64,000 nucleotides of DNA from NCBI GenBank assembly GCA_025594325.1, contig JANHCV010000014.1, forward strand, positions 620,001 through 684,000. Direction: 5' to 3'. Of the stretch, positions 1 through 64,000 are shown piece by piece. The number at the start of each line of letters is the position of its first letter. Within the stretch, counting starts at the first letter, position 1. The position numbers were made by a program, and so were the translations under genes. The stretch comes from Blastocladiella emersonii ATCC 22665 (lineage: Eukaryota > Fungi > Blastocladiomycota). The notes below the pieces were generated by a model, which was given only the letters and a program-made list of their open reading frames with translations, made no database searches and had not been told where the DNA came from.

Positions 1-30
1 TCGGCCTATATGACTACCTCGAACGCTACC

Positions 31-3000
31 TTATACGGCGACAACAGCAGCCGCGGGCGCCACCGCCAGCTCGTCGCCCGCCATGCTCTCCACCTCCTCC
101 TCCTCGTCCTCGTCGTCCTCTTCGGACTCGCCGTAGCCGTAGCCGCCGTGCGGGACCACCACCGGCGCGGCCGTCGCCGCGTACTCGGTCTCGGTCGCGT
201 GGAACAGGACGCGGTCGAGGTCGCCGTGCCGCGCGACGAGCCGGCCCGCTGCCTCCGCGAGGACCGACTTGTTGGTGCGGATCGCTTCGATCTACACGGC
301 CCAGTTTCGTTAGCCGACGGTACCAAAAACGCGCACGGCCCATTGCAAACCTACCGCCGTAACGCGCGCCATCTCGACGCGCGCCTTGTGCGCGGCGCGC
401 CAGCCCTTGTGCTTGACGCACGCGTTCGCCGGGTTCTCGCACGCCACACCATCCTCCGCGGCGGGGCACCCGCACGTTCCCGCGGGGACACCCGCCGCGT
501 GCTCGCTGATCCGGAGCAGGTCGGCCTCGCACTCGCGGACCCGCTCGCGCGCGGCGCGGAGCGCACGGACGGCGTTGAGCGCGTCGCGTGCGTCGGCGAG
601 GTCGGCCGCGGACCAGAGCGCGTGGGCGGGGGCGGGGTTGGCGAGGAAGTCGGGGACGGCGATGGCGGCGCCGGAGACGACGGGGAGGTGTGCGGGGAGG
701 GCGGCGGTGGCGGCGTGCGCGAACAGGTCGGCGCAGGTGCGGCCGCAGAAGGCCGACGGGAAGGCGGCGGTCAGCGGGCAGCCGGGGCCCGAGCATTGCA
801 CGTGTTTCGTGATCACGCCGCGGCCGAGGGCTACGCATTGGGTTCGAGGGGAGGTGAGACGGGGTCAAGGTGAACGAGTGAGTGTAGAGTGTACCGGTGC
901 AGTCCGGGCAAAAGTACTGGTCGAGCGAGTCGGACTCGGCCTGCGTGATGCTGATGCACGTCCCGTGGAACCAGTCCGCGCACCCGTCGCACCTACACCC
1001 GCACACGCATCGGTCAGTCACCGTCACACATTCTCCTCCACACCCGCCCAAACGTACCCGATATAGAACGAGTCGGGGTTATACGGCGTGCGGCAGACGC
1101 AGTAGAGCTCCTCAACGGGCTCCGGCGGCGGCGGCGGCGGGGCCTGCTCGGCGGCCGCAAGGTCGGCCTCGGACTTGACCCCCGCCGCCGCGTCCCCGCT
1201 GCTACCCGCGGCGTTCGCCGCCGCCCCCTTGTTGCCGTTCCCGCGCTTGTTGTTCCGCGCGCGCTTACGCGCCTTCTCGCCGCCGCGCGCCGTCGTCGAG
1301 GGCGCCGAGTCGTCGAAGGCGGCGTCCGGGTCGGTCTTGCGCCGCTTGGCCGCGGGCGCGGTGCCGCCCTGCGCGCCGCCGCCGCGGCGGTTATTGGTCG
1401 CGCCACCGGCGGTCGACTTCTTGCCCGTCTGCGCTGGCGCAGCGTCCTTGGCCGCACCCTTCTTCCCACCACTGGCCGGGAGCGGCCGCGGGGGCAGGGC
1501 CGCCCCGCCGTTCCACGCGGGCGGCGGGTGCGTCGACGCGTCGCTGGCCATGTAGACGGCGTGATCCACCCCATTCGCGGGCGCGGGCGACGAGTCGTGG
1601 TACCCCGCGTGCCCGTGCGCGTGGCCGGAGCGGCGCGACCCGGGCGTCGTGGACGACCCGGGGCCCGAGAGCGGGCGGCGCGGGAGGGAGAGGTTCGGCG
1701 GAGCCCCCGCGCTCCCCGCACGGGTCGGCGTCGCGCCCGGGTACCGCGAGTGCGGCGAGGCGAGGTCGGGGGTCGCGGTGCGGTGGCCGTGGTGGTGCGG
1801 GTGCGGGTGGTCGGTCGGGACGATCATGGGCGGGAGGGTACCGGGCTTGCCGGCGGCCGCGGCGTGCGCGTGCGCGTGCGCGTGCGCGTCAGGCGCGGGC
1901 TTGGGCTGGATCGGCGGGAGGTGCGACTGCCCGTGCGGGGGCGGCGGGTGGTAGTGGTCCCCGCCCGCGGGCCGCGGCGCCGTGTACCGGTCCCCGCCGC
2001 CGCCGTCGTACCGCGAGCGAGACCGCGAGCGCGGCGGCGGCGGACCGTGCGGCGGCGGCGGCGCGTGGTTGTTTCCGCCGCGACGGCCGCGACGCCCACC
2101 ACCGCCGCCGCCACCGCCGCCCGTGTCGCGACCCCCGCGGTCACGGTCCCGGTCCCGGTCCCGGTCGCGGTCGCGGTCGTGGAAGTCGCGGAAATCGCGG
2201 TGGTTGTCGCGCGGGTGGTGGTCGCGGAAGTCGCGGAAGTCGCCACGGTCACGGTGATCGCGGAAGTCCCGAAAATCGGCGCCGCCGCGGTCGCGGTTGC
2301 CCGACCCACCGCGCGGGGGCGGTGGGCCCGCAAAGTGACCCTGCTGCTGGTGCTGGTGCTGGTGCTGCGGGTGGTGGTGCGGCGCGGGAAAGTCGCGGTC
2401 GCCTGCGCGCTGCTGCGGCTGCTGCTGGGGCTGGGTCGGCGGCGGGGGTGCGTCACCATTCCACGGCGCGCGCGGACGGTTCGCGTCCTGCTGCTGCTGC
2501 GACTGCCCGGGCCGGCCACCGGGCGGCGGGGGCGGCGGGCCGACGTGCGGCGGGGGTGGGGGCGGGACGACGGCGCCGGTGCCGGTCGCGGTCGTGTTGG
2601 CCGAGTACGCCGCAGCGTACTGCTGCTGCTGCTGTTGCTGCTGCTGGTACTGCATCGCGTACTGGGCCTGGTAGTACTGCTGGGGCTGCTGCTGTTGCGG
2701 TTGGTGCTGCGCGTATTGGTGATGCTCGGCCGAGTACGCCTGCGCGTACTGCGCGGCGGCGGCAGCGGGGTACCCTTGTTGCTGGTACGCCTGCTGGTAG
2801 TACTGCGCCGCGGCCGCCGCATTCGTCGCCGCTGCCGCGGCGGGCGAGCGGTAGACCGACGAAACTTGGCCCGCCTGCGGGCGCGCGGCGGCGTGTGGGT
2901 GCGGGAGCCCGTGCGGGAACGGGTGCGCGACGGATGCCGGCGCTGCTGCGGCCGCTGCGGGTTGCTGCTGCTGCCACGCCGCGGCATAGGCGGCGTGGTG

Positions 3001-3228
3001 GTGCGCGCCCGGCTGCTGTTGCTGCTGGTAGTACGCGGCGTGCGCCTGGGCCTGGGCGTGCGCGTGGGCGTGCGCGGCAGCTGCGGCGGCGGCGTACGAC
3101 GCGGCGTAGGATTGCTGTTGCTGCTGGGTGTTGGTCGTTTGCGGGTACGAGTAGGCGGTCGCGGGTGCGGGTTGGCCACCGGCGGCACTCGGCGGCGGCG
3201 GGCGCCACGAGGCCGACGACGACGACAT
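31..3228 (-). CDS. SPP1: PHD-finger COMPASS subunit Spp1/CXXC1-like protein with a very long N-terminal low-complexity region; 4 exons (3228-1058, 992-895, 830-355, 291-31)
   Basis: Splicing three GT-AG introns (1057-993, 894-831, 354-292) gives PHD 'LYCVCRTPYNPDSFYIGCDGCADWFHGTC...YFCPDC', then 'CSGPGC...FCGRTC' and the CXXC1/Spp1-type C-terminal 'CGCP...CENPANACVKHKGWRAAHKARVEMARV'; TAA at 33-31. Start codon (3228) is inferred. Confidence 0.75.
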
Positions 3229-3408
3229 GGCGGCGGCGGCGTCGGTTGTGTTACGTTGCAGTGAGTGGTGGTTTGATGCGTCTCCGTGGCGGGGGCAGGG
3301 GAGGGAGATCACGGCGAGACGAAGTCGGCGACGACGTCGTCGACCGTCGTCTCACTCCCCTTGAATCATATCACCCCCGCACGTGCAGATAATCACACAC
3401 TATATTCC

Positions 3409-4682
3409 TCACGGCGCCTCGATGCGGGCCACGACGAACCCCGTCCGCGGCTTGGCCGGGATCATCCAGACGACGGCCTTGGGCACCACGGGCTGCGCGG
3501 GCAGGCCGTGGATCTGGTTCGGGACCGGGTACGCGACGACGTACGTGTCCTCGTCGACCGTCACCGCCGCCGCCGCCGCGGGCTCGTCGTCGCCGTTGTG
3601 CGCTCGCTTCTGCCCCGCGGCCGCGACGGGCACGGGCCGGACGGCGTCGAGCACCGCCGCCTGGACGTCACTCGCGCCCAAGAACCCGCGGACCGTCGTG
3701 ACCGCGACCGGTCTCGGTTCCGCGTCCTCGTCGGTCCCGGGGGCACGGTACGTCGAGACGAACGGGTCAACTCCCTCGCTCCCGGCGAGCCGGTCGCCGC
3801 GCGCGGCCACGAGCCCGGCCCACTCGAGCAGGTCGCTCACGGCCTCGCGGGTTTCGAGCGGGAGGGTGGTGCGGGACTTTGCGGGACCCGTTTTCGGCTG
3901 CTGGCCCTTGACGCGCTTCTTGTCGGGTGCTGGCGCGGCGAGAAGGTCAGCGACGGGGCCGATCGCGGGCCACACGGCGCCGTTGGGTGGAGACCACGAC
4001 TCGACGCGCGCGGCGCACTCGGTGACGGGCGCGCCCAAGGCTGACGCAGCGGCGCGGACGGCGTCGAGGAGGGCCGGCGGGCCGCGGACCGCGAGGTCAA
4101 AGGCGGACGTCAGCGTGTGCGTGAAGCACCAGTGCGCGCGCTGCACGAGTTTCTGCGATTTGGGCTCGAGCGGGACGCGGACGACTACACGATGACGGAG
4201 TTAGAGTACGGGTACGCGAGCAACAGAGCGGAGGGTACGCACGGTATCGGTCATCCCCGCGCCCTCCCTTGCTGCCGCCGACCTTGCTCCCGGCGAGCCC
4301 GAGCGTCTGGTACACGTCCTTGGTGAGGGCGAGCAGGAGGGCGCCGCCGCGCACCTGCACCGTGGCCGCGTGCTCGGGGTCCGTGTGCAGCGACTGCACC
4401 GAGGCCGGCTTGGCGTCTACAGCCCGGACGGCGTGAGCTTCCCGCTTCTCCCTTCCCACTCACGCCCCAAACCGTACGCGTGTGAAGCGCCTTGAGCACG
4501 CCCGTCTCGAGCAGCAGCGCGAGCGGCGTGTACACCTTGAGGTACGGCAGTTTGGGGGAGACCTCGAGGGGCGCGGCCCGGATCACATCGACGCGGTGGT
4601 AGTCGGCGTCGGGCACCCGGAACGCCGCGTCGCCCGCCGCGTGCCGCGCGACGTGCGTCAGCGTCTTGGTCGTTTGCTTCAT
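3409..4682 (-). CDS. RPP40: RNase P/MRP subunit p40 (Rpp40); 2 introns; 5' end uncertain
   Basis: Spliced segments 'GGALLLALTKDVYQTLGLAG', 'DLLEWAGLVAA...VDPFVSTY' resemble the Rpp40 family; introns with GTACGG and GTGCGT donors join ORFs 4251-4820, 4097-4459 and 3409-4146 in frame. Confidence 0.75.
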
Positions 4683-4833
4683 GTTTACGGTGGGGGGCGG
4701 GGAGAAGCGATGAATCGCGACGGGGAGGCGAAGGCAGCATGGCAACGCGCTCACGTGCGAGGCGCGGCCGCGACAACACCTCCTCGTGCCACCGCCGCCG
4801 ATCTCCGCTCTCCCTAGCACACACGCAAAGCAA

Positions 4834-6670
4834 ATGGAAGACTACGAGATCGGCGCCGACATCCTCGGCAAGCTGCGCGCCAAGAAGGGCAGCGTCAAGG
4901 GCCTGTGCCTGGCCCCGCGCGTCGGCAACAAGAAGAAGGTGTACGCGCTCGTCTGCCAGACGCTCAAGCGTACGTTTCCTCCGCTAGGTTCTCAAGACGC
5001 ACCGGCACTCACCGAATCCCCCTCTTCTAGTCCATGCCGCCCTCTCGCACGCGATCCAGTCCGCGGACCTGCTGCACCACGAGCGCCAGCTGACGCTCGA
5101 CCTCGCGCTGGTCGTGGTCCACGACCTGCTGTTCGCGCGCCGCGGCGTCATGTGCGGCGGGTGGGTCAAGCCGGCCGTGATGCGGCACCGCGACGCGCTG
5201 CGCGCCGCGCTCGCCGAGTACGCGCGGTCGCGCGGCATCGACACCACTGGCATGGGCGCGGCGCGCGTCGCCGCCGCCGTGGCCGCGCTCGAGGAGCAGG
5301 CGACGCCGACGCTGCCGCGGTACGTGCGCGTCAACACGTTGCGCACGACGGTGGACGCGGTCGTGCAGCATTTCACGGCGCTGCACGCCGCGCACTCTCC
5401 CGGCGCGTGCCAGTACGGCGGGGTGCTGGACAACTGGCACGCGCTGCAGAAGGGCCACTTCTACCGCGACCCGCACCTGCCCGAGCTGCTCGTGTTCCCG
5501 GCGGGGACCGACTTCCACCTCGACCCGCTGTACAAGGCGGGGGAGATCATTCTGCAGGACAAGGCGTCCGCGTTCCCGGCGTTCATCCTGGCGCCGCCGG
5601 CCGGCGCGCACGTCGTCGACGCGTGCGCCGCGCCGGGGAACAAGACGTCGCACCTCGCGGCCGTGATGCAGGGCGAGGGCTACGTGACGGCGTTCGACCA
5701 GGACGCGCGCCGGCTCGACCTGCTCAAGGACATGACGTACCGCGCCGGGTGCCGGTCGGTCCGCGCGGTGCACGGGAGTTTTCTGGAAGTCGACCCGGTC
5801 TCGATGCCGCGCGTCACGCACCTGCTGCTCGACCCGAGCTGCTCCGGGTCCGGCATCGTGTCGCGGCTCGACTCGCTCGTCGACGTCGTGCTCTCGGGCG
5901 AGCGCAACGACGACCCGGACCGCCTGGCCTCGCTCGCCAAGTTCCAGACCGAGATCGTCCTGCACGCCATGAAGTTCCCCGCCGCCGACCTCGTCTCGTA
6001 CTCGACGTGCTCTGTCCACGCCCAGGAGAACGAGCACGTCGTCGCCGCCGTCCTCGCCGCTAACCCGCGGTTCGAGCTCGCGCCCCGCGACCGCGTCTTG
6101 CCCGCGTGGCCGCACCGCGGTGATACGGGCCAGGGGTTGAGCGACGAGGACGCGAACAAGGTCGTCCGCGCGGCGCCCGAGGACGGGACTAACGGGTTCT
6201 TTGTCGCGCTGTTCCAGCGCCGCAAGGCGGCCAAGGTCGAGACGGACGAGGAGTTCACCGTCGAGAACGGGTACCTCCCGACCGACGACGAGCCCGCGTA
6301 CGCCGGCCCCGCGCACGACAAGCCGCGGTTCGTCCGCCGCCGCGCCGATGCGGGCGACCAGGTCGCGGTCGACCCCACCTCGGCCCCCGCGTCCGCCGAC
6401 CGCCGTCCGCCTCCGCGCGGCCCGCCCCGTGGCCCGCCCCGCCCGTCGTCGCGCCCCGTCAAGAACAAGGAAAAGTACAACCGCAACAAGCCCGGCAAAC
6501 CGCACACGCCGAACCCCGCGCACTCCCAGAAGCAGCGCAGCAGCGACCGGCCGGCGACGCGCGCCATGAAGAAGGCGGCCGCCGCCGTCGACCCCGCCGC
6601 GTCCACGGGCCGCGAGAAGAAGAAGAAGCAGAAGCGCGCGACTAAGAAGATGTCGATTGTGAGCAAGTAA
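4834..6670 (+). CDS. RCM1: NOL1/NOP2/Sun-family rRNA m5C methyltransferase (Rcm1/NSUN5); one intron 4970-5030; basic C-terminal tail
   Basis: Motifs 'LPRYVRVNTL', 'ILQDKASAFPA', 'VVDACAAPGNKTSHLA', 'LLLDPSCSGSG', 'YSTCSVHAQENEHVV'; exon 1 'MEDYEIGADILGKLRAKKGSVKGL' splices in frame. Confidence 0.9.
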
Positions 6671-6788
6671 CGGACGAGGTGTGGTGGGATATATAGCTTT
6701 CGTTTAGTCTCTACGACGACGGGCGGCAGAGTGGGACGGGACGGGGACGCGAGGGAGGGAGAGCGGGCTGCGGGGGCGGCAGCAGCGG

Positions 6789-6812
6789 GACGGAGACGGA
6801 GACGGAGACGGA
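6789..6812 (+). repeat. (GACGGA)4 microsatellite in the convergent intergenic region
   Basis: Four perfect hexamer copies read directly. Confidence 0.9.
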
Positions 6813-6939
6813 GATCAAAACAGAGAAGGAGAGAAGCGTTTGACTATAGTACACGAGCTAAGGCGGGTGGAGGGTAGAGAGGGATGGGGCCGCGCAAGAG
6901 CGACGCGCGGCAGCGGGATCGAGAGGAGAGAGGGAGCGT

Positions 6940-8196
6940 TTACAGGAAGTTCTCGCGGATGAAGGTCGTCACCTGGTCGTACACAACCTACGGGACGCGC
7001 AACGAGTACAGCGCGTGTCAGTTGTAGCCGATCGAGGGCGGGGAGGTGGACGTAAACGTACGTAGAGGACACCACCGCCGGGGCCGAGACGCAGGACCTT
7101 GGGGACGAAGCCCTTGTACAGAGCGGCGGCACTACACGACACGGGAGAGAGCAGAGTCAGTCGCGCGCGCTACGTCACACTCGGACCAGCAAAGCGTACC
7201 CCTCCTCCTTGGCAATGGTCGCGAGGGCGGGCAGCGTCCAGTTGTACTTGGGGACGGTGCCGGCGGCCTGGTTCTGGATGCGGGTCTTGACCACGTCAAA
7301 GGGCGTGTTGAGCATGGTGCCGAAGGCGCCGCCGAGCGTGCCCGACACGAACTTGTTGCCGACCTGGCCCCAGTACGACTAGAGGTTCGGGTACATGAAG
7401 TCAGTCTCCCGCTCACCACCTACATCCCGAAAAAACGTACCTCCTGCTCGGGCAGCTGCGCGTTGATGATGTTGATGACCGAGAAGTAGCCGCCGTTCCA
7501 GGTGGCGTGGCGCCAGAGCGTGGCCTCGAGGCCCTTGAAGAAGGCGAGCGGGCCCTCCTCGGCCATGATCTTGGAGATGCAGTCCATGGTCGACTTGTAC
7601 TTGCCGGCGTTGTTCTTGTCCTGGAGGCGGATCTTGACCAGCTCGAACGACACGACGAGGAACGCCTCGGTGCAGCCCGCCGACACACCCGTCAGCGTGA
7701 CCAGGTGCTGCGGCATCTTGCCCTGCACGTCGAACAGGTTGCGGTACAGCGCCGTGTACTGCTCGCTGTGGTGGAGGCGGGTACGGGGTGAGCGCGAGGT
7801 CGCGGGGATGGGCGAGTTAGGGAGACGTACTTGGCGGCAAACTTGGTTGCGCGCTTGGGCGCCTCGACGAGGATCGGCGGCAGGATGCCGCGGTACAGGC
7901 GGCCAAAGCCCTCCTGCTTGATGATCTTGCGGAAGCAATCGCCAATCGACGTGTACCCGTCGGCGCCGCCCTTGCCGACCTGCAGCTGGAACCGCGTCTT
8001 GACGACTGTTTCCCCCAAAAGTCAGAACCTGTCCCGAACGCGCAGAGCGACCCAGCAGCATACCGTCAAGCGGGTACATCATGGCGAGCTCCGTGACGCC
8101 GGCCACGGCGCCCGAGAACAGCTGCCAGCCGAACGGCAGCGGCTTCACGGCCGCGGGCGCGGGCTTGTTGTTGCTGGTAGCGGGAGTAGACGACAT
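6940..8196 (-). CDS. ODC1: Mitochondrial 2-oxodicarboxylate carrier (ODC1/SLC25A21-like); 5 introns
   Basis: Carrier signatures 'MYPLD|VVKTRFQLQ', 'VSFELVKIRLQD', 'NTPFDVVKTRIQ'; 'LWRHATWNGGYF' and 'EAPKRATKFAA' typical of ODC; five GT-AG introns traced; TAA at 6942-6940. Confidence 0.9.
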
Positions 8197-8667
8197 GGCA
8201 GGGTGGGGTGTTGTATGACGGTGCAAGCAGCAAGAGAGCGGGGAGAGAGGGGGCGGGCGCAGGAAGAAAGGGGCGGGAGGCTCGGCAGGGCAGCGGCCGC
8301 GGCGCGCGAAGCTTGTGTCTCCTGCATCACGCGATGCCGAGCGACCTGCTCTTTCAACTCCTCCGTCCTGCGCGACTGCCGCTGCGCCTCTCACAGTTCA
8401 TGCTGTGAATGCACGGCGAAGCGGATCACGGCATCGCATGACTCCGAGGTCGGCGTGCCTGATGATCAGGGCAGCGGAGCAAACCGGAACGCGAGGAAAC
8501 GCTCTGCTCTCCTCCCCGCGCGACTCGCGCCGCGCTGCCGGACGCGCTTACGCGCCGAGCCTTACGGCCGCGATGAAACGGGTCCGCGACCAATAGCCGC
8601 GCGGCGTAACAAAAACGAACGAGGCTTGCATTCCAAGAGATCATCTCCCCCCGCGTCCCCCACAAAA

Positions 8668-9565
8668 CTACTGGCCGCGGCGCGCCGCGAGCTTGGCGAA
8701 CAGCTCGTTCTGGACCGCGGCCTGGGCCGCGGCCTTGTGCAGGTCGATGGGCGAGCGCACCTCGTTGACGATATCCTTGGTCTTGTCAAAGTACACGTTC
8801 TTGAGGGCGTCGCGCAGCTTGAACTCCATGTCCTCGACCATGCGCCCGAGGTTGCCGAGGTGCGACCCCTTGTCGTCGAACGCCAGGTCCTGCTCCGTCT
8901 GCCGCGTCAGCGACCCGGACAGATCGGCGCGCCCGACGTCCGCGTCCTCGTGCAGCACCGACAGCAGCACCGTCGACGTCAGCTTGTAGTGCGCGACGCG
9001 GTTCGGCCGGCGCTCGGCCACCTCGAACACGTGAATCGAGTCCCAGCTCGCGTCGGCCGCGACCGTCGACGACCGCTCGGCCACCTTCTTGATCAGTACC
9101 ACGCACGCGAACCCGTCGTCGAGGTCCCACGTGTACACGGACGACACGCCGCCCTCGTAGTACAGCTCGCGGTACGTGTCGAACGCCGCGTTGGCCGCCT
9201 CCTCGAGCTTGCGCAGCGCCGGGCTCGGCACGGCGCCGTCGGCGAGCGGCGGGTCGTACTCGTTCGACCACGGCGAACGGTAGCTGTCGCCGTCGCGGTT
9301 GTAGTCGCAGATCAGGTACGGCCGCCCCGTCGACCCGCACACGAGCTGCTTGAGCGGCTGGTCCACCGCCGACAGCAGGTCCTCGGTCAGGTGCGGCGCC
9401 AGGTCGACCAGCTGCACCAGGTTGCGCTCCACGTGCCGCGGCGGAAGGCGCCGCATCAGGTCCAGCGCGCAATCGAACTGCTCGGGCTACATTTGTGGGC
9501 AAGCGTGAGGTCGTGGGCGCGCGGTCGGTGGCGCCGCGACGGCGCGCAGGGTCGCAACCCACCAT
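8668..9565 (-). CDS. CAP2: F-actin capping protein beta subunit; first coding exon is ATG only, intron 9562-9487
   Basis: M|[16 protein letters not shown]..., '[19 protein letters not shown]', 'WDSIHVFEV', 'LSGSLTRQ', '[13 protein letters not shown]'. Confidence 0.95.
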
Positions 9566-9710
9566 GGTTGTCGGCTCAGGTGCACGTTGCGTGTTGTTGA
9601 TGCGTAGCAGTTACAGAGTCCGTGTGCTGGACTTGGGATGGGCGAGCAAGGAGGAAAAGGTGGCGGCGCGGCGAAGAGAGCGGCGCGTGGCGAATCGCGC
9701 CCGATCGGAC

Positions 9711-9720
9711 GTCACGTGAC
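9711..9720. promoter_or_regulatory. Perfect palindromic extended E-box GTCACGTGAC about 145 nt upstream of CAP2
   Basis: 10-bp palindrome read directly; bHLH(-ZIP) binding is inferred. Confidence 0.4.
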
Positions 9721-10157
9721 ACATCGCCCGCATTTGAATGCCCGCGGGATGGGCTCCTTGGTGGCGAATTGTGCCTTCACACATTTTCGAATACTTTGAT
9801 GACCTGTCGACTATTAAAAGTGATAAAACGCGTAAAAACGCGTCGTGAGCGAGCTGTAGCCATCGCGAGCGCGCCTTTCACGGGTTTGAGCTTATTGCTG
9901 GTCCGTTTGGTCGGAACGAGTACCTAAACAAACAAAAAATGAAGCACGGGTACTGCACGCGCATAATTGGTCCTTGGCGAGTAACAAACGATGCGAGCCC
10001 TGCTGGTTGGGCCTTGTCAATGGCGGCCGTTGGTTGCATTCGTTCCGCGATCGCTACCTGGTCGACGCGGCAGGGGGCGGCAGCATTTCGCATTTTGCTC
10101 GCGTCTCAATTCCTTTTGATGACGGAAAAACACAATGAATTGATGAATAACACCCGA

Positions 10158-11146
10158 TCACTCTTCTTTCGCCTGGTCTTTGCTGTCCGCTGTACCAGCA
10201 AGCTTGATGGTCTGAAGCTGCTCGTTGAGAAGTTTGACAGCCTGGGACTGTGCAGCCGAGGCGAGATCAAGGCACTCGAGCATCCCAGCAAGCTTCATCA
10301 TGGAGTGCCAGTCATACAGGTCGAGGTCGGCCGAATCAACACTAAGGGAGGTAAGCGCCGGTTTGATCGATTCTGGAAGCGGAGTGCCAGGAAGCCAGCT
10401 GGTGTAAAGATGGACGAGAGCGAGAACAAACACATTGTTGGACCACGCGGAGAGCTTGATTGGGTCATCAGGGCAGGTCAGCCGCGACCACTCGCCGCGA
10501 AACATTAGTGCAAAAAAAGGAGAAGCCGAAGCGAGGATCGCACGCGAGGCAAAGACGGGCGTAGTTGTGTCGGCTGGCAGGAATTGGACGTCTGAGACTG
10601 CTGGATCATTGAACAGGAGGCACATGCCCTTGAGCGAGCGCATGACGGCAGCGGGTGATTCACCAGCGCCCACAGGCGTCATTGGGACATGGAAGGAAAT
10701 TGCCACCAGGCGAAGATACTGAGGTAAATAGGTTTCGTCGAGACGATCCCACGCAACCGTACTCGAAGAAGAGTACGTTGAACCGGTCACATTGAAGACC
10801 TTTTTGAACGAGGCATGAGCGTCAACGATCAAAGTGCACGAAATTGTGGGGATAGAACTGCTGCACTTATCAAGAACGAGAACAACCTTGTAACGCTCTA
10901 AGCTGTTCGCGATTCGAAAGAACTCGAGGTGAAACTTGGTTGCCCCAAGGGCTCCACCCGCAGAAGAAGGTGGAGTTCGAAAGGTATCCTTCGCAGCAGT
11001 TCCAAGCGTGTCATTTTTCATCGAAAAGTAATGAACGGGCGTGTCCCCGACCTGAGAAGTGTACGGAGGGAAAAATGCATCCTGTTCAACGGATTTAATG
11101 CGTGGATACTACAAGATCGTGTGATCAGGCGTACAGGAAGCTCCAT
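10158..11146 (-). CDS. BTB/POZ protein 1 with N-terminal MATH-like beta-rich region; micro-exon MELP, intron 11134-11082
   Basis: BTB consensus 'FNDPAVSDVQF...VFASRAILASASPFFALMFRGEWS...IKL...FVLALVHLYT'; three paralogues at 44.5-49.3 kb. Confidence 0.85.
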
Positions 11147-11234
11147 CTTTCTTCAAAGATTCATCGTTTGAGAGTGAGGTCGGGAGCCAGCGTTGTGGGC
11201 CCGTCAAGGCCGCTATTTGGCTGCCGGAGTTACC

Positions 11235-11343
11235 CTGGACAACGACCTGGACACGGTCACGAGGGCACGCATGCCCCCGCGCGTTGAACCGCGCGCGACG
11301 CGACGCGACGCTCATTTGAGCGTGATGGCGCTCCTGATCGGGG
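11235..11343 (-). promoter_or_regulatory. Conserved BTB-family promoter blocks (paired TGTCCA half-sites; GCGACGCGACGCTCAT...CGTGATGGCGYTCCTGATCGGGG on + strand)
   Basis: First block recurs at 45620-45644, 47395-47430 and 49373-49399; second block recurs at about 49430-49475. Confidence 0.65.
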
Positions 11344-11378
11344 AACTGTCGTGTCTCGCATTTAGCGTGGGGGATTGT

Positions 11379-11670
11379 TCTCCCGCGACAGTGATCAAGT
11401 ATTTGCAGCTGCCCAGGGAGTCCTTGGACATCAACAAGTTCAGCTGCTCCTGGTCCTGACCAAGGCTGGGTGCCTAGGCAATGGTCAGGGTCGGGAGCTG
11501 CACAAGCAGACGTTTGAGTATGACCCAAAGGAGTGGGTTCTTTTCCGAGCTCGACAAATACGGCGTCAACGTCTCGATGTCGGGCGCAACATCGTATGCA
11601 TCAACATGGGTCCGCTTGACGAATTGCGCCTCGAGACCCGTGGAGCGGATTCAGCCTGCTATATGAGCTC
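11379..11670 (+). pseudogene. Inverted, frameshifted fragment of the neighbouring GTPase gene
   Basis: Aligns to the reverse complement of 12232-12522; translates piecewise to 'VIKYLQL..ESLDINKF', 'LLVLTKAGCLG', 'EYDPKE', 'ELDKYGVN', 'NMGPLD'. Confidence 0.85.
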
Positions 11671-11728
11671 AAACTGAGATTCTACCAAATGGGTGCCCTT
11701 GAGAGATGACCGAAACTGGGTAACGATG

Positions 11729-11748
11729 GACGCGCCGCGCCACTCACG
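11729..11748 (+). promoter_or_regulatory. GACGCG-YY-GCGCCAC motif copy
   Basis: GATGGACGCGCCGCGCCACTCACG is identical at about 13497-13519; no gene recognised immediately downstream. Confidence 0.5.
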
Positions 11749-11843
11749 CGATTTTTTGGTTGCCGACAGGCTTCCAGCGCCAAGCATGAAAGAAAAATGT
11801 GAAAAATGTGTGAATTATAACACAACAGAAACCCAATCACTCG

Positions 11844-12976
11844 CTACTCCTTTTCATTAGCCTTACTGGCCTCCTGGATAAGGCTCTTGACCCGAGCAAG
11901 GCGCTCGGCCGCGTCCTTCTTCTGGTTTTTGACGCTCAACAGCACCTCCTTGAGCTCCTTGATCTCCTCCTTAATTTCAGCAAGCTTGCAGCCGCTGTGG
12001 TTGATGGCGATTCCCATGCCGATGCCGGAGAGCTGGTCCAGAATAGGGACCCATACGGTACACGCCGTCGCCACAGCAAGGGTTCGCATGCGCCGCTGGT
12101 GCCACACCTTGTCCTTTTGGCGCGACTCGATCATAGCCTTAGTGGTCTTGTAGTTCTCGTTGATCATCTCGACGTCGCCGTTTGCAAGGGCAACGAGCTC
12201 CTTGTACGTCTCGCGCACCTTGAGTGGGCGCAGCTTGCACACGGCGGCCCGAATCCGCTCAACGGTCACGTAGCGCATGTTGTCAAGCGGACCCATGTCA
12301 ATGCACGCAACGTTGCGACCGACCTCAAAGAAGTTGACGCCGTACTTGTCGAGCTCGGCCAGGTACTCCTTCGGATCGTACTCAGACGCTTGCATGGACG
12401 GCTCCCCAGCCCGAGCATCACCCAGGCACCCGGCCTTGGTCAGGACCAGGAGGCAGTTGAACTCGTTAATGTCCTAGAGCTCCTTGAGCAGCTGCAGGTA
12501 GTTGATCAGCGTCACGGGCGACCGCCCGGCATTCGCCACAACCAGAAGCACCGCGGGTGCGTTTTTGAGTTCTGTCAGGTTCTCCTCAATCACGTCCGCA
12601 ACCTTTTTACCAACCCCGCCGAACCCATCACCGTCCTGGATCTCCATCGTGACGTTCGGCGGCAGGAAATGCGGGTTGACCTTGACCGTCTTGCTGCCCG
12701 AATCCACGCTTTGGACGCCGTTGCTCGTCTTGAACACTTTGGCAAACTTTCCCTCCCAGTCACGGGCCTCAACAAGATCGTTACCGAGTGTTGATTTGCC
12801 TAAGGAGAAACAGTGGCCAATGAGTGAGCAGATCCAAGTCATGCTTTTGCAAGCTGTAAGGCATGTTCCGTACCAACGCCAGTGGGACCGTTCATCTTGA
12901 CACGCACGTGCAACGTTTGGCCCGCACGAGTGGTGTCGGACCAGATTTCGGGCGTGTATGTATTGAGAAAGGTCAT
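11844..12976 (-). pseudogene. AIG1/GIMAP-like (TRAFAC) P-loop GTPase with C-terminal hydrophobic segment and coiled coil; intron 12873-12800; in-frame TAG at 12476-12474
   Basis: Splicing gives G1 'GPTGV|GKSTLGN'; G3 'IQDGDGFG'; G4-like 'LVLTKAG' lies 3' of the TAG in the same frame (78 nt in frame to ORF 11844-12395). Subfamily assignment is inference. Confidence 0.75.
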
Positions 12977-13499
12977 GGTGATGGCGACAAGGGGATTTGA
13001 TTGGGTCGTTGTGGAGGAACGCGACTTGGAGTCTCTCCGACGTGCGGGAGGGCAGGCATTTTATTGTGGGGCAAGCCTGTACTGGCCAAGGAGGGCAGCA
13101 GCACCCACGTGTCAGCAAGGTTGTACCGTTTACTGTTTTCTTTCCACTGTTTCCCTAGGGTCGTTCTCCTCATCTGCTCACGGTTCACTGCTCACTGTTC
13201 ACTGTTCGCTGTTCGGTGCTTGCGATTTACTGAGGCAACGCTTGCCATCTCTGACGGGCCTCGCGGGTTTTACTGTTGTCAGTCGCGACTCTTTTGCCGT
13301 GTCATTTTGCATTCACTGGTTCAGCAGTGATGCATGCGGTTGGCCCGCATCGGGTAGGAGCGCAACTTGGCGGCTTGATGAGTGCGCTTGAACATCACAG
13401 GCATATGACGGCGCCATACTCGTCAATAGATAATCGATCTATTTCCACCAGCGCTAGAGTTGAGCTCCGTTAAGAGAAGTTCCAATCCGGGCCGGGATG

Positions 13500-13522
13500 G
13501 ACGCGCCGCGCCACTCACGTGA
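13500..13522 (+). promoter_or_regulatory. GACGCGCCGCGCCACTCACGTGA motif copy
   Basis: Matches the motif found upstream of six accessory-family loci at 30-41 kb. Confidence 0.5.
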
Positions 13523-14089
13523 TCGCGTAGCCCATGTGCCGTCGCAGGGTTTCGAGTTCCGAGCAGCCATTGAGAGGCCTAGTCTAATCTGTGCGTCCCA
13601 AGAGTGACGGGCTTAGTCACGAACATAACTTCTTCAAGCAGGGCATCTGCAAGTTTGACGTGCCCCGGCTTCAACGTCGCGGAAAGCTTGACCTCTTAAC
13701 GAAGGACCATGACCATACACGAAACGTCTGATAAGCTGAGGTAGGTTCCGGCCGAGCCGTCTTCGCCTCAACCCGACGTTGACGCGTCGAGCTATCACAT
13801 GCGCACATCTCACACCGCTCCACGCGATGGGCGCGCTCGGCGCGGCGCGGGTGGCGACTTGAGGGAGACGGCGCGCCAAGAGATCAGCCCCGCAAAGATC
13901 GAGTGGCGAGAACACGCTGTCCCAGGACGACCGAATTTGGGTTCCATGCCATACATGGGGGAGCGGGCCGGCGTGGTCGCATTTTTTGCACTCTCTTTTG
14001 GCGCCGTGAGCCTGAACCTGAAAGGGAGTATCACCAGGCCGCGAGTGTATGCTAATACAACAAACAAGTCATCGCAAGAGACGGATTGA

Positions 14090-15334
14090 TCACTCGACGA
14101 CGTGGGTCCACCGCTCCGCAGCCATGATCTCCTCGATCTGGGCCACGATAGTTGTAAAGCTCGGCCGCGTCTTGAAGTCAGCGGCCCAGCACCGCTCAAT
14201 CAGCCCCCACATCTCGCGCGAGTACGTCGGCGCGTGGACCGGCGCCGCAGGCCGTTTCCCGTCCCGGATCATGCCCGCGATCGCCATCGAATCCTTGACC
14301 TCGGCAAACGGCACCTGCCCAGCAACCACCTCGTAGCACAGCATCCCGAACGCAAACACGTCCGGCTCCGTCGTGGCCTTGCTACCTTCCTCATACCTCT
14401 CCGGCGCGAGCCAGCGGACGCACGCGGCGCCGCGGCCGCCGGGATAAAAGTTCTTATCGCGCATGGCGAAGTTGACGAGGCGCGCGAGCCCGTGGTGCGC
14501 AATCTTGGCGTGGCCGGCGTCGTCGACGAACACGGTGGCGGCGCGCAGGTCGCCGTGGAGCAGGCCGGCGTCGTGCATCGCGGCCATGCCCCGCGCGATC
14601 TCGAGGAGTAGCGAAAGGTGCGCCTCGGGCTGCAGCGCGGCGTAGTCGGCGAGGTTCTCGCCCGTGACGGCGGCCGTGACGAGGTACGGGCGCGGGCCGG
14701 CGAAGTTGAGGCCGAGGAAGTCAAGGATGTGCAAGTGATGCAGCTGCGTCCACTTGTTGGCCTCGCGCAGGAACGCGGCGCGGGCGGCCTGGTCCGTCTC
14801 GAGGATCCAGCCGAGGTGCAGGTAGTGCAGCGAGACGGGAAGGCCAGTCGATTTGAGCGTGGCCGAGACGATGTGGGCGTGCGGCGGCGTGAACAAGCAG
14901 GCACTGTCGCTGACGGTAAACTTGCCCTCGGCCATGGTCAGTCGCGCGGCAATCTCGTCGAGTTCGCGGGCCTCTTTGCGCGCATTTTCCGCGGCGCGGC
15001 ACTGGGTGTGCAGGTCGCTGAGCTGCTGGTAGCTGTCCGCGGCGGGCGCGCGCGGTGAGGGGACGAGAAGCGACTTGGTTTCCGCGGTGATGGCCGAGAT
15101 GTAAGCCGCCAAGTCGCGAAACTTGTGGTGGTGGTCAACGCGTCGCGCGGCCGCGGGCAACGACTCGGCCTCCTCGATGAGCAGCCGCAGCGTCGTGTGG
15201 CCCGAGGTAAGCACGTTCTGGAGAGCGGCAACGCGGGCCGTGTCGTTGACTACGAGGCCAAGCAGGGCGTTGAGTTCGGCGAGCTTGCCGCGGATCTCGG
15301 CGACGAGGATTTGCTGCTCGTTGTTGTTGGCCAT
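14090..15334 (-). CDS. TKL-type pseudokinase with N-terminal ~135-aa helical domain (MLKL-like architecture); intronless
   Basis: Kinase C-lobe intact ('RWLAPE', 'DVFAFGMLCYE', 'RCW..D...RPSF') but no Gly-loop, VAIK->VSLH, HGDLKxxN->HGDLRAAT, DFG->HHG. Confidence 0.8.
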   Translation of the reverse strand: MANNNEQQILVAEIRGKLAELNALLGLVVNDTARVAALQNVLTSGHTTLRLLIEEAESLPAAARRVDHHHKFRDLAAYISAITAETKSLLVPSPRAPAADSYQQLSDLHTQCRAAENARKEARELDEIAARLTMAEGKFTVSDSACLFTPPHAHIVSATLKSTGLPVSLHYLHLGWILETDQAARAAFLREANKWTQLHHLHILDFLGLNFAGPRPYLVTAAVTGENLADYAALQPEAHLSLLLEIARGMAAMHDAGLLHGDLRAATVFVDDAGHAKIAHHGLARLVNFAMRDKNFYPGGRGAACVRWLAPERYEEGSKATTEPDVFAFGMLCYEVVAGQVPFAEVKDSMAIAGMIRDGKRPAAPVHAPTYSREMWGLIERCWAADFKTRPSFTTIVAQIEEIMAAERWTHVVE

Positions 15335-16183
15335 GGTGGTCGTAAGTGAGAGGAGGGTGAAGCTCCCGTCGTATTGCGCAATACAAGGTCTTATATAGTT
15401 GGGCGACGCGGTTTACTGTTCAGGGAGGTGCGGTGCGCGCCGCATGCCGTGCCACTCGTACTGCGCGTGACCCACTGTCCGCCGCACTCACTGGCTTTTC
15501 GCTCTACTGCGACTGGTTGCGTGATGAGAGCTGACGGCAACGGTGACGATGATAATTGAATGAAGACGAGATGCGTAAGGGCCGGAAGTAGTTGCGTTGA
15601 CCGCGCGGAGACGGGTGGACGACAAGGAGCGGGCCGCCTGCTCGACCCGCAGGGTCCCGAGGTTAGCCATGATAGAGCGGACAATGCACACTGCTTCGCG
15701 GTCGATTTCGACAGGAGAAGCGGTCAAGAAGGCGTTCGAAGCCGAAGCAGACGGTCGGCGAGGTCCGGTCACGCTGCACGGACTCGCCGGACCCGACGAA
15801 GCGGTCAGGAACCGGCCCACGACAGATCGGACCGCGTCCAGCAAGTTCCAGAGCCTGTCGCGACACTTGTGTCCACTGAGAAGACTCTCAAGCGTCGAGG
15901 GGCACGGGTGGCGCCCGCAGGACACGTCACGCGCGGCTGAGTGGCCTCGGCAGGTCGCTCAGTGGAGGATCAGAGTCGGTTGCATGGTTACATGGAGGTT
16001 TGCTTCATTCATTCGGCCGTGAAGGGAGAGAGAGCGCAAGGCCAGCTGCGGAGCGACGAAGTCGGACGAGCCGATCGCCGCGTGACGAGACGGCCCACGC
16101 GTGCGCGTCGCCGCCCGACGCGACCTTCCCTCTTCTGCCCCGCCCCCGCCCGCTCTCTCTCCCCAACACCCACCCTCACTGCA

Positions 16184-17488
16184 ATGAAGTCCCACGCCGC
16201 CCGCGCGTTCCACAGCGCCGTCGCGTCGCACGCTGCGTCGGCGGCGCGCGACTCGTTCCGCGCGCTGGGCCACGGCCGCGTGCACCTCAAGTACCACCGC
16301 CACCTGCCCGTCGCGCTCGTCCAGCTCGACAACCCCGCCAAGCTCAACGCGCTGTCCGGGTGCATGATGGCCGAGCTCGCCGACTGGTGCGCTTGTTTGG
16401 GAGTTGACGACGCGCCTGTGCTGACTTTCGGGGGCGTGTAGCGTCGACACGCTGCAGCAGGAGCAGGACAAACTCGCCGCCGTGATCCTGACGGGCGCGG
16501 GCGGGTCGTTTTGCACGGGGTTCGACCTCGACGTGGCCAGCTCGCACGTCTCGACGCCCGAGGGCGGCCAGACCATGGCCGAGCTCATGCACGACACGCT
16601 CACGCGCCTGCGCCGCCTCCCGCTCGTCTCGTTTGCGGCGGTCGAGGGATATGCCATGGGGTACGCGTTATTTGGGGAGTGTAGTTGCACCGAGTGCGCT
16701 GACGCGTAAGTGTGGGTGTAGCGGTGGCGCCGAGCTCACGACCGCGACCGACTTCCGCGTCGTCACGTACGGCTCGACGATCCGCTTCGTGCACCTCAAG
16801 ATGGGCGCGGCTCCGGGGTCCGTTCTTCTGGACTTTCCCCGCCCCACGAATTTCGCTAACACGCCGATCCGTGTGTAGCTGGGGCGGCGCGTACCGCCTC
16901 TCCCAACTCCTCGGCCACCCGCGCGCGCTACAGCTCCTCATGTCGTGCAAGAAGCTCGACGGCGAAGCCGCGCAGAAGCTCGGTCTCGCGCAATGGGTGT
17001 GCCCGACCGGCCAGGCGCTCGCCAAGTGCATCGACGTGCTCGAGGGCTACCTTGGCGTCGGGATCCCCGAGGACGCGCACCGCGCCGCCGCCGCCGAGAT
17101 CCGCCGCGCGCGCCAGGGCGAGAACGCGCTCCCCGAGGACGACGGCGAGTCGGCGTCGCCCAGCGTCGACGAGGAGGAGGCGGTGCTCGCCCAGGCCGCG
17201 TGGCTGCATTTCACGCCTGACGCGGCTGAGGTGCCGTGGATGCAGCCCGGCGGCGAGGGGGTGTACGAGGGGAACAGTCTCCGCAGCGTGCACGCCATCA
17301 AGACGGGCGTGATCGCGGCGGCCGACCTCAGCGAGGATACCGCGATGCAGCTCGAGCGCGAGGCGTTCGTCTCGTGCTGGGGCAGCGCCGAGAATCTCGC
17401 CGCCCTGAACCGCCGCCGCGCGAGCCCGCCGCCGAGCGAGATCGCGGGCAAGGTCGCGTCTGCGGCCGCAACTGGCAAAAAGCGCTGA
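16184..17488 (+). CDS. ECHDC1: Crotonase-fold ethylmalonyl-CoA decarboxylase/enoyl-CoA hydratase (ECHDC1-like), mitochondrial presequence; 3 introns
   Basis: 'LDNPAKLNALSGCMMAEL', 'ILTGAGGSFCTGFDL', 'AAVEGYAMG|GGAELTTATDFR', 'FVHLKMGAAPG|WGGAYRL', 'LEREAFVSCWG'. Confidence 0.8.
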
Positions 17489-17567
17489 TGAAGGATGGAT
17501 GGGCACTCGGATGATGTATTTACACTGATACCAACACACTCTCTTCTTCCCCCTGCTCTCGTACCGT

Positions 17568-19121
17568 CTACGCCCCGCGCCGCGCGCCTGCAGCAGGCGG
17601 CGCGACCGCCGCCGGCCCCTCAGTGACGGGCGCCGGCAGCCCAAGCACACGGCGCACGAGCACCGCGAACCGCTTATCGAGCGTAAACGTGATGAGCGGG
17701 TTGAACACGCCGATCAGCGCGACGGGCAGCGCCGACACGCACCCGATGATCGGGTCGAGCGGGCCCTCGGACACCCACGTAATGATCCACACGTACAGGT
17801 ACATGAGCCAGCACGCGATAAACGCGCCGACGACGGCGACAGCGCGCTTCAGCAGCATCTTCTCCTGCTTGCGCGCCGCGATCGCCGCCGGGCTCAGCGA
17901 CGCGTTCATCGACGAGCCCGCGCTGCGCGACAGGAGGCGCAGGCGGCCGGAAGCCGTGCGCGAGCGAGACAGCGTGCTTGCGCCGCTCGCGGACATGTGG
18001 CTCGCGGCGCTCGGCGAGCGCGGGATCCCGCCCACGGCAGCCCCGTCGGCGGCGGCAGACGCGGACGCGGTCGGCGACGCCGAGGAACCGCTGCGACCGC
18101 TGAGGAACGAGAGACGCTGGCCGAACGCGATCCCGCTCGTGCGCGGCGACGGCGACGTCGTCGAGCTGTTGGGCGAGCCCGACGACGACTTGGTCGGGAC
18201 GATCGGGTTGTGGCCGCCGTTGATGGAGCCGTCCGGGTCCATGCCCGACCGCGCGAGGAGCGACTTGATCATGGACCCGCCGAGCGACGCCGACGCGCCA
18301 CCGCCGCCGATGGAGCCGACCGTGGTGCCCGACGCGCCGAGCGAGGAGCCGAGCGCGGCGCCTGAGGCCGCGGCCGCGGCCAAACTCGCACCGGGACCCG
18401 ATGGCGCGGCGCCTAGCTTGGCCGCGGTGCTGGCGGCGGCCCCCGCGTTCGTGGACGGCGGGGCGGCCGCGGCGGGCTTCTTGACGAGCGACTTTTGCGA
18501 CTTGCGGAACTCGGCGATGATGTTCCAGTACCCGCCGACCATGGCGAGGATCGTAGACGAGATCATGACACAGATGACGACCTTGAGGACGGCGTCGGTC
18601 GGCTTGCGGGACGACCAGTCGGGCGAGCAGTACGCGCCGGCGCCAATCGGCACATAGCCGGACCCGCCGGGCAGGAGCGGGAGGACCGCGTACCCGCCGC
18701 CGCCGACCCAGCACGCGGCGATCAGCTTGATGACGATGTCGCGCTCGACCTTCTTCTTGCGCACAATCGACAGGTACCGCTCGGCGGTCGTCAGGAACAG
18801 CGTCGTGACCGTGTTGAAGACAAAGTAGCCCGTCACGATGCCCATCCAGGTGCACCCGAACTGGCCCGTGATCCACCGTCCCGCGATCGCGTTGCTGGTC
18901 CAGAACGGGAGGTTGGCGAGCGCGAGGCCCATGTCGGCAATCGCCAGGTTCACGATCAAAAGGTTCGCGCCCGTCGTCAGCAGCTTGCCCTTGCGCGACG
19001 CGTGGACGAGGATCGAGTTGAGGGTCACGTTGCACGTCATGAGGATCGCGTAGACCCACGTGAAGGCCACCGTCGCCACGGGCATGTCGTCCTCGAGCGT
19101 GTAGGGTCGCTCGTGCGACAT
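17568..19121 (-). CDS. Class A (rhodopsin-like) GPCR, opsin-like but lacking the retinal-binding lysine; intronless
   Basis: 7 hydrophobic segments; 'NLAIAD' (TM2), TM3 Cys and 'ERY', ECL2 'YVPIGAGAYCSPDW', TM6 'CWLMY', TM7 'FNPLI'; very long Ala/Ser/Gly-rich ICL3. Confidence 0.9.
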   Translation of the reverse strand: MSHERPYTLEDDMPVATVAFTWVYAILMTCNVTLNSILVHASRKGKLLTTGANLLIVNLAIADMGLALANLPFWTSNAIAGRWITGQFGCTWMGIVTGYFVFNTVTTLFLTTAERYLSIVRKKKVERDIVIKLIAACWVGGGGYAVLPLLPGGSGYVPIGAGAYCSPDWSSRKPTDAVLKVVICVMISSTILAMVGGYWNIIAEFRKSQKSLVKKPAAAAPPSTNAGAAASTAAKLGAAPSGPGASLAAAAASGAALGSSLGASGTTVGSIGGGGASASLGGSMIKSLLARSGMDPDGSINGGHNPIVPTKSSSGSPNSSTTSPSPRTSGIAFGQRLSFLSGRSGSSASPTASASAAADGAAVGGIPRSPSAASHMSASGASTLSRSRTASGRLRLLSRSAGSSMNASLSPAAIAARKQEKMLLKRAVAVVGAFIACWLMYLYVWIITWVSEGPLDPIIGCVSALPVALIGVFNPLITFTLDKRFAVLVRRVLGLPAPVTEGPAAVAPPAAGARRGA

Positions 19122-19599
19122 TTTCGGTGATGGTTGGTGTTGGTGTTGGTGTAGGTCAGGAGGTAGGTAGGTCGACGTGGTGTTGATTACGTTGCTGATG
19201 AGCGAGTGTTGATAGTCGTCGGGCGGAAGGGAGCTCGAGTCGACGGCGGATCACGGCGGCTCGGCCACGGCCATCGTCGAGATCGTATACTCCGCCCCCG
19301 TTCGACGTTAGCTCCACTGCCAGTGAGTACAGGCCTCCGCGGCCCCGCGTAGGGCCGGGGCCTTGTGGCCGGAGACGCCGAGGAGGCCGAGCAGGAGTAG
19401 TGCGCGGCCGGCCGTGGCCATGGTCGCGCGGCCCCTGATTGGCTCCTTCGCTGCCCCGAGTCGGATCGGCGGGGTGCCCCGGGGGCTGTCTCGCGGTTTC
19501 CTTCGAAGGCGACTCAGCAATTGTCCGCATGCGGTGAGAAACGCAAACTAGTAGGTGTATTTTGATCAAACAAGACGAAAGTTCGAGACGGCACGACAT

Positions 19600-22500
19600 T
19601 CACTCGTCGCGCTCGCGGCGGGCCGAGAACCGCACGATGCGACGCGCGCGGTGAGCGCGGCGCGGTGCCACACGCTTCTCCACCGAGGGTGCGGCCGCGT
19701 CGTCGGCCTCCTCGTCAAAGTAGTTGAGCGACCGGAGCGTGACGCGGCCCTCGCCGAGCTGCCACCCGCGCGGGAGCAACGCCGGCTCGGCCGTGTACTC
19801 GTTCGGGTTCTGCACCTTGGCCGCGAACCGCGAGAAGATGGCCGTCGCGTCGCCGCCCGCCGCGGGCGAGGCGGCGTTGTCGCTGCCGCCCTGGATCTTG
19901 AGCAGCAGGCCGAGCAGGTGCTTGGCGTACGCGTCGTCGGCCGCGCGCGTCGAGGCCTCGTTGTCGTGCGACTCGGACGCGGACTCGGGCTCGGGCGTGA
20001 ACTCGCGCGCGAGCGGGAGCGACTCGTCGCCGTCCTCGACGACCTCCTCCTGCTCGTCGCGCTCGCGCTCGCCGTCGAGATCGCGCGCCTGCTGCTTGCC
20101 ACGGCCGCGGCGGCCGCCGAACAGCTGCTTGAGCGGGACCGCGACGGGGCGGTCGAACATGGACAGCTTCTCGCGGCGCGGACCGCGAGCGGCGACACCG
20201 CGTGGTTCGTCGGCGTCCTCCTCCTCCTGCTCCTCGGCGCCGTTGCGGTCGTACTCGGCCGACTCGTCAATGTACTCCTCGGACTCGGACTCCTCGTACT
20301 CGGCCTCCTCGATCACCTTGCCGCGCGACGGCTTGCCGGGGCGGGAACGCGTGCGGCGCTCGGCCACCTCCTCGTCGACCTCGCGCTCGGGCTGTTCCTC
20401 CTCGCCGTCGTCGTCGTGGCGCGGCGCGGGCTTGCGCTCGCCCTTCTTGCCGCGGCCGACGCGCACGCCCTTCTTGCCGCCGCGCGTCTTGGCCGACGAC
20501 TGCTTCTTGCCACGGCCCGACTTGCCGCCGCGACGCGGTGCCGCAACCTCACCATCCTCGGCCGCCGTATCGGCGTCACCCGAGCGAGCGGGCTGCTGCT
20601 CCGTCTCGGGCGACTGCTGCTCGCCGTCCTGGTCGGCACGCCCGCGCTTGCCGCCGCGCGCGCGCTTCGCGAGACCGCCGAGCGCGCCCTTGACGCCTCC
20701 GCGGCGACCGCCCGCCTTCTTGCCTGAGAGCTTCTTCTTGAGGCCCTTGCCCGCCTTGCCGAGCTTGGACGCCTTACGGCCGAGCTTGCCGCGGCCCATC
20801 TTGGACGCCTTGTTGCGGAGCTTGGACGCCTTACGGCCGAGCTTGCCGAGCTTTTTGCCCTTGCCACCGCCCATCTTGGACGCCTTACGGCGGAGCTTGT
20901 CGAGCTTACCGGCCTTGCCGCCGCGGCGCAGGCTCTTGCCGGCCTTGACCAGCTTGCCGAGCTTGCCCGCCTTACCGCGCAGGCCCTTACCGGCCTTCTT
21001 GCCGCGGAGACCCTTGCCGGCCTTGGCGAGCTTGCCCATCTTGGACACCTTGCCGCGTAGCTTGGCCGACTTACGGCCTAGCTTGCCGACGCCGCCGACC
21101 TTGCCCGCCTTGCCGCCGCGGAGACCCTTGGCGCCCTTGGCTAACTTGCCGAGCTTGCCGCCCTTGAGCTTGGACGCCTTGCCCGCGAGCTTACCGAGCT
21201 TGCCGCCCTTCTTACCGAGCTTCCCGGCCTTGGCCGCGAGGCCGCGGGCCTTGCCCGCCTTCCCAGCGAGCTTGCCGAGCTTGCCCATCTTCGACGCCTT
21301 CCCGCCCAGCTTGCCGAGACCGCGCGCCTTGCCGCCCATCTTGGATGCCTTGCCGCCCAGCTTACCGAGCCCGCGGGCCTTGGCGCCGAGCTTCGACGCC
21401 TTACCCGCGGCCTTGCCGAGCTTGCCGAGCTTACCGCCGCCGCCGCGCGCACCGCGCGCCGCCTTGCCGACCTTGGCCGCGAGACCCCGCGCCGCCTTGG
21501 GCGCCTTGCCGGCCTTCTTACCGCCCACGCGCGGCGCGCGCTGCGACTGCTGGGCCGGTGCGACCGAGTGCTGAGGCTGCTGCTGAACCGGCGCGACCGA
21601 ACGCTGCTGATGCATCTGCTGCTGGCGCTGCGCCGGACCGCGCATCTGGACGGCCGCCTGCGGCGCCGACGACGCGTTCCCGTGTCCGCCGCGGCAGGTA
21701 CACGGCGCCTCGACACGCGGCTGCGGCCGCTGGTGGTGCATCGGGCACGCCGCCGGCGCGAAGACGGGGCGGCGGTACCGCGTCTGCTGGTGGAGCGCCG
21801 GGTGGCGCTGCATGACGGCGATGACGCGGCGCGGCGGCGCGCGGCGCGGGACGATGCGGACGACGCGCTGCGGCTGCGGCACCGGGGCCGGCGCCGGCTG
21901 CTGCGCGGGAGCGCTGCCGAGGCCGAGGAGATTCGAGAGGTCCGGGAACGGCGCCGGCGCGTGCTGCTGCTGCGCGGGCGCGCCGAGGCCGAGGAGCTTG
22001 GACAGGTCGGGCAACGGCGCAGCCTGCTGCTGCTGCTGCTGGCGGCGACGGAGGAGATGGACAAACGTCGGCTTCGGCACCTGAGCCACCGCGGCGCGGC
22101 GCCGCAGCAGCGCAATCAGCGTCGTCGTCGACTGGCCCTTGCGCGGCGCGTAGTACCCGCTGCTGAGCCCGCACTTGGTCGGGCGCCCGCGAACGCGGAC
22201 ACACGGGCACCGGCACATGGCGTCGCGCCGCGTGCACGGGCAGCGGCACATGGCGCGGCGGATGCTGCACTTGGACGCGCCCGCGGGTGGGCCGGAGAAG
22301 TAGCCCGACGGACCCGAGGGGCCGCCGTTGCGGTAGAACTGGTGGTTGCGCGCGGGCGCGGGCGGCGCGGGGCCGAGCGCGCCGGACGAAGGCGAGCCGC
22401 GGAACTGCTGCTGCTGCTGCTGCTGCGCGGGAGCGCCGGACATGGCGCGGAACTGCTGCTGCTGAGGCGGGCCGCGGAACTGCTGCTGCTGCTGAGGAGG

Positions 22501-23397
22501 ACCACGAGGACCAGCGGGACCGGCGCCACGAGGCGGCGCGCCGCCGCTCGCCGCGTGCATCGCGCGCGACGGCATCGGTGCGCGGCCACCACCGCGCGGA
22601 GCCGGCGGGCCAGCACGACGCGAAGCGGGTGCGCGCGGCGGCGGGGCCGGAGCCTCGTCGGCTTCGCCGTCACCACCACCGCCCGACGACGACGACTCGC
22701 CGGCCTCCTCGTCACCGCCACCACCGCCGCCCGCACCGAGCCCCGCCGCGAGCCCCGCGACGGACCCGAGCTTGGCGCCGATGGGCGACTTGCCGGCGAT
22801 CTTGCCGACCATCTTGAGCGCGGGGTTCCCGCCGATCTTGCCGATCTGCCCCGCGACGCCCGTCTTGGCGAGGACCCCCATGCCCTGCTTCTTGAGGAAC
22901 CCGACACCCATATTCGCAAACTCGCGGCGGCCCTTCTTCGTCACCAAATTCCCGCCCTTCTCAACCATATCCGTGAGGACGCCGGGCAGCGGGATGGGCG
23001 CGACGGCGCCGAGCGTCGCCGACAGCATGCCGCCGACGTTGCCCGACTTGGCCGCCTTGACAAACTTTTTCGCGGCGCGGATCTCGTCGCCGACCAGGAA
23101 GTCGCCGCCTTTCGCCATCACCTTGCCGAACTTCTTGAACCCGCCGCCCACCTTGCCCAGGCCCTTGGTCATCTTCTTGAAGAACTTGATCCCGCTCACG
23201 GTCTGGATGTGGCTCGCCCACAGGAACAGGACGAGCAGGTTGAGCAGCGTCAGGCGCGACGGGACGGCCGAGGCGCGCGCGCGCCGGGGAGGCGCCGCGG
23301 TACTCGGGGTCGAGGCCGTGGCCGTCGACGACGACGCGGCGGGCGCGTCGCCAGCGGCGGCCTGCTTGCGCTTCGGGTACGCGCGGATGATGGCCAT
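19600..23397 (-). CDS. 1265-aa putative secreted low-complexity protein (cationic K/G/A/L repeats, Q/P-rich, CxCPC motifs, acidic C-terminal region)
   Basis: 3.8-kb uninterrupted ORF with G/C-ending codon bias; hydrophobic segment LTLLNLLVLFLW (aa 49-60); modular similarity to the 24426-25985 protein. Confidence 0.8.
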   Translation of the reverse strand: MAIIRAYPKRKQAAAGDAPAASSSTATASTPSTAAPPRRARASAVPSRLTLLNLLVLFLWASHIQTVSGIKFFKKMTKGLGKVGGGFKKFGKVMAKGGDFLVGDEIRAAKKFVKAAKSGNVGGMLSATLGAVAPIPLPGVLTDMVEKGGNLVTKKGRREFANMGVGFLKKQGMGVLAKTGVAGQIGKIGGNPALKMVGKIAGKSPIGAKLGSVAGLAAGLGAGGGGGGDEEAGESSSSGGGGDGEADEAPAPPPRAPASRRAGPPAPRGGGRAPMPSRAMHAASGGAPPRGAGPAGPRGPPQQQQQFRGPPQQQQFRAMSGAPAQQQQQQQFRGSPSSGALGPAPPAPARNHQFYRNGGPSGPSGYFSGPPAGASKCSIRRAMCRCPCTRRDAMCRCPCVRVRGRPTKCGLSSGYYAPRKGQSTTTLIALLRRRAAVAQVPKPTFVHLLRRRQQQQQQAAPLPDLSKLLGLGAPAQQQHAPAPFPDLSNLLGLGSAPAQQPAPAPVPQPQRVVRIVPRRAPPRRVIAVMQRHPALHQQTRYRRPVFAPAACPMHHQRPQPRVEAPCTCRGGHGNASSAPQAAVQMRGPAQRQQQMHQQRSVAPVQQQPQHSVAPAQQSQRAPRVGGKKAGKAPKAARGLAAKVGKAARGARGGGGKLGKLGKAAGKASKLGAKARGLGKLGGKASKMGGKARGLGKLGGKASKMGKLGKLAGKAGKARGLAAKAGKLGKKGGKLGKLAGKASKLKGGKLGKLAKGAKGLRGGKAGKVGGVGKLGRKSAKLRGKVSKMGKLAKAGKGLRGKKAGKGLRGKAGKLGKLVKAGKSLRRGGKAGKLDKLRRKASKMGGGKGKKLGKLGRKASKLRNKASKMGRGKLGRKASKLGKAGKGLKKKLSGKKAGGRRGGVKGALGGLAKRARGGKRGRADQDGEQQSPETEQQPARSGDADTAAEDGEVAAPRRGGKSGRGKKQSSAKTRGGKKGVRVGRGKKGERKPAPRHDDDGEEEQPEREVDEEVAERRTRSRPGKPSRGKVIEEAEYEESESEEYIDESAEYDRNGAEEQEEEDADEPRGVAARGPRREKLSMFDRPVAVPLKQLFGGRRGRGKQQARDLDGERERDEQEEVVEDGDESLPLAREFTPEPESASESHDNEASTRAADDAYAKHLLGLLLKIQGGSDNAASPAAGGDATAIFSRFAAKVQNPNEYTAEPALLPRGWQLGEGRVTLRSLNYFDEEADDAAAPSVEKRVAPRRAHRARRIVRFSARRERDE

Positions 23398-23695
23398 GGT
23401 CGGTTGTCGGTCGGTGAGGCTACACGGCGCAGAGCGTCAGCGACCACGCGCGCGTCGCCGGGACCGCGAGTGAAACGTACCAGTTCAACTCGCCGTCAGT
23501 CGTCGGTCAGGCTACACGAGTCGCTACGTGAGCGGCCACGCGCGCGCGACGCCGGGCCAGCGAGCGGAAGTGTACCAGCTGATCTCGCCGTTGAGTCTAT
23601 GGATGCGTGTGTAGTCGGCTCGGCTGGCTAGCTACACGGCGCAAGCGTCAGCGTCGGACCACACGGCGTCGCGAGTGCTTGCGCACGCGTACCAG
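23398..23695 (-). repeat. Triplicated exon+intron unit in the 5'UTR; three predicted introns 23480-23420, 23575-23512, 23692-23632
   Basis: Each ~92-120-nt unit has CTG|GTAC(GT/AC/GC), GCT(G/C)AC branch 16-17 nt before CGTGTAG|C; introns are 61, 64 and 61 nt. Confidence 0.7.
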
Positions 23696-24425
23696 ACCCG
23701 AGTCGATGTGTGTACGTGTACTCGCAACCAGCGCGAGATCTTGTCGGCGTGCGTCGGTCAACGCCGCGCGCGCGTGCGTTGAGTGAAGGTTGCGGATGTC
23801 GTGGGTATCCGGGTCCAGCCCGAGCTTACGTCGCAGCGAGAGTGTATGCCGCGCGAGCTTCGTTCGATAGGAGAGAGCGAGCGAGGACGGCGGCCAGCGG
23901 ATCTAGGAGACGCGAGCGGAGCGGGAGGGCGGCGACGGTGGCGGGCGCGACGCGTCGGGCGCCGAGGTCGCGTGAATCTCCCGCCGGCGTCTCGCACCGG
24001 ATTCGCGCGCGCGTCGCGTCGCGTCGCGAAGCTGTGAGCTGCCGTGTGTGGCGACCGAGAAAGGCGTTGTCTCGCACCGTGGCGCATCACGTGCGGGTGC
24101 GAGACGCGTCGCGGTGACGCGTTTTGCGTCGCACCTCCTCGTCGGTCAACTTCTATCGTACCTCGCTCGCTCACATCAACGACGGATCCTCGAGAAAAAG
24201 ACGGTTCAGGCAGCTTTGAAAGACTTGATTGTTTGTGTATACGAAAAGGAGGACGAGAGCGCGCGAGCAACCAGGCCCGCGCGAGTAGTTTCGAGGGAGG
24301 GAGACCAACATCAAAGAATCAGGTACGGGAGGGAGGGGAGAGGAATCAATCACAAACGACAATATGACACGTCCGAGCCGCGCAGCGACACGACGACGAG
24401 GCACAGCGACCCGAATCACACCGAC

Positions 24426-25985
24426 TTAGGCGAGCCCGAGCTGCTTGAGCGTGGCCATGGCCTGGTCGACGGGGTTGGGCGGGGCGCGGGGCGCGAGCCC
24501 GAGGCTCTGGAGCACCTGCTGGACGTCGGGCGGCAGCTGCGCGGGCCCGCCCTGGGGCGGCATCATCGGCGGGGCGCGCGGGGCGCCGCCGGCCGTGAGC
24601 TGGTCAATGAGGCGCATCACGTCGGGCGTGAGGCCGGGCACGCCGCCCGCGGGCGACGGCATCGGCGCGGGCGGCATGGCGGGCGGGCCGCCGGCCGACA
24701 GGCTGTTGATCAGGTTCATGATATCTGGCGAGAGGCCGGGGATCGCGCCCGGGCCAGCGGGGGCGGGCTGGGTGCCCGGGTGCGGCTGGTCGGCGGGCAC
24801 GCACGACATGAGCTGCGGGACGGGCTTGGGCGGCGGCGGCGGGATCGCGGGCGGCGCCGGCGCCGCGTAGTTGTACCCGGACTGCTGACCCGCGCACGGG
24901 CACAGGCACGAGTTCTGGTCCTGCATGCCGGGCGCCCAGTTGGTCGGGCCGACCTGGCCGGGGAACTGCTGCTGAGGAGCGCCGGGGAACTGCTGCGGGG
25001 CGGGACCGCCGAACTGCTGCTGCTGGGGAGGACCCCACGGCGACGGCGGAGCGGCGGCGGCCGGCGCGCCCCACTGCGGCTGCTGCTGCGGGGGCATGCC
25101 GCCGAACTGCTGCTGAGGAGCACCGCCGAACTGCTGGGGAGCGGCGGGCGCACCCCACTGCTGCTGCTGCTGCGGGGCCTGGAACTGCTGCTGAGGAGCG
25201 CCGCCCCACTGCTGCTCGGGCGCCTGCTGCTGCTGGAACGCGGGCTGCTGCTGCTGGAATTGGGGCGGGGCCTGCTGGAACTGCTGCTGCATGCCGCCGC
25301 GCGGGGCGCCGCGGGGAGCACCGCCACGGGGAGCACCGCCGCCGAAGCCGGGCGGCGGGCCCTGCTGGCCCTGCTGCTCCTCGTCGCCGCCACCACCGCC
25401 GGCGGCCTCGGGCGCCTCCTGCGGCTCGGGCTCGGGGGCAGCGCCGCCCTCGTCACCACCACCACCGCCACCGCCCTGCTGCTCCTCCTCGTCGCCGCCG
25501 CCACCCCCGTCGCGGCCGCCCTTGCCCTTGGCGCCCTTCCCAGCCTTGCCCGCCTTACCCGCCTTACCCGCGGCCTTGCCGCCCTTGCCCGCGGCCTTAC
25601 CGCCGGCCTTGCCCGCAGCCTTGCCGCCCATCTTGCCGCCGGCCTTCCCCATGGCCTTGCCGCCGGCCTTGGACATCATCTTGCCGCCGGCCTTGCCCAT
25701 GCCCTTCGAGGCGGCCTTGCCGAGACCCTTGGAGGCCGCCTTGCCGAGGCCCTTGGACGCGGCCTTGCCGAGCCCTTTCGAGGCCGCCTTGCCGAGGCCC
25801 TTGGACGCGGCCTTCCCGACGCCCTTGGCGAGCGCCTTGCCCGCGACCTTGCCGAGGATCGCGGCGAACGCGTCGGCCGACGAAATGGCCGTGCACGCGA
25901 GGACGGCGAGGAGGAGGAGGACGTGCGTCTTCTTGACGAGCGCGGTCCCGCGCGGGGCCGGCGAGGTGGTGGACGTCGGCGTCAT
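24426..25985 (-). CDS. 519-aa putative secreted low-complexity protein (signal peptide, GKAASKGL repeats, GAPQQQF repeats, CLCPC, Pro-rich tail)
   Basis: ATG at 25985 in ACC-ATG context; 'VLLLLAVLACTAISSADA' signal-like; probable 5'UTR intron ending at 26078. The longer ORF 5' extension (26567) is not supported. Confidence 0.8.
   Translation of the reverse strand: MTPTSTTSPAPRGTALVKKTHVLLLLAVLACTAISSADAFAAILGKVAGKALAKGVGKAASKGLGKAASKGLGKAASKGLGKAASKGLGKAASKGMGKAGGKMMSKAGGKAMGKAGGKMGGKAAGKAGGKAAGKGGKAAGKAGKAGKAGKGAKGKGGRDGGGGGDEEEQQGGGGGGGDEGGAAPEPEPQEAPEAAGGGGGDEEQQGQQGPPPGFGGGAPRGGAPRGAPRGGMQQQFQQAPPQFQQQQPAFQQQQAPEQQWGGAPQQQFQAPQQQQQWGAPAAPQQFGGAPQQQFGGMPPQQQPQWGAPAAAAPPSPWGPPQQQQFGGPAPQQFPGAPQQQFPGQVGPTNWAPGMQDQNSCLCPCAGQQSGYNYAAPAPPAIPPPPPKPVPQLMSCVPADQPHPGTQPAPAGPGAIPGLSPDIMNLINSLSAGGPPAMPPAPMPSPAGGVPGLTPDVMRLIDQLTAGGAPRAPPMMPPQGGPAQLPPDVQQVLQSLGLAPRAPPNPVDQAMATLKQLGLA
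25698..25817 (-). repeat. Five 24-nt coding tandem repeats (GKAASKG[L/M])
   Basis: aa 57-96 of the 24426-25985 protein; synonymous variation between units. Confidence 0.9.
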
Positions 25986-27034
25986 GGTGTAGGAGAGAGG
26001 GTGGAGGGGGGAGGGTACGGCCAGCGTAGTCGTCGATCGTCGTCGCCGAGAGTCTGATCCAGCAGAACGAGGTTGGTCTACACGACAACGGGCGAACGGG
26101 GACGTGTCAGCGGGCCTCGCTCGACTCGACTCGACTCGATGCGTTCGTTGCAGCGGGCGGTGGATCGGAGCAGTACCGTGTACGCGCACGACAGGTGCAG
26201 CGACAGTCAGACAACAAACGAGACGGCGGAGAGCAAGCCGATCGCGCAGAGGCCGAGCAGAGCAGAGGAGAGCGAACTCGAAGCGGGGGCAGGGGGCCAG
26301 CGGTGCGCGGCCGTGATCCGCGATAAAAGAGGGGGCCGCGGCGAGGGCAGCGAAACCCGACGCGTGCGTCTCGTCTCCCGGCAGGCGGCAGGTGACGCGT
26401 GGGAGGCGCGCGCCGCGCGCGTGCGGGCCGTGACGAATGTCTCGCGGCGGGCCGGGCCAGCGAGGGCAAGGTCGGTGCGCGAGGGGCGGGTGGGAACCGA
26501 GCCGCGACGCGTCGCGAGAGGTGAAGAGAAGAGCGAAAAACGCGTCTCCCACCGACCGCGTTCCCACCGCGGCCCGCGCACGCCGATTCCACGTGAGCGC
26601 GCGTCGCGACTTAGGGAGACGTTGCGAGACACGCCCGCCACACGTATCGGGACGCGTTTCATCACCCCTTGGGCAAACAGGAACGCTCGATCACTCGAGA
26701 GGATGTCGTAGCAGCGAACCCGAGCGGCGAGCGGGGACCGCGCGGACAGTTGGGCGTGCCTGCGAAGCGCAAGCCGCCTCGGCAGAGCCCAGAGCTGGCC
26801 GTCGAGCGGGCGAGTGTGAAGGCGAGAAGTGGCCGTGGAAGGACGGCGAAGCATCCGGTCGAGTACGGCGAGCTCGCGAGCGGGCGGCGGAAGAAAGGAG
26901 GCGCAGCAGCAGTCGAGTCGAGTCGACGGTGCCCAAGCGGCCCCTGCCTCGGCACTCCACCCCGCACTCATCCAGCGTCCTCTCTCTCCCTGATATGCGA
27001 CCTTGTAACATGCAGCACTGATCTCTACGCTACC

Positions 27035-29452
27035 ATGCACCTCCGGCCGCCCCGTGCCGCCGCCGCCGCCGCCGCCTTCCTCGCGTGCTGCTGCGCCGCT
27101 CTCCCCGCGCTCACGACGGCAGACCCCACAGCAACACCGGCGCCCGACCCGCCAACGCACGATGCCGCACACGAGCCCTTCTACGCCCTCGTGCGCCACG
27201 CCGTCCTCGTCCTTGTCGCCCTCGCCCTCGCCGTGCCCGTCGCACACGCGTTGCTGCGCCCCGTCCCGCGACGGCGACGCAGGAACAACAACTATCGACC
27301 ACATCAACTGCCTGCACTATCCGCCTCGTACCCGAGCGCGTCGTATCCGGGCGCAGCGTCTGAAAAGCCGCCACCACTGCTGCGTGATGATGAGGTGGAA
27401 GCGGGGCCCGCGTCGGCGCCGCCCCGCTTGCGCTCGTCGTGGCTCGCGGATCCGCGGGCGCCAGCACCGGGTCCGTCTTCGGCAGTCGAGGGGAGCGCTG
27501 CACCGTCCGACGCACCGCGTACGGCGAGCTCGGCGAGACCGGCGACGTCGCGATCCGACCACCCGCCACCGCCGCTGTGGTCCGCCGCGACCGCGTGGTT
27601 CCGCCGTTTGCGCGGCGGGACGACGCACCCCGGTTCCGGCCACGTCACCGAAGCCAAGTCGCCGCGCGGTAAGGTCCGCTTCGGCAGCGACAACCCCGAC
27701 GGCGCGGCGCCGTCCCCGCCTTTGCCGCCCACGGCGCCAACGCGTCCGCCTGCCTCGCCGCCGCGCCTCGCCTCCTCCTCCAAACCGTCTCCCTTACCAC
27801 CCTCATTCACCCTCTCGACCGCCGCGTGGCACGGCTCGCTGACCGCCCTCCTCGACGACCGCCTGTTCGCCTTCCCGCTGCACCTATCGGTCCCGTACTG
27901 CCTGCTGGTCGTCGCGACCGCCGTCGCGCTCGCGTCGCCCGTCCTCGTCGTGCTGGCGACGGCCCTGCGCAACCCGCTGCCGTCGCTCCACGCCGATCTG
28001 CTGGGCGCTGTCTCGCTCCTCACCCGCACCGCGCTGTTCGGGGTCCTGCCGTTCGCGTACCTCTACGCCGAGGCTGGGTCGCCTGTCGACTATGACGCCG
28101 GGTACGCGATGACGGTGCTCGGGCACGCCCCACCCGACTCGGACGCGGCGGTGGTGACCACGACGGCTTCGGGTGTCGCGCCCGGGCCCGGCGACCTCCT
28201 GCGTCGCCGCCGGTCCGCCGACGACGTGTCGTCGGACACCAACGCCGCCCTTCTCCGCGCCACCGCCCCTGACCTCGCCACCACCACCCCACCGAGCACC
28301 CTGACCTCGCGCCTGCACCTCCTCCCGCCACCCGGCGCCCCGCGCGGCACGTTCACGCGCCGCCGCCTGACAGAGACGCTCCTCACGCTCGCGGGCCTGT
28401 ACGGTCTCGCGCTCGTCCTCGTCTTCATCACGCCGACCGACCTTGTGTCGGCAGCCGCGCACTGGACCCTGCTCGTCGCGGCGGTCGGGTGGGTCGCGCC
28501 CGCTGGAGTCGCCGCGACGGTGGTTGCCCTGGTCCGTACGGTCGCGGCGCCGTCGGACGAGGCCGCGGCGAGGGCCGAGGTGCAGGCGGCACGGGACGCG
28601 GTGGAGGTGATTGACGCGAGGATTACGGCGGCCGAAGGCGAGGGGATGGTGCTGGACCAGGTTATGGCAATTTCCGCTAAGACCGAGGGTGGCGGGGCGG
28701 TGGTGACGGCGGATCCCGCCGAGGAAGCGGAGGTACCGGAACCCGCGACTGCCGTCGACGCGACGACACCATGGACCGCCTCAACTCCCTCCTCGCGCCG
28801 CCCGCTGACCCCGACCCCACTCACCGCCTCCCCTACCCCCTCACCCCCTCAACTCCCGCCGTACCACGCCGCGCGCCGCCGCACGCAATCCACGCCGGCC
28901 CTGCTCCGCTCCCCCGCCGCCACCTCGCGCGCCGACCGCCGCGCCGCGCTCACCGCGCAACTCAAGGACCTGCACCGTGCCCGCCGCTCGGCCGCCTCCG
29001 CCCTCGATGCCGCGCTCGCCGCGCACGCCGCCACCAGCTCGCCCGTCCGCGCGCGCCTGCGCGCTTTGCTGCGCCTCCTCGCCGTCGCCGTGTACGCGGG
29101 CGCGACGGTGTTGGCGGTGGTTGCCCCGTGGGCTACGGGTGCGGTCGCGCGTGGAGTAGCCTCGGCGCATACCGCCGCCGCGGTGATCGTCGGCGCGGTG
29201 GTCTTGCGCGGGTGGGCGCCAGCGACGACGCGCGCCGGGTTGATTGCACAAGTTGCGGCGGGGCTTGTGGTCGCGGGGTGGATGGTGGCCGCGGTGGTAA
29301 GGGTCGTGGTGGATGGCGAGGTGGGGCCGAGGGACGCGGACGCGGTGGCGACGACGGCGACTACGGAGGAGATGGTGCTGATGGCCGCGCGCGGCGTGTA
29401 CTGGGCGCGCACGGCGTGGATGGTGCGGCGCGCGGTCGCCGCGGGGGAGTAG
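27035..29452 (+). CDS. LMBR1/LIMR-like multi-pass membrane protein with long Pro/Ser-rich loops
   Basis: 'LLGAVSLLTRTALFGVLPFAYLYAEAG' and 'RLTETLLTL' resemble the LMBR1 'LWNLVFLFSNLSL..LMPFAYFF.ESEG' / 'RVYETVVML' blocks; ATG at 27035 followed by a signal-like segment. Confidence 0.6.
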   Translation: MHLRPPRAAAAAAAFLACCCAALPALTTADPTATPAPDPPTHDAAHEPFYALVRHAVLVLVALALAVPVAHALLRPVPRRRRRNNNYRPHQLPALSASYPSASYPGAASEKPPPLLRDDEVEAGPASAPPRLRSSWLADPRAPAPGPSSAVEGSAAPSDAPRTASSARPATSRSDHPPPPLWSAATAWFRRLRGGTTHPGSGHVTEAKSPRGKVRFGSDNPDGAAPSPPLPPTAPTRPPASPPRLASSSKPSPLPPSFTLSTAAWHGSLTALLDDRLFAFPLHLSVPYCLLVVATAVALASPVLVVLATALRNPLPSLHADLLGAVSLLTRTALFGVLPFAYLYAEAGSPVDYDAGYAMTVLGHAPPDSDAAVVTTTASGVAPGPGDLLRRRRSADDVSSDTNAALLRATAPDLATTTPPSTLTSRLHLLPPPGAPRGTFTRRRLTETLLTLAGLYGLALVLVFITPTDLVSAAAHWTLLVAAVGWVAPAGVAATVVALVRTVAAPSDEAAARAEVQAARDAVEVIDARITAAEGEGMVLDQVMAISAKTEGGGAVVTADPAEEAEVPEPATAVDATTPWTASTPSSRRPLTPTPLTASPTPSPPQLPPYHAARRRTQSTPALLRSPAATSRADRRAALTAQLKDLHRARRSAASALDAALAAHAATSSPVRARLRALLRLLAVAVYAGATVLAVVAPWATGAVARGVASAHTAAAVIVGAVVLRGWAPATTRAGLIAQVAAGLVVAGWMVAAVVRVVVDGEVGPRDADAVATTATTEEMVLMAARGVYWARTAWMVRRAVAAGE

Positions 29453-29749
29453 GTTGAGTGGAAGGTAATACATTGGATGATACCCTCGCAACCCATCGAG
29501 TCGATCGGATTAGTGGGAAGACAAGAAGATCAAATCGGCTGGGCTTGTCGCGCGAGTGAGGTCGCGCGCGACGCGGGAAGCTGGAACGATTATGGATGCG
29601 CAGCGCATCACGGCTGTTTCGAAGCGTAGCAAGGGGGTTCCTCCGGCGAGCTCCGGACTCGATATCGCAACCAGCGCGGCCATGAAAACCTGAGAATCCA
29701 GTTTGAGATTGAACGGATCGTGACGGCGGTCGTGGCGAGGACCAACTAG

Positions 29750-30395
29750 ACGATGGCGCTTCGCGAGACGGACGTCAACGACGGAGCGGCGCCGACTAAC
29801 ACATGGTCGCCGAGCCGTTCATGCCGATGATAACGACCAGAACGGCCATGGCCACGACGAAGAACATCGCGCGTCCACGAACCGCAGGCACAGCTTGGCC
29901 GCGTGCTGACTATGGCGCTCTTACAAGCGCTTTTGATGGTGTGCGCGAGTGCGGAGAGGTCATCCTGCGATGCATCGATGGTCGGAACCACCATGGCCTT
30001 GGACGTCGTGGCGATGGCGCCGTTTAGGTGACAAATGATTCGGGGCTTGGAATGCCGTTTGAGCTCAAGTACCACGAAGGCGGCCGTGGCGAGGGCCGAC
30101 TAAGCCGCAGTGCTCCGCAAGGCAGGCGGCCCGAACAACGAAGCGGCTTCACTGAACACATGATCGCTGAGCGGTCCACGGCCAGGGCCACCATCGCCAT
30201 GACGAACTTGTACACCGCGTACCGCATGCCAGCGAGCCGCAAGAGAATCTTGGCCGCGTATTGCGTATAGGGCTCGCGCGTGCGCACCACGGGCTGGTTT
30301 ACGCGATTGCAGCTGGGCCCCCCTTGTGTCGCATCGACGGTCGGGACCAGGATGGCCTTAGACGCCGCGGCGATGGCGCGTGCTGAGGTGTCTAC
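29750..30395 (-). repeat. Degenerate ~360-nt direct duplication, remnant of an unidentified coding sequence
   Basis: 29980-30030 matches 30338-30390 and 29800-29870 matches 30158-30230; minus-strand peptides 'AIATTSKAMVVPTIDASQ' vs 'AIAAASKAILVPTVDATQ'. Confidence 0.55.
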
Positions 30396-30525
30396 CTGTA
30401 CAGCTTAGCGTGCTGCTTGAGTTAAGCCCGTAATATATTAGCGACAGAGCGAACGATGGTCAGAGAGTGTATTGATGCAGGAGGGACAGTCGCGGAGCCA
30501 AGGCGCGAGCGGTCCGCAAGGCGAA

Positions 30526-30548
30526 GACGCGCTGCGCCACTCACCTGA
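30526..30548 (+). promoter_or_regulatory. GACGCGCTGCGCCACTCAC motif ~130 nt upstream of family A gene 1
   Basis: Related copies at 31903, 34730, 37538, 39442, 41260. Confidence 0.65.
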
Positions 30549-30656
30549 CGCGGCGTGCGTGAATCAGGACTTGCATCAATGCACTCGGACCCTCCACAAG
30601 TCGCTGGTCGACCTTGAAGAATGCTCTCCGTAACACCTTGTAGATGGAGCTCGGCG

Positions 30657-31823
30657 ATGGAACCTCAAACGGCACCCTACCCAACCTTCTCGGACCTTCC
30701 CGCTGAGCTCCTGGAAGTGATGCTTCCCCTCATCGCGCCAAAACCTTGCATTCCGCTCGCAACCCGCGGCTTCTCGGAACTCTGTAACGACCTGAGGCTG
30801 CAGCTGGTCTGGCGCGTCCGGTTCGTCCTCCAGCCCGCGCTTTGCGGATGGCAGCCGCCTGAGCTCAAAGGGGCGGTTCCTCGCCGGCTCAGCGCTTCCC
30901 CGCTTTCGCTTATCATGGACTCGCAGTTTGCGTTCAAACCCATCCTTCCTTGCAGCCTTACTTGATGTACCTGTCAGAACGGGCGACGGCTCAAATTTCG
31001 GCGGACGTGTGCTCGTTTGAAGCGACGGAGCAGCCCTTCCCTGACGCATTCGACTTGGCGACCATCCGGTATCTGACTCCGTGCAGTCCTCCCGACGGCA
31101 TCACAATCGCGTCCACTCCGCCACCGGGAAAACTCAAGTTTGCGCTCGATGACTTCGCCCATACCAACTACTTCCGCCTCGCGCAGCTCGCCATTCACCT
31201 TGCTCGGCAGGGCCGTCTCGAGCATCTGGCTGCCGTCTTGGATTCCCTCGTCGCCCACTACTCGCTGGAATACGCGTGTGCCTCTGCCCGCCGACCTTCC
31301 CGACCCATCGTGGGTGCCTTGGCAATACGCGATCCATTGCTTGCTCACCAAGATCCCGAACTTTGAGGTCACGGCCGACCTGATCCCCGAGGAGGTCCGT
31401 GCAATGCTCTTTTCTCGCGAAGTGCTTCGCCGTGCGGACTTTCTGCGTCGTGGCGAAGCCGCCAGCGGCGTGTTTGGACCGGGCACCGAGACGGCTTGGA
31501 TCATTGAAAAGTTGTACCTTGCCGCACCTGCGGTCCTTATCAACGAGCTTATTCGGGTCATCGTGACGAGCCCGCCGTTTATGTGGCGGATGCTCCCGCG
31601 CGGCGCACTTGACGGTTTGCGGTCGCCTTGGTGGCTTCTCGCCGCCGTATGCGTGGCCTTCGACCGCTTCTCCAGCAAGGACGCCACTCTATACGAGGCA
31701 CTTTCTGCCCTCTTCATCGCAGCAACCGAAACAGCCAAGTCGGACGAGTTCCGCACTAGGTTCACGACCGAGTGCACTTGCACTCGACGCGGGGTCGATG
31801 CGTCGCGTTTCCTGCCAATCTAA
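30657..31823 (+). pseudogene. Large F-box-like family A copy 1: frameshifted, with ~1.4-kb internal deletion
   Basis: N-terminus 'FSDLPAELLEVML' stops at 30965; 'LAIHLARQGRLEHL' region is joined at ~31275 directly to the C-terminal 'PADLPDPSWVPWQYAIH' block that lies far downstream in paralogues. Confidence 0.8.
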
Positions 31824-32028
31824 TTTCCCAGTCGTGTTCGTTTGTTCCTGCCGTGGCGATGAAAAAGTACGCATATGTTTTCCTGATCTAAGAAAATGAA
31901 CAGACGTGCAGCGCCACTCGTGTGATGCTCGCGTGATCGTTTCAGGTTCAATCAGCGACCCCGAAACGACCGACCAGCTCGGGCGCTCGTCCCCCTCCCC
32001 CTTGCCCCTTTGCATGAAAGCTAACACC

Positions 32029-34655
32029 ATGGAAGCTGATGAACTTGGCGCTTTGCGTTTCCCGGATCTTCCCGCAGAGCTTGTGACCGAGGTGCTGCTC
32101 TTAGCGGTCCCTCGCCCCGCCGTCCCCCTTGCGACATCCGGGTTTGCGCGGATTGTTACAGAGCCGAAGGTCCAGTGGATTTGGCGCTGCACGTTTGCGT
32201 TTTGCCCGCAGCTTTGCGGCTGGCACCGTGAATATGAAACTGCAGACCTCGGACTGGCTGGCCTGCCGCTCACGCGCTACCTCGTCCACCTCGGCGATAA
32301 GGAACGTATTGCGGGATCCTCTCGGTCGAGTGACAAGCTTCGCTGGCTTTCTAGTATCGACATTTTTGACGAGCCGACGCTGAACCGAGTTATTGCTTGG
32401 TTTTCGCCCCTGGCTGTTGCCCTCACGCCATTTTGCGAAATCGTCGGCGAGGAGGAAACTTGCGTGCTCACGAGCGAGGGAACTCTATTCGCCAGCACCG
32501 CAATTTTATTCAATGCCCAATTCTTTGACCTGCGACAGCTCGCCCTCTACTTCGCGGCTTGTGGTCGGATCCGCGAGCTTCGCACCATCCTCGACGAGCT
32601 TCGAGACTCGCACCTCATGTGCCACCGAATGCCGCTCACGTACTGGACCAGCATTGACGTCGAGTGGCGCCGCGAAGTCACCGAGGCAATCGAAGCTCAC
32701 GCGGAAGAGGTGGACGACGACCTCCCCGCCGACCAGTGGCCGACCTTTCTCGAGTACCTTGCGCTTTCCGCCCTCAAGTGGTGGCGACCCGAGGTGCTCA
32801 GTCTTCTCGACTCGCTCAAATACGGGATGAATTGGTCGCGTTTTGTGCGCGCCGTTTACGAGCACCATCGCCTCGAAATTGGTGCAGCTTCTTGCGATCC
32901 TTCTCTTCCAACGGACCTCGTCGTCCAGACTCTCAGCTGGTTTGCTGGAGATCGTGGCGAGCTGATTGACCGGGAGGCCTGTTCGTCCTTGGTCGCTATC
33001 TTTGCTGCAAAGTGCAACCCCGATTGCGCGCTCGAGTTGATTAAGCGCTTCGGGTCGAAACAGCTCACCTTCAACATGGACTGGCAGCTCCGAGAGGCGA
33101 TGTCCACGTCGCTCCTCGGCGGGGTGGATCTTGACGACTTGCTTGACTCGGGCAACCTCGATGGACGCGATGAACAAATCTTGCCCATTATACAGCTCGG
33201 TCTGCTCGAGACCGACCAGTGGCCTCGCTTGTTGCTTCTCCTTGTGCGCTCCAAGTCGCCGGTTCTCCACCGCGTTGCTGCCCAGGTGTACGAACGGGAT
33301 TTCGAGGCCTTTGCTGCTGGCACGTTTCGACCACAATGCTGGATGCGAGACCACTTGCGCTGACAGCATTCGCGCTCTTTCTAGCTGTAGAACACATTTT
33401 TGGAATCAACGAAGTGGGCGCCTCGAGCACACGAGGCAGCTACTTTGTACAGCACCCCGACAACATCCTGGAACGCAACGCCGATGCTATTGTCCAGGAA
33501 GTCATCACGCTGGCTGCACTCTGGATGAGACGAGGTTTCCAGGAATACGGGTTTTTTCGCCTTTACTCGCTGAAAACCCTTGCTCGGCTGGGCCTGCTCA
33601 ACGATGTGATCGCTTTTCTCAACCACCACCTCGGGCCTTTCTTCGTTTTCAAGGACTACGACAACGCGCTGCTCAAGGTGACCGAGAACATCAGCTTCGA
33701 CTTTGGCCCCAATCGCGAGATGACCCTTGTCGAGGCCCGGAACCGTGGCATTCCGTTCAACTCGGAGCTCGCAGCTACTTACGGCAAGCTTCTCGTCTCT
33801 CTGCTATGCGACCCGCAAACGGCGGGGGAAACGCTCGCTCTACTTAGCAAGAAGCGCCCGTTCCGCGCAGCACTTAACGTGCATTGGTACTTCCACACAC
33901 TTCTCCTTCCCGAGGTGCGGCGCGGCTCGCAGCCAATTTCTCGCGGTGTTTTGGGCGCCGAAGCGTTCATCGAGCAGTTGCCCCTCGCTTGCCTTTCACA
34001 CGACGATTTGCCCAACTTGTCGCTGATTCCGTCCGCGGCCGGTTACTGGGGCGAGTGCGACAAGGAGGAGTTTCACCTCTTCCGGCCCTTGCCGCAGCGT
34101 AAGCGACCCGCCCTCACCGTGTCCCCGCCGCCCGCCGATCTCCCTGATCTTAAGTGGGCGCCTTGGCAGTACGCCGTTCACGCCGCGCTGACCAAGATTC
34201 CAGATTTTGAGCTTTGTGCCGAGACTATCCCCGAGGAGGTCCGCGCGTCCTTGTTCTCTCACGATGCACTCGAGCGCCTCGACGACATGCGCCGCGACGA
34301 GGCTGCCCACGGCGTCGCTGGGGAGTGCACCGAGACGGCGTGGATCATCGAGCAACTGCTTCGCGCGGCGCCCGAGGTCCTCATCAACGACTTCATGCGG
34401 GTCAGCGTGACGAGTCCCGCGTGCGTCTGGCGCATGCTTCCGCGCGGCGCCCTTGATGGCCATAGGTCTGCGAAATGGTTGCTCGCCGCGGTGTGTGTTA
34501 TCTTCGACCGCTATCGTGGCATGCAAAATATGCTGTCCGAGTCGCTGACAACTCTCTTTGCGGCTGCAACGGAGACCGCCAGGTCGGCCGAGTTTCGCGC
34601 CATGTTCCGCGCGGAATGCGAGCGCCGTTCCTATGACGCTTCGCAAAGCTTGTAA
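32029..34655 (+). CDS. Large F-box-like family A copy 2 (intact, ~850 aa); GC-AG intron 33320-33384
   Basis: 'FPDLPAELVTEVLLLA' F-box-like start; ORFs 31906-33363 and 33219-34655 join in frame by G|GCACGT...GCTGAC...TAG|CT; ATG context CTAACACC shared with copy 3. Confidence 0.75.
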
Positions 34656-34852
34656 TTGTTTCCGTATCAAGAACTCGATAATTCGTTTGCATGAATAAAT
34701 CTACTTTAGGCAAATTCTGCGTGATGCCGAGCGCGTTGCGCCACACGAGAGGCTTGACAGGCTGATCGCGTGACCGTCGGAGAGCGGAGTCAACCAGCAA
34801 GTGCCGCGCGTCGCTCGCATCCCCGCTCCCCAGCACCAACGTATCTAACACC

Positions 34853-37474
34853 ATGGAAGCCAATGAACTGCATGCAAAATGCATGGCGCGCTTCGCCGAC
34901 CTACCTGCCGAAATTGTGGGCATGGTTCTCCAACTTGCCACTCCGCGGCCTGCCGTCCCGCTCGCGACGTCTGGGTTTGCGACGCTTGCAGCAGAACCGA
35001 TGATTCAGTGGATTTGGCTATTCGCCTTTGTCTTTGGTCCAGAGCGGCGTGGATGGTGCAACGCCAATCACATGTTTCACTGGGGCTACTACCGAGGCCC
35101 CAACGACGCTGAACCGTTCAAGTACTACATTCAGCAACTTTCCAGCCATGCGCAGTTCTCGTCTACCATACGCGCCACAGGCGAAAATCTTTGGATTCCG
35201 ACTGTGGACGTGTTCAATGATGCGACGCTTCCACTATTCGCTGCCCGCTTCGCGTCCGAGTTATCCGAGCCCAGCTTCTGCCCCTTGTCTGACGAAGACG
35301 AAACTGTCGATCTCAATCGGCGCGTCTGCCGCCAATTCAATGGGTCGTCTCCCTTCCACTTCTTTGCACTCCAGCCGCTTGCCGTGATGCTTGCAGCCCA
35401 GGGCCGCGTCAACCAGCTTCCTGTCGTCCTTGATGCGATGAAGCCGATGCATTTCTCTTGCTTTCGTACGCGCCTCATGTTTTGGGAGGGTAAAGTCAAG
35501 GATTGGAGGCCCATCGTTTTCATGGAGCTCAAGCGTCACGTCGAGGCCATGGATTGAGTGCATGGAATCACTTTGACACCTATCCCAACATGGTTGAGTA
35601 TCTCGCGCTCACAGCTTTGAAGTGGTGGCGGCCCGAGGTGCTCGCTGTCCTTGCCTTGCCGGACTACGGTCTCAAGAAGGTGCGCTTTCTTCGAAGCTTT
35701 TATCACTATGGTTACATGAAGTTCGCTGTGGCTGCCTTTGACCTTACTCTTCCAACCGAGCTTGTCATTGATACCCTGACTTGTTTCGCTGGCGAGGATG
35801 GAAAGCTTGTTGACCGTGATCAGTGCCCCTCTGTCGCACGACTATTCGCTCGCAAGTGCGGCCCTGAGTGTCTCCTTGAAATGATGCGCCGACTCGACAC
35901 TGCTTCGCGTCTCCAGAACCTAGATGGAAGGATCAGGTATAGGTTGGTCGAGGCAGCTTTTGGCGACGTCAGTATCGACACGCTGCTCTTTGATGGCGAC
36001 TTGGGCGAGCACAAGGAGCGAGCCCTTGAGGTTGCAGACCTGGGCATCCTTGACCACATCCAGCTGTACGATATTCTCTTTGTCCTCATCGACTGCGAAT
36101 CGAGCAACTTGGACCGATACGTTGCTGAACTGTACTCGGTGTACAACTGGCATATTTTCCGCGATGGTACGTCCCTGCAAAAGAAACATAAGTTGTCTGT
36201 TCAGACCCGTCGTTCACCGTCGCTCCCGCGCAGCCGTGTACTTCTTGGTCAAGATCGACGATTCGGGACTACCGCATGGTATCTTTGGAGATCCTTCAGG
36301 AGCGGACGTCAGCATCAGCAAAGTCATCCCGAGGATCACGTCAACTCTTCGACTCGCAATGCAGCACGGTATGCACGAGTGGGACGTGGTCGACCGCGCC
36401 GCGCTCGCCGCGCTTGCCCATCATGGAGCTCTCAATGACGTGATTGCCGCCTTCAGCAGCTATCGTGGGCCGATCAGTGCCTTTGTGCACTACGACCAAA
36501 CCCTGAACAAATTCCGTCGTCGCTTGTATTTCATGTTCAAGACTGAGACTGAGGCCTCCGCCATTGCAGCGTATGACACTAAGTCTACGAATCTTCTCGC
36601 CGCAACGTACGGCCGCCTGCTTATCGCGCTCTTGTGCGATCCGGCGACCGCCCCTGAGATCACCTCGTACTTTGGCCAGCTTGACCCACGTTACGGTCAG
36701 CTGCGCGCTATCGACCACTTGAACAGGCTGCTTACGGCCGAAGTCCGATCCGATTTGCGCTGGGCAACTGGCGGTACCCTGCACGCCCAGGCGTTTGTGG
36801 ACTCGCTTCCGCTGGTCTACTTTTCTTCCGCTGAATTGCGTGCCCTTGCGCCGACACGGTCCAATTCGGGCAAACTTACCTGCGGCCGACTCGATCTAAC
36901 GAGCGCGAAACCCGATTCGCGTACCGGCTCAACCGCGGACTCGAAGGAGCTCCCCATCGCGTCTTGGACACCGTGGCAGTATGCGGTCCACTGCATGCTC
37001 ACCAAAATTCCTAATTTTGAGCTCACAGCGAAGATCCTCTCCAAGGAAGTCCGCAACACGCTCTTTTCGCGCGAGGCACTGAGTCGCGCGAGTTTCTTGC
37101 TACGCGGCGAAGCGTCAAGGGGCGTGCCTGGGCCAGGCACCGAGGCGGCGTGGATCATCGAGCAGCTGTATCGCGCGGCGCTCGAGGTCCTCGTCAACGA
37201 TCTCATCCAGGTGAGCGTGACGAGCCCGGCTTTCCTTTGGCGTATGCTCCAGTGCGGCGCACTCGATGGCTTGCGGTCGCCCCAATGGTTGCTCGCCGCT
37301 GCGTGCGTGGTCCTTGACCAGCACTCCGACAAAGGTGCGGTGTTACGACGAACGTTGTCCGCCCTCTTCCTGGCAGCAGTTGTCACGGCACGATCGGATG
37401 AATTCCGCGTCATATTCGCGGCCGAGTGCGAGCATCGAAGTATCGACGCGTCGCAGTGTTTGCCTGTCAATTAA
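34853..37474 (+). pseudogene. Large F-box-like family A copy 3; intron 36167-36233; 1-nt deletion frameshift at ~35552
   Basis: 'FADLPAEIVGMVLQLA'; ATGGAT|TGAGT restores 'MDLSAWNHF...VEYLALTALKWWRPEVL' with one added T; collinear with copy 2. Confidence 0.75.
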
Positions 37475-37681
37475 GAAGGCGCAGTCACGTCCGTTTATGA
37501 TAAATAACCCGTTTGTGCTCGATCAGGCAGATCACTGGACGCGCTGCGCCACACTAGAAAAGTGGCAGCCCCGTCGCGTGACCCGCGCTCCAGGGTCAAG
37601 GTCGTCGATCCGCGCCACCCTCGCGTTCTCCCGCGAATCATTCCCTCCTCTCAGCGCACACGCGTTGAAGCGCTAATAAAC

Positions 37682-39248
37682 ATGGAACTTCATGCAATGG
37701 ACACGCCGGCAAGCTCACAGCGTCTGCCCGACCTTGTCGTCGAGCGAATCTTGCTTCATGCTATCGCGCTTCACGCGGGCGACACCGAAATTGACCTGGA
37801 TGGCCTTATACATTATGCGCGGGCAATGCAAGAGTCGCGCATCTCCCGGGTCCATCGCGCGATTCTGCGAGCCATGAATATCACTATGGTAACCGCTACG
37901 TTGCGTGGTCAGCTGGCCCTGCTTGACAAATGGGTGCGGCTGGGATTACCAATCGACCACTCTGGCGGAAGCCTTATCAGTGCTTATTACAGTCGGGATC
38001 TTGTATCTGTCGAGTGGTGGCGAAACTCGGGGCTCGACTCCATGCGCGACTACCGCGGCAAGGCTCCAAGCAAGACGCTGACCGTCGCGCTTGGACTTGG
38101 GGTGCCCGTGGTCAATCAACGCGGAGAGTGGATGGTACGTTACCAACTTTTAGCTTCCCTGTTCACTGAGCGCTTATTCAAAGGACAACTAGTGCTGCAC
38201 AAACCCGCCAGTCGAGGATGCAGAAATTCTGGCCGCGGGGCCAGGCATCGCCGCGGGCACCACCACCAAGCTCGTTCTCGATTGCGCTCTCGTTTCAATT
38301 GGCGGAATTCGCCAGCTCAATGGCGCACTTGCCCACCTAACCCAGGCACTCACAACACTTGCTTTCCGCTCCTCGACTATCGATTTCCCTCGGCTGCTCG
38401 CGTTACGCCTTCCCTTCACGCTTACAACTCTGGAATTGAGCGACGCTTGGCTACCCGACACCGAGGCGGGTTCAGTGCTCCGCGAGTGGTCGTGGCCGAC
38501 ACACCTCGAGTCGCTTGTGCTCTCGGGTAACCCTATGGCCACGAGCGTGCCTCTCTTTTTGCAAGGGCTGCCTCATACACTTACGTCGCTCGAACTTTCT
38601 CGATGCAATCTCCAAGATGAATCTTTACATGAAGCAGTCGAGCTGCTTCCGCAGACGCTTCAGACTCTTCAGTTGAGCTCGAATTTGCTCACTGTTGAAG
38701 GGCTGCACAATGTGGCCCCATTCCTTCCGAGCTCGCTCCTACGCCTCGACCTCGCTGCAAACCCGCTGCACAACCTCGTCAACGTCTCGCAATTCTTCAA
38801 GGCGACATGTGCTCTTCCGAGCAGCCTCGAGGAGCTGAATCTCAGCGGCGAGCGCTCGCTTCCGCAAGAAATCTTTGTCGTCGTCATCAGTCTGCTGCCT
38901 CGATCGCTTCAGTCACTCAATCTGACGGGCCGAGACCTCACGACGGGTAACGTTTTGACAATCCAAACGTTTCGACCGCTCTTGAGCCTCCGCTCGCTAC
39001 GCGTCTCGTGCACGAATCTTAATACCACCGCGCTCATGGTCCTCTATGCCGCGCTCCCTAGAACGCTCACTGAGCTTCAACTTTTCTCGAGTCATTTGAT
39101 GACGGACACGGCTACGGACACGCTAGTTGCATATGTTCCACGAGGACTTCAAAAGCTCGTCATAACCGGGTGCAGCGAGCAGGTGGCCAACCGTCTTCGC
39201 ATGATGGCACCTCTCTCGTGGTCAGTTGACATAACGACGGGGAGCTGA
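37682..39248 (+). CDS. F-box-like / degenerate ankyrin-like / RNI-type LRR protein B1 (~502 aa); intron 38135-38192
   Basis: 'LPDLVVERILLHA', 'LLDKWVRLGLPIDHS...VEWWRNSG', LRRs 'LPHTLTSLELSRCNL', 'LPQTLQTLQLSSNLL'; phase-0 splice restores frame. Confidence 0.8.
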
Positions 39249-39566
39249 TGACCTGCGCTACATAAATAACAGTGACTCGGCCGACCGCATGCTGTTGTAA
39301 AGAGCGGACCGCTCTCAACTTCGGGCTGGGCACGTGTGTATGCATGAATTATTTGATTACGCTTCTCCTCCCACATTTGACTTGCAATTTGAGCTCACGT
39401 TCCAAACCTACGTCAAGCCCGTGCCGCCGAAACGGACGAGAGACGCGTTGCGCCACATCACGCGATCGACCTGCCACTCGGTTCACCCGCCCTCGCTTCG
39501 AGACGAAGCCCGCGCGGCGAGCGCAGCCCTTCTCCCCCATCCTCATGCATCTTGACGTTGAAAAAC

Positions 39567-41146
39567 ATGGAACCAAATGCAACGGAGGCCTTGACACCGA
39601 CACTGCACGTTACCGAGCTCGTCGAGCACGCCTTGGTCTTCGCAGTTGCGCTGCACGACGACTCGAACGATCGCGCTGGCCTGACGCACTACACTCGCGT
39701 CATGGCCGAACGCCAAATCCCTCGTGTTCACCGAGCAGTACTGAAACGGTTGGGCATTACTATGGCCAGCGCGTCCGCCGAGGGAAACACGCTGCTGCTT
39801 GATAAATGGGTCCGGCTCGGGCTCCCGATCGATTATTCGGGACGGGGCCCCGACAATGCCTTCATGAGTACTCGGCTGAATGTCGTGGAGTGGTGGCGAA
39901 ACTCGGGCATCGACGCAATGCGAGATTACGATGCACGAAACTTCGTTGGGGACTATCCAGAGGCGATGCTGACCGCTGCCCTTGGCCTTGGAGAGCCGGA
40001 AACTGCTGCTGACGGAACCTGGACCGTACGTTTGCGCGCTTGGCACGTTCCAAATACCCCAGAGCTGACGCGAAATCCTAGGGACGATACATCAACCCGT
40101 CCGTCGAGGACAACGATATACGGGCTGACGTTGCAGACATTTCTACGGGAAGGACCTCGGAGTTTTACCTTGATTCCCAACTTGTCTCTCATTCGGGGAT
40201 CCAGCTGCTCAACAAAGCCCTGTCGAGTCCGTTTCAGACGCTCACCGAATTCTCTCTCTTGGCTTCGACCATCGACCTTGCTCGATTCCGTGCGCTCCAG
40301 CTTCCCGCCACGCTCAAGTATCTCAAGCTGGACGAACTCTGGTTTTACATTCGCGGAGTGCCCGACGATCTGCTGACGTACCAGTGGCCGCCGCGCCTCG
40401 AAACCTTGATCCTCTCAAATCTCATGATCGAGTCGAACATCGCGCCCTTTCTCCGCCACCTTCCATCGACCCTCAAGAATCTCAGCGTTTACGCGTGCTT
40501 GCTTGATGACGAGGGTTTGCTTGCAGCAGTTCCGTTGATGCCACCAACGCTCGAGACGCTCAAGATTGGCATGGGCCGCTACAAAATCGAAACACTGGTT
40601 GCAGTCGCGCCGCTTCTCTCGCCCGCGCTTCGTCTTCTCGACGTAGAAATGACCACGCTCGATGATCCTAACGGAGTGACGTGGCCGCACCCAGCGGTGA
40701 CCCCGTTCCCGAATAGCCTTACGGACTTGGTCTTGTCATGCCCGTATCAGAACCAACCCGAGCTCGTGCCCGTGCTTTCGATGCTCTTCCCCAGCTCTCT
40801 TGTATCACTCAACCTGGAAGGCCGGCATCTGACCGCCGACACCGTTTCCGAATTTGCTGCGCGGATGCCCCCTGCGCTCCGGTCGTTGCGCGTGTCATGC
40901 GGCGAGCTCGATGACGATGAAGACTACCAGATCCTCGCAGCAGCGCTCCCGTCTAGTTTGGTGAGCCTTCACATGTTCTCGTGCGTCAACTTATTGCGAA
41001 AGAGTACGCGATACTTGGTCTCGTGCCTTCCAGCGGGACTCGACGCGTTTACTGTCACTGAATGTACCCCATCGATCGCTTCGCTACTGCGTCGGCTCGT
41101 GCCCTCATCAGTGAACACAATCAGCATTTCGCCCGCGGACGAGTGA
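39567..41146 (+). CDS. Ankyrin-like + LRR protein B2; intron 40026-40081
   Basis: Collinear paralogue of B1 ('ASAEGNTLLLDKWVRLGLPIDYS...VVEWWRNSG'; LRRs 'LPSTLKNLSVYACLL'); intron at the same position and phase. Confidence 0.8.
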
Positions 41147-41259
41147 CGGTTTGTGTTGCAATACATTCCCATCCTTCGCTCGATCTCGCGCGCTGTTTCC
41201 ATATCCCCTCAAGCTCGACCAGGAACTCGTCCTTGAGGCAGCACCGGTTCGCGGCTCGA

Positions 41260-41285
41260 GACGCGTTGCGCCACATCACGCGATC
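41260..41285 (+). promoter_or_regulatory. GACGCGTTGCGCCACATCACGCGATC, identical to the block at 39442-39467
   Basis: 29-nt exact match to the B2 promoter. Confidence 0.65.
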
Positions 41286-41328
41286 GCGCTGTCACAGCGG
41301 ATTCAAGCCGCGGTCAGGTCACTGCGCG

Positions 41329-42009
41329 ATGAAGCGACATGAGCGGTCATGCTGCTCCGCGGCTGTGCCAATCCCGCGTCTGATTCGCTGCTTCGCGAGG
41401 CTCGCAACCGCTGCCGCGCGCCTGTTGCAGCTCGACAACGCCACATGCCCTGCGCCCGTTGCTGTTACCGCGAGTCTCCGCGTCCCGCTCACGGCGCCTT
41501 TCGTGCTACTCTGTTCCTCAGCTGCGTCCTCTGCACCCTCAGTCGACACGCGGATCGTGCGCGTCGCTGCGCCCGGGCCCGGCTCGGCCATCTCACACAT
41601 CGCGCTGCAAGCCGTGAGCTGCGACCACGCCGTCCGCGAGACGCTTGACACGCTCACCGGGCAGCCGCGAAACCGCGACCTCGCGGTCCTCGACAGGTCC
41701 GAAATTACGGCCAGCGACCGCGACGGCCGCCTCGCCCCACCGTCCGAGCTGCACCTTGCGCGGCTGGTCGCCGAGCGCGCCCCGACCCAGACCCCGATCT
41801 TCCAGAACCGCGCCGCACGTGGTGCCACTGCGTGGATCGGGATCTTCGCGCTCGGCGGGCGGCGAGTGGCGGCTCATCGCTGCACCGGCGACAAGTCGCG
41901 GACCGGCTGCTGCGGACGTCTCGTGCAGCTGGTGGAGGGGATCGCGGCGCGCATGGCGGGACAGGGCGGGGTTGTCGGTCGCACCGCGCTTTCGGCGGGA
42001 CGCGAGTGA
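41329..42009 (+). CDS. Hypothetical protein or decayed gene (226 aa)
   Basis: Open frame with G/C-ending codons in its 3' two-thirds, about 45 nt downstream of the accessory promoter motif; no family recognised. Confidence 0.25.
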   Translation: MKRHERSCCSAAVPIPRLIRCFARLATAAARLLQLDNATCPAPVAVTASLRVPLTAPFVLLCSSAASSAPSVDTRIVRVAAPGPGSAISHIALQAVSCDHAVRETLDTLTGQPRNRDLAVLDRSEITASDRDGRLAPPSELHLARLVAERAPTQTPIFQNRAARGATAWIGIFALGGRRVAAHRCTGDKSRTGCCGRLVQLVEGIAARMAGQGGVVGRTALSAGRE

Positions 42010-42154
42010 ATATCACAGCGGCGATGCACGCGCCGCTCATGACCTCGGCGGGACCGAAGCTCGATTTGGTCTACCGCGGGATACCGCGATCACGCACGTC
42101 GTCACTCCCAGTCGTTTCGCATCGTACGAACTCGGGCAGCTATATTGACCGAGT

Positions 42155-42613
42155 TCACCAGCGCACAATCTCCTTGGGCTTCTGCTTGGGCGTTGGGTCG
42201 AGCGGCGTCGACTGGGCGCGGAGCAGGTCCTCGAGCTCGCCGGGCGACGGCGGGACGAAGGTGTCGGGCGGCTTCTGGACGGGGACCATGTCCCAGTCGT
42301 CGAGCGCGTCGGGGCTCGAGCCCGAGTGCAGGCGCTACACTCACGGCAGCGGTCAGCCTCTACTCGCAACCAACTCGCAAAGAAACTCGAGACAGCGTAC
42401 AAAGTACTCTTCGCGAATATCAAAACTCTTGCGCTTCTTCCCGTCAAGCGCGAGCCGCTGCTCCTGCGACAGCTTCTGGACGCGCGACGAGTTGTACTCG
42501 ACCTTGGTCTCGGTCAGGTGGGCGAGCGCGAACGAGCCGCCGACCAGGATGCCGATGAGCGGGAGCCCGAACAGGAGGAACGGCCGTTGCCGCACGTTCT
42601 TGGACAGGCCCAT
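42155..42613 (-). CDS. COX16: Cytochrome c oxidase assembly factor Cox16; intron 42400-42335
   Basis: 'PFLLFGLPLIGILVGGSFALAHLTETKVEY...FDIREEYF|RL...LDDWDMVPVQKP'; alternative upstream ATG at 42667. Confidence 0.85.
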
Positions 42614-42872
42614 GTTCGCGCCGCCGCCGCCGATGGTGCGCCGCGCGCGCGGGAGAGAGTCGGACATGGTTTGCAAGAAGACGTTGCAGGGAGTTACGTG
42701 GTCGTCAGATACATGGGGCCCGCGGTGGGGTGGGGTGAGGGGAGCGGCGGCCGCGGCGGTGGGGCGCAGCGTGTTTGACTCGCGGCGCTCTCGCTTCCCC
42801 GAAGCCTCACCGTGACGACGACCGAGAGGTATCGAGTAAAAGTCGTATATGTGTACAGGTAGAGGTTTAGAT

Positions 42873-43709
42873 TTACATGACAAAGGCGTCCTTGAGCGAC
42901 TCGTCGAGGGCGGACTTGAGCTCCTTGATGCCCTGCGACGACTTGCCCTTGACGCGGTCGCCGTGGCCGCCGTAGTTCTTGGACGCGGCGCGCAGGTTCT
43001 TGAGGAACTGCGGGACGCCCTGCTTGACGGCCCAGTTGACGACGGCCGACGGGATCGAGCCCTTGGGGTCGTCAAAGTAGTGCACGTAGACGGCCGTCGA
43101 GTTGTCAGGGTCGGCGCCGGGGCAGAAGACGACAGCCTGGTGGTACTCGGTGACGCGGATCACGCCCGACGCCGGCGCCACGGCCGCGTCGCCGTCCGGG
43201 TCCGACGCCAGCACCACGACGTAGCACGTCTGCCCGTGCGAGTTGTGCATCTCGCGCGCGTCGCGCACAAACACGTAGTCGCGGTCCGACATGAGCGGCA
43301 CCGGGTACTTGACGCGCCAGTACACGCGCTCCTCGTGCTCCATGTCGGCCGTGTCGGCCTTGGCGTACCGCGCCACGTCGTCGTCCTCGTCGCTGCTCTC
43401 GCCGCCCGTCCCAGCCCCCGCGTCGGCGCCCGGCTGCAGCAGCACGCGCAGGTGCTCCTTCTTGATGTTGTCCCACTTGCGCCGGTAGTCGAGGTCCATG
43501 TACACCTGGAACGCGGTGGTCGCGTTGAGGCCGTCGAGCTCGCCCACGGCCTTGTACTCGAACAGGTCGGCGTTGGCCGCGCCTGCCTTGGGCCGCCGGT
43601 GGATCGCGATCCCGTCCACCTTGCCCACCGACTCCCACCCCTCGAGGTCGGGCGACTCGAAGTCGTTGAGGATCCGGTCGAACTCGTTGGTCGGCATGTC
43701 CTGGACCAT
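42873..43709 (-). CDS. START-domain lipid transfer protein (PCTP/StARD2-like); intronless
   Basis: 'YMDLDYRRKWD', 'YWRVKYPVPLMSDRDYVFVR', 'YFDDPKGSIPSAVVNWA'. Confidence 0.9.
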   Translation of the reverse strand: MVQDMPTNEFDRILNDFESPDLEGWESVGKVDGIAIHRRPKAGAANADLFEYKAVGELDGLNATTAFQVYMDLDYRRKWDNIKKEHLRVLLQPGADAGAGTGGESSDEDDDVARYAKADTADMEHEERVYWRVKYPVPLMSDRDYVFVRDAREMHNSHGQTCYVVVLASDPDGDAAVAPASGVIRVTEYHQAVVFCPGADPDNSTAVYVHYFDDPKGSIPSAVVNWAVKQGVPQFLKNLRAASKNYGGHGDRVKGKSSQGIKELKSALDESLKDAFVM

Positions 43710-44563
43710 GGCGGTGGCGATGATGCGTCAAGCGAGTGCGTGGTGTTGATGGCGTAGCAAGATCGCGGGGCAGCGTACGGGAGAGAAGGGGTTGCACCGA
43801 GTGCAGAGGCTTTATACGGGCGGCCGCGGGAGTAGGGGGAGGGGAGGGGAGGGTTCCTTGGTCGGGGGCTCGCTCGCGGCGCGGTGGCGCAACGCCCGGC
43901 CCGGCACGTCGGACTCGGCGCCGCACTCGCCGCACACGGCCCCACGCTGACCGCTGGGTCCTCTGCGCCCACACGATCACATCACTCGCGCCAACAGCCG
44001 ATCCGATGACGCCGAGCATGAAAATATGAAGGAGAGCAGGGTGACATCACCTCCGCCGCCGTTGACGAGACGACCCCCGATCACGGTCGCTTCGACGCGG
44101 CAGGCTCCGGACGAGCTCTAGAGCGCGACGGAGTGCCGTGCCTGACTCGCAAGAGCTGCCGAGCGAGCAGCAGCGCGGCAGACTGCGAGACACCAAGTGC
44201 GGCTGCCGCTCCCAGACGCCAGCCCTGGGGCTCGAGTCGACGAGCCCCACGCGATGACGAGTGCCCGCTCCAAGGTCTCTCATCTTGCAGGAAGATCGAT
44301 CCGACCGATCCCGCTGCAGGTCCAGATCGGGCTCTGGGCGCTTAACCGCCGCAGCGCAGGCCGCGGCGTTCGCGGTGCGAGACGTTGTGGCGTCGCGGTC
44401 ACATGATATCGAAACGCGTCTCGCACCGCCGCGACCTCGGCGCGAGTGAAGCTCACCTCGCTTCTCAACCGATGCGAATGATCACAAGCATTGGGAGGAC
44501 ACTCAAATGAAAGAACCAGAACGAAATATTGAACAAAACAAGCAAAATGTCAAACGAACGCCG

Positions 44564-45549
44564 TTACTCCTTCTTGGCCTCGCTGCCCGCGAGCGTGATG
44601 GTCTTGAGCTCCTCGTCGATAAGTGCAACGGCCTGCGATCGCGCCGCCGACGCGAGGCGCGGGCACTCGAGCATACCTGCAAACTTCATCATGGAGCGCC
44701 AGTCGTCCACATCGAGGTCAGCCGGGTCGACAGCCAGTTTCGAGAGCGCGGGCTTGATTGAGTCGGGAAGCGGCGAGCCGGGCAGCCAGTCGGTGTAACA
44801 GTGGACAAGGGCGAGCACAAAGATGTCGTGAGACCACGCTGGGAGCTCAATTGGCTTAGTCGGGCTGGACGGGCGCGCCAAAGCGCCGCGAAACATGCGG
44901 TCAAAGAAGGGCGACGTCGGAATGAGAATCGCGCGCGAGGCGAAGATGGGCTCGGTCGCGTCACCAGGGAGAAAATGCGCGTCCGATGCCAAGGGGTCGT
45001 TGAACAGTAGGGCCATGTTTTCCACGGAGCGCGCGACAACAGGGCTGCTAGTAAGCTGGCTGTTGGCAAGTGGCACAGGGGACGTGTGCGGCTCGAAACG
45101 GACGGTAATCATCCAGAGTGTATCCCACAGTTCGTTTCGGTACAAGGAGTCCCAAGCGGGAGTTGTGTTGGCGGCATTTGGAGCAAGAGTGAAGCTGAAG
45201 CGAGCCTTTTCCGTTCCAGCGTGAAAGTAACACTCAATCTCGCAAAGTACGGTCAGAGATTCAGAACCGGACTCAACCTTGACGCCAACACTGCAGCACA
45301 CGTCGTGTTTGTACACGACTTCAACTCTGAAGCGGCGTTTGGACAGAACTTGGTTGCGAGCAAATGGGGTCGCAATTCCTTGTCTTCGAAAGCGCTCTGC
45401 TGCCTTCGTGTCAATGGCAAAGTGATGCAAAGGCAAGCCCTTGTGTACGATAGTGTGTGGAGTCAAAAAGCCGGTCTAATGGTCGGCTTATTCATGTCAG
45501 CCTGGTTCCATTCGTTGAAGAATTCATCCACGTCTACCCCTAGATTCAT
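44564..45549 (-). CDS. BTB/POZ protein 2; micro-exon MNLG, intron 45537-45476
   Basis: 'FNDPLASDAHF...IFASRAILIPTSPFFDRMF'; phase-0 intron restores frame. Confidence 0.8.
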
Positions 45550-46290
45550 GGCAAAAACGGGTGGAGCGAGAGAAGAGTAGGGTTGGTCCGCTCGCACGCA
45601 TTTGAGAGCCCGAGGCAAGCTGGACACGGGTGGACACGGTCACGTGCGATGACCTCCGCGTGGGTCAGCCAGAGAGAAGATGCGAGCAAACCTGTGTGTG
45701 CCCTCGCGTCGCCGACGCACAGCTCTGCTCGCCCTGCAGGTCGTAGAACACGGCGTAAAGCCAGTGTATGGAGTGCCAAGGACTCGAGTTGAGGCCGCAG
45801 TAATACCACTGCACCAAGATGCGCGTGTCACTTGATTGCAGATACGTTTTAATTGATGCGGACGCTGATGGCGGCGGCGTTCTCGGGTGAAAATGTGTGG
45901 GTTCTGCGCACAATTGCGGTTTAGTTGGCCGGCTCAGCTTCAACATTTCCCGTGTCCCCTTCACAAGCCCAAAACTAGATGTCGTCCATGCTGTCGTCCG
46001 TGTTGATCGGCGATTCCATTAGAGCACGACCCATTATCTCATTGAACGCATTGTACGAGCGAGAGAACGGCTTGGGTGTGCGCGCGTCGCAAGGGTTGCG
46101 CGACTACGATGTCAAGCTGCGACGTCGCACAAAGCCTTGTCACTCAGGACCATACAGCGAGCGTCCAAACTCTTCAAATCTTGACAATGATATGGTTTAG
46201 AATCGATAGAAATCCAAATCATGGCGAGAAAACAAACAAACAACAACAACAACAACAGCACGAGCACGAGCAGGAAAACATCTTTTTGGA

Positions 46291-47244
46291 CTAGGCCAAA
46301 CCAGCAGACTTGAAGATCTTGAACTCCTCGCCAAGAAGTGCCATGGCCTGAGACTGAGCCGCGGAAGCGAGGTCAATGCATTCAAGCATGCCGGCGAGCT
46401 TCGCCATGGAGCGCCAATCGTCAAGGTCGAGTTCGGCCAGGTCCACCGAGAGCGAGGTGAGCGAGGGCTTGATCGATTCAGGAAGCGGGACACCAGGCAG
46501 CCACTTGGTGTAGAGGTGGACGAGCGCGAGGATAAAGACACTGCGAGGCCACGCAGGAAGCTTGATCGGGTCGTTCGAGTTGGTCTGGCGCGACCACTCG
46601 CCGCGGAACATGAGGTCGAAGAAGGGCGAGGTCGGGATCAGGATCGCGCGCGAGGCGTAGATAGGCTCGGTCGCGTCGCCAGGAAGAAACTGCACGTCCG
46701 AAGCCAAAGGCTCGTTGAACAGGCGGCACATTTCGTCAACGGTGCGCGTGATAAGTTGCGGTCCAAAAGTCGTGGTGGTCTTGGACAGCTCGAACGAAAC
46801 AGAAATCATCTCCAGGTTCATCCACAACCAGCGCATGACAAAGGGGTCCCACATAACCACCTCGGTCAAAGCGTTGGAGGCGGGGGTGAAAGTTGAGGAA
46901 AATGTGTCCTTGCGGCAGCCAGCGTGACACACGAGCGTGCAATTGAAGGGGGAACAATCAGCCCCGTCGCGACCGTTGCCCACGACGACCGAGATGCACC
47001 ACTTCGATTTGGAAGTCTCTCGAAGCTGAACGTAAAAGGAACGACGATCGAGAACACGACTGACCACTGAAGGGGTCTGAAGGCCGTCGTCCTTGTACAG
47101 CTCCGCTTTCCGCGGGTCCATGACGAACTGGTGCACGGACGTGCCGTTGTCGCTGGTATCCACCGCGTAAAAGGCAATCTACGGCTGTAGCGATCAGCAT
47201 TGAGCTGCCTCGAGAGCGGGCTTGTATGAAAAACGCACCTCCAT
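46291..47244 (-). CDS. BTB/POZ protein 3; micro-exon ME, intron 47238-47179
   Basis: 'FNEPLASDVQF...IYASRAILIPTSPFFDLMFRGEWS'; the proximal CAG acceptor (47185) would give a stop, the TAG at 47179 restores frame. Confidence 0.8.
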
Positions 47245-47556
47245 GATGACAAGCTCCTTTGGTCCGCCGTGCTCGTATCTGGAGAGAACGGCTCCTCGCA
47301 CATCTCTTCATTTTGAGGAGCGCCGGCCCCGCAGCGGCCTGAACACTCACTGGAACGGATCTAGAATCCAGGCTAGACACGCACTAGATCGTAACTGGAA
47401 CCGAGACGGAGCTGAGCTTGACACGGTCATAAGCAGGACGCATCAGGTTTGAGGTGAAGACCAGCAGCACCCTGACGCTAGACGCGAGACTCGAGACGCG
47501 TCTCGACATCATGTGACATGGTTTCATGACGCGACGCGCGATGCTGTTTCCCATCA

Positions 47557-48151
47557 GGCAGTGGCCCTCGCTGACGCAGCGGTGGCCCGCCGACACAACG
47601 GCGGAACCCTCGCTGCGCACCCGGCCCTCCGACCAGCATTCGGGATCCCCGTCAACGACGACGGCTCCCCGCTGACCGTCGGGCCGGCCCTGACCCTTTT
47701 TGACCCCCTGCATGGCTCGTGGATCGACGCCCGCGTCGCCCCGCGACTCGGCGACTGGCAAGTCGCTGAGGACCCTAGCTTCCCGCCAGGGCCGCCGTAG
47801 CGCATCCCTGCACCACCGGGCGCGTCTGGACTAGCCCTAGTCTAGCTCGCGCCTGGAGGGTGTGCGGCGACATGCGCTGAGCTGCGGGGCACGCTCACAC
47901 GCTCCGCTACCGCCAGGTGGGTCGAGATTTGGGGCAGCCGGGTTGGAGGGTTCTCGGCCTCGGGCCAGTCTCCCTGCCAGCCTCCCTGCCTCCGCGCGCG
48001 CCCAGCCCCATAGGTTTTTCTCCTGTTGTGCTGCCGTTCGTGAGCTCTGTTTGGTGACTGTGTGGTGACGATGAGTCGTTTTTTGTCTTTCCTTTGCAAT
48101 TTTCCTCCTCTAGCACGTGAATACACCTGGGCGAATCTTCAAAAAAAAAAA
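47557..48151 (+). mobile_element. 5'-truncated non-LTR retroposon (LINE-like) insertion, 595 bp, poly(A) tail, 16-bp target-site duplication
   Basis: ATGCTGTTTCCCATCA at 47541-47556 and 48152-48167 flanks the segment; A-run 48141-48152; ORF tail ending TAG at 47800 followed by ~350-nt 3'UTR. Confidence 0.85.
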
Positions 48152-48277
48152 ATGCTGTTTCCCATCACCCCTCAACAAAAGGGTTTACCGCCCAGCAATT
48201 GCACGTCTCGAATGATACAACAGGAAAACAGCGTGTTTAGAACAAACATCGGACAGCTACAATGAGAGCGAGATCGA

Positions 48278-49284
48278 TTACTCTTCCTTGGCCTTGGTCG
48301 CATCGCCCATGGCGCCAGCAAGTTCGATGGCCTTGAACTCCTTGTCGATGAGAGCGATAGCCTTCGACCGAGCCGCCGCCGCGAGATCAACACACTCGAG
48401 CATGCCCGCGAGCTTCATCATCGAGCGCCAGTCGTCGAGCTCGAAATGAGCGAGATCCACAGAAAGAGCGGCAAGAGCTGGCTTGATAGGCTCGGGAAGC
48501 GGGGTACCAGGCAGCCAGTCGGTGTAGAGGTGGACGAGCGCGAGGACGAAGACGTCGTGAGACCAAGCCGGGAGCTTGATTGGATCGGCAGAGTTGGAGA
48601 GGCGCGACCACTCGCCGCGGAACATGAGAGCGAAAAAGGGCGAGGCCGTTGCGAGGATAGCGCGTGAAGCGGAGACAGGCTCGGTCGCGTCACCAGGAAG
48701 AAAATGAGCGTCGGATACAGTCGAATCGTTGAAAATCTGGCACATGTCCTGGACCGAGCGAACAAGGCCAGTCGAAGCTGCCAGTTTGGCCGATGCAGCT
48801 GCTTTGGGGGTCGAAAATGAGACAGAGACCAGCTTGAGATAGCGTGGCAAATAAGTCTCGTCGATGCCGTCAAACACAACCGTGGCCGAGCTGGAGAGCG
48901 GCGAAGCAGTCACTTCGATGGTCTTAGTGTACGAAGACGACCCATGAACGGTGACCGTGCAAGAAACGGTTGAGACTGGCAAGTCGCCCTTTTCAAGTAC
49001 AAGGGTCGTTTTCCACTTGGACGAGTACGAGGTTGTCGGAAACTGCGTAAAGAGAAGATAGAAAGAGCGAGAGCCAAGTACTCCACCCGCAGCAGTTGGC
49101 GGAGTTTGGAAGCCGTTTTTAGCCTCGTTCAGCGGGTCCTCGTTCTTCAAAGCAAAGCGATGGACGTAGGCGTCGCCGTCCTTCGACGTGCAGGCTGAGA
49201 AGAATAGTTTCTATGGGAGATCGTTAACGCTTCATTCTTTTCCGTTGCGGGTGCGAAGGTCCGGTAGCGTACTGCGAGATTCAT
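48278..49284 (-). CDS. BTB/POZ protein 4; micro-exon MNLA, intron 49272-49211
   Basis: 'FNDSTVSDAHF...VSASRAILATASPFFALMFRGEWS'; closest to BTB1 in both protein and promoter. Confidence 0.85.
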
Positions 49285-49592
49285 GGAAGCGCGGTTGAGC
49301 CAAGCACAGGGAGCGGCGATGTCAGTTCCGCATTTCGGGCGTAAAAGATGTCGCGGTGTTCCTCTGCTGCACCTGGACACCAACTTGGACACGCTCACGA
49401 GGCCAGCCTGCCCCACATGTCAAGCCACGGCGCGACGCGACGCTCATCCGCCCGTGATGGCGTTCCTGATCGGGGGCTCGGCGTGACCAGCTGCGGCGCC
49501 ACACCGCCGCCCCATCTCTCCTGCTCCTCGCCGTTCTCCCCGCTGCTCCTTTCGCTCTCCCGCACACCCTTGCAACGCATCAACTCCATGCA

Positions 49593-50699
49593 ATGACCAC
49601 CTTACCGAATCTGAGCAAAGAAGCCTCGGACGGCGCGTCGACATCGAGCTCGGGGCGCAGCTCGACGCGCTCGTCGCCGGCGCGCACGCGCCTGTCCCTG
49701 CCACGTCGCCGCGCGGGGTTCATCGAGACGCTCGTGACGATCCATCACCAGGTGATTCTGGGCCTGCACGACTCGGTGGTGAACTTCCGGTCGGCGCTCG
49801 GCGTGGTGGCGGGGTCGGGGACGATCCGGTCGCTGGCGGTCAAGTGTTTCCTGGTGAACGGGGTGCTGCTGCTCGGGAGCACGCTGTTCTACCGGGTCGT
49901 GATCAAGACGTTCATCGCATCGCTGTTCGGCCTGATGCTCGACGACCGTTCGCGGCCGCAGGGCGGCAACGTGGCGTTCCACATCACCAACAAGCTCGTG
50001 TACGCGCTGTACTACATTCTGTGGATGTACCCGATCCACTCGCTGTCGCTGTACCTCAACTCGCGGTGGTACCGGCGGATCGCGAAGCAGGCGCTCGAGA
50101 TCCACGCGGACCGGCTCGAGAAGGCAGGCGACCCCGCGAAAGCCGCCGCGCACGCTGCCGCACACGTCCCGCCCGTGCTCCCGCCCAAGGACCCGAAGCA
50201 GAAGTGGCTCCCGCGCCTGCTCCTCGACAAGCTGCACCGCGTGATGCTCAAGACGGTCTTCATCGCGCTGGCGTACGCGACGTATTTCATGCCGACGGTC
50301 GGCCCCGTGCTCGCGTTCGTGCTCATGTCGTGGAAGAACTCGATGCTGAGCTTCGAGCCCAAGTGGCGCCGGCAGGGGTGGCCGCTCGAGGCGCGCCTGC
50401 GCCACATGGACGAGCGGTGGCCGTACTACCTCGGGTTCGGGTTCCCCGTGGCCGTGCTCGCGTTCCTCAACATCAACAACCCGACGACTAACGCGCTCGT
50501 GTTCGCGCTCCTGCTCCCCGTCTACATTGTCGCCGCCGCGATCTCGGCGCCGCCCCCGCTCGGCGTGCGGCCCAAGTGGCTCGCTGTCGGTTCGGGTAGC
50601 AAGAAGGGCGAGGCCCACGCGTACGCGCACGCGGCAGTCCCGCGGCTGCCCATCTTCTCGGTCATCGGGTTCGCGACGCGCCAGTTCCTGCACCGGTGA
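49593..50699 (+). CDS. EI24: EI24 (etoposide-induced 2.4)/CysZ-like membrane protein
   Basis: 'KCFLVNGVLLLGS', 'WMYPIHSLSLYLNSRWY', 'SFEPKW..QGWPLEARLRHMDERWPYYLGFGFP'. The C-terminus could be extended by an intron (GTGAGT overlaps the stop). Confidence 0.8.
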   Translation: MTTLPNLSKEASDGASTSSSGRSSTRSSPARTRLSLPRRRAGFIETLVTIHHQVILGLHDSVVNFRSALGVVAGSGTIRSLAVKCFLVNGVLLLGSTLFYRVVIKTFIASLFGLMLDDRSRPQGGNVAFHITNKLVYALYYILWMYPIHSLSLYLNSRWYRRIAKQALEIHADRLEKAGDPAKAAAHAAAHVPPVLPPKDPKQKWLPRLLLDKLHRVMLKTVFIALAYATYFMPTVGPVLAFVLMSWKNSMLSFEPKWRRQGWPLEARLRHMDERWPYYLGFGFPVAVLAFLNINNPTTNALVFALLLPVYIVAAAISAPPPLGVRPKWLAVGSGSKKGEAHAYAHAAVPRLPIFSVIGFATRQFLHR

Positions 50700-50969
50700 G
50701 TTTTTTCCGTGTACAAAATAGAGATCATGCTTGCTCACGCCCAGAGGTGATCGGCGAAGGTCGGCGGGAGATCTCGGGAGACGCGCTGTGACGCCACGTG
50801 GATCTCGAGTCGAGATAACCGAGATAGCCGCGCGGCTTGACGGGAGATCTTGTCAGATTGCCGCGCGCGCCCTTATCTCCGAGGAACCCGCCGTATAAAA
50901 CTCGCGCCTTCAGCTCGCCCTCCCCCGCGATCCTGCACATACACCTCTGCAACGTAACGCATCGCAACC

Positions 50970-52449
50970 ATGGCATCGACAGCCCGCACCGCCCTCGCCC
51001 TGACGCGCGCCGCCGCCTTCGCCTCCGCCGCTGCGGGACGCGTCCCCGCCGCGCGTCGCGTCGCACTACCCGCAACCGCCCTCGCCCGCCGCACCCTCTC
51101 GACGTCCGCGACGGGCGCGCCGACGAGCGACGAGCACCTGATCCCGCTGTACGGCCGCCCCGCGGACGTGGTGCTGACGCACGGCCGCGGCGCGCTGCTG
51201 TACGACACGCGGGGCCGCGAGTACGTGGACTTCACGGCGGGGATCGCCGTGTGCTCGCTCGGCCACGCCGACGCCCAGATCGCCGAGGTGCTGTACGACC
51301 AGGCGAAGAAGCTCGTCCACGTGTCGAACCTGTACCGCAACGAGTGGGCCGAGAAGCTCGCGGAGCAGATTGTGCAGTCGGCGCGCCGCGAGTACTTGAT
51401 GGGAGAGGACCCGCAGATGGCGGCGGCGGGCCCGGGGAAGAAGGAGCTCGAGTTGTCGCATGTGTTCTTCTGTAACTCGGGGTACGCACTCTCCTCGCTG
51501 GCAGCGGATCGCGCTGATCGCTGACCCTCGTCCCCGCTCGCCCGCACGTAGCACCGAGGCCAACGAAGCCGCGCTCAAGTTCGCGCGCGCGCACTACCCG
51601 GACCCGGCCAAGCACAAGGTGCTGACCTTCCACAACGCGTTCCACGGCCGCTCCATGGGCGCGCTGTCGGCGACGCCGAACCCCAAGTACCAGAAGCCCT
51701 TTCTCCCGCTCGTCCCCGGCTTCGAGTCGGTCCCCTTCAACGACCTGGCCGCGGCGCGCGCTGCCCTCTCGCACGGCGGGTTCTGCGCGATCCTCGTCGA
51801 GCCGCTGCAGGGCGAGGGCGGCATCCGGCCGTCGGACCCGTCCTTCCTCCCCGGCCTTCGCGCGCTCGCCGACGAGCACGACTGCCTGCTCATGTTCGAC
51901 GAGATCCAGTGCGGGCTCGCGCGCACGGGCCGCGTGTGGGCGCACCACTGGACGCCCGTGACCCCCGACGTCCTGACGGCCGCGAAACCGCTCGGGAACG
52001 GCGTCCCGATCGGCGCCGTCGTCACCAACGCCAAGGTCTCGACGTCGCTCGCCCCCGCGTCGCACGGCACGACGTTTGGCGGGAACCCGCTCGCATGCCG
52101 CGTCGGATCCCATATCATGGGCCGCCTCACGGACCCCGCGCTCCTCGCGCACGTCAAGGCGATGGGCGACCGCGTCGTCGCGAAGCTCGGCGAGCTGCAG
52201 CACGAGCGGCCGGACGTGGTTGTAGCGGTTCGTGGGCGCGGGCTGATTGCGGGGCTCGAGCTCAACCACGCCGCGGTGCCGGACGCGGGCAAGAAGGTCG
52301 TCGACGCGTGTCGCGCGGATGGGCTGCTCATCTGTACCGCCGGCAAGGAGGGGAACGTCATGCGCATCGTCCCGCCGCTCGTGACGCCCGTCGGCGTGCT
52401 CGATCGCGGGCTCGAGGTGCTGGTCAAGGCGGTCAAGGCGCTCAAGTAA
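50970..52449 (+). CDS. ARG8: Mitochondrial acetylornithine aminotransferase; intron 51482-51551
   Basis: Presequence; 'YVDFTAGIAVCSLGH', 'FFCNSG|TEANEAALKFAR', 'FHGRSMGAL', 'FDEIQCGLARTG', 'DVLTAAKPLGNG', 'HGTTFGGNPLAC'. Confidence 0.95.
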
Positions 52450-53079
52450 ATGAAATAGATAGTCGCTTTTCTCATCCATGATTGCTCCTGTGCGCGTGGG
52501 GCGAGCGAGAGTCGAGGTGCGATCGACCGCGCATGCGAGGTTGAGCCACTGGCTGAGCCACTGGGAGGAGCACGTGCAGCAGACCCGCGCAGAACTCTCG
52601 TGGCGGGGATCGAGGTAGACTCGCGGCTCACGCGAGCGGTCCAGAGCATCGAGTCTAAGGGCGTCATAGCGGGAACCAAGCCTCACGGCGCGCGGCGCGA
52701 GCTTGATGAGTAGTCGGGCAAGGCGCAGCAGCTAGAGTCCGCGCTCGCTGCGCAGCAGCGTGTCACTGAATCGTACGGGGACGAGGTCGCGGCTCTCGAT
52801 GAGTAGCGCGGGAAGGGTCATGGCCATAATCCGCGACCTCCGCCGGTCACCCGAGAAGTACGCCAGCGAGGCGAACGACCGCGATCCGCTAACTCCGCCG
52901 GTCGCTGAGGAGGGCGCCGGCGGGGCGAATGTCCGCTTCGCAGACCGCACAGCAGCGGCAGAGGCGCGGACTCGGTGCGAGGGGCAGCGCGCAGCCGCGG
53001 ACGGGCACCCGAGGGTGCGGGCCGCGACGAGGAACCGCAGAACAGGGAGGAAGACGGCAGCGGTCCCCTAGTTGGTCAA

Positions 53080-53390
53080 GGGCGAGCTGGATCGGAACGG
53101 GCGTCGGCGAGCGACCGCTGGACGGTGCACTTTCGCAAGGACAGCGGGTCCAACGACGACGACTCGTCAAGGGCGAAGAGACGGCGCAGCCGTCGTGCGC
53201 GCAGCCGTAGGCGAGCGTGGTGGGCGTCACGATACAGGGCGAGCTGAATCGGGGCGTGGCACGAGCCGACGATGCACATTGACGAGGAAGGCGGGTCCGA
53301 CGACATTGACTCGTCGAGAGACGGTGCAGCCATCGTGCGAGCTGTTGCGGGAGAGCGTGGTGGAGGTGACGAACGAGAACAAACGTGTAT
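53080..53390. repeat. Degenerate ~150-nt tandem duplication downstream of TOM5
   Basis: GGGCGAGCTGRATCGG...GCGGGTCCRACGAC...GACTCGTC...GAGACGGYGCAGCCRTCGTGCG...GAGCGTGGTGG occurs at ~53080 and ~53237. Confidence 0.65.
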
Positions 53391-53409
53391 GGAGAGAGAA
53401 GAGACCAGT

Positions 53410-53852
53410 TTAGAGCTCCTTGACGAACTCAATGGCGAAAGGCACTACACGTACGAGCGATGTGAGGTGTGAGATCGCCGTGACAACGGAGCGAGTTCGG
53501 TCGGCGTTGGGTCGCGGCAACGTCATCGGGGGCACAATCGTGAGCGGGATAAAGCAGCAACGCCGGAGCTTGCCCGTTTCCGCTCGTACTCATTATGAAT
53601 CAGATTTGGGCCGTCAGGGTGCGTCGGGGGAGAAGGTTCAAGTCATCGCGGTGCGTGCGGGAGCGGGCGACATAAATCAACAAGCCAGATGTGCGACAGC
53701 CCCCTCGATTGCCACGAGCCAGTTGCGACAACGACAGCGGACGTACCGAAGCGCAGGACCGCGACGGCGCCGGCGAACCAGATGCCGGTCGAGACGACCT
53801 TGGCGCGGTTGGCGGCCATCTCCTCGGCGCTGGGACCACGGGGCATGAACAT
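53410..53852 (-). CDS. TOM5: Mitochondrial import receptor subunit Tom5 (46 aa); exons 53852-53747 and 53444-53410, 302-nt intron
   Basis: MFMPRGPSAEEMAANRAKVVSTGIWFAGAVAVLRF|VPFAIEFVKEL*: MF start, acidic 'SxEE', single TM with conserved Pro, as in fungal Tom5. Confidence 0.8.
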
Positions 53853-54053
53853 CTTGATTGCGTGGAGTTGGGGGTTCAAGTTACGTTGCAGGCAAGGCGT
53901 GCGTGCGATGGCGAGGGGAGCGGGGAAGGGTCGAGGTCGACAGCAGCGGTGTTTGTGGCGCGGGCATCAGCTGACGTAATGTCTCACGCTCAGCGGGATG
54001 AGCGCCGCGTCGACTCACCGACGCGCTCTCTCCGACGACAACGAATGTCAACG

Positions 54054-56507
54054 ATGAAGCAAATGAAGAAATCGGGCCGCAACTCGGCGCAGCACGTCAA
54101 GGCGAGCAACGGGCGCCCGCCCGCCCGCGCCTCGGCCGGCTGAACCCTCGAGTGGCGTCGTCGTGCCGCTCTCGTCGCTTCCTGACACCATCGTGACGCT
54201 CGTGCTGCAGCTGGCGCGCCCACGCACGGCCGCCTGCGTCGCTTCGAGCAGCATCATCACATCCGCGCGCGATTCGCGTCTCAACCGCATTTGGGCGCCC
54301 ATCGTGCTCCGCCGCTTTCTGAACCCGCAGCTTGAGACGCAGTTCAAGCAGAAGCTGCGCGGGATGCGCATCTACAACGAGCTCTGCTTCCTGCTCAACC
54401 AGGCCTACTTCAACTCGACCCTCAAGTTCCCCGTCCGCGGCGTTCTCGCCCCTGACGCGCAGCTCATTCGTGCTCTCATGGCGGGCTTTCTCGTCGACCA
54501 GCGCCAGTTCGCGCGCAAGCACCCGAAATTCGTCGAGGGCGAGCTGGCTTGCGCCCTGAACGAGCTCTTTTACTGCTCTGCGGACCCCGTCGGCGACTTG
54601 GCCAAAGTGCGGCCGAGCCACGTTTCGCACTCGCACATGGCGGCGGCGTTTCTCATCATCGCCGCCGCCGCGCACATGGACGACGCCGACTTGCTCACGG
54701 ACCTGCTTGACGCCGTGCAGCGCGACCTCCCCGAGGTCCTCAAACTAAGCCTCCCGCCATCGCATTGGTTCGGTCTCACTTTCGAGGGCGAAATCGAGCT
54801 CATGAATTCGGGCGTCATGAATGTCCTCAGCAACGACTACGAGCGCGAGCTCGTCCCGACCTCGTTCCTCGAGCACCTGTGCCTCGCCTCGGCCGTCACC
54901 TGGTGCCCGAACGCGTTCCGCGTGCTCAGCGACCCGCGCTTCCGCATCGACACGAAGTGGCTCGCGCACGTCTTCGGGCAGAACACGGTCGCGCCGTTCG
55001 CCCTCGCGGTGCTCCAGAACAAAAAGACGGCGCGCCCGCCCGCCGAATTTATGCCGATCCTCGACTGGCTGCTGCGCGAGCACAAGCACGTCCGCTTGTG
55101 GACCGCGACCGGGTTCCATATCGTCACGCACCTTCTCGAAAAGCTCCCGCGCGACTACATGCGCTACGCCGCGGAGCACTACCCGACGTGCCTCACCGAC
55201 GCGATAGACGATCGCGATCTCGAGCGGATTCGGCACTTTATTCTTCCACTGGAAGCCCAAGGATCTCGACCCGGACTTTTTCGTCGTGCTCGACAAACTC
55301 GGGCTGCTCATGGACTGGACGTGGGGGATCATTTTGCAGTTTGGGCTCGCCGAGGACGAGGGGACCGGGACCAGCGATCTCTCGTCGTTTGCCGTCGACC
55401 ACCTCGGGTCGCGCCTCACTGCCGTTCTCGTCGAGGGTACGCCCGCGCTCATCCCGCGCCGCACGAATCTGATGGACTCACCACCTTCTTCCTCGAACAG
55501 CCTTCCGCATGAGCATCCTTGACTCGTGCACGGACGGGCACAGCGCGACGTGCGTCCTGCTTCAAGCGTACCGCCAGCTCGGCCGCGAGGCCCTCGAAGC
55601 CGCGCTCCCGAAAATGGCTGCCGTCATGAACGAGTCGTTTGAGTTCATGCACCAGAGCGTCGACGACCGCGCCCGCCTATCGCGCCCGATCGCCCTGATC
55701 CTCGACCACCTGTTGACGTGCGGCGAGCGCCGCCGGCTCAGCCCGCCGATCCTGTTCCGCCTCGCCAACGAGTTCCTCGCCCTCGTCCGCTCGCCGCGCG
55801 CGAGCGAGTACGCGGGCATGGCGTGGTTGCCCGTTGTCGTGCTGGGGGATGAGCACTCGCGCGAGGCCGCGATCGCGCAGGTTCGCGCCAAGGGAACGGC
55901 GACCACGCGCGTGTTCCTTGTCGTCCTGCTCGAGCAGCTCTTCAGCGGTCAAGCTAAGACGATGTACTCGCCGTTCCCGCGCGAGGAGACGCGCCGGTGT
56001 ACGCTCGAGACGCACGCGGCGTGGGGCAACGCCATGGACGACCTGTACCAGCTGCTCCGCGAGGCCAACGCCACTGCCGCGTGGTTCCCCGCTGACTGCG
56101 CGAGCTCGGTCCGCCTCATCGCGCAAGCCAAGGGCCGCACTGGGCTGCAGGGCCGGATCGGCGACGAGCTCGCCGAATACCCGAACGGCGTCTGCCCGCG
56201 GTACCGCGCACCCGTCGTCCCGCGCGTGCAGCAGGCGTTCCGCTTCGTCCTCCGCACCGAGCCAAAGCAGGCGCTCGCCGAGATCGCGGCCGCGACTGCG
56301 CTTCCGCTCGAGTTTTGGTGGCTCGTGCCCGACGGCGCGCTCGACGGCGTCAAGGACGGGAAGTGGGTCATGAAGATGGCGCGCAGCGTCAAGCGCGAGT
56401 TTGGCGGCGAGGCGGCGCGGGACGTGTTCCGCGAGATTCGGCGGGTTGCGCCCAAGACGGTGGCGGGGCCGGTCGAGTCGGTGATTGCGGCGCTCGAGGG
56501 GCAGTGA
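54054..56507 (+). pseudogene. Large F-box-like family C copy 1; intron 55437-55500; two +1 frameshifts (~54100-54135 and ~55228)
   Basis: 'MKQM' start matches paralogue starts 'MKLM'/'MNRM' but is out of frame with 'LSSLPDTIVTLVLQLA'; second shift restores 'LFFHWKPKDLDPDFFVVLDKLGLL'. Confidence 0.75.
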
Positions 56508-56706
56508 GCGGGTAGGAGGTAGGTATGGTGTGTGCGCGGTGGCCGAGTCTGTTTCGACCTGCGCAGAGTACACAGTTTTGTACTTGACGCGTTCTGGTCG
56601 TACGATAGAACGCTTCGCCAGCACCGCTGGCTTCTCCCTCACTCGCACAGCGCGAGCAAGAGCCGGAAGAGCGGGGCTGCGAGACATGGGAGACGCGTCA
56701 AGATAT

Positions 56707-56746
56707 CATGTGACTCGCACGTGACGTGACCGACGCGTCGTTCAAG
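56707..56746 (+). promoter_or_regulatory. CATGTGA...GACGCGTCGT(T)CAAG block shared with the C3 promoter (59590-59614)
   Basis: Direct sequence match; contains E-box and ACGCGT cores. Confidence 0.5.
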
Positions 56747-56998
56747 GCTGGAGACGACGCGTTTCAATCTTGGCAGCTCTCGCACGACCGCGTAGATCGC
56801 GTGTACCATGAAAGTGTATGAAAGTGGCCGCTGGTCGCAACTCGCATGTCGTGGGAACTGGAGCCAAGGCGAAGGCTGGGGGATGGGAATCGGCGCAATC
56901 AAGCGCGACAGCGTTGGCGAACAGCGCCCGCGACTCTAAACTTGAACCCCACTCGTCGACGCGCCCTCTCTCTCTCTCCCGACGACACTCAATCGGCC

Positions 56999-59407
56999 AT
57001 GAAACTAATGGAAACTCCTGGCGACTTGGTGCAACGTGCCGCGGTCGGTGCTTCGAGGCATGGCGGCCAGTCGGGCGTCCCCGCCGCCACATCGCTCAGG
57101 TTGCTTCCCGACGAGATCGTGACCATGGTCTTGCAGCAGGCGCAGCCGCGCTCGGTCGTCTGCGCTTCCTCTCGCATCCTGTTCACAGCCGCGCATGTGC
57201 CCTCCATCGGCCGCATTTGGGCTCCCGTGGTGCTTCGCCGTTACATCAACCCGCAGCTCACTGAATCTTTCGAGCACCTTCCTTTGGCCTGGGTCCACTC
57301 CGAGATTGGTGTTGTGGCTGCTCAGCCGCTCTTTGCTCCTCACTTGGACGAGCCGCTTGCAGGCGTCGCGGAACCAGACCCGTACCTAGTCTACGTGCTC
57401 ATGGACGGCTTGCTCTACGACTTGCGAGCTTACGCCAAGCGGCACTGGAGAACGTTTCCCCATGCTATTGACTGGGCCCTGCTCGCGCATTTTCTGGGCC
57501 CAGAGGGCGACTTTGCCAAGGATCGGCCCCGCTTTCCTGTACATCCGCACCTCGTCTCCCCGTTTATCATCCTCGCAATGGCTGTTCAAATGGATGACGC
57601 TTACCTGCTCGCGGCGCTGATTGACGCCGTTGAGCGGAACCTCTCTGAGTTGCTTCGCGCCAGCAATCACGCACTCTTGTGGTGGTCACTGACTTTCCAA
57701 AGCCAGCTACTCTGCGCCCAGTACAACGTGAGCGGAGCATATGGGTCAACGATCCATGTCTCGTTCGTTGGGCAGCTACTCCTGTTCGCGGCCGTGTCCT
57801 GGAGCAACAAGTGCGTTCACGTTCTCAGCGACCCGCGATTTGGCCTCGATATGCGCGGCCTTCCCCACGTCCTCGGCGATAACGTGCTTCCTCTCTTTGC
57901 AATCTCGGCTCTCGTCGAGCACAAAAATCGGCCGTTTGTGGAGCTCCTGCCAATTCTTCACTGGCTCCTTTGTACGCGCAGGCCGGGACCCATGCGCGCG
58001 CCCAACGGAACCCATCTAGCTGTCCTCTTGACGGGTCGAGTCCCTTGGGGCTGCTTTGTTCACGTAGCAAGCTTGTTTCCAACCTGTCTCACTGACGGCC
58101 TCGAGCAAGCGGACTTGAACGAAATTTCCTCCGAAGTTTAGACGTGGGACCTCATGGATGAAAGCGCCTACCATCTCACGCTTTTGAACAAGCTCGGTTT
58201 CCTTGACAACACCGCCTGGGGTCACGTCATATTGTGCGGTCTCATCCAGGATGGGGGCACCGGCGCTGGCGCGCTCTCGCAGTTTGCTTCGAGTCAGGTT
58301 GGACTCGGCTTTCAATCTGCGCTTGCTGATGGTACGTCGAATCTGTCAAGTAAACGTCACTGATTGTCCTGACTACTCACTCCCACTCCACGCGGCATCC
58401 GAGTAGCTTTGTACTTGAGCGTGAAGCGCGACTGTCGCGGTGGTGGTAGCGCGGTCAGCCTGCTCACACTTGCCAGCCGCAGGCTTGGCAAAGGTCCTTT
58501 CAGATTAGCAGTGCATGCATTTGCCACAGCGATTGCTGAAGCTCTTCTCGAGACGGAGCATCTAGATCAAACTGGGCTCTCTCGCATTGTCGTCATTGAG
58601 CGCGCACTAAACGACTTGGTCAGAGGAGTCAAGTGGGCGCTCGGTCGGTGGACTTGCTTCGTCCTCGCAAACCAGATCATGCACTTGCTAGGACCGATCG
58701 GCCTTTCCAATATCATGGAGCTGTCATCGACTCTGGCGGCGGTCCTCAATGACCCCGCAACGCGCGACCCTGCACTTGCACATATTCACTGGAGTGGAAC
58801 TGCGCGCGCAATGCTGGATACCATGATCTCCCACCAGCTACGCTCGGGTCCGTTCGTACTCACGCCGGGCGTACTTGCAATGACTAAGCGCTGCTTTCGA
58901 TTCACGCACGAGTCGTGGTTTGATGCCATGTCGCAGCTCCAGCAGGTCGCACTTGCGGATCGTAAACCTGACGAGGCAGCAGCGCCTGCAACGTCATTCC
59001 CGATTGGTATTCGGTCGAGTATCAACTCTCAAATGATCACGGGCTCTCGAGGAGGGCTGCACGACCATCTCGTCCGTGAGCGCGAGGCACCCGCAGGTCT
59101 CGACACTTGCCCCCACTGCGGCGGGAGGTTGGTACTCCGTCTGCGCCGCACGTACGAGTTTCTCACCCGCAACGAGCTCGCAGCAACTCTCGACGCGTGC
59201 GAGGTCCTGATGCCGGTCGCTTTTTGGGAACTCGTACCAGACGGCGAGCTTGACCGTGTCAAGGACGTTGCTTGGATCGCGGCTTTGGTGCGCCAGGCGA
59301 AGCTTCACCTTGATGCTGAGATGTTCGACGCGACGATCCGCGAACTTGCTCGTGTTGCGCCCGTCGCCTCGAGCTCTGCCGAGTTCGTTAGCGCGACGCT
59401 TGAGTAG
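56999..59407 (+). pseudogene. Large F-box-like family C copy 2; intron 58332-58406; in-frame TAG at 58139-58141
   Basis: 'LRLLPDEIVTMVLQQA'; frame continues through TAG to 'TWDLMDESAYHLTLLNKLGFL'; splice G|CT joins ORF 58409-59407. Confidence 0.75.
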
Positions 59408-59674
59408 CGTTCAGTGAGGTTGCATGAGGCGTCTGATGATCTCGTTTGTTGTGATTTTTTATGCAATCTGTACGAAAATTCCTCCTCTTTTGCTATTCAA
59501 ACTTGCGTCATCGTCCAGAGGTCAGTGTGTGACGTGCAAGATGAGGACGTCGGGTCGGTCGGGGCTGGAGGAGGGACGCGTCGATCAATCATGTGATCGC
59601 GACGCGTCGTCAAGCCACTTCGGTTCTCACGCCTCGAGCCCAGCTCGCGCTCCCCTGCGAATCACAACACGACC

Positions 59675-62077
59675 ATGAATCGGATGGATGACCGCTTACA
59701 CTTGATGCAACGTGCTCTCGGCGCTGGCGGCGATGCCGATATGCCACCAGTTGCACCACCGGCCGAACTCGCCACGCTTCCGGACATGCTCCTCACGTCG
59801 ATTCTTCAACTCGCATGCCCTCGCTCGATCTCTTGCATCGCATCTCGCGCTCTTCTCGGCCCAGCTCGCGAGCTGAGCCTCAACCGCATTTGGGCGCCTG
59901 TCGTGCTTCGCCACTTCATCAACCCTCGGCTTCTCGCAGGCTACAAGGCCAAGCGGAGCAACCGCAGATTTTCCGAGACCGGTTTCGTTCTCGACCAATC
60001 TTTCGTGCTTTCGTTCGAAGCGATATCAATCGAGCGAACCGCGCCGCCCAGCCCACAGCTCTTGCTCGCGCTAATGAAGGGGTACCTGTTCGACATTCGT
60101 CACCACGCACAGGGCAACTGTTTGGTTTCCAATGGAGCGCTTTTTTGGGCCCTCATTGATCACGTCAGCCCTTTGTCGGACCAAGCAAACCGGAAGAAAC
60201 ACAAGCCCCAATTCGATGTACATCCGCACCTTATCGCACCGTTTCTGATCCTCGCAGGCGCTGTGTGGCAAGACGACCTTGTCCTGCTCAAACAGCTGCT
60301 TCGTTCCTTCGGCCCTAAAATTCCTCACGTCCTCAAAGCGCTCCTCTCGGCGCGCGCTTGGCTACGCCTCACGCTGTCAACCGAGTTGTTCGTTCCCCGG
60401 CTACCTCAGATCGGGGTAGGCCGCGGTAATATCACGTTCCTCTCATACCTCCTGATTCTTTCCGCGCTCTCGTGGAGCAGCAAGTGCTTTCGCTTTCTAA
60501 GCGGCCCATTCATGACAAACAATCCGGGCCTCAAAGTCGACCTGGAAAGTCTTGCGCATGCACTTGGCGATAACGCGATAGCCGCGCTTTCTCTCTCGCA
60601 GCTTGTCTACGAGAATCGGCCTCCCGACACTCTCAAACCAATTTTTGACTGGTTCATGTCCACGTGCAAGCCGGGTGCCTTGCAAGTTCGTGGTGCCCAC
60701 ATCGTACTCGACCTGATCCGTGGGTCATCTTGGGCCTATCTTTCCTATATCGTCGAGCACTACCCTGGTCCTATCAAACTTGGCTTTGAGCGCGCTAACA
60801 AGCTCTTGGCATGGATGTTCTTCTTGAAGAAGAATCCAGAGAAGGTCGACTTGGCCTTTGTCATGACTCTCGAGGCGCTTGAGCTCCTCGACTGTTCCAG
60901 GGCTTGGGCTTACGTGCTTGCCATTGGACTGATGCAGGACGAAGGTACTGGCATTGGCGCAGTTTCGAGGCTCGCTGTTGATCGACTTGGCTCTGACCTC
61001 AAAGATGACGTTTCGTTTGGTGCGTGAAAAGGCCTCGAAAACCCTTAGTACCTGACCAATGCTTAAATTTTGCAACTATGTAGCGACTGCAGTCGGCTCG
61101 GAAGGGTCGCATGAAGGCCGTTGCAGCGCAACCAGCGTGTTACTATTTGGACATAGCCAGTTTGGGGGCGCTCAACTCGAAGTCATGATGCCCCAGATCG
61201 CCAAGAACATCTTGAAAGCCTATCACATTCACCGACTGGAGCAGCGTGATCCTTCTGCCCACGTCACTTTTATCAGCGCTTGCTTGGACCGACCATTTGC
61301 TTGCACTGAGCGACAGCTGATCCCGTGGCACCTCCTCTGCCTCGCGAACGAGCTGTTTGCAGCACGTGAGATTTACGCGCTGCCGACTCTCGGGGCGATC
61401 GGATGGGTCCCGGCTGTTGTTCTCACCGATCCATCGACGCGGACAGCTGCACTTGACAGTATTCGCAACAGCGGCACAGCGGCATCGTTCTTCGCATCCA
61501 TGCTCACAAGCCAGCTCGAGCAGCGCGCGACGCGGTTTCCGGCCAACTTGCCCGCGGAAACCGATACCTGCCTTCTCCAGGCCCATGATTCGTGGTTTGA
61601 GGCCATGTCCGAGCTCCATCAAATCGCACACAACGCCAGGCGACCGACCCAGCCTCGCTACTCTCCGCGGGAGTGATTTCACTGATCCAGCAGCAAATGC
61701 TCAACGGGCCGCAGAACGGCCTTCAAGCACTTCTCGACGCAGAGCTGGCCGATGCTGCCTGTTGCGGAGCTTGCCCTCGATGCGGCGCAACGTTGGTCCC
61801 GCCGCCCCGTCGCACGTACGAGTTTCTCGCATTGACCGAGCTACGCTTGACGCTCGAGGCGGTCCAGACCGACTCTGTGGTCCCGCTCGCTTTTTGGGAG
61901 CTAGTTCCGTCCGGCGCTCTTGACAACGTCAAGGACGCGGCCTGGATTGCTGACATGGCGCGCAAATCGAAGCACGAACTTGACGCCGACACGTCGGCCG
62001 CTATCATTCGTGAGCTCCGCCGCGTCGCACCGGCGGCTTCGAGCTCGACCGCTTCCTGCGATGCGTCCCTCGAATGA
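59675..62077 (+). pseudogene. Large F-box-like family C copy 3; intron 61020-61083; 1-nt deletion frameshift at ~61635
   Basis: 'LATLPDMLLTSILQLA'; exon-2 frame ends at 61676 while the homologous C-terminus 'GVISLIQQQMLNG...FWELVPSGALDNVKD' is in the -1 frame. Confidence 0.75.
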
Positions 62078-62391
62078 CCTTGCACGCGCTCGAAGCTCCA
62101 TGGCGCGCGGCTGCCTTGATACGGCGGGCCGACCAAAATATTTTTAACCCGATTGCATTTCCAATCAACTGCCTACCACGTACCCGAAGCTAGTTTGAGG
62201 GGTTTGTACAAGCAATGCGGCCGGAAAACGCGTCCAAACGCGTTGCGACAGGAGTGACAGGTGGATCAGCTGATGCTCGCCGAGGGCCGAGTTGAGGCGG
62301 CGCAGCGGGCGGCCGTCCCGCCGCGGCCGTTCTCCTCCTCCAGTTGTTTCCCAAAGATGCCCTGTGCTACATCATGCAACCGAAAAAGTCC

Positions 62392-64000
62392 ATGCAAACG
62401 CAAATGAAAGTCAAACTTGCTATTCCCGAGATCATAGACCGGATCCTCGTCGCGGCCATCAACTCGCACGTCCCCAGCAATGTCGCCCTTACCGGTGGCA
62501 TTGTCGACCTGCGCAAGCTTTCCGCATACTCTCGCGTCTTGCCTCGCGACCAGATCCCGGGTGTTTTTCGAGCTCTGTCGGCACTTGTGGTGAAGCTTCC
62601 GATCAGCACAGCAAGCAACTTTGGACTGCTTAACTTCCTTCGCTTCCGCTCCGGATACGGTCTTCCCCTGCTTTGCGACTTTTCTTTCCTCACCCAGGCT
62701 GCGTCCAGAAAAATGTATGACGTCCTCGACTTTTGGCGCGACTCGGGGGTCCAACTTCACAACCTCGGCAGAATCCTCGAGCTGCCCGAGACTGCTCGCG
62801 TCCTCCTGTTTGGAACTGTCTCCCCGCCTTTCCACTCAGACGCTCCAAGCCGATTTGCTCGCGGTGACGCTCTCTGCCGAGACCTTCTCGCAGCCGTCCC
62901 TCGGGGCGAGACGATGATTTCTATCGACCGCGCGCTTCTTTCAGAGGAGGGCACGACTTTGCTTAACCGCGCCCTATCGGTCCCTGGTCACCCCGTCACT
63001 TCGCTCACCCTTGTCATGGTCGACCTCAACTGGGACCGCCTTCGTGCGATTCAGCTTCCGTCCTCGCTAGAGTCGCTCCACCTTGAATCGAACCGACTCG
63101 CGCATCGGTGCCCCGCGGACCCGGCGCCTTGGCTTCCAAACACGCTTTCGTCGCTGACTCTTCGCAAGGAATGCCTTGGTTATGCGGGTCTCGCCGACCA
63201 CCTCAAGCACTTGCCATCGGGCCTCACCTCTCTGTCGTTGGACGAGTGCGAAATGGACTTGGCCGCTTTCAACCATCTCGCTGCCGGTCTGCCTGCTTCG
63301 CTTCGATCCCTGTCCATCACTCGATGCTCGATGGGCAACCGGGCTTTGGCGGCGCTGGCCCAGAAACTTCCCTCAACTTTGCTGTCGCTAGACTTGACCA
63401 AAAATGCCCTCTCGAACAAGGGCATGATTGCGCTCGCCCAGCACTTGCCCTCCAGCCTCGAATCGTTGATCCTTGATGACAACCCAAAGGTCGGCATGCC
63501 CGGCCTCCACGCCCTCCTCAACGCTCTCCCGGCTGGTCTTCAACGTCTTCAGCTGCGAGATGGTTGTACTGACGCTTGCGCCCTTGTGGCCCTCGCTGGT
63601 CGCGAACGCCCATCACTTAAGCACCTCGACCTCTCAGGCAGCGTTTGTTATTCGGTCGACTGGAACTCGCACCCAAACTTTAGTTTTCTTGCCGGGTCCG
63701 CTTGGAACACGACTCCAGCCTTCCCTGCAATCGAGGAGCTACGCATGGCAGGCTTCCAATTTTACAAATCAGAGAACGCAACGGCCGTGCTCCCGCGGAT
63801 CCTTGGCCCCAAGCTTCAGCGACTCGATCTCAACGGTTGCGGGGTCGGCGACGCTGGCGTCGACGCGATTCTTGAATGCGCAACGCCAGCCCTTACCCAC
63901 CTCGACCTGACAATGTGTGGCGTCCAAAACGCCGGTGCAGCATCTCTTGCTACGCGGCTGCCCGCGTCCGTGACTTGGCTGAATCTTGACGGCAATGGGA
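62392..64000 (+). CDS. Ankyrin-like + RNI-type LRR protein B3, intronless as far as visible, runs off the window end (absent from the ORF track)
   Basis: Hand translation open from ATG 62392 (or 62374) to 64000: 'IPEIIDRILVAA', 'DVLDFWRDSG', LRRs 'LPSSLESLHLESNRL', 'LPSTLLSLDLTKNALSNKG', 'LQRLDLNGCGVGDAG'. Confidence 0.85.
   Translation, partial: MQTQMKVKLAIPEIIDRILVAAINSHVPSNVALTGGIVDLRKLSAYSRVLPRDQIPGVFRALSALVVKLPISTASNFGLLNFLRFRSGYGLPLLCDFSFLTQAASRKMYDVLDFWRDSGVQLHNLGRILELPETARVLLFGTVSPPFHSDAPSRFARGDALCRDLLAAVPRGETMISIDRALLSEEGTTLLNRALSVPGHPVTSLTLVMVDLNWDRLRAIQLPSSLESLHLESNRLAHRCPADPAPWLPNTLSSLTLRKECLGYAGLADHLKHLPSGLTSLSLDECEMDLAAFNHLAAGLPASLRSLSITRCSMGNRALAALAQKLPSTLLSLDLTKNALSNKGMIALAQHLPSSLESLILDDNPKVGMPGLHALLNALPAGLQRLQLRDGCTDACALVALAGRERPSLKHLDLSGSVCYSVDWNSHPNFSFLAGSAWNTTPAFPAIEELRMAGFQFYKSENATAVLPRILGPKLQRLDLNGCGVGDAGVDAILECATPALTHLDLTMCGVQNAGAASLATRLPASVTWLNLDGNG

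Follow-up and report, generated by a model that had tools for sequence, protein, structure and literature searches.

The window analysed here, a stretch of 64,000 nucleotides from Blastocladiella emersonii ATCC 22665 (contig C6:620001-684000), carries three accessory gene families that were grouped by self-blastp of all window ORFs: four BTB genes, six large orphan genes of subfamilies A and B (A0, a fragment, A1, A2, B1, B2 and B3), and three LRR genes. One broken P-loop GTPase and one true pseudokinase are also present. The counts reproduce those of an earlier note on this DNA, which had described four BTB genes, six large genes and three further accessory genes; its assignment of the DNA to a zoosporic fungus is also correct. 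The features are given below by their positions in the window; for spliced genes, searches were run exon by exon.

10158-11021, minus strand: BTB1, intact ORF of 287 aa with a variable N-terminal domain and BTB/POZ (Pfam BTB 21.7 bits), 55% identical to BTB4
11375-11677, plus strand: inverted partial duplicate of the middle part of the GTPase (blastp 52% over 64 aa to 11847-12473, minus strand)
11844-12976, minus strand: P-loop GTPase pseudogene with GKST, DGDG and an atypical TKAG; one in-frame TAG at 12474-12476 (frame translation)
14090-15334, minus strand: pseudokinase of 414 aa (intact ORF) whose N-terminal 150 aa are helical, GC3 0.88 (PK_Tyr_Ser-Thr 131 bits)
30529, 34733, 37541, 39445 and 41263, plus strand, and 43884, minus strand: six exact copies of GCGYTGCGCCAC, spanning 30529-43895
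30618-31823, plus strand: A0, family A pseudogene in fragments, with an N piece at 30618-30962 and a C piece at 31077-31820 (similar to A1 and A2 by blastp)
32029-34655, plus strand: A1, family A, apparently intact; phase-1 GC-AG intron 33320-33384 at a position homologous to the A2 intron
34853-37474, plus strand: A2, family A pseudogene; frameshift near 35555-35575, intron 36167-36233
37679-39248, plus strand: L1, LRR gene; phase-0 intron 38135-38192 (Pfam LRR_6 41 bits; PDB LRR protein 3goz, E 1.7e-8)
39552-41146, plus strand: L2, LRR gene; phase-0 intron 40026-40081, 38% identical to L1 over 340 aa
44564-45466, minus strand: BTB2 (Pfam BTB 22.7 bits)
46291-47163, minus strand: BTB3 (Pfam BTB 21.6 bits)
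48278-49150, minus strand: BTB4 (Pfam BTB 26 bits)
54163-56507, plus strand: B1, family B, apparently intact; intron 55437-55500, GC3 0.79-0.90
56846-59407, plus strand: B2, family B pseudogene; in-frame TAG 58139-58141, intron 58332-58406
59675-62077, plus strand: B3, family B pseudogene; intron 61020-61083, frameshift near 61650
62296-64000, plus strand: L3, LRR gene extending past the window end, 30-32% identical to L1 and L2; family N-terminal motif 62389-62598

Codon composition across the window places the accessory genes in lower-GC3 islands (0.58-0.79) amid GC3-rich neighbouring genes (0.83-0.96), as in the earlier description of genes inserted between ordinary ones, and the GC of the islands is below that of the flanking genes. 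Two intact genes, B1 (0.79-0.90) and the pseudokinase (0.88), have a host-like GC3 despite this setting. Gene death is frequent, as had also been claimed: five genes are broken (A0, A2, B2, B3 and the GTPase), among them four of the six A/B copies, with A0 reduced to a fragment, frameshifts in A2 and B3, and an in-frame TAG in both B2 and the GTPase, though the frameshifts scored as gene death could in part be long-read assembly errors.

Domain architecture of the BTB, A/B and LRR families

All four BTB genes exceed the Pfam gathering score for the domain (PF00651; 21.6-26 bits compared to 20.5), and the family profile matched the BTB domains of the Cul3 adaptors BTBD6 (E 3e-4), KLHL3 and, weakly, SPOP in the PDB. 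Paralogue divergence is high, as first noted, with a mutual identity of 44-56% that is distributed in a modular fashion (23-41% over the N-terminal 135 residues, 66-72% over the BTB and C-terminal part). Purifying selection acts on the BTB and C-terminal part (dN/dS 0.12-0.29, compared to 0.3-0.7 for the N-terminus); dS between the genes is saturated (0.8 to >2) and positive selection therefore cannot be shown by dN/dS. The proteins, in which the docking part is conserved and the other part diverges fast, are putative Cul3-type adaptors, predicted to dock to Cul3. They resemble SPOP/BPM-type Cul3 adaptors in placing a variable, substrate-type N-terminal domain ahead of the BTB domain, and the language-model neighbours of the family include MATH-BTB clusters, but Pfam detects no MATH domain in the window genes and no BACK domain was found in them.

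The A and B subfamilies are homologous (hhalign 97%, E 1e-10, 318 columns) and form one superfamily that is nearly absent elsewhere, with 14 matches among 1.84 billion representatives, of which B. emersonii accounts for every strong one; relatives exist in Catenaria. A word-indexed protein search with the C-terminal exon of A1 gave no match, probably because its length window leaves out full-length proteins. An AF2 model of A1 is an all-alpha solenoid (pLDDT 77.7) for which no significant structural match was obtained: Foldseek returned nothing at E ≤ 1e-3, a family A profile had no match among PDB sequences, and VIA-align reached a Z of 5-6.2 at best, below the meaningful level for helical repeats. 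Of the ankyrin-like character once ascribed to part of this locus, these weak structural matches (Z 5-6) are what stands, while Pfam ankyrin models had no match in the window ORFs or in 21 A members.

The reading of the large proteins as F-box-like fared better at the level of profiles than at that of Pfam, where every model fails: 21 A members matched no F-box family at E ≤ 10, nor did the B ORFs of the window at E ≤ 0.1, two relatives reached no better than E 0.037 and 0.13, and a six-frame genome scan with PF12937 gave 70 matches (~40 over the cut-off), none of them at A/B genes. In profile-profile comparisons with 20 genuine F-boxes taken from this genome, the A/B N-terminal motif aligned at 79.5% (hhalign, P 1.5e-5), rising to 88.8% with database relatives added and to 91.3% for the database relatives alone. 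These alignments (P 1.5e-5 to 9e-7) cover 42-50 columns, where the F-box has roughly 45 residues and an LPxE...W pattern, and lie below the usual 95% level; reversed and column-shuffled controls scored at most 14.3, compared to the observed 28.7-35.1. The segment is modelled as helices in A1, with a pLDDT of only 50-58, and the motif is kept in the distant Catenaria relatives. The superfamily probably consists of putative cullin adaptors with a divergent F-box-like N-terminus, presumed to dock to Skp1. The order of an N-terminal F-box-like motif and a helical repeat domain is that of Legionella AnkB, and the ankyrin domain of AnkB appeared as one of the weak structural matches (Z 5.4-5.5, below significance); unlike AnkB, the A/B proteins are far larger (about 800-900 aa), have no Pfam ankyrin match and carry a conserved orphan C-terminal domain.

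Membership of the third family in the LRR class (RNI-like, LRR_6), also claimed previously, holds for L1 by its Pfam and PDB matches and for L2 and L3 by homology to L1. Weak matches to FNIP repeats occur in L1 and L2. An F-box at the N-terminus of the LRR family was considered and rejected (hhalign 0.8%).

The GTPase and the pseudokinase

The GTPase belongs to a family of nine copies in the genome, with intact paralogues of 313-440 aa. It had been called AIG1-like, a likeness suggested by its P-loop GKST, DxxG motif and C-terminal coiled coil and by language-model neighbours in AIG1/MMR_HSR1 clusters (score 0.94, 182 shared features), but the Pfam AIG1 model (PF04548) had no match on the window pieces or on an intact paralogue, the G4 motif is TKAG and the window copy is a pseudogene. 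A six-frame genome scan with PF04548 gave nothing at E ≤ 1, and neither a sequence match nor a significant profile result was obtained in the PDB.

The pseudokinase has no glycine loop and has exchanged the VAIK lysine for H, the catalytic-loop Asn for T and DFG for HHG, all of which its paralogues, non-RD kinases (HGD) that look active, retain. Its arrangement, in which helices at the N-terminus precede a kinase domain that is catalytically dead, is shared with MLKL, plant MLKLs and fungal HeLo-type cell-death proteins. The claim of an MLKL-like protein is accordingly sustained for the loss of catalytic motifs, but not for the helical bundle: MLKL_N (PF22215) was not recognised in the window kinase by Pfam or by hhalign to the genuine MLKL_N domains of the genome (0.7%), and, unlike MLKL, it has as nearest paralogues kinases that seem to be active non-RD enzymes, not pseudokinases. 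The AF2 model places four helices at the N-terminus at a pLDDT of only 50-60, and a fold search with the kinase model returned kinase domains only, with no signal particular to MLKL. Sub-threshold MLKL_N matches occur in two kinase paralogues, and genuine MLKL_N-kinase genes of the same genome lie on C15 (49 and 58-59 bits). The GTPase pseudogene and the pseudokinase come from separate small families and are neighbours, at most candidate partners.

Genome-wide distribution and upstream motif

Genome-wide, at least 39 matches were found for the BTB family, 62 for A, 64 for B and 144 for LRR, corresponding to at least 24 BTB, 46 A and 50 B loci. The BTB, A and B families are concentrated on contigs C6, C21 and C5: among the loci listed, 20 of 46 A loci lie on C6 (P 1e-16), 39 of 50 B loci on C6 and C21, and 11 of 24 BTB loci on C21. 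This concentration suggests accessory-like chromosomes in a zoosporic fungus. Internal stops interrupt many copies, and C6 and C5 contain recent large duplicated segments with identical scores. Within-contig permutation, in which the size of contig C17 was an assumed value, placed BTB loci no closer to A and B loci than random (P 0.35-0.76), with marginal proximity between A and B (P 0.02-0.24).

Kinase, GTPase and BTB1 stand in a row in the window. Elsewhere, a genuine MLKL_N-kinase gene (C15:1554765-1557490) has a GTPase paralogue 1 kb upstream of it, kinase and BTB matches share one strand at C11:2077350-2078784, and one-sided flanks of ~8 kb from six further GTPase paralogues contained none of these families. 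The neighbourhoods of kinase, GTPase and BTB genes (window, C15 and C11) may be hints of coupling within an intracellular surveillance.

The motif GCGYTGCGCCAC lies upstream of A0, A2, L1 and L2 (-107 to -160), and 12 matches with at most one mismatch were found compared to 4.3 expected. Its 1,383 genome-wide copies (183 for a reversed control) are mostly away from these families, so that the shared promoter motif proposed earlier stands for its position upstream of these four genes, but it is not specific to the families. ACGCGT (MCB-like) was rejected as a common promoter motif, with nine upstream sites compared to 4.9 expected and abundance everywhere.

Probable birth-and-death evolution of putative ubiquitin-ligase adaptors

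The best explanation, which we regard as probable, is that putative substrate adaptors of cullin-RING ligases undergo birth-and-death evolution within an accessory compartment. The window would be a slice of such a lower-GC3 gene compartment on C6, in which several large Blastocladiales-restricted families may evolve by tandem duplication, divergence and pseudogenisation. Two families would most likely supply substrate-recognition subunits of cullin-RING ubiquitin ligases, one by joining a fast-diverging N-terminal domain of ~135 residues to a conserved BTB domain as a Cul3-type adaptor, and the A/B superfamily by combining a divergent F-box-like N-terminal motif, presumed to dock to Skp1, with an alpha-solenoid and a conserved C-terminal domain. 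The LRR genes would form a third repeat-protein family of the compartment, without F-box evidence. The analysis itself shows the domains, the sizes of the families, their concentration on certain contigs, the modular pattern of conservation and the gene death; cullin or Skp1 docking and target ubiquitination by the BTB and A/B proteins are what we infer. Similar to these families, the F-box and MATH-BTB expansions of Caenorhabditis and plants comprise tens to hundreds of clustered paralogues, join a conserved cullin-docking part to a fast-diverging recognition part, and turn over by gene birth and death, with many pseudogenes and a concentration in certain regions of the chromosomes (PMC8120010, PMC8665587, PMC3030570). 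In contrast, B. emersonii is an early-diverging fungus, its A/B F-box-like motif is too divergent for Pfam, and its alpha-solenoid, orphan C-terminal domain and BTB N-terminal domain match no known family.

The earlier note had treated the three gene arrays (BTB, F-box-like and LRR), the GTPase and the pseudokinase as a single co-regulated module of cell-autonomous immunity, which would detect non-self, mark it with ubiquitin and set off cell death of MLKL type, a joint reading that we consider unlikely. The parallel architecture of the nematode and plant adaptor expansions (PMC8120010) speaks for it, as do the variable recognition parts of the BTB genes, some recurrent linkage (GTPase and MLKL_N-kinase on C15, kinase and BTB on C11, and the row of kinase, GTPase and BTB1) and non-RD paralogous kinases, two with sub-threshold MLKL_N matches; a C. 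elegans cullin-RING ligase acts in the intracellular pathogen response (10.1101/586834). The module is nevertheless unsupported because the families are spread genome-wide on C6, C21 and C5 and do not form a local unit, the spacing of BTB to A/B loci is at chance level (with A-B proximity marginal), GCGYTGCGCCAC is not family-specific, the GTPase is a pseudogene and the window kinase has no detectable MLKL_N; the flanks of the six other GTPase paralogues also count against it. A broader surveillance of nematode or plant type, in which hundreds of rapidly evolving cullin-RING adaptors (BTB, cryptic F-box and LRR) would recognise parasite or virus proteins and be coupled to MLKL-type kinases and AIG1-like GTPases, appears similarly improbable.

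Genomic drift, proposed for many plant F-box genes (PMC3030570), would make the families for the most part neutral products of a compartment that duplicates readily and recombines little, with most copies lacking individual function. The pseudogenes in the window, the stops in many matches genome-wide, the reduced GC3 and codon bias, the recent duplicated segments on C6 and C5 and the random interleaving of families are consistent with this; we consider it unlikely, given the purifying selection on the BTB and C-terminal part, the conservation of the A/B N-terminal motif between genera, and the host-like GC3 of the intact B1 and pseudokinase. BTB, F-box and LRR/FNIP repeat families are typical of giant viruses, and the GC below that of flanking genes and the weak FNIP matches in L1 and L2 could point to islands of endogenised giant virus remnants or transposon-carried families. 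Such a foreign or selfish origin is highly improbable: the A and BTB families have no relatives in IMG/VR viral contigs, on which grounds a giant-virus origin of either was rejected, no viral hallmark or transposase domain occurs among the ORFs scanned, the introns of these genes are short and of host type, with GTACGT donors, and relatives are present in Catenaria. There is likewise no RIP-type dinucleotide bias, and with normal dinucleotide indices RIP was rejected as the cause of the lower GC.

The B. emersonii genome paper (PMC9730499) does not mention these families. If birth-and-death evolution of ubiquitin-ligase adaptors is the correct explanation, Blastocladiella would be the third lineage, after nematodes and plants, with massive compartmentalised expansions of such adaptors, and A/B, with ~100 loci and confined to the Blastocladiales, would be an F-box-type family not recognised before. 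It would also provide a tractable model fungus for asking whether adaptor expansions represent defence or genomic drift.

Gene families and gene death in the window

Self-comparison of all ORFs in the window upheld the family counts of the earlier note: four BTB genes (BTB1-BTB4), six large genes, and three LRR genes (L1-L3, of which L3 extends past the window end). The large genes divide into family A (the fragment A0, plus A1 and A2) and family B (B1, B2, and B3), and because A is homologous to B (hhalign 97%, E 1e-10, 318 columns), all six "F-box-like" genes constitute one superfamily. Most ORF breaks were accounted for by short, conserved introns of 49-75 nt with GTACGT-type donors and CTRAC branch sites, including a phase-0 intron common to L1 and L2, a phase-1 intron common to A1 and A2, and one intron common to B1, B2, and B3. 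The A1 intron (33320-33384) has an apparent GC-AG donor, GCACGT, where the homologous phase-1 site of A2 has GTACGT, which points to a rare GC-AG intron or a mutated splice site. With introns allowed for and spliced genes searched exon by exon, five genes remained broken: A0, a fragment; A2 and B3, both frameshifted; and B2 and the GTPase gene, which have in-frame TAG codons at 58139-58141 and 12474-12476, respectively. The frequent gene death proposed earlier is therefore real, though the indels could be assembly errors.

Within the window, stretches of ~0.70-0.74 GC alternate with stretches of ~0.54-0.60 GC, and per-gene GC3 is 0.58-0.79 in accessory genes compared to 0.83-0.96 in neighbouring genes. 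No RIP-type dinucleotide bias was found in the window. The accessory islands are flanked by NSUN5, a 7tm_1 receptor, EI24, a class-III aminotransferase, and three large orphan ORFs.

Orphan ORFs flanking the accessory islands
19600-23397, minus strand: GC-rich ORF, 1,265 aa, without a Pfam domain
24426-26567, minus strand: GC-rich ORF, 713 aa, without a Pfam domain
26669-29452, plus strand: GC-rich ORF, 927 aa, without a Pfam domain

For the block of these three ORFs, the housekeeping label of the earlier note is not established. The 7tm_1 gene (17568-19121, minus strand; rhodopsin family, Pfam 101 bits) lies among the GC-rich genes and has a long insert separating its two matched halves.

Genome-wide distribution and the shared upstream motif

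The window (C6:620001-684000) belongs to an assembly of B. emersonii ATCC 22665 (32.65 Mb, 21 contigs), which bears out the zoosporic fungus of the earlier note. In this assembly all of the families are large and genome-wide.

Genome matches by family
BTB: at least 39
Family A: at least 62-70
Family B: at least 64
LRR: at least 144
Kinase: 36 to 41 (two queries)
GTPase: 9

Once matches were collapsed to loci, their distribution across contigs was strongly uneven. Contig C6, which carries the window and 3.8% of the genome, holds 20 of 46 family A loci (P 1e-16; 13 more are on C5), 19 of 50 family B loci (20 are on C21), and 5 of 24 BTB loci (11 are on C21). Under within-contig permutation (C17 length assumed), distances between BTB and A/B loci were no shorter than expected by chance (P 0.35-0.76), and A-B proximity was marginal (P 0.02-0.24). 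The interleaved arrays were thus not sustained as one unit; rather than a cassette, they mark a compartment that the families share. Large segmental duplications within C6 and C5, recent and partly inverted, are indicated by equal-scoring pairs of family matches that run parallel or opposite to each other (C6:742727-749462(-) and C6:909636-916369(+); C6:766019 and 901319; C6:151624 and 188947; C5:542344 and 701988).

A shared promoter motif does exist, the 12-mer GCGYTGCGCCAC, located 107-160 nt upstream of A0, A2, L1, and L2.

Exact copies of GCGYTGCGCCAC in the window
Plus strand: 30529, 34733, 37541, 39445, 41263
Minus strand: 43884

With 1,383 copies genome-wide, mostly on core contigs, compared to 183 for the reversed control, it is a general cis-element and gives no evidence for a dedicated regulon. 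The element is strongly over-represented, promoter-proximal, and without a known binding factor. ACGCGT was not enriched upstream.

Domain identity of the accessory proteins

All four BTB genes passed the Pfam BTB model, and in the PDB the family profile matched three Cul3 adaptors, BTBD6, KLHL3, and SPOP, at their BTB domains. The genes are modular, with N-terminal 135 residues only 23-41% identical (dN 0.55-1.18) and a BTB plus C-terminal part 66-72% identical (dN about 0.2, dN/dS 0.12-0.29), a pattern that speaks for putative adaptors; positive selection is untestable because dS is saturated. L1 matches LRR_6 (41 bits, Pfam) and a solved LRR protein, and the LRR-family N-terminus has no similarity to the genome's F-box profile (hhalign 0.8%).

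The F-box-like call failed with every Pfam F-box model, none of which matched any A or B protein, and of 70 matches in a six-frame genome scan with PF12937 (about 40 over the cut-off) none fell at A/B genes. Profile-profile comparison favoured the call, however. An alignment of the N-terminal motif from 34 A/B copies matched a profile of 20 genuine F-boxes from the same genome across the whole box (hhalign 79.5%, P 1.5e-5, 50 columns), rising to 88.8% with ten database relatives added and 91.3% with the relatives alone; scores were 28.7-35.1 compared to ≤14.3 in reversed and 130 column-shuffled controls. The motif is kept in distant Catenaria relatives, and the A/B N-terminus is probably, though not provenly, a divergent F-box. 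Modelled by AF2 from a 21-sequence alignment, the N-terminal exon of A1 forms an all-alpha solenoid (pLDDT 77.7) for which Foldseek returned nothing at E≤1e-3 and a full-library structural aligner at best Z 5-6.2, mostly to ankyrin domains and not significant for helical repeats.

The superfamily is nearly orphan, with 14 matches when its profile was run against 1.84 billion representatives: strong matches were all from B. emersonii, and weak ones include Catenaria anguillulae. Among IMG/VR viral contigs, no relatives of A or BTB were found. The genome paper (PMC9730499) does not mention these families. Two family-A proteins on C6, KAI9152442.1 (P0035) and KAI9152436.1 (P0049), are annotated 'ribonucleases P/MRP protein subunit pop7', likely from a merged model of a family-A gene and the adjoining pop7 gene.

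The window kinase is TKL/TK-like (131 bits) and lacks the glycine loop, VAIK lysine, catalytic-loop Asn, and DFG Asp, while its paralogues retain GRGGFG, VAIK, HGDLKANN, and DFG; it is therefore a pseudokinase from a family of apparently active non-RD kinases. Paralogues at seven loci (L031-L037: C6:864230, C6:1115726, C4:175542, C20:1180920, C20:1332142, C20:1374667, C16:548381) have HGD in place of HRD, with the remaining catalytic motifs complete, and carry a helical domain of 200-280 aa at the N-terminus. Of the "MLKL-like pseudokinase", the second word stands, but neither Pfam nor hhalign detected MLKL_N in the window kinase N-terminus, modelled by AF2 as four helices (pLDDT only 50-60). 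Two close paralogues have sub-threshold MLKL_N matches, and two genes on C15 exceed the Pfam cut-off.

Genuine MLKL_N plus kinase genes
C15:1437357-1437647 (locus L046:4265-4732), minus strand: MLKL_N over cut-off
C15:1556081-1556395 (locus L045:3004-3492), plus strand: MLKL_N over cut-off

These domains (58 and 49 bits) each lie directly 5' of a ~1,100-aa kinase ORF passing Pfam kinase models in full, joining an MLKL-type N-terminus to a kinase in a blastocladiomycete. For the "AIG1-like GTPase", AIG1 was unsupported by the gene's pieces, an intact 400-aa paralogue, or a genome scan with PF04548, and the family profile found nothing in the PDB; by language-model features, the neighbours of that paralogue are AIG1/MMR_HSR1 clusters (0.94, 182 shared features), a lead only.

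Linkage and family evolution

An integrated immune module would be an analogy with the adaptor-family expansions of nematodes and plants (PMC8120010, PMC3030570, 10.1101/586834), and there are some hints of linkage. Three genes are consecutive in the window.

10158-11021, minus strand: BTB1
11844-12976, minus strand: GTPase
14090-15334, minus strand: pseudokinase

On C15 a GTPase paralogue lies 1 kb upstream of one of the two MLKL_N-kinase genes, and at C11:2077350-2078784(-) kinase and BTB matches share a strand within 1.4 kb, with two TGA codons in the kinase part, which may represent a helical-kinase-BTB fusion gene, intact or as a remnant. However, ~8 kb of one-sided flank at six further GTPase paralogues contained none of these families, and the three neighbourhoods are residual hints of linkage. 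Overall, the observation behind the earlier note was mostly right and its domain calls partly so, and the window is best explained by putative cullin-RING adaptor families undergoing birth-and-death evolution within an accessory compartment.
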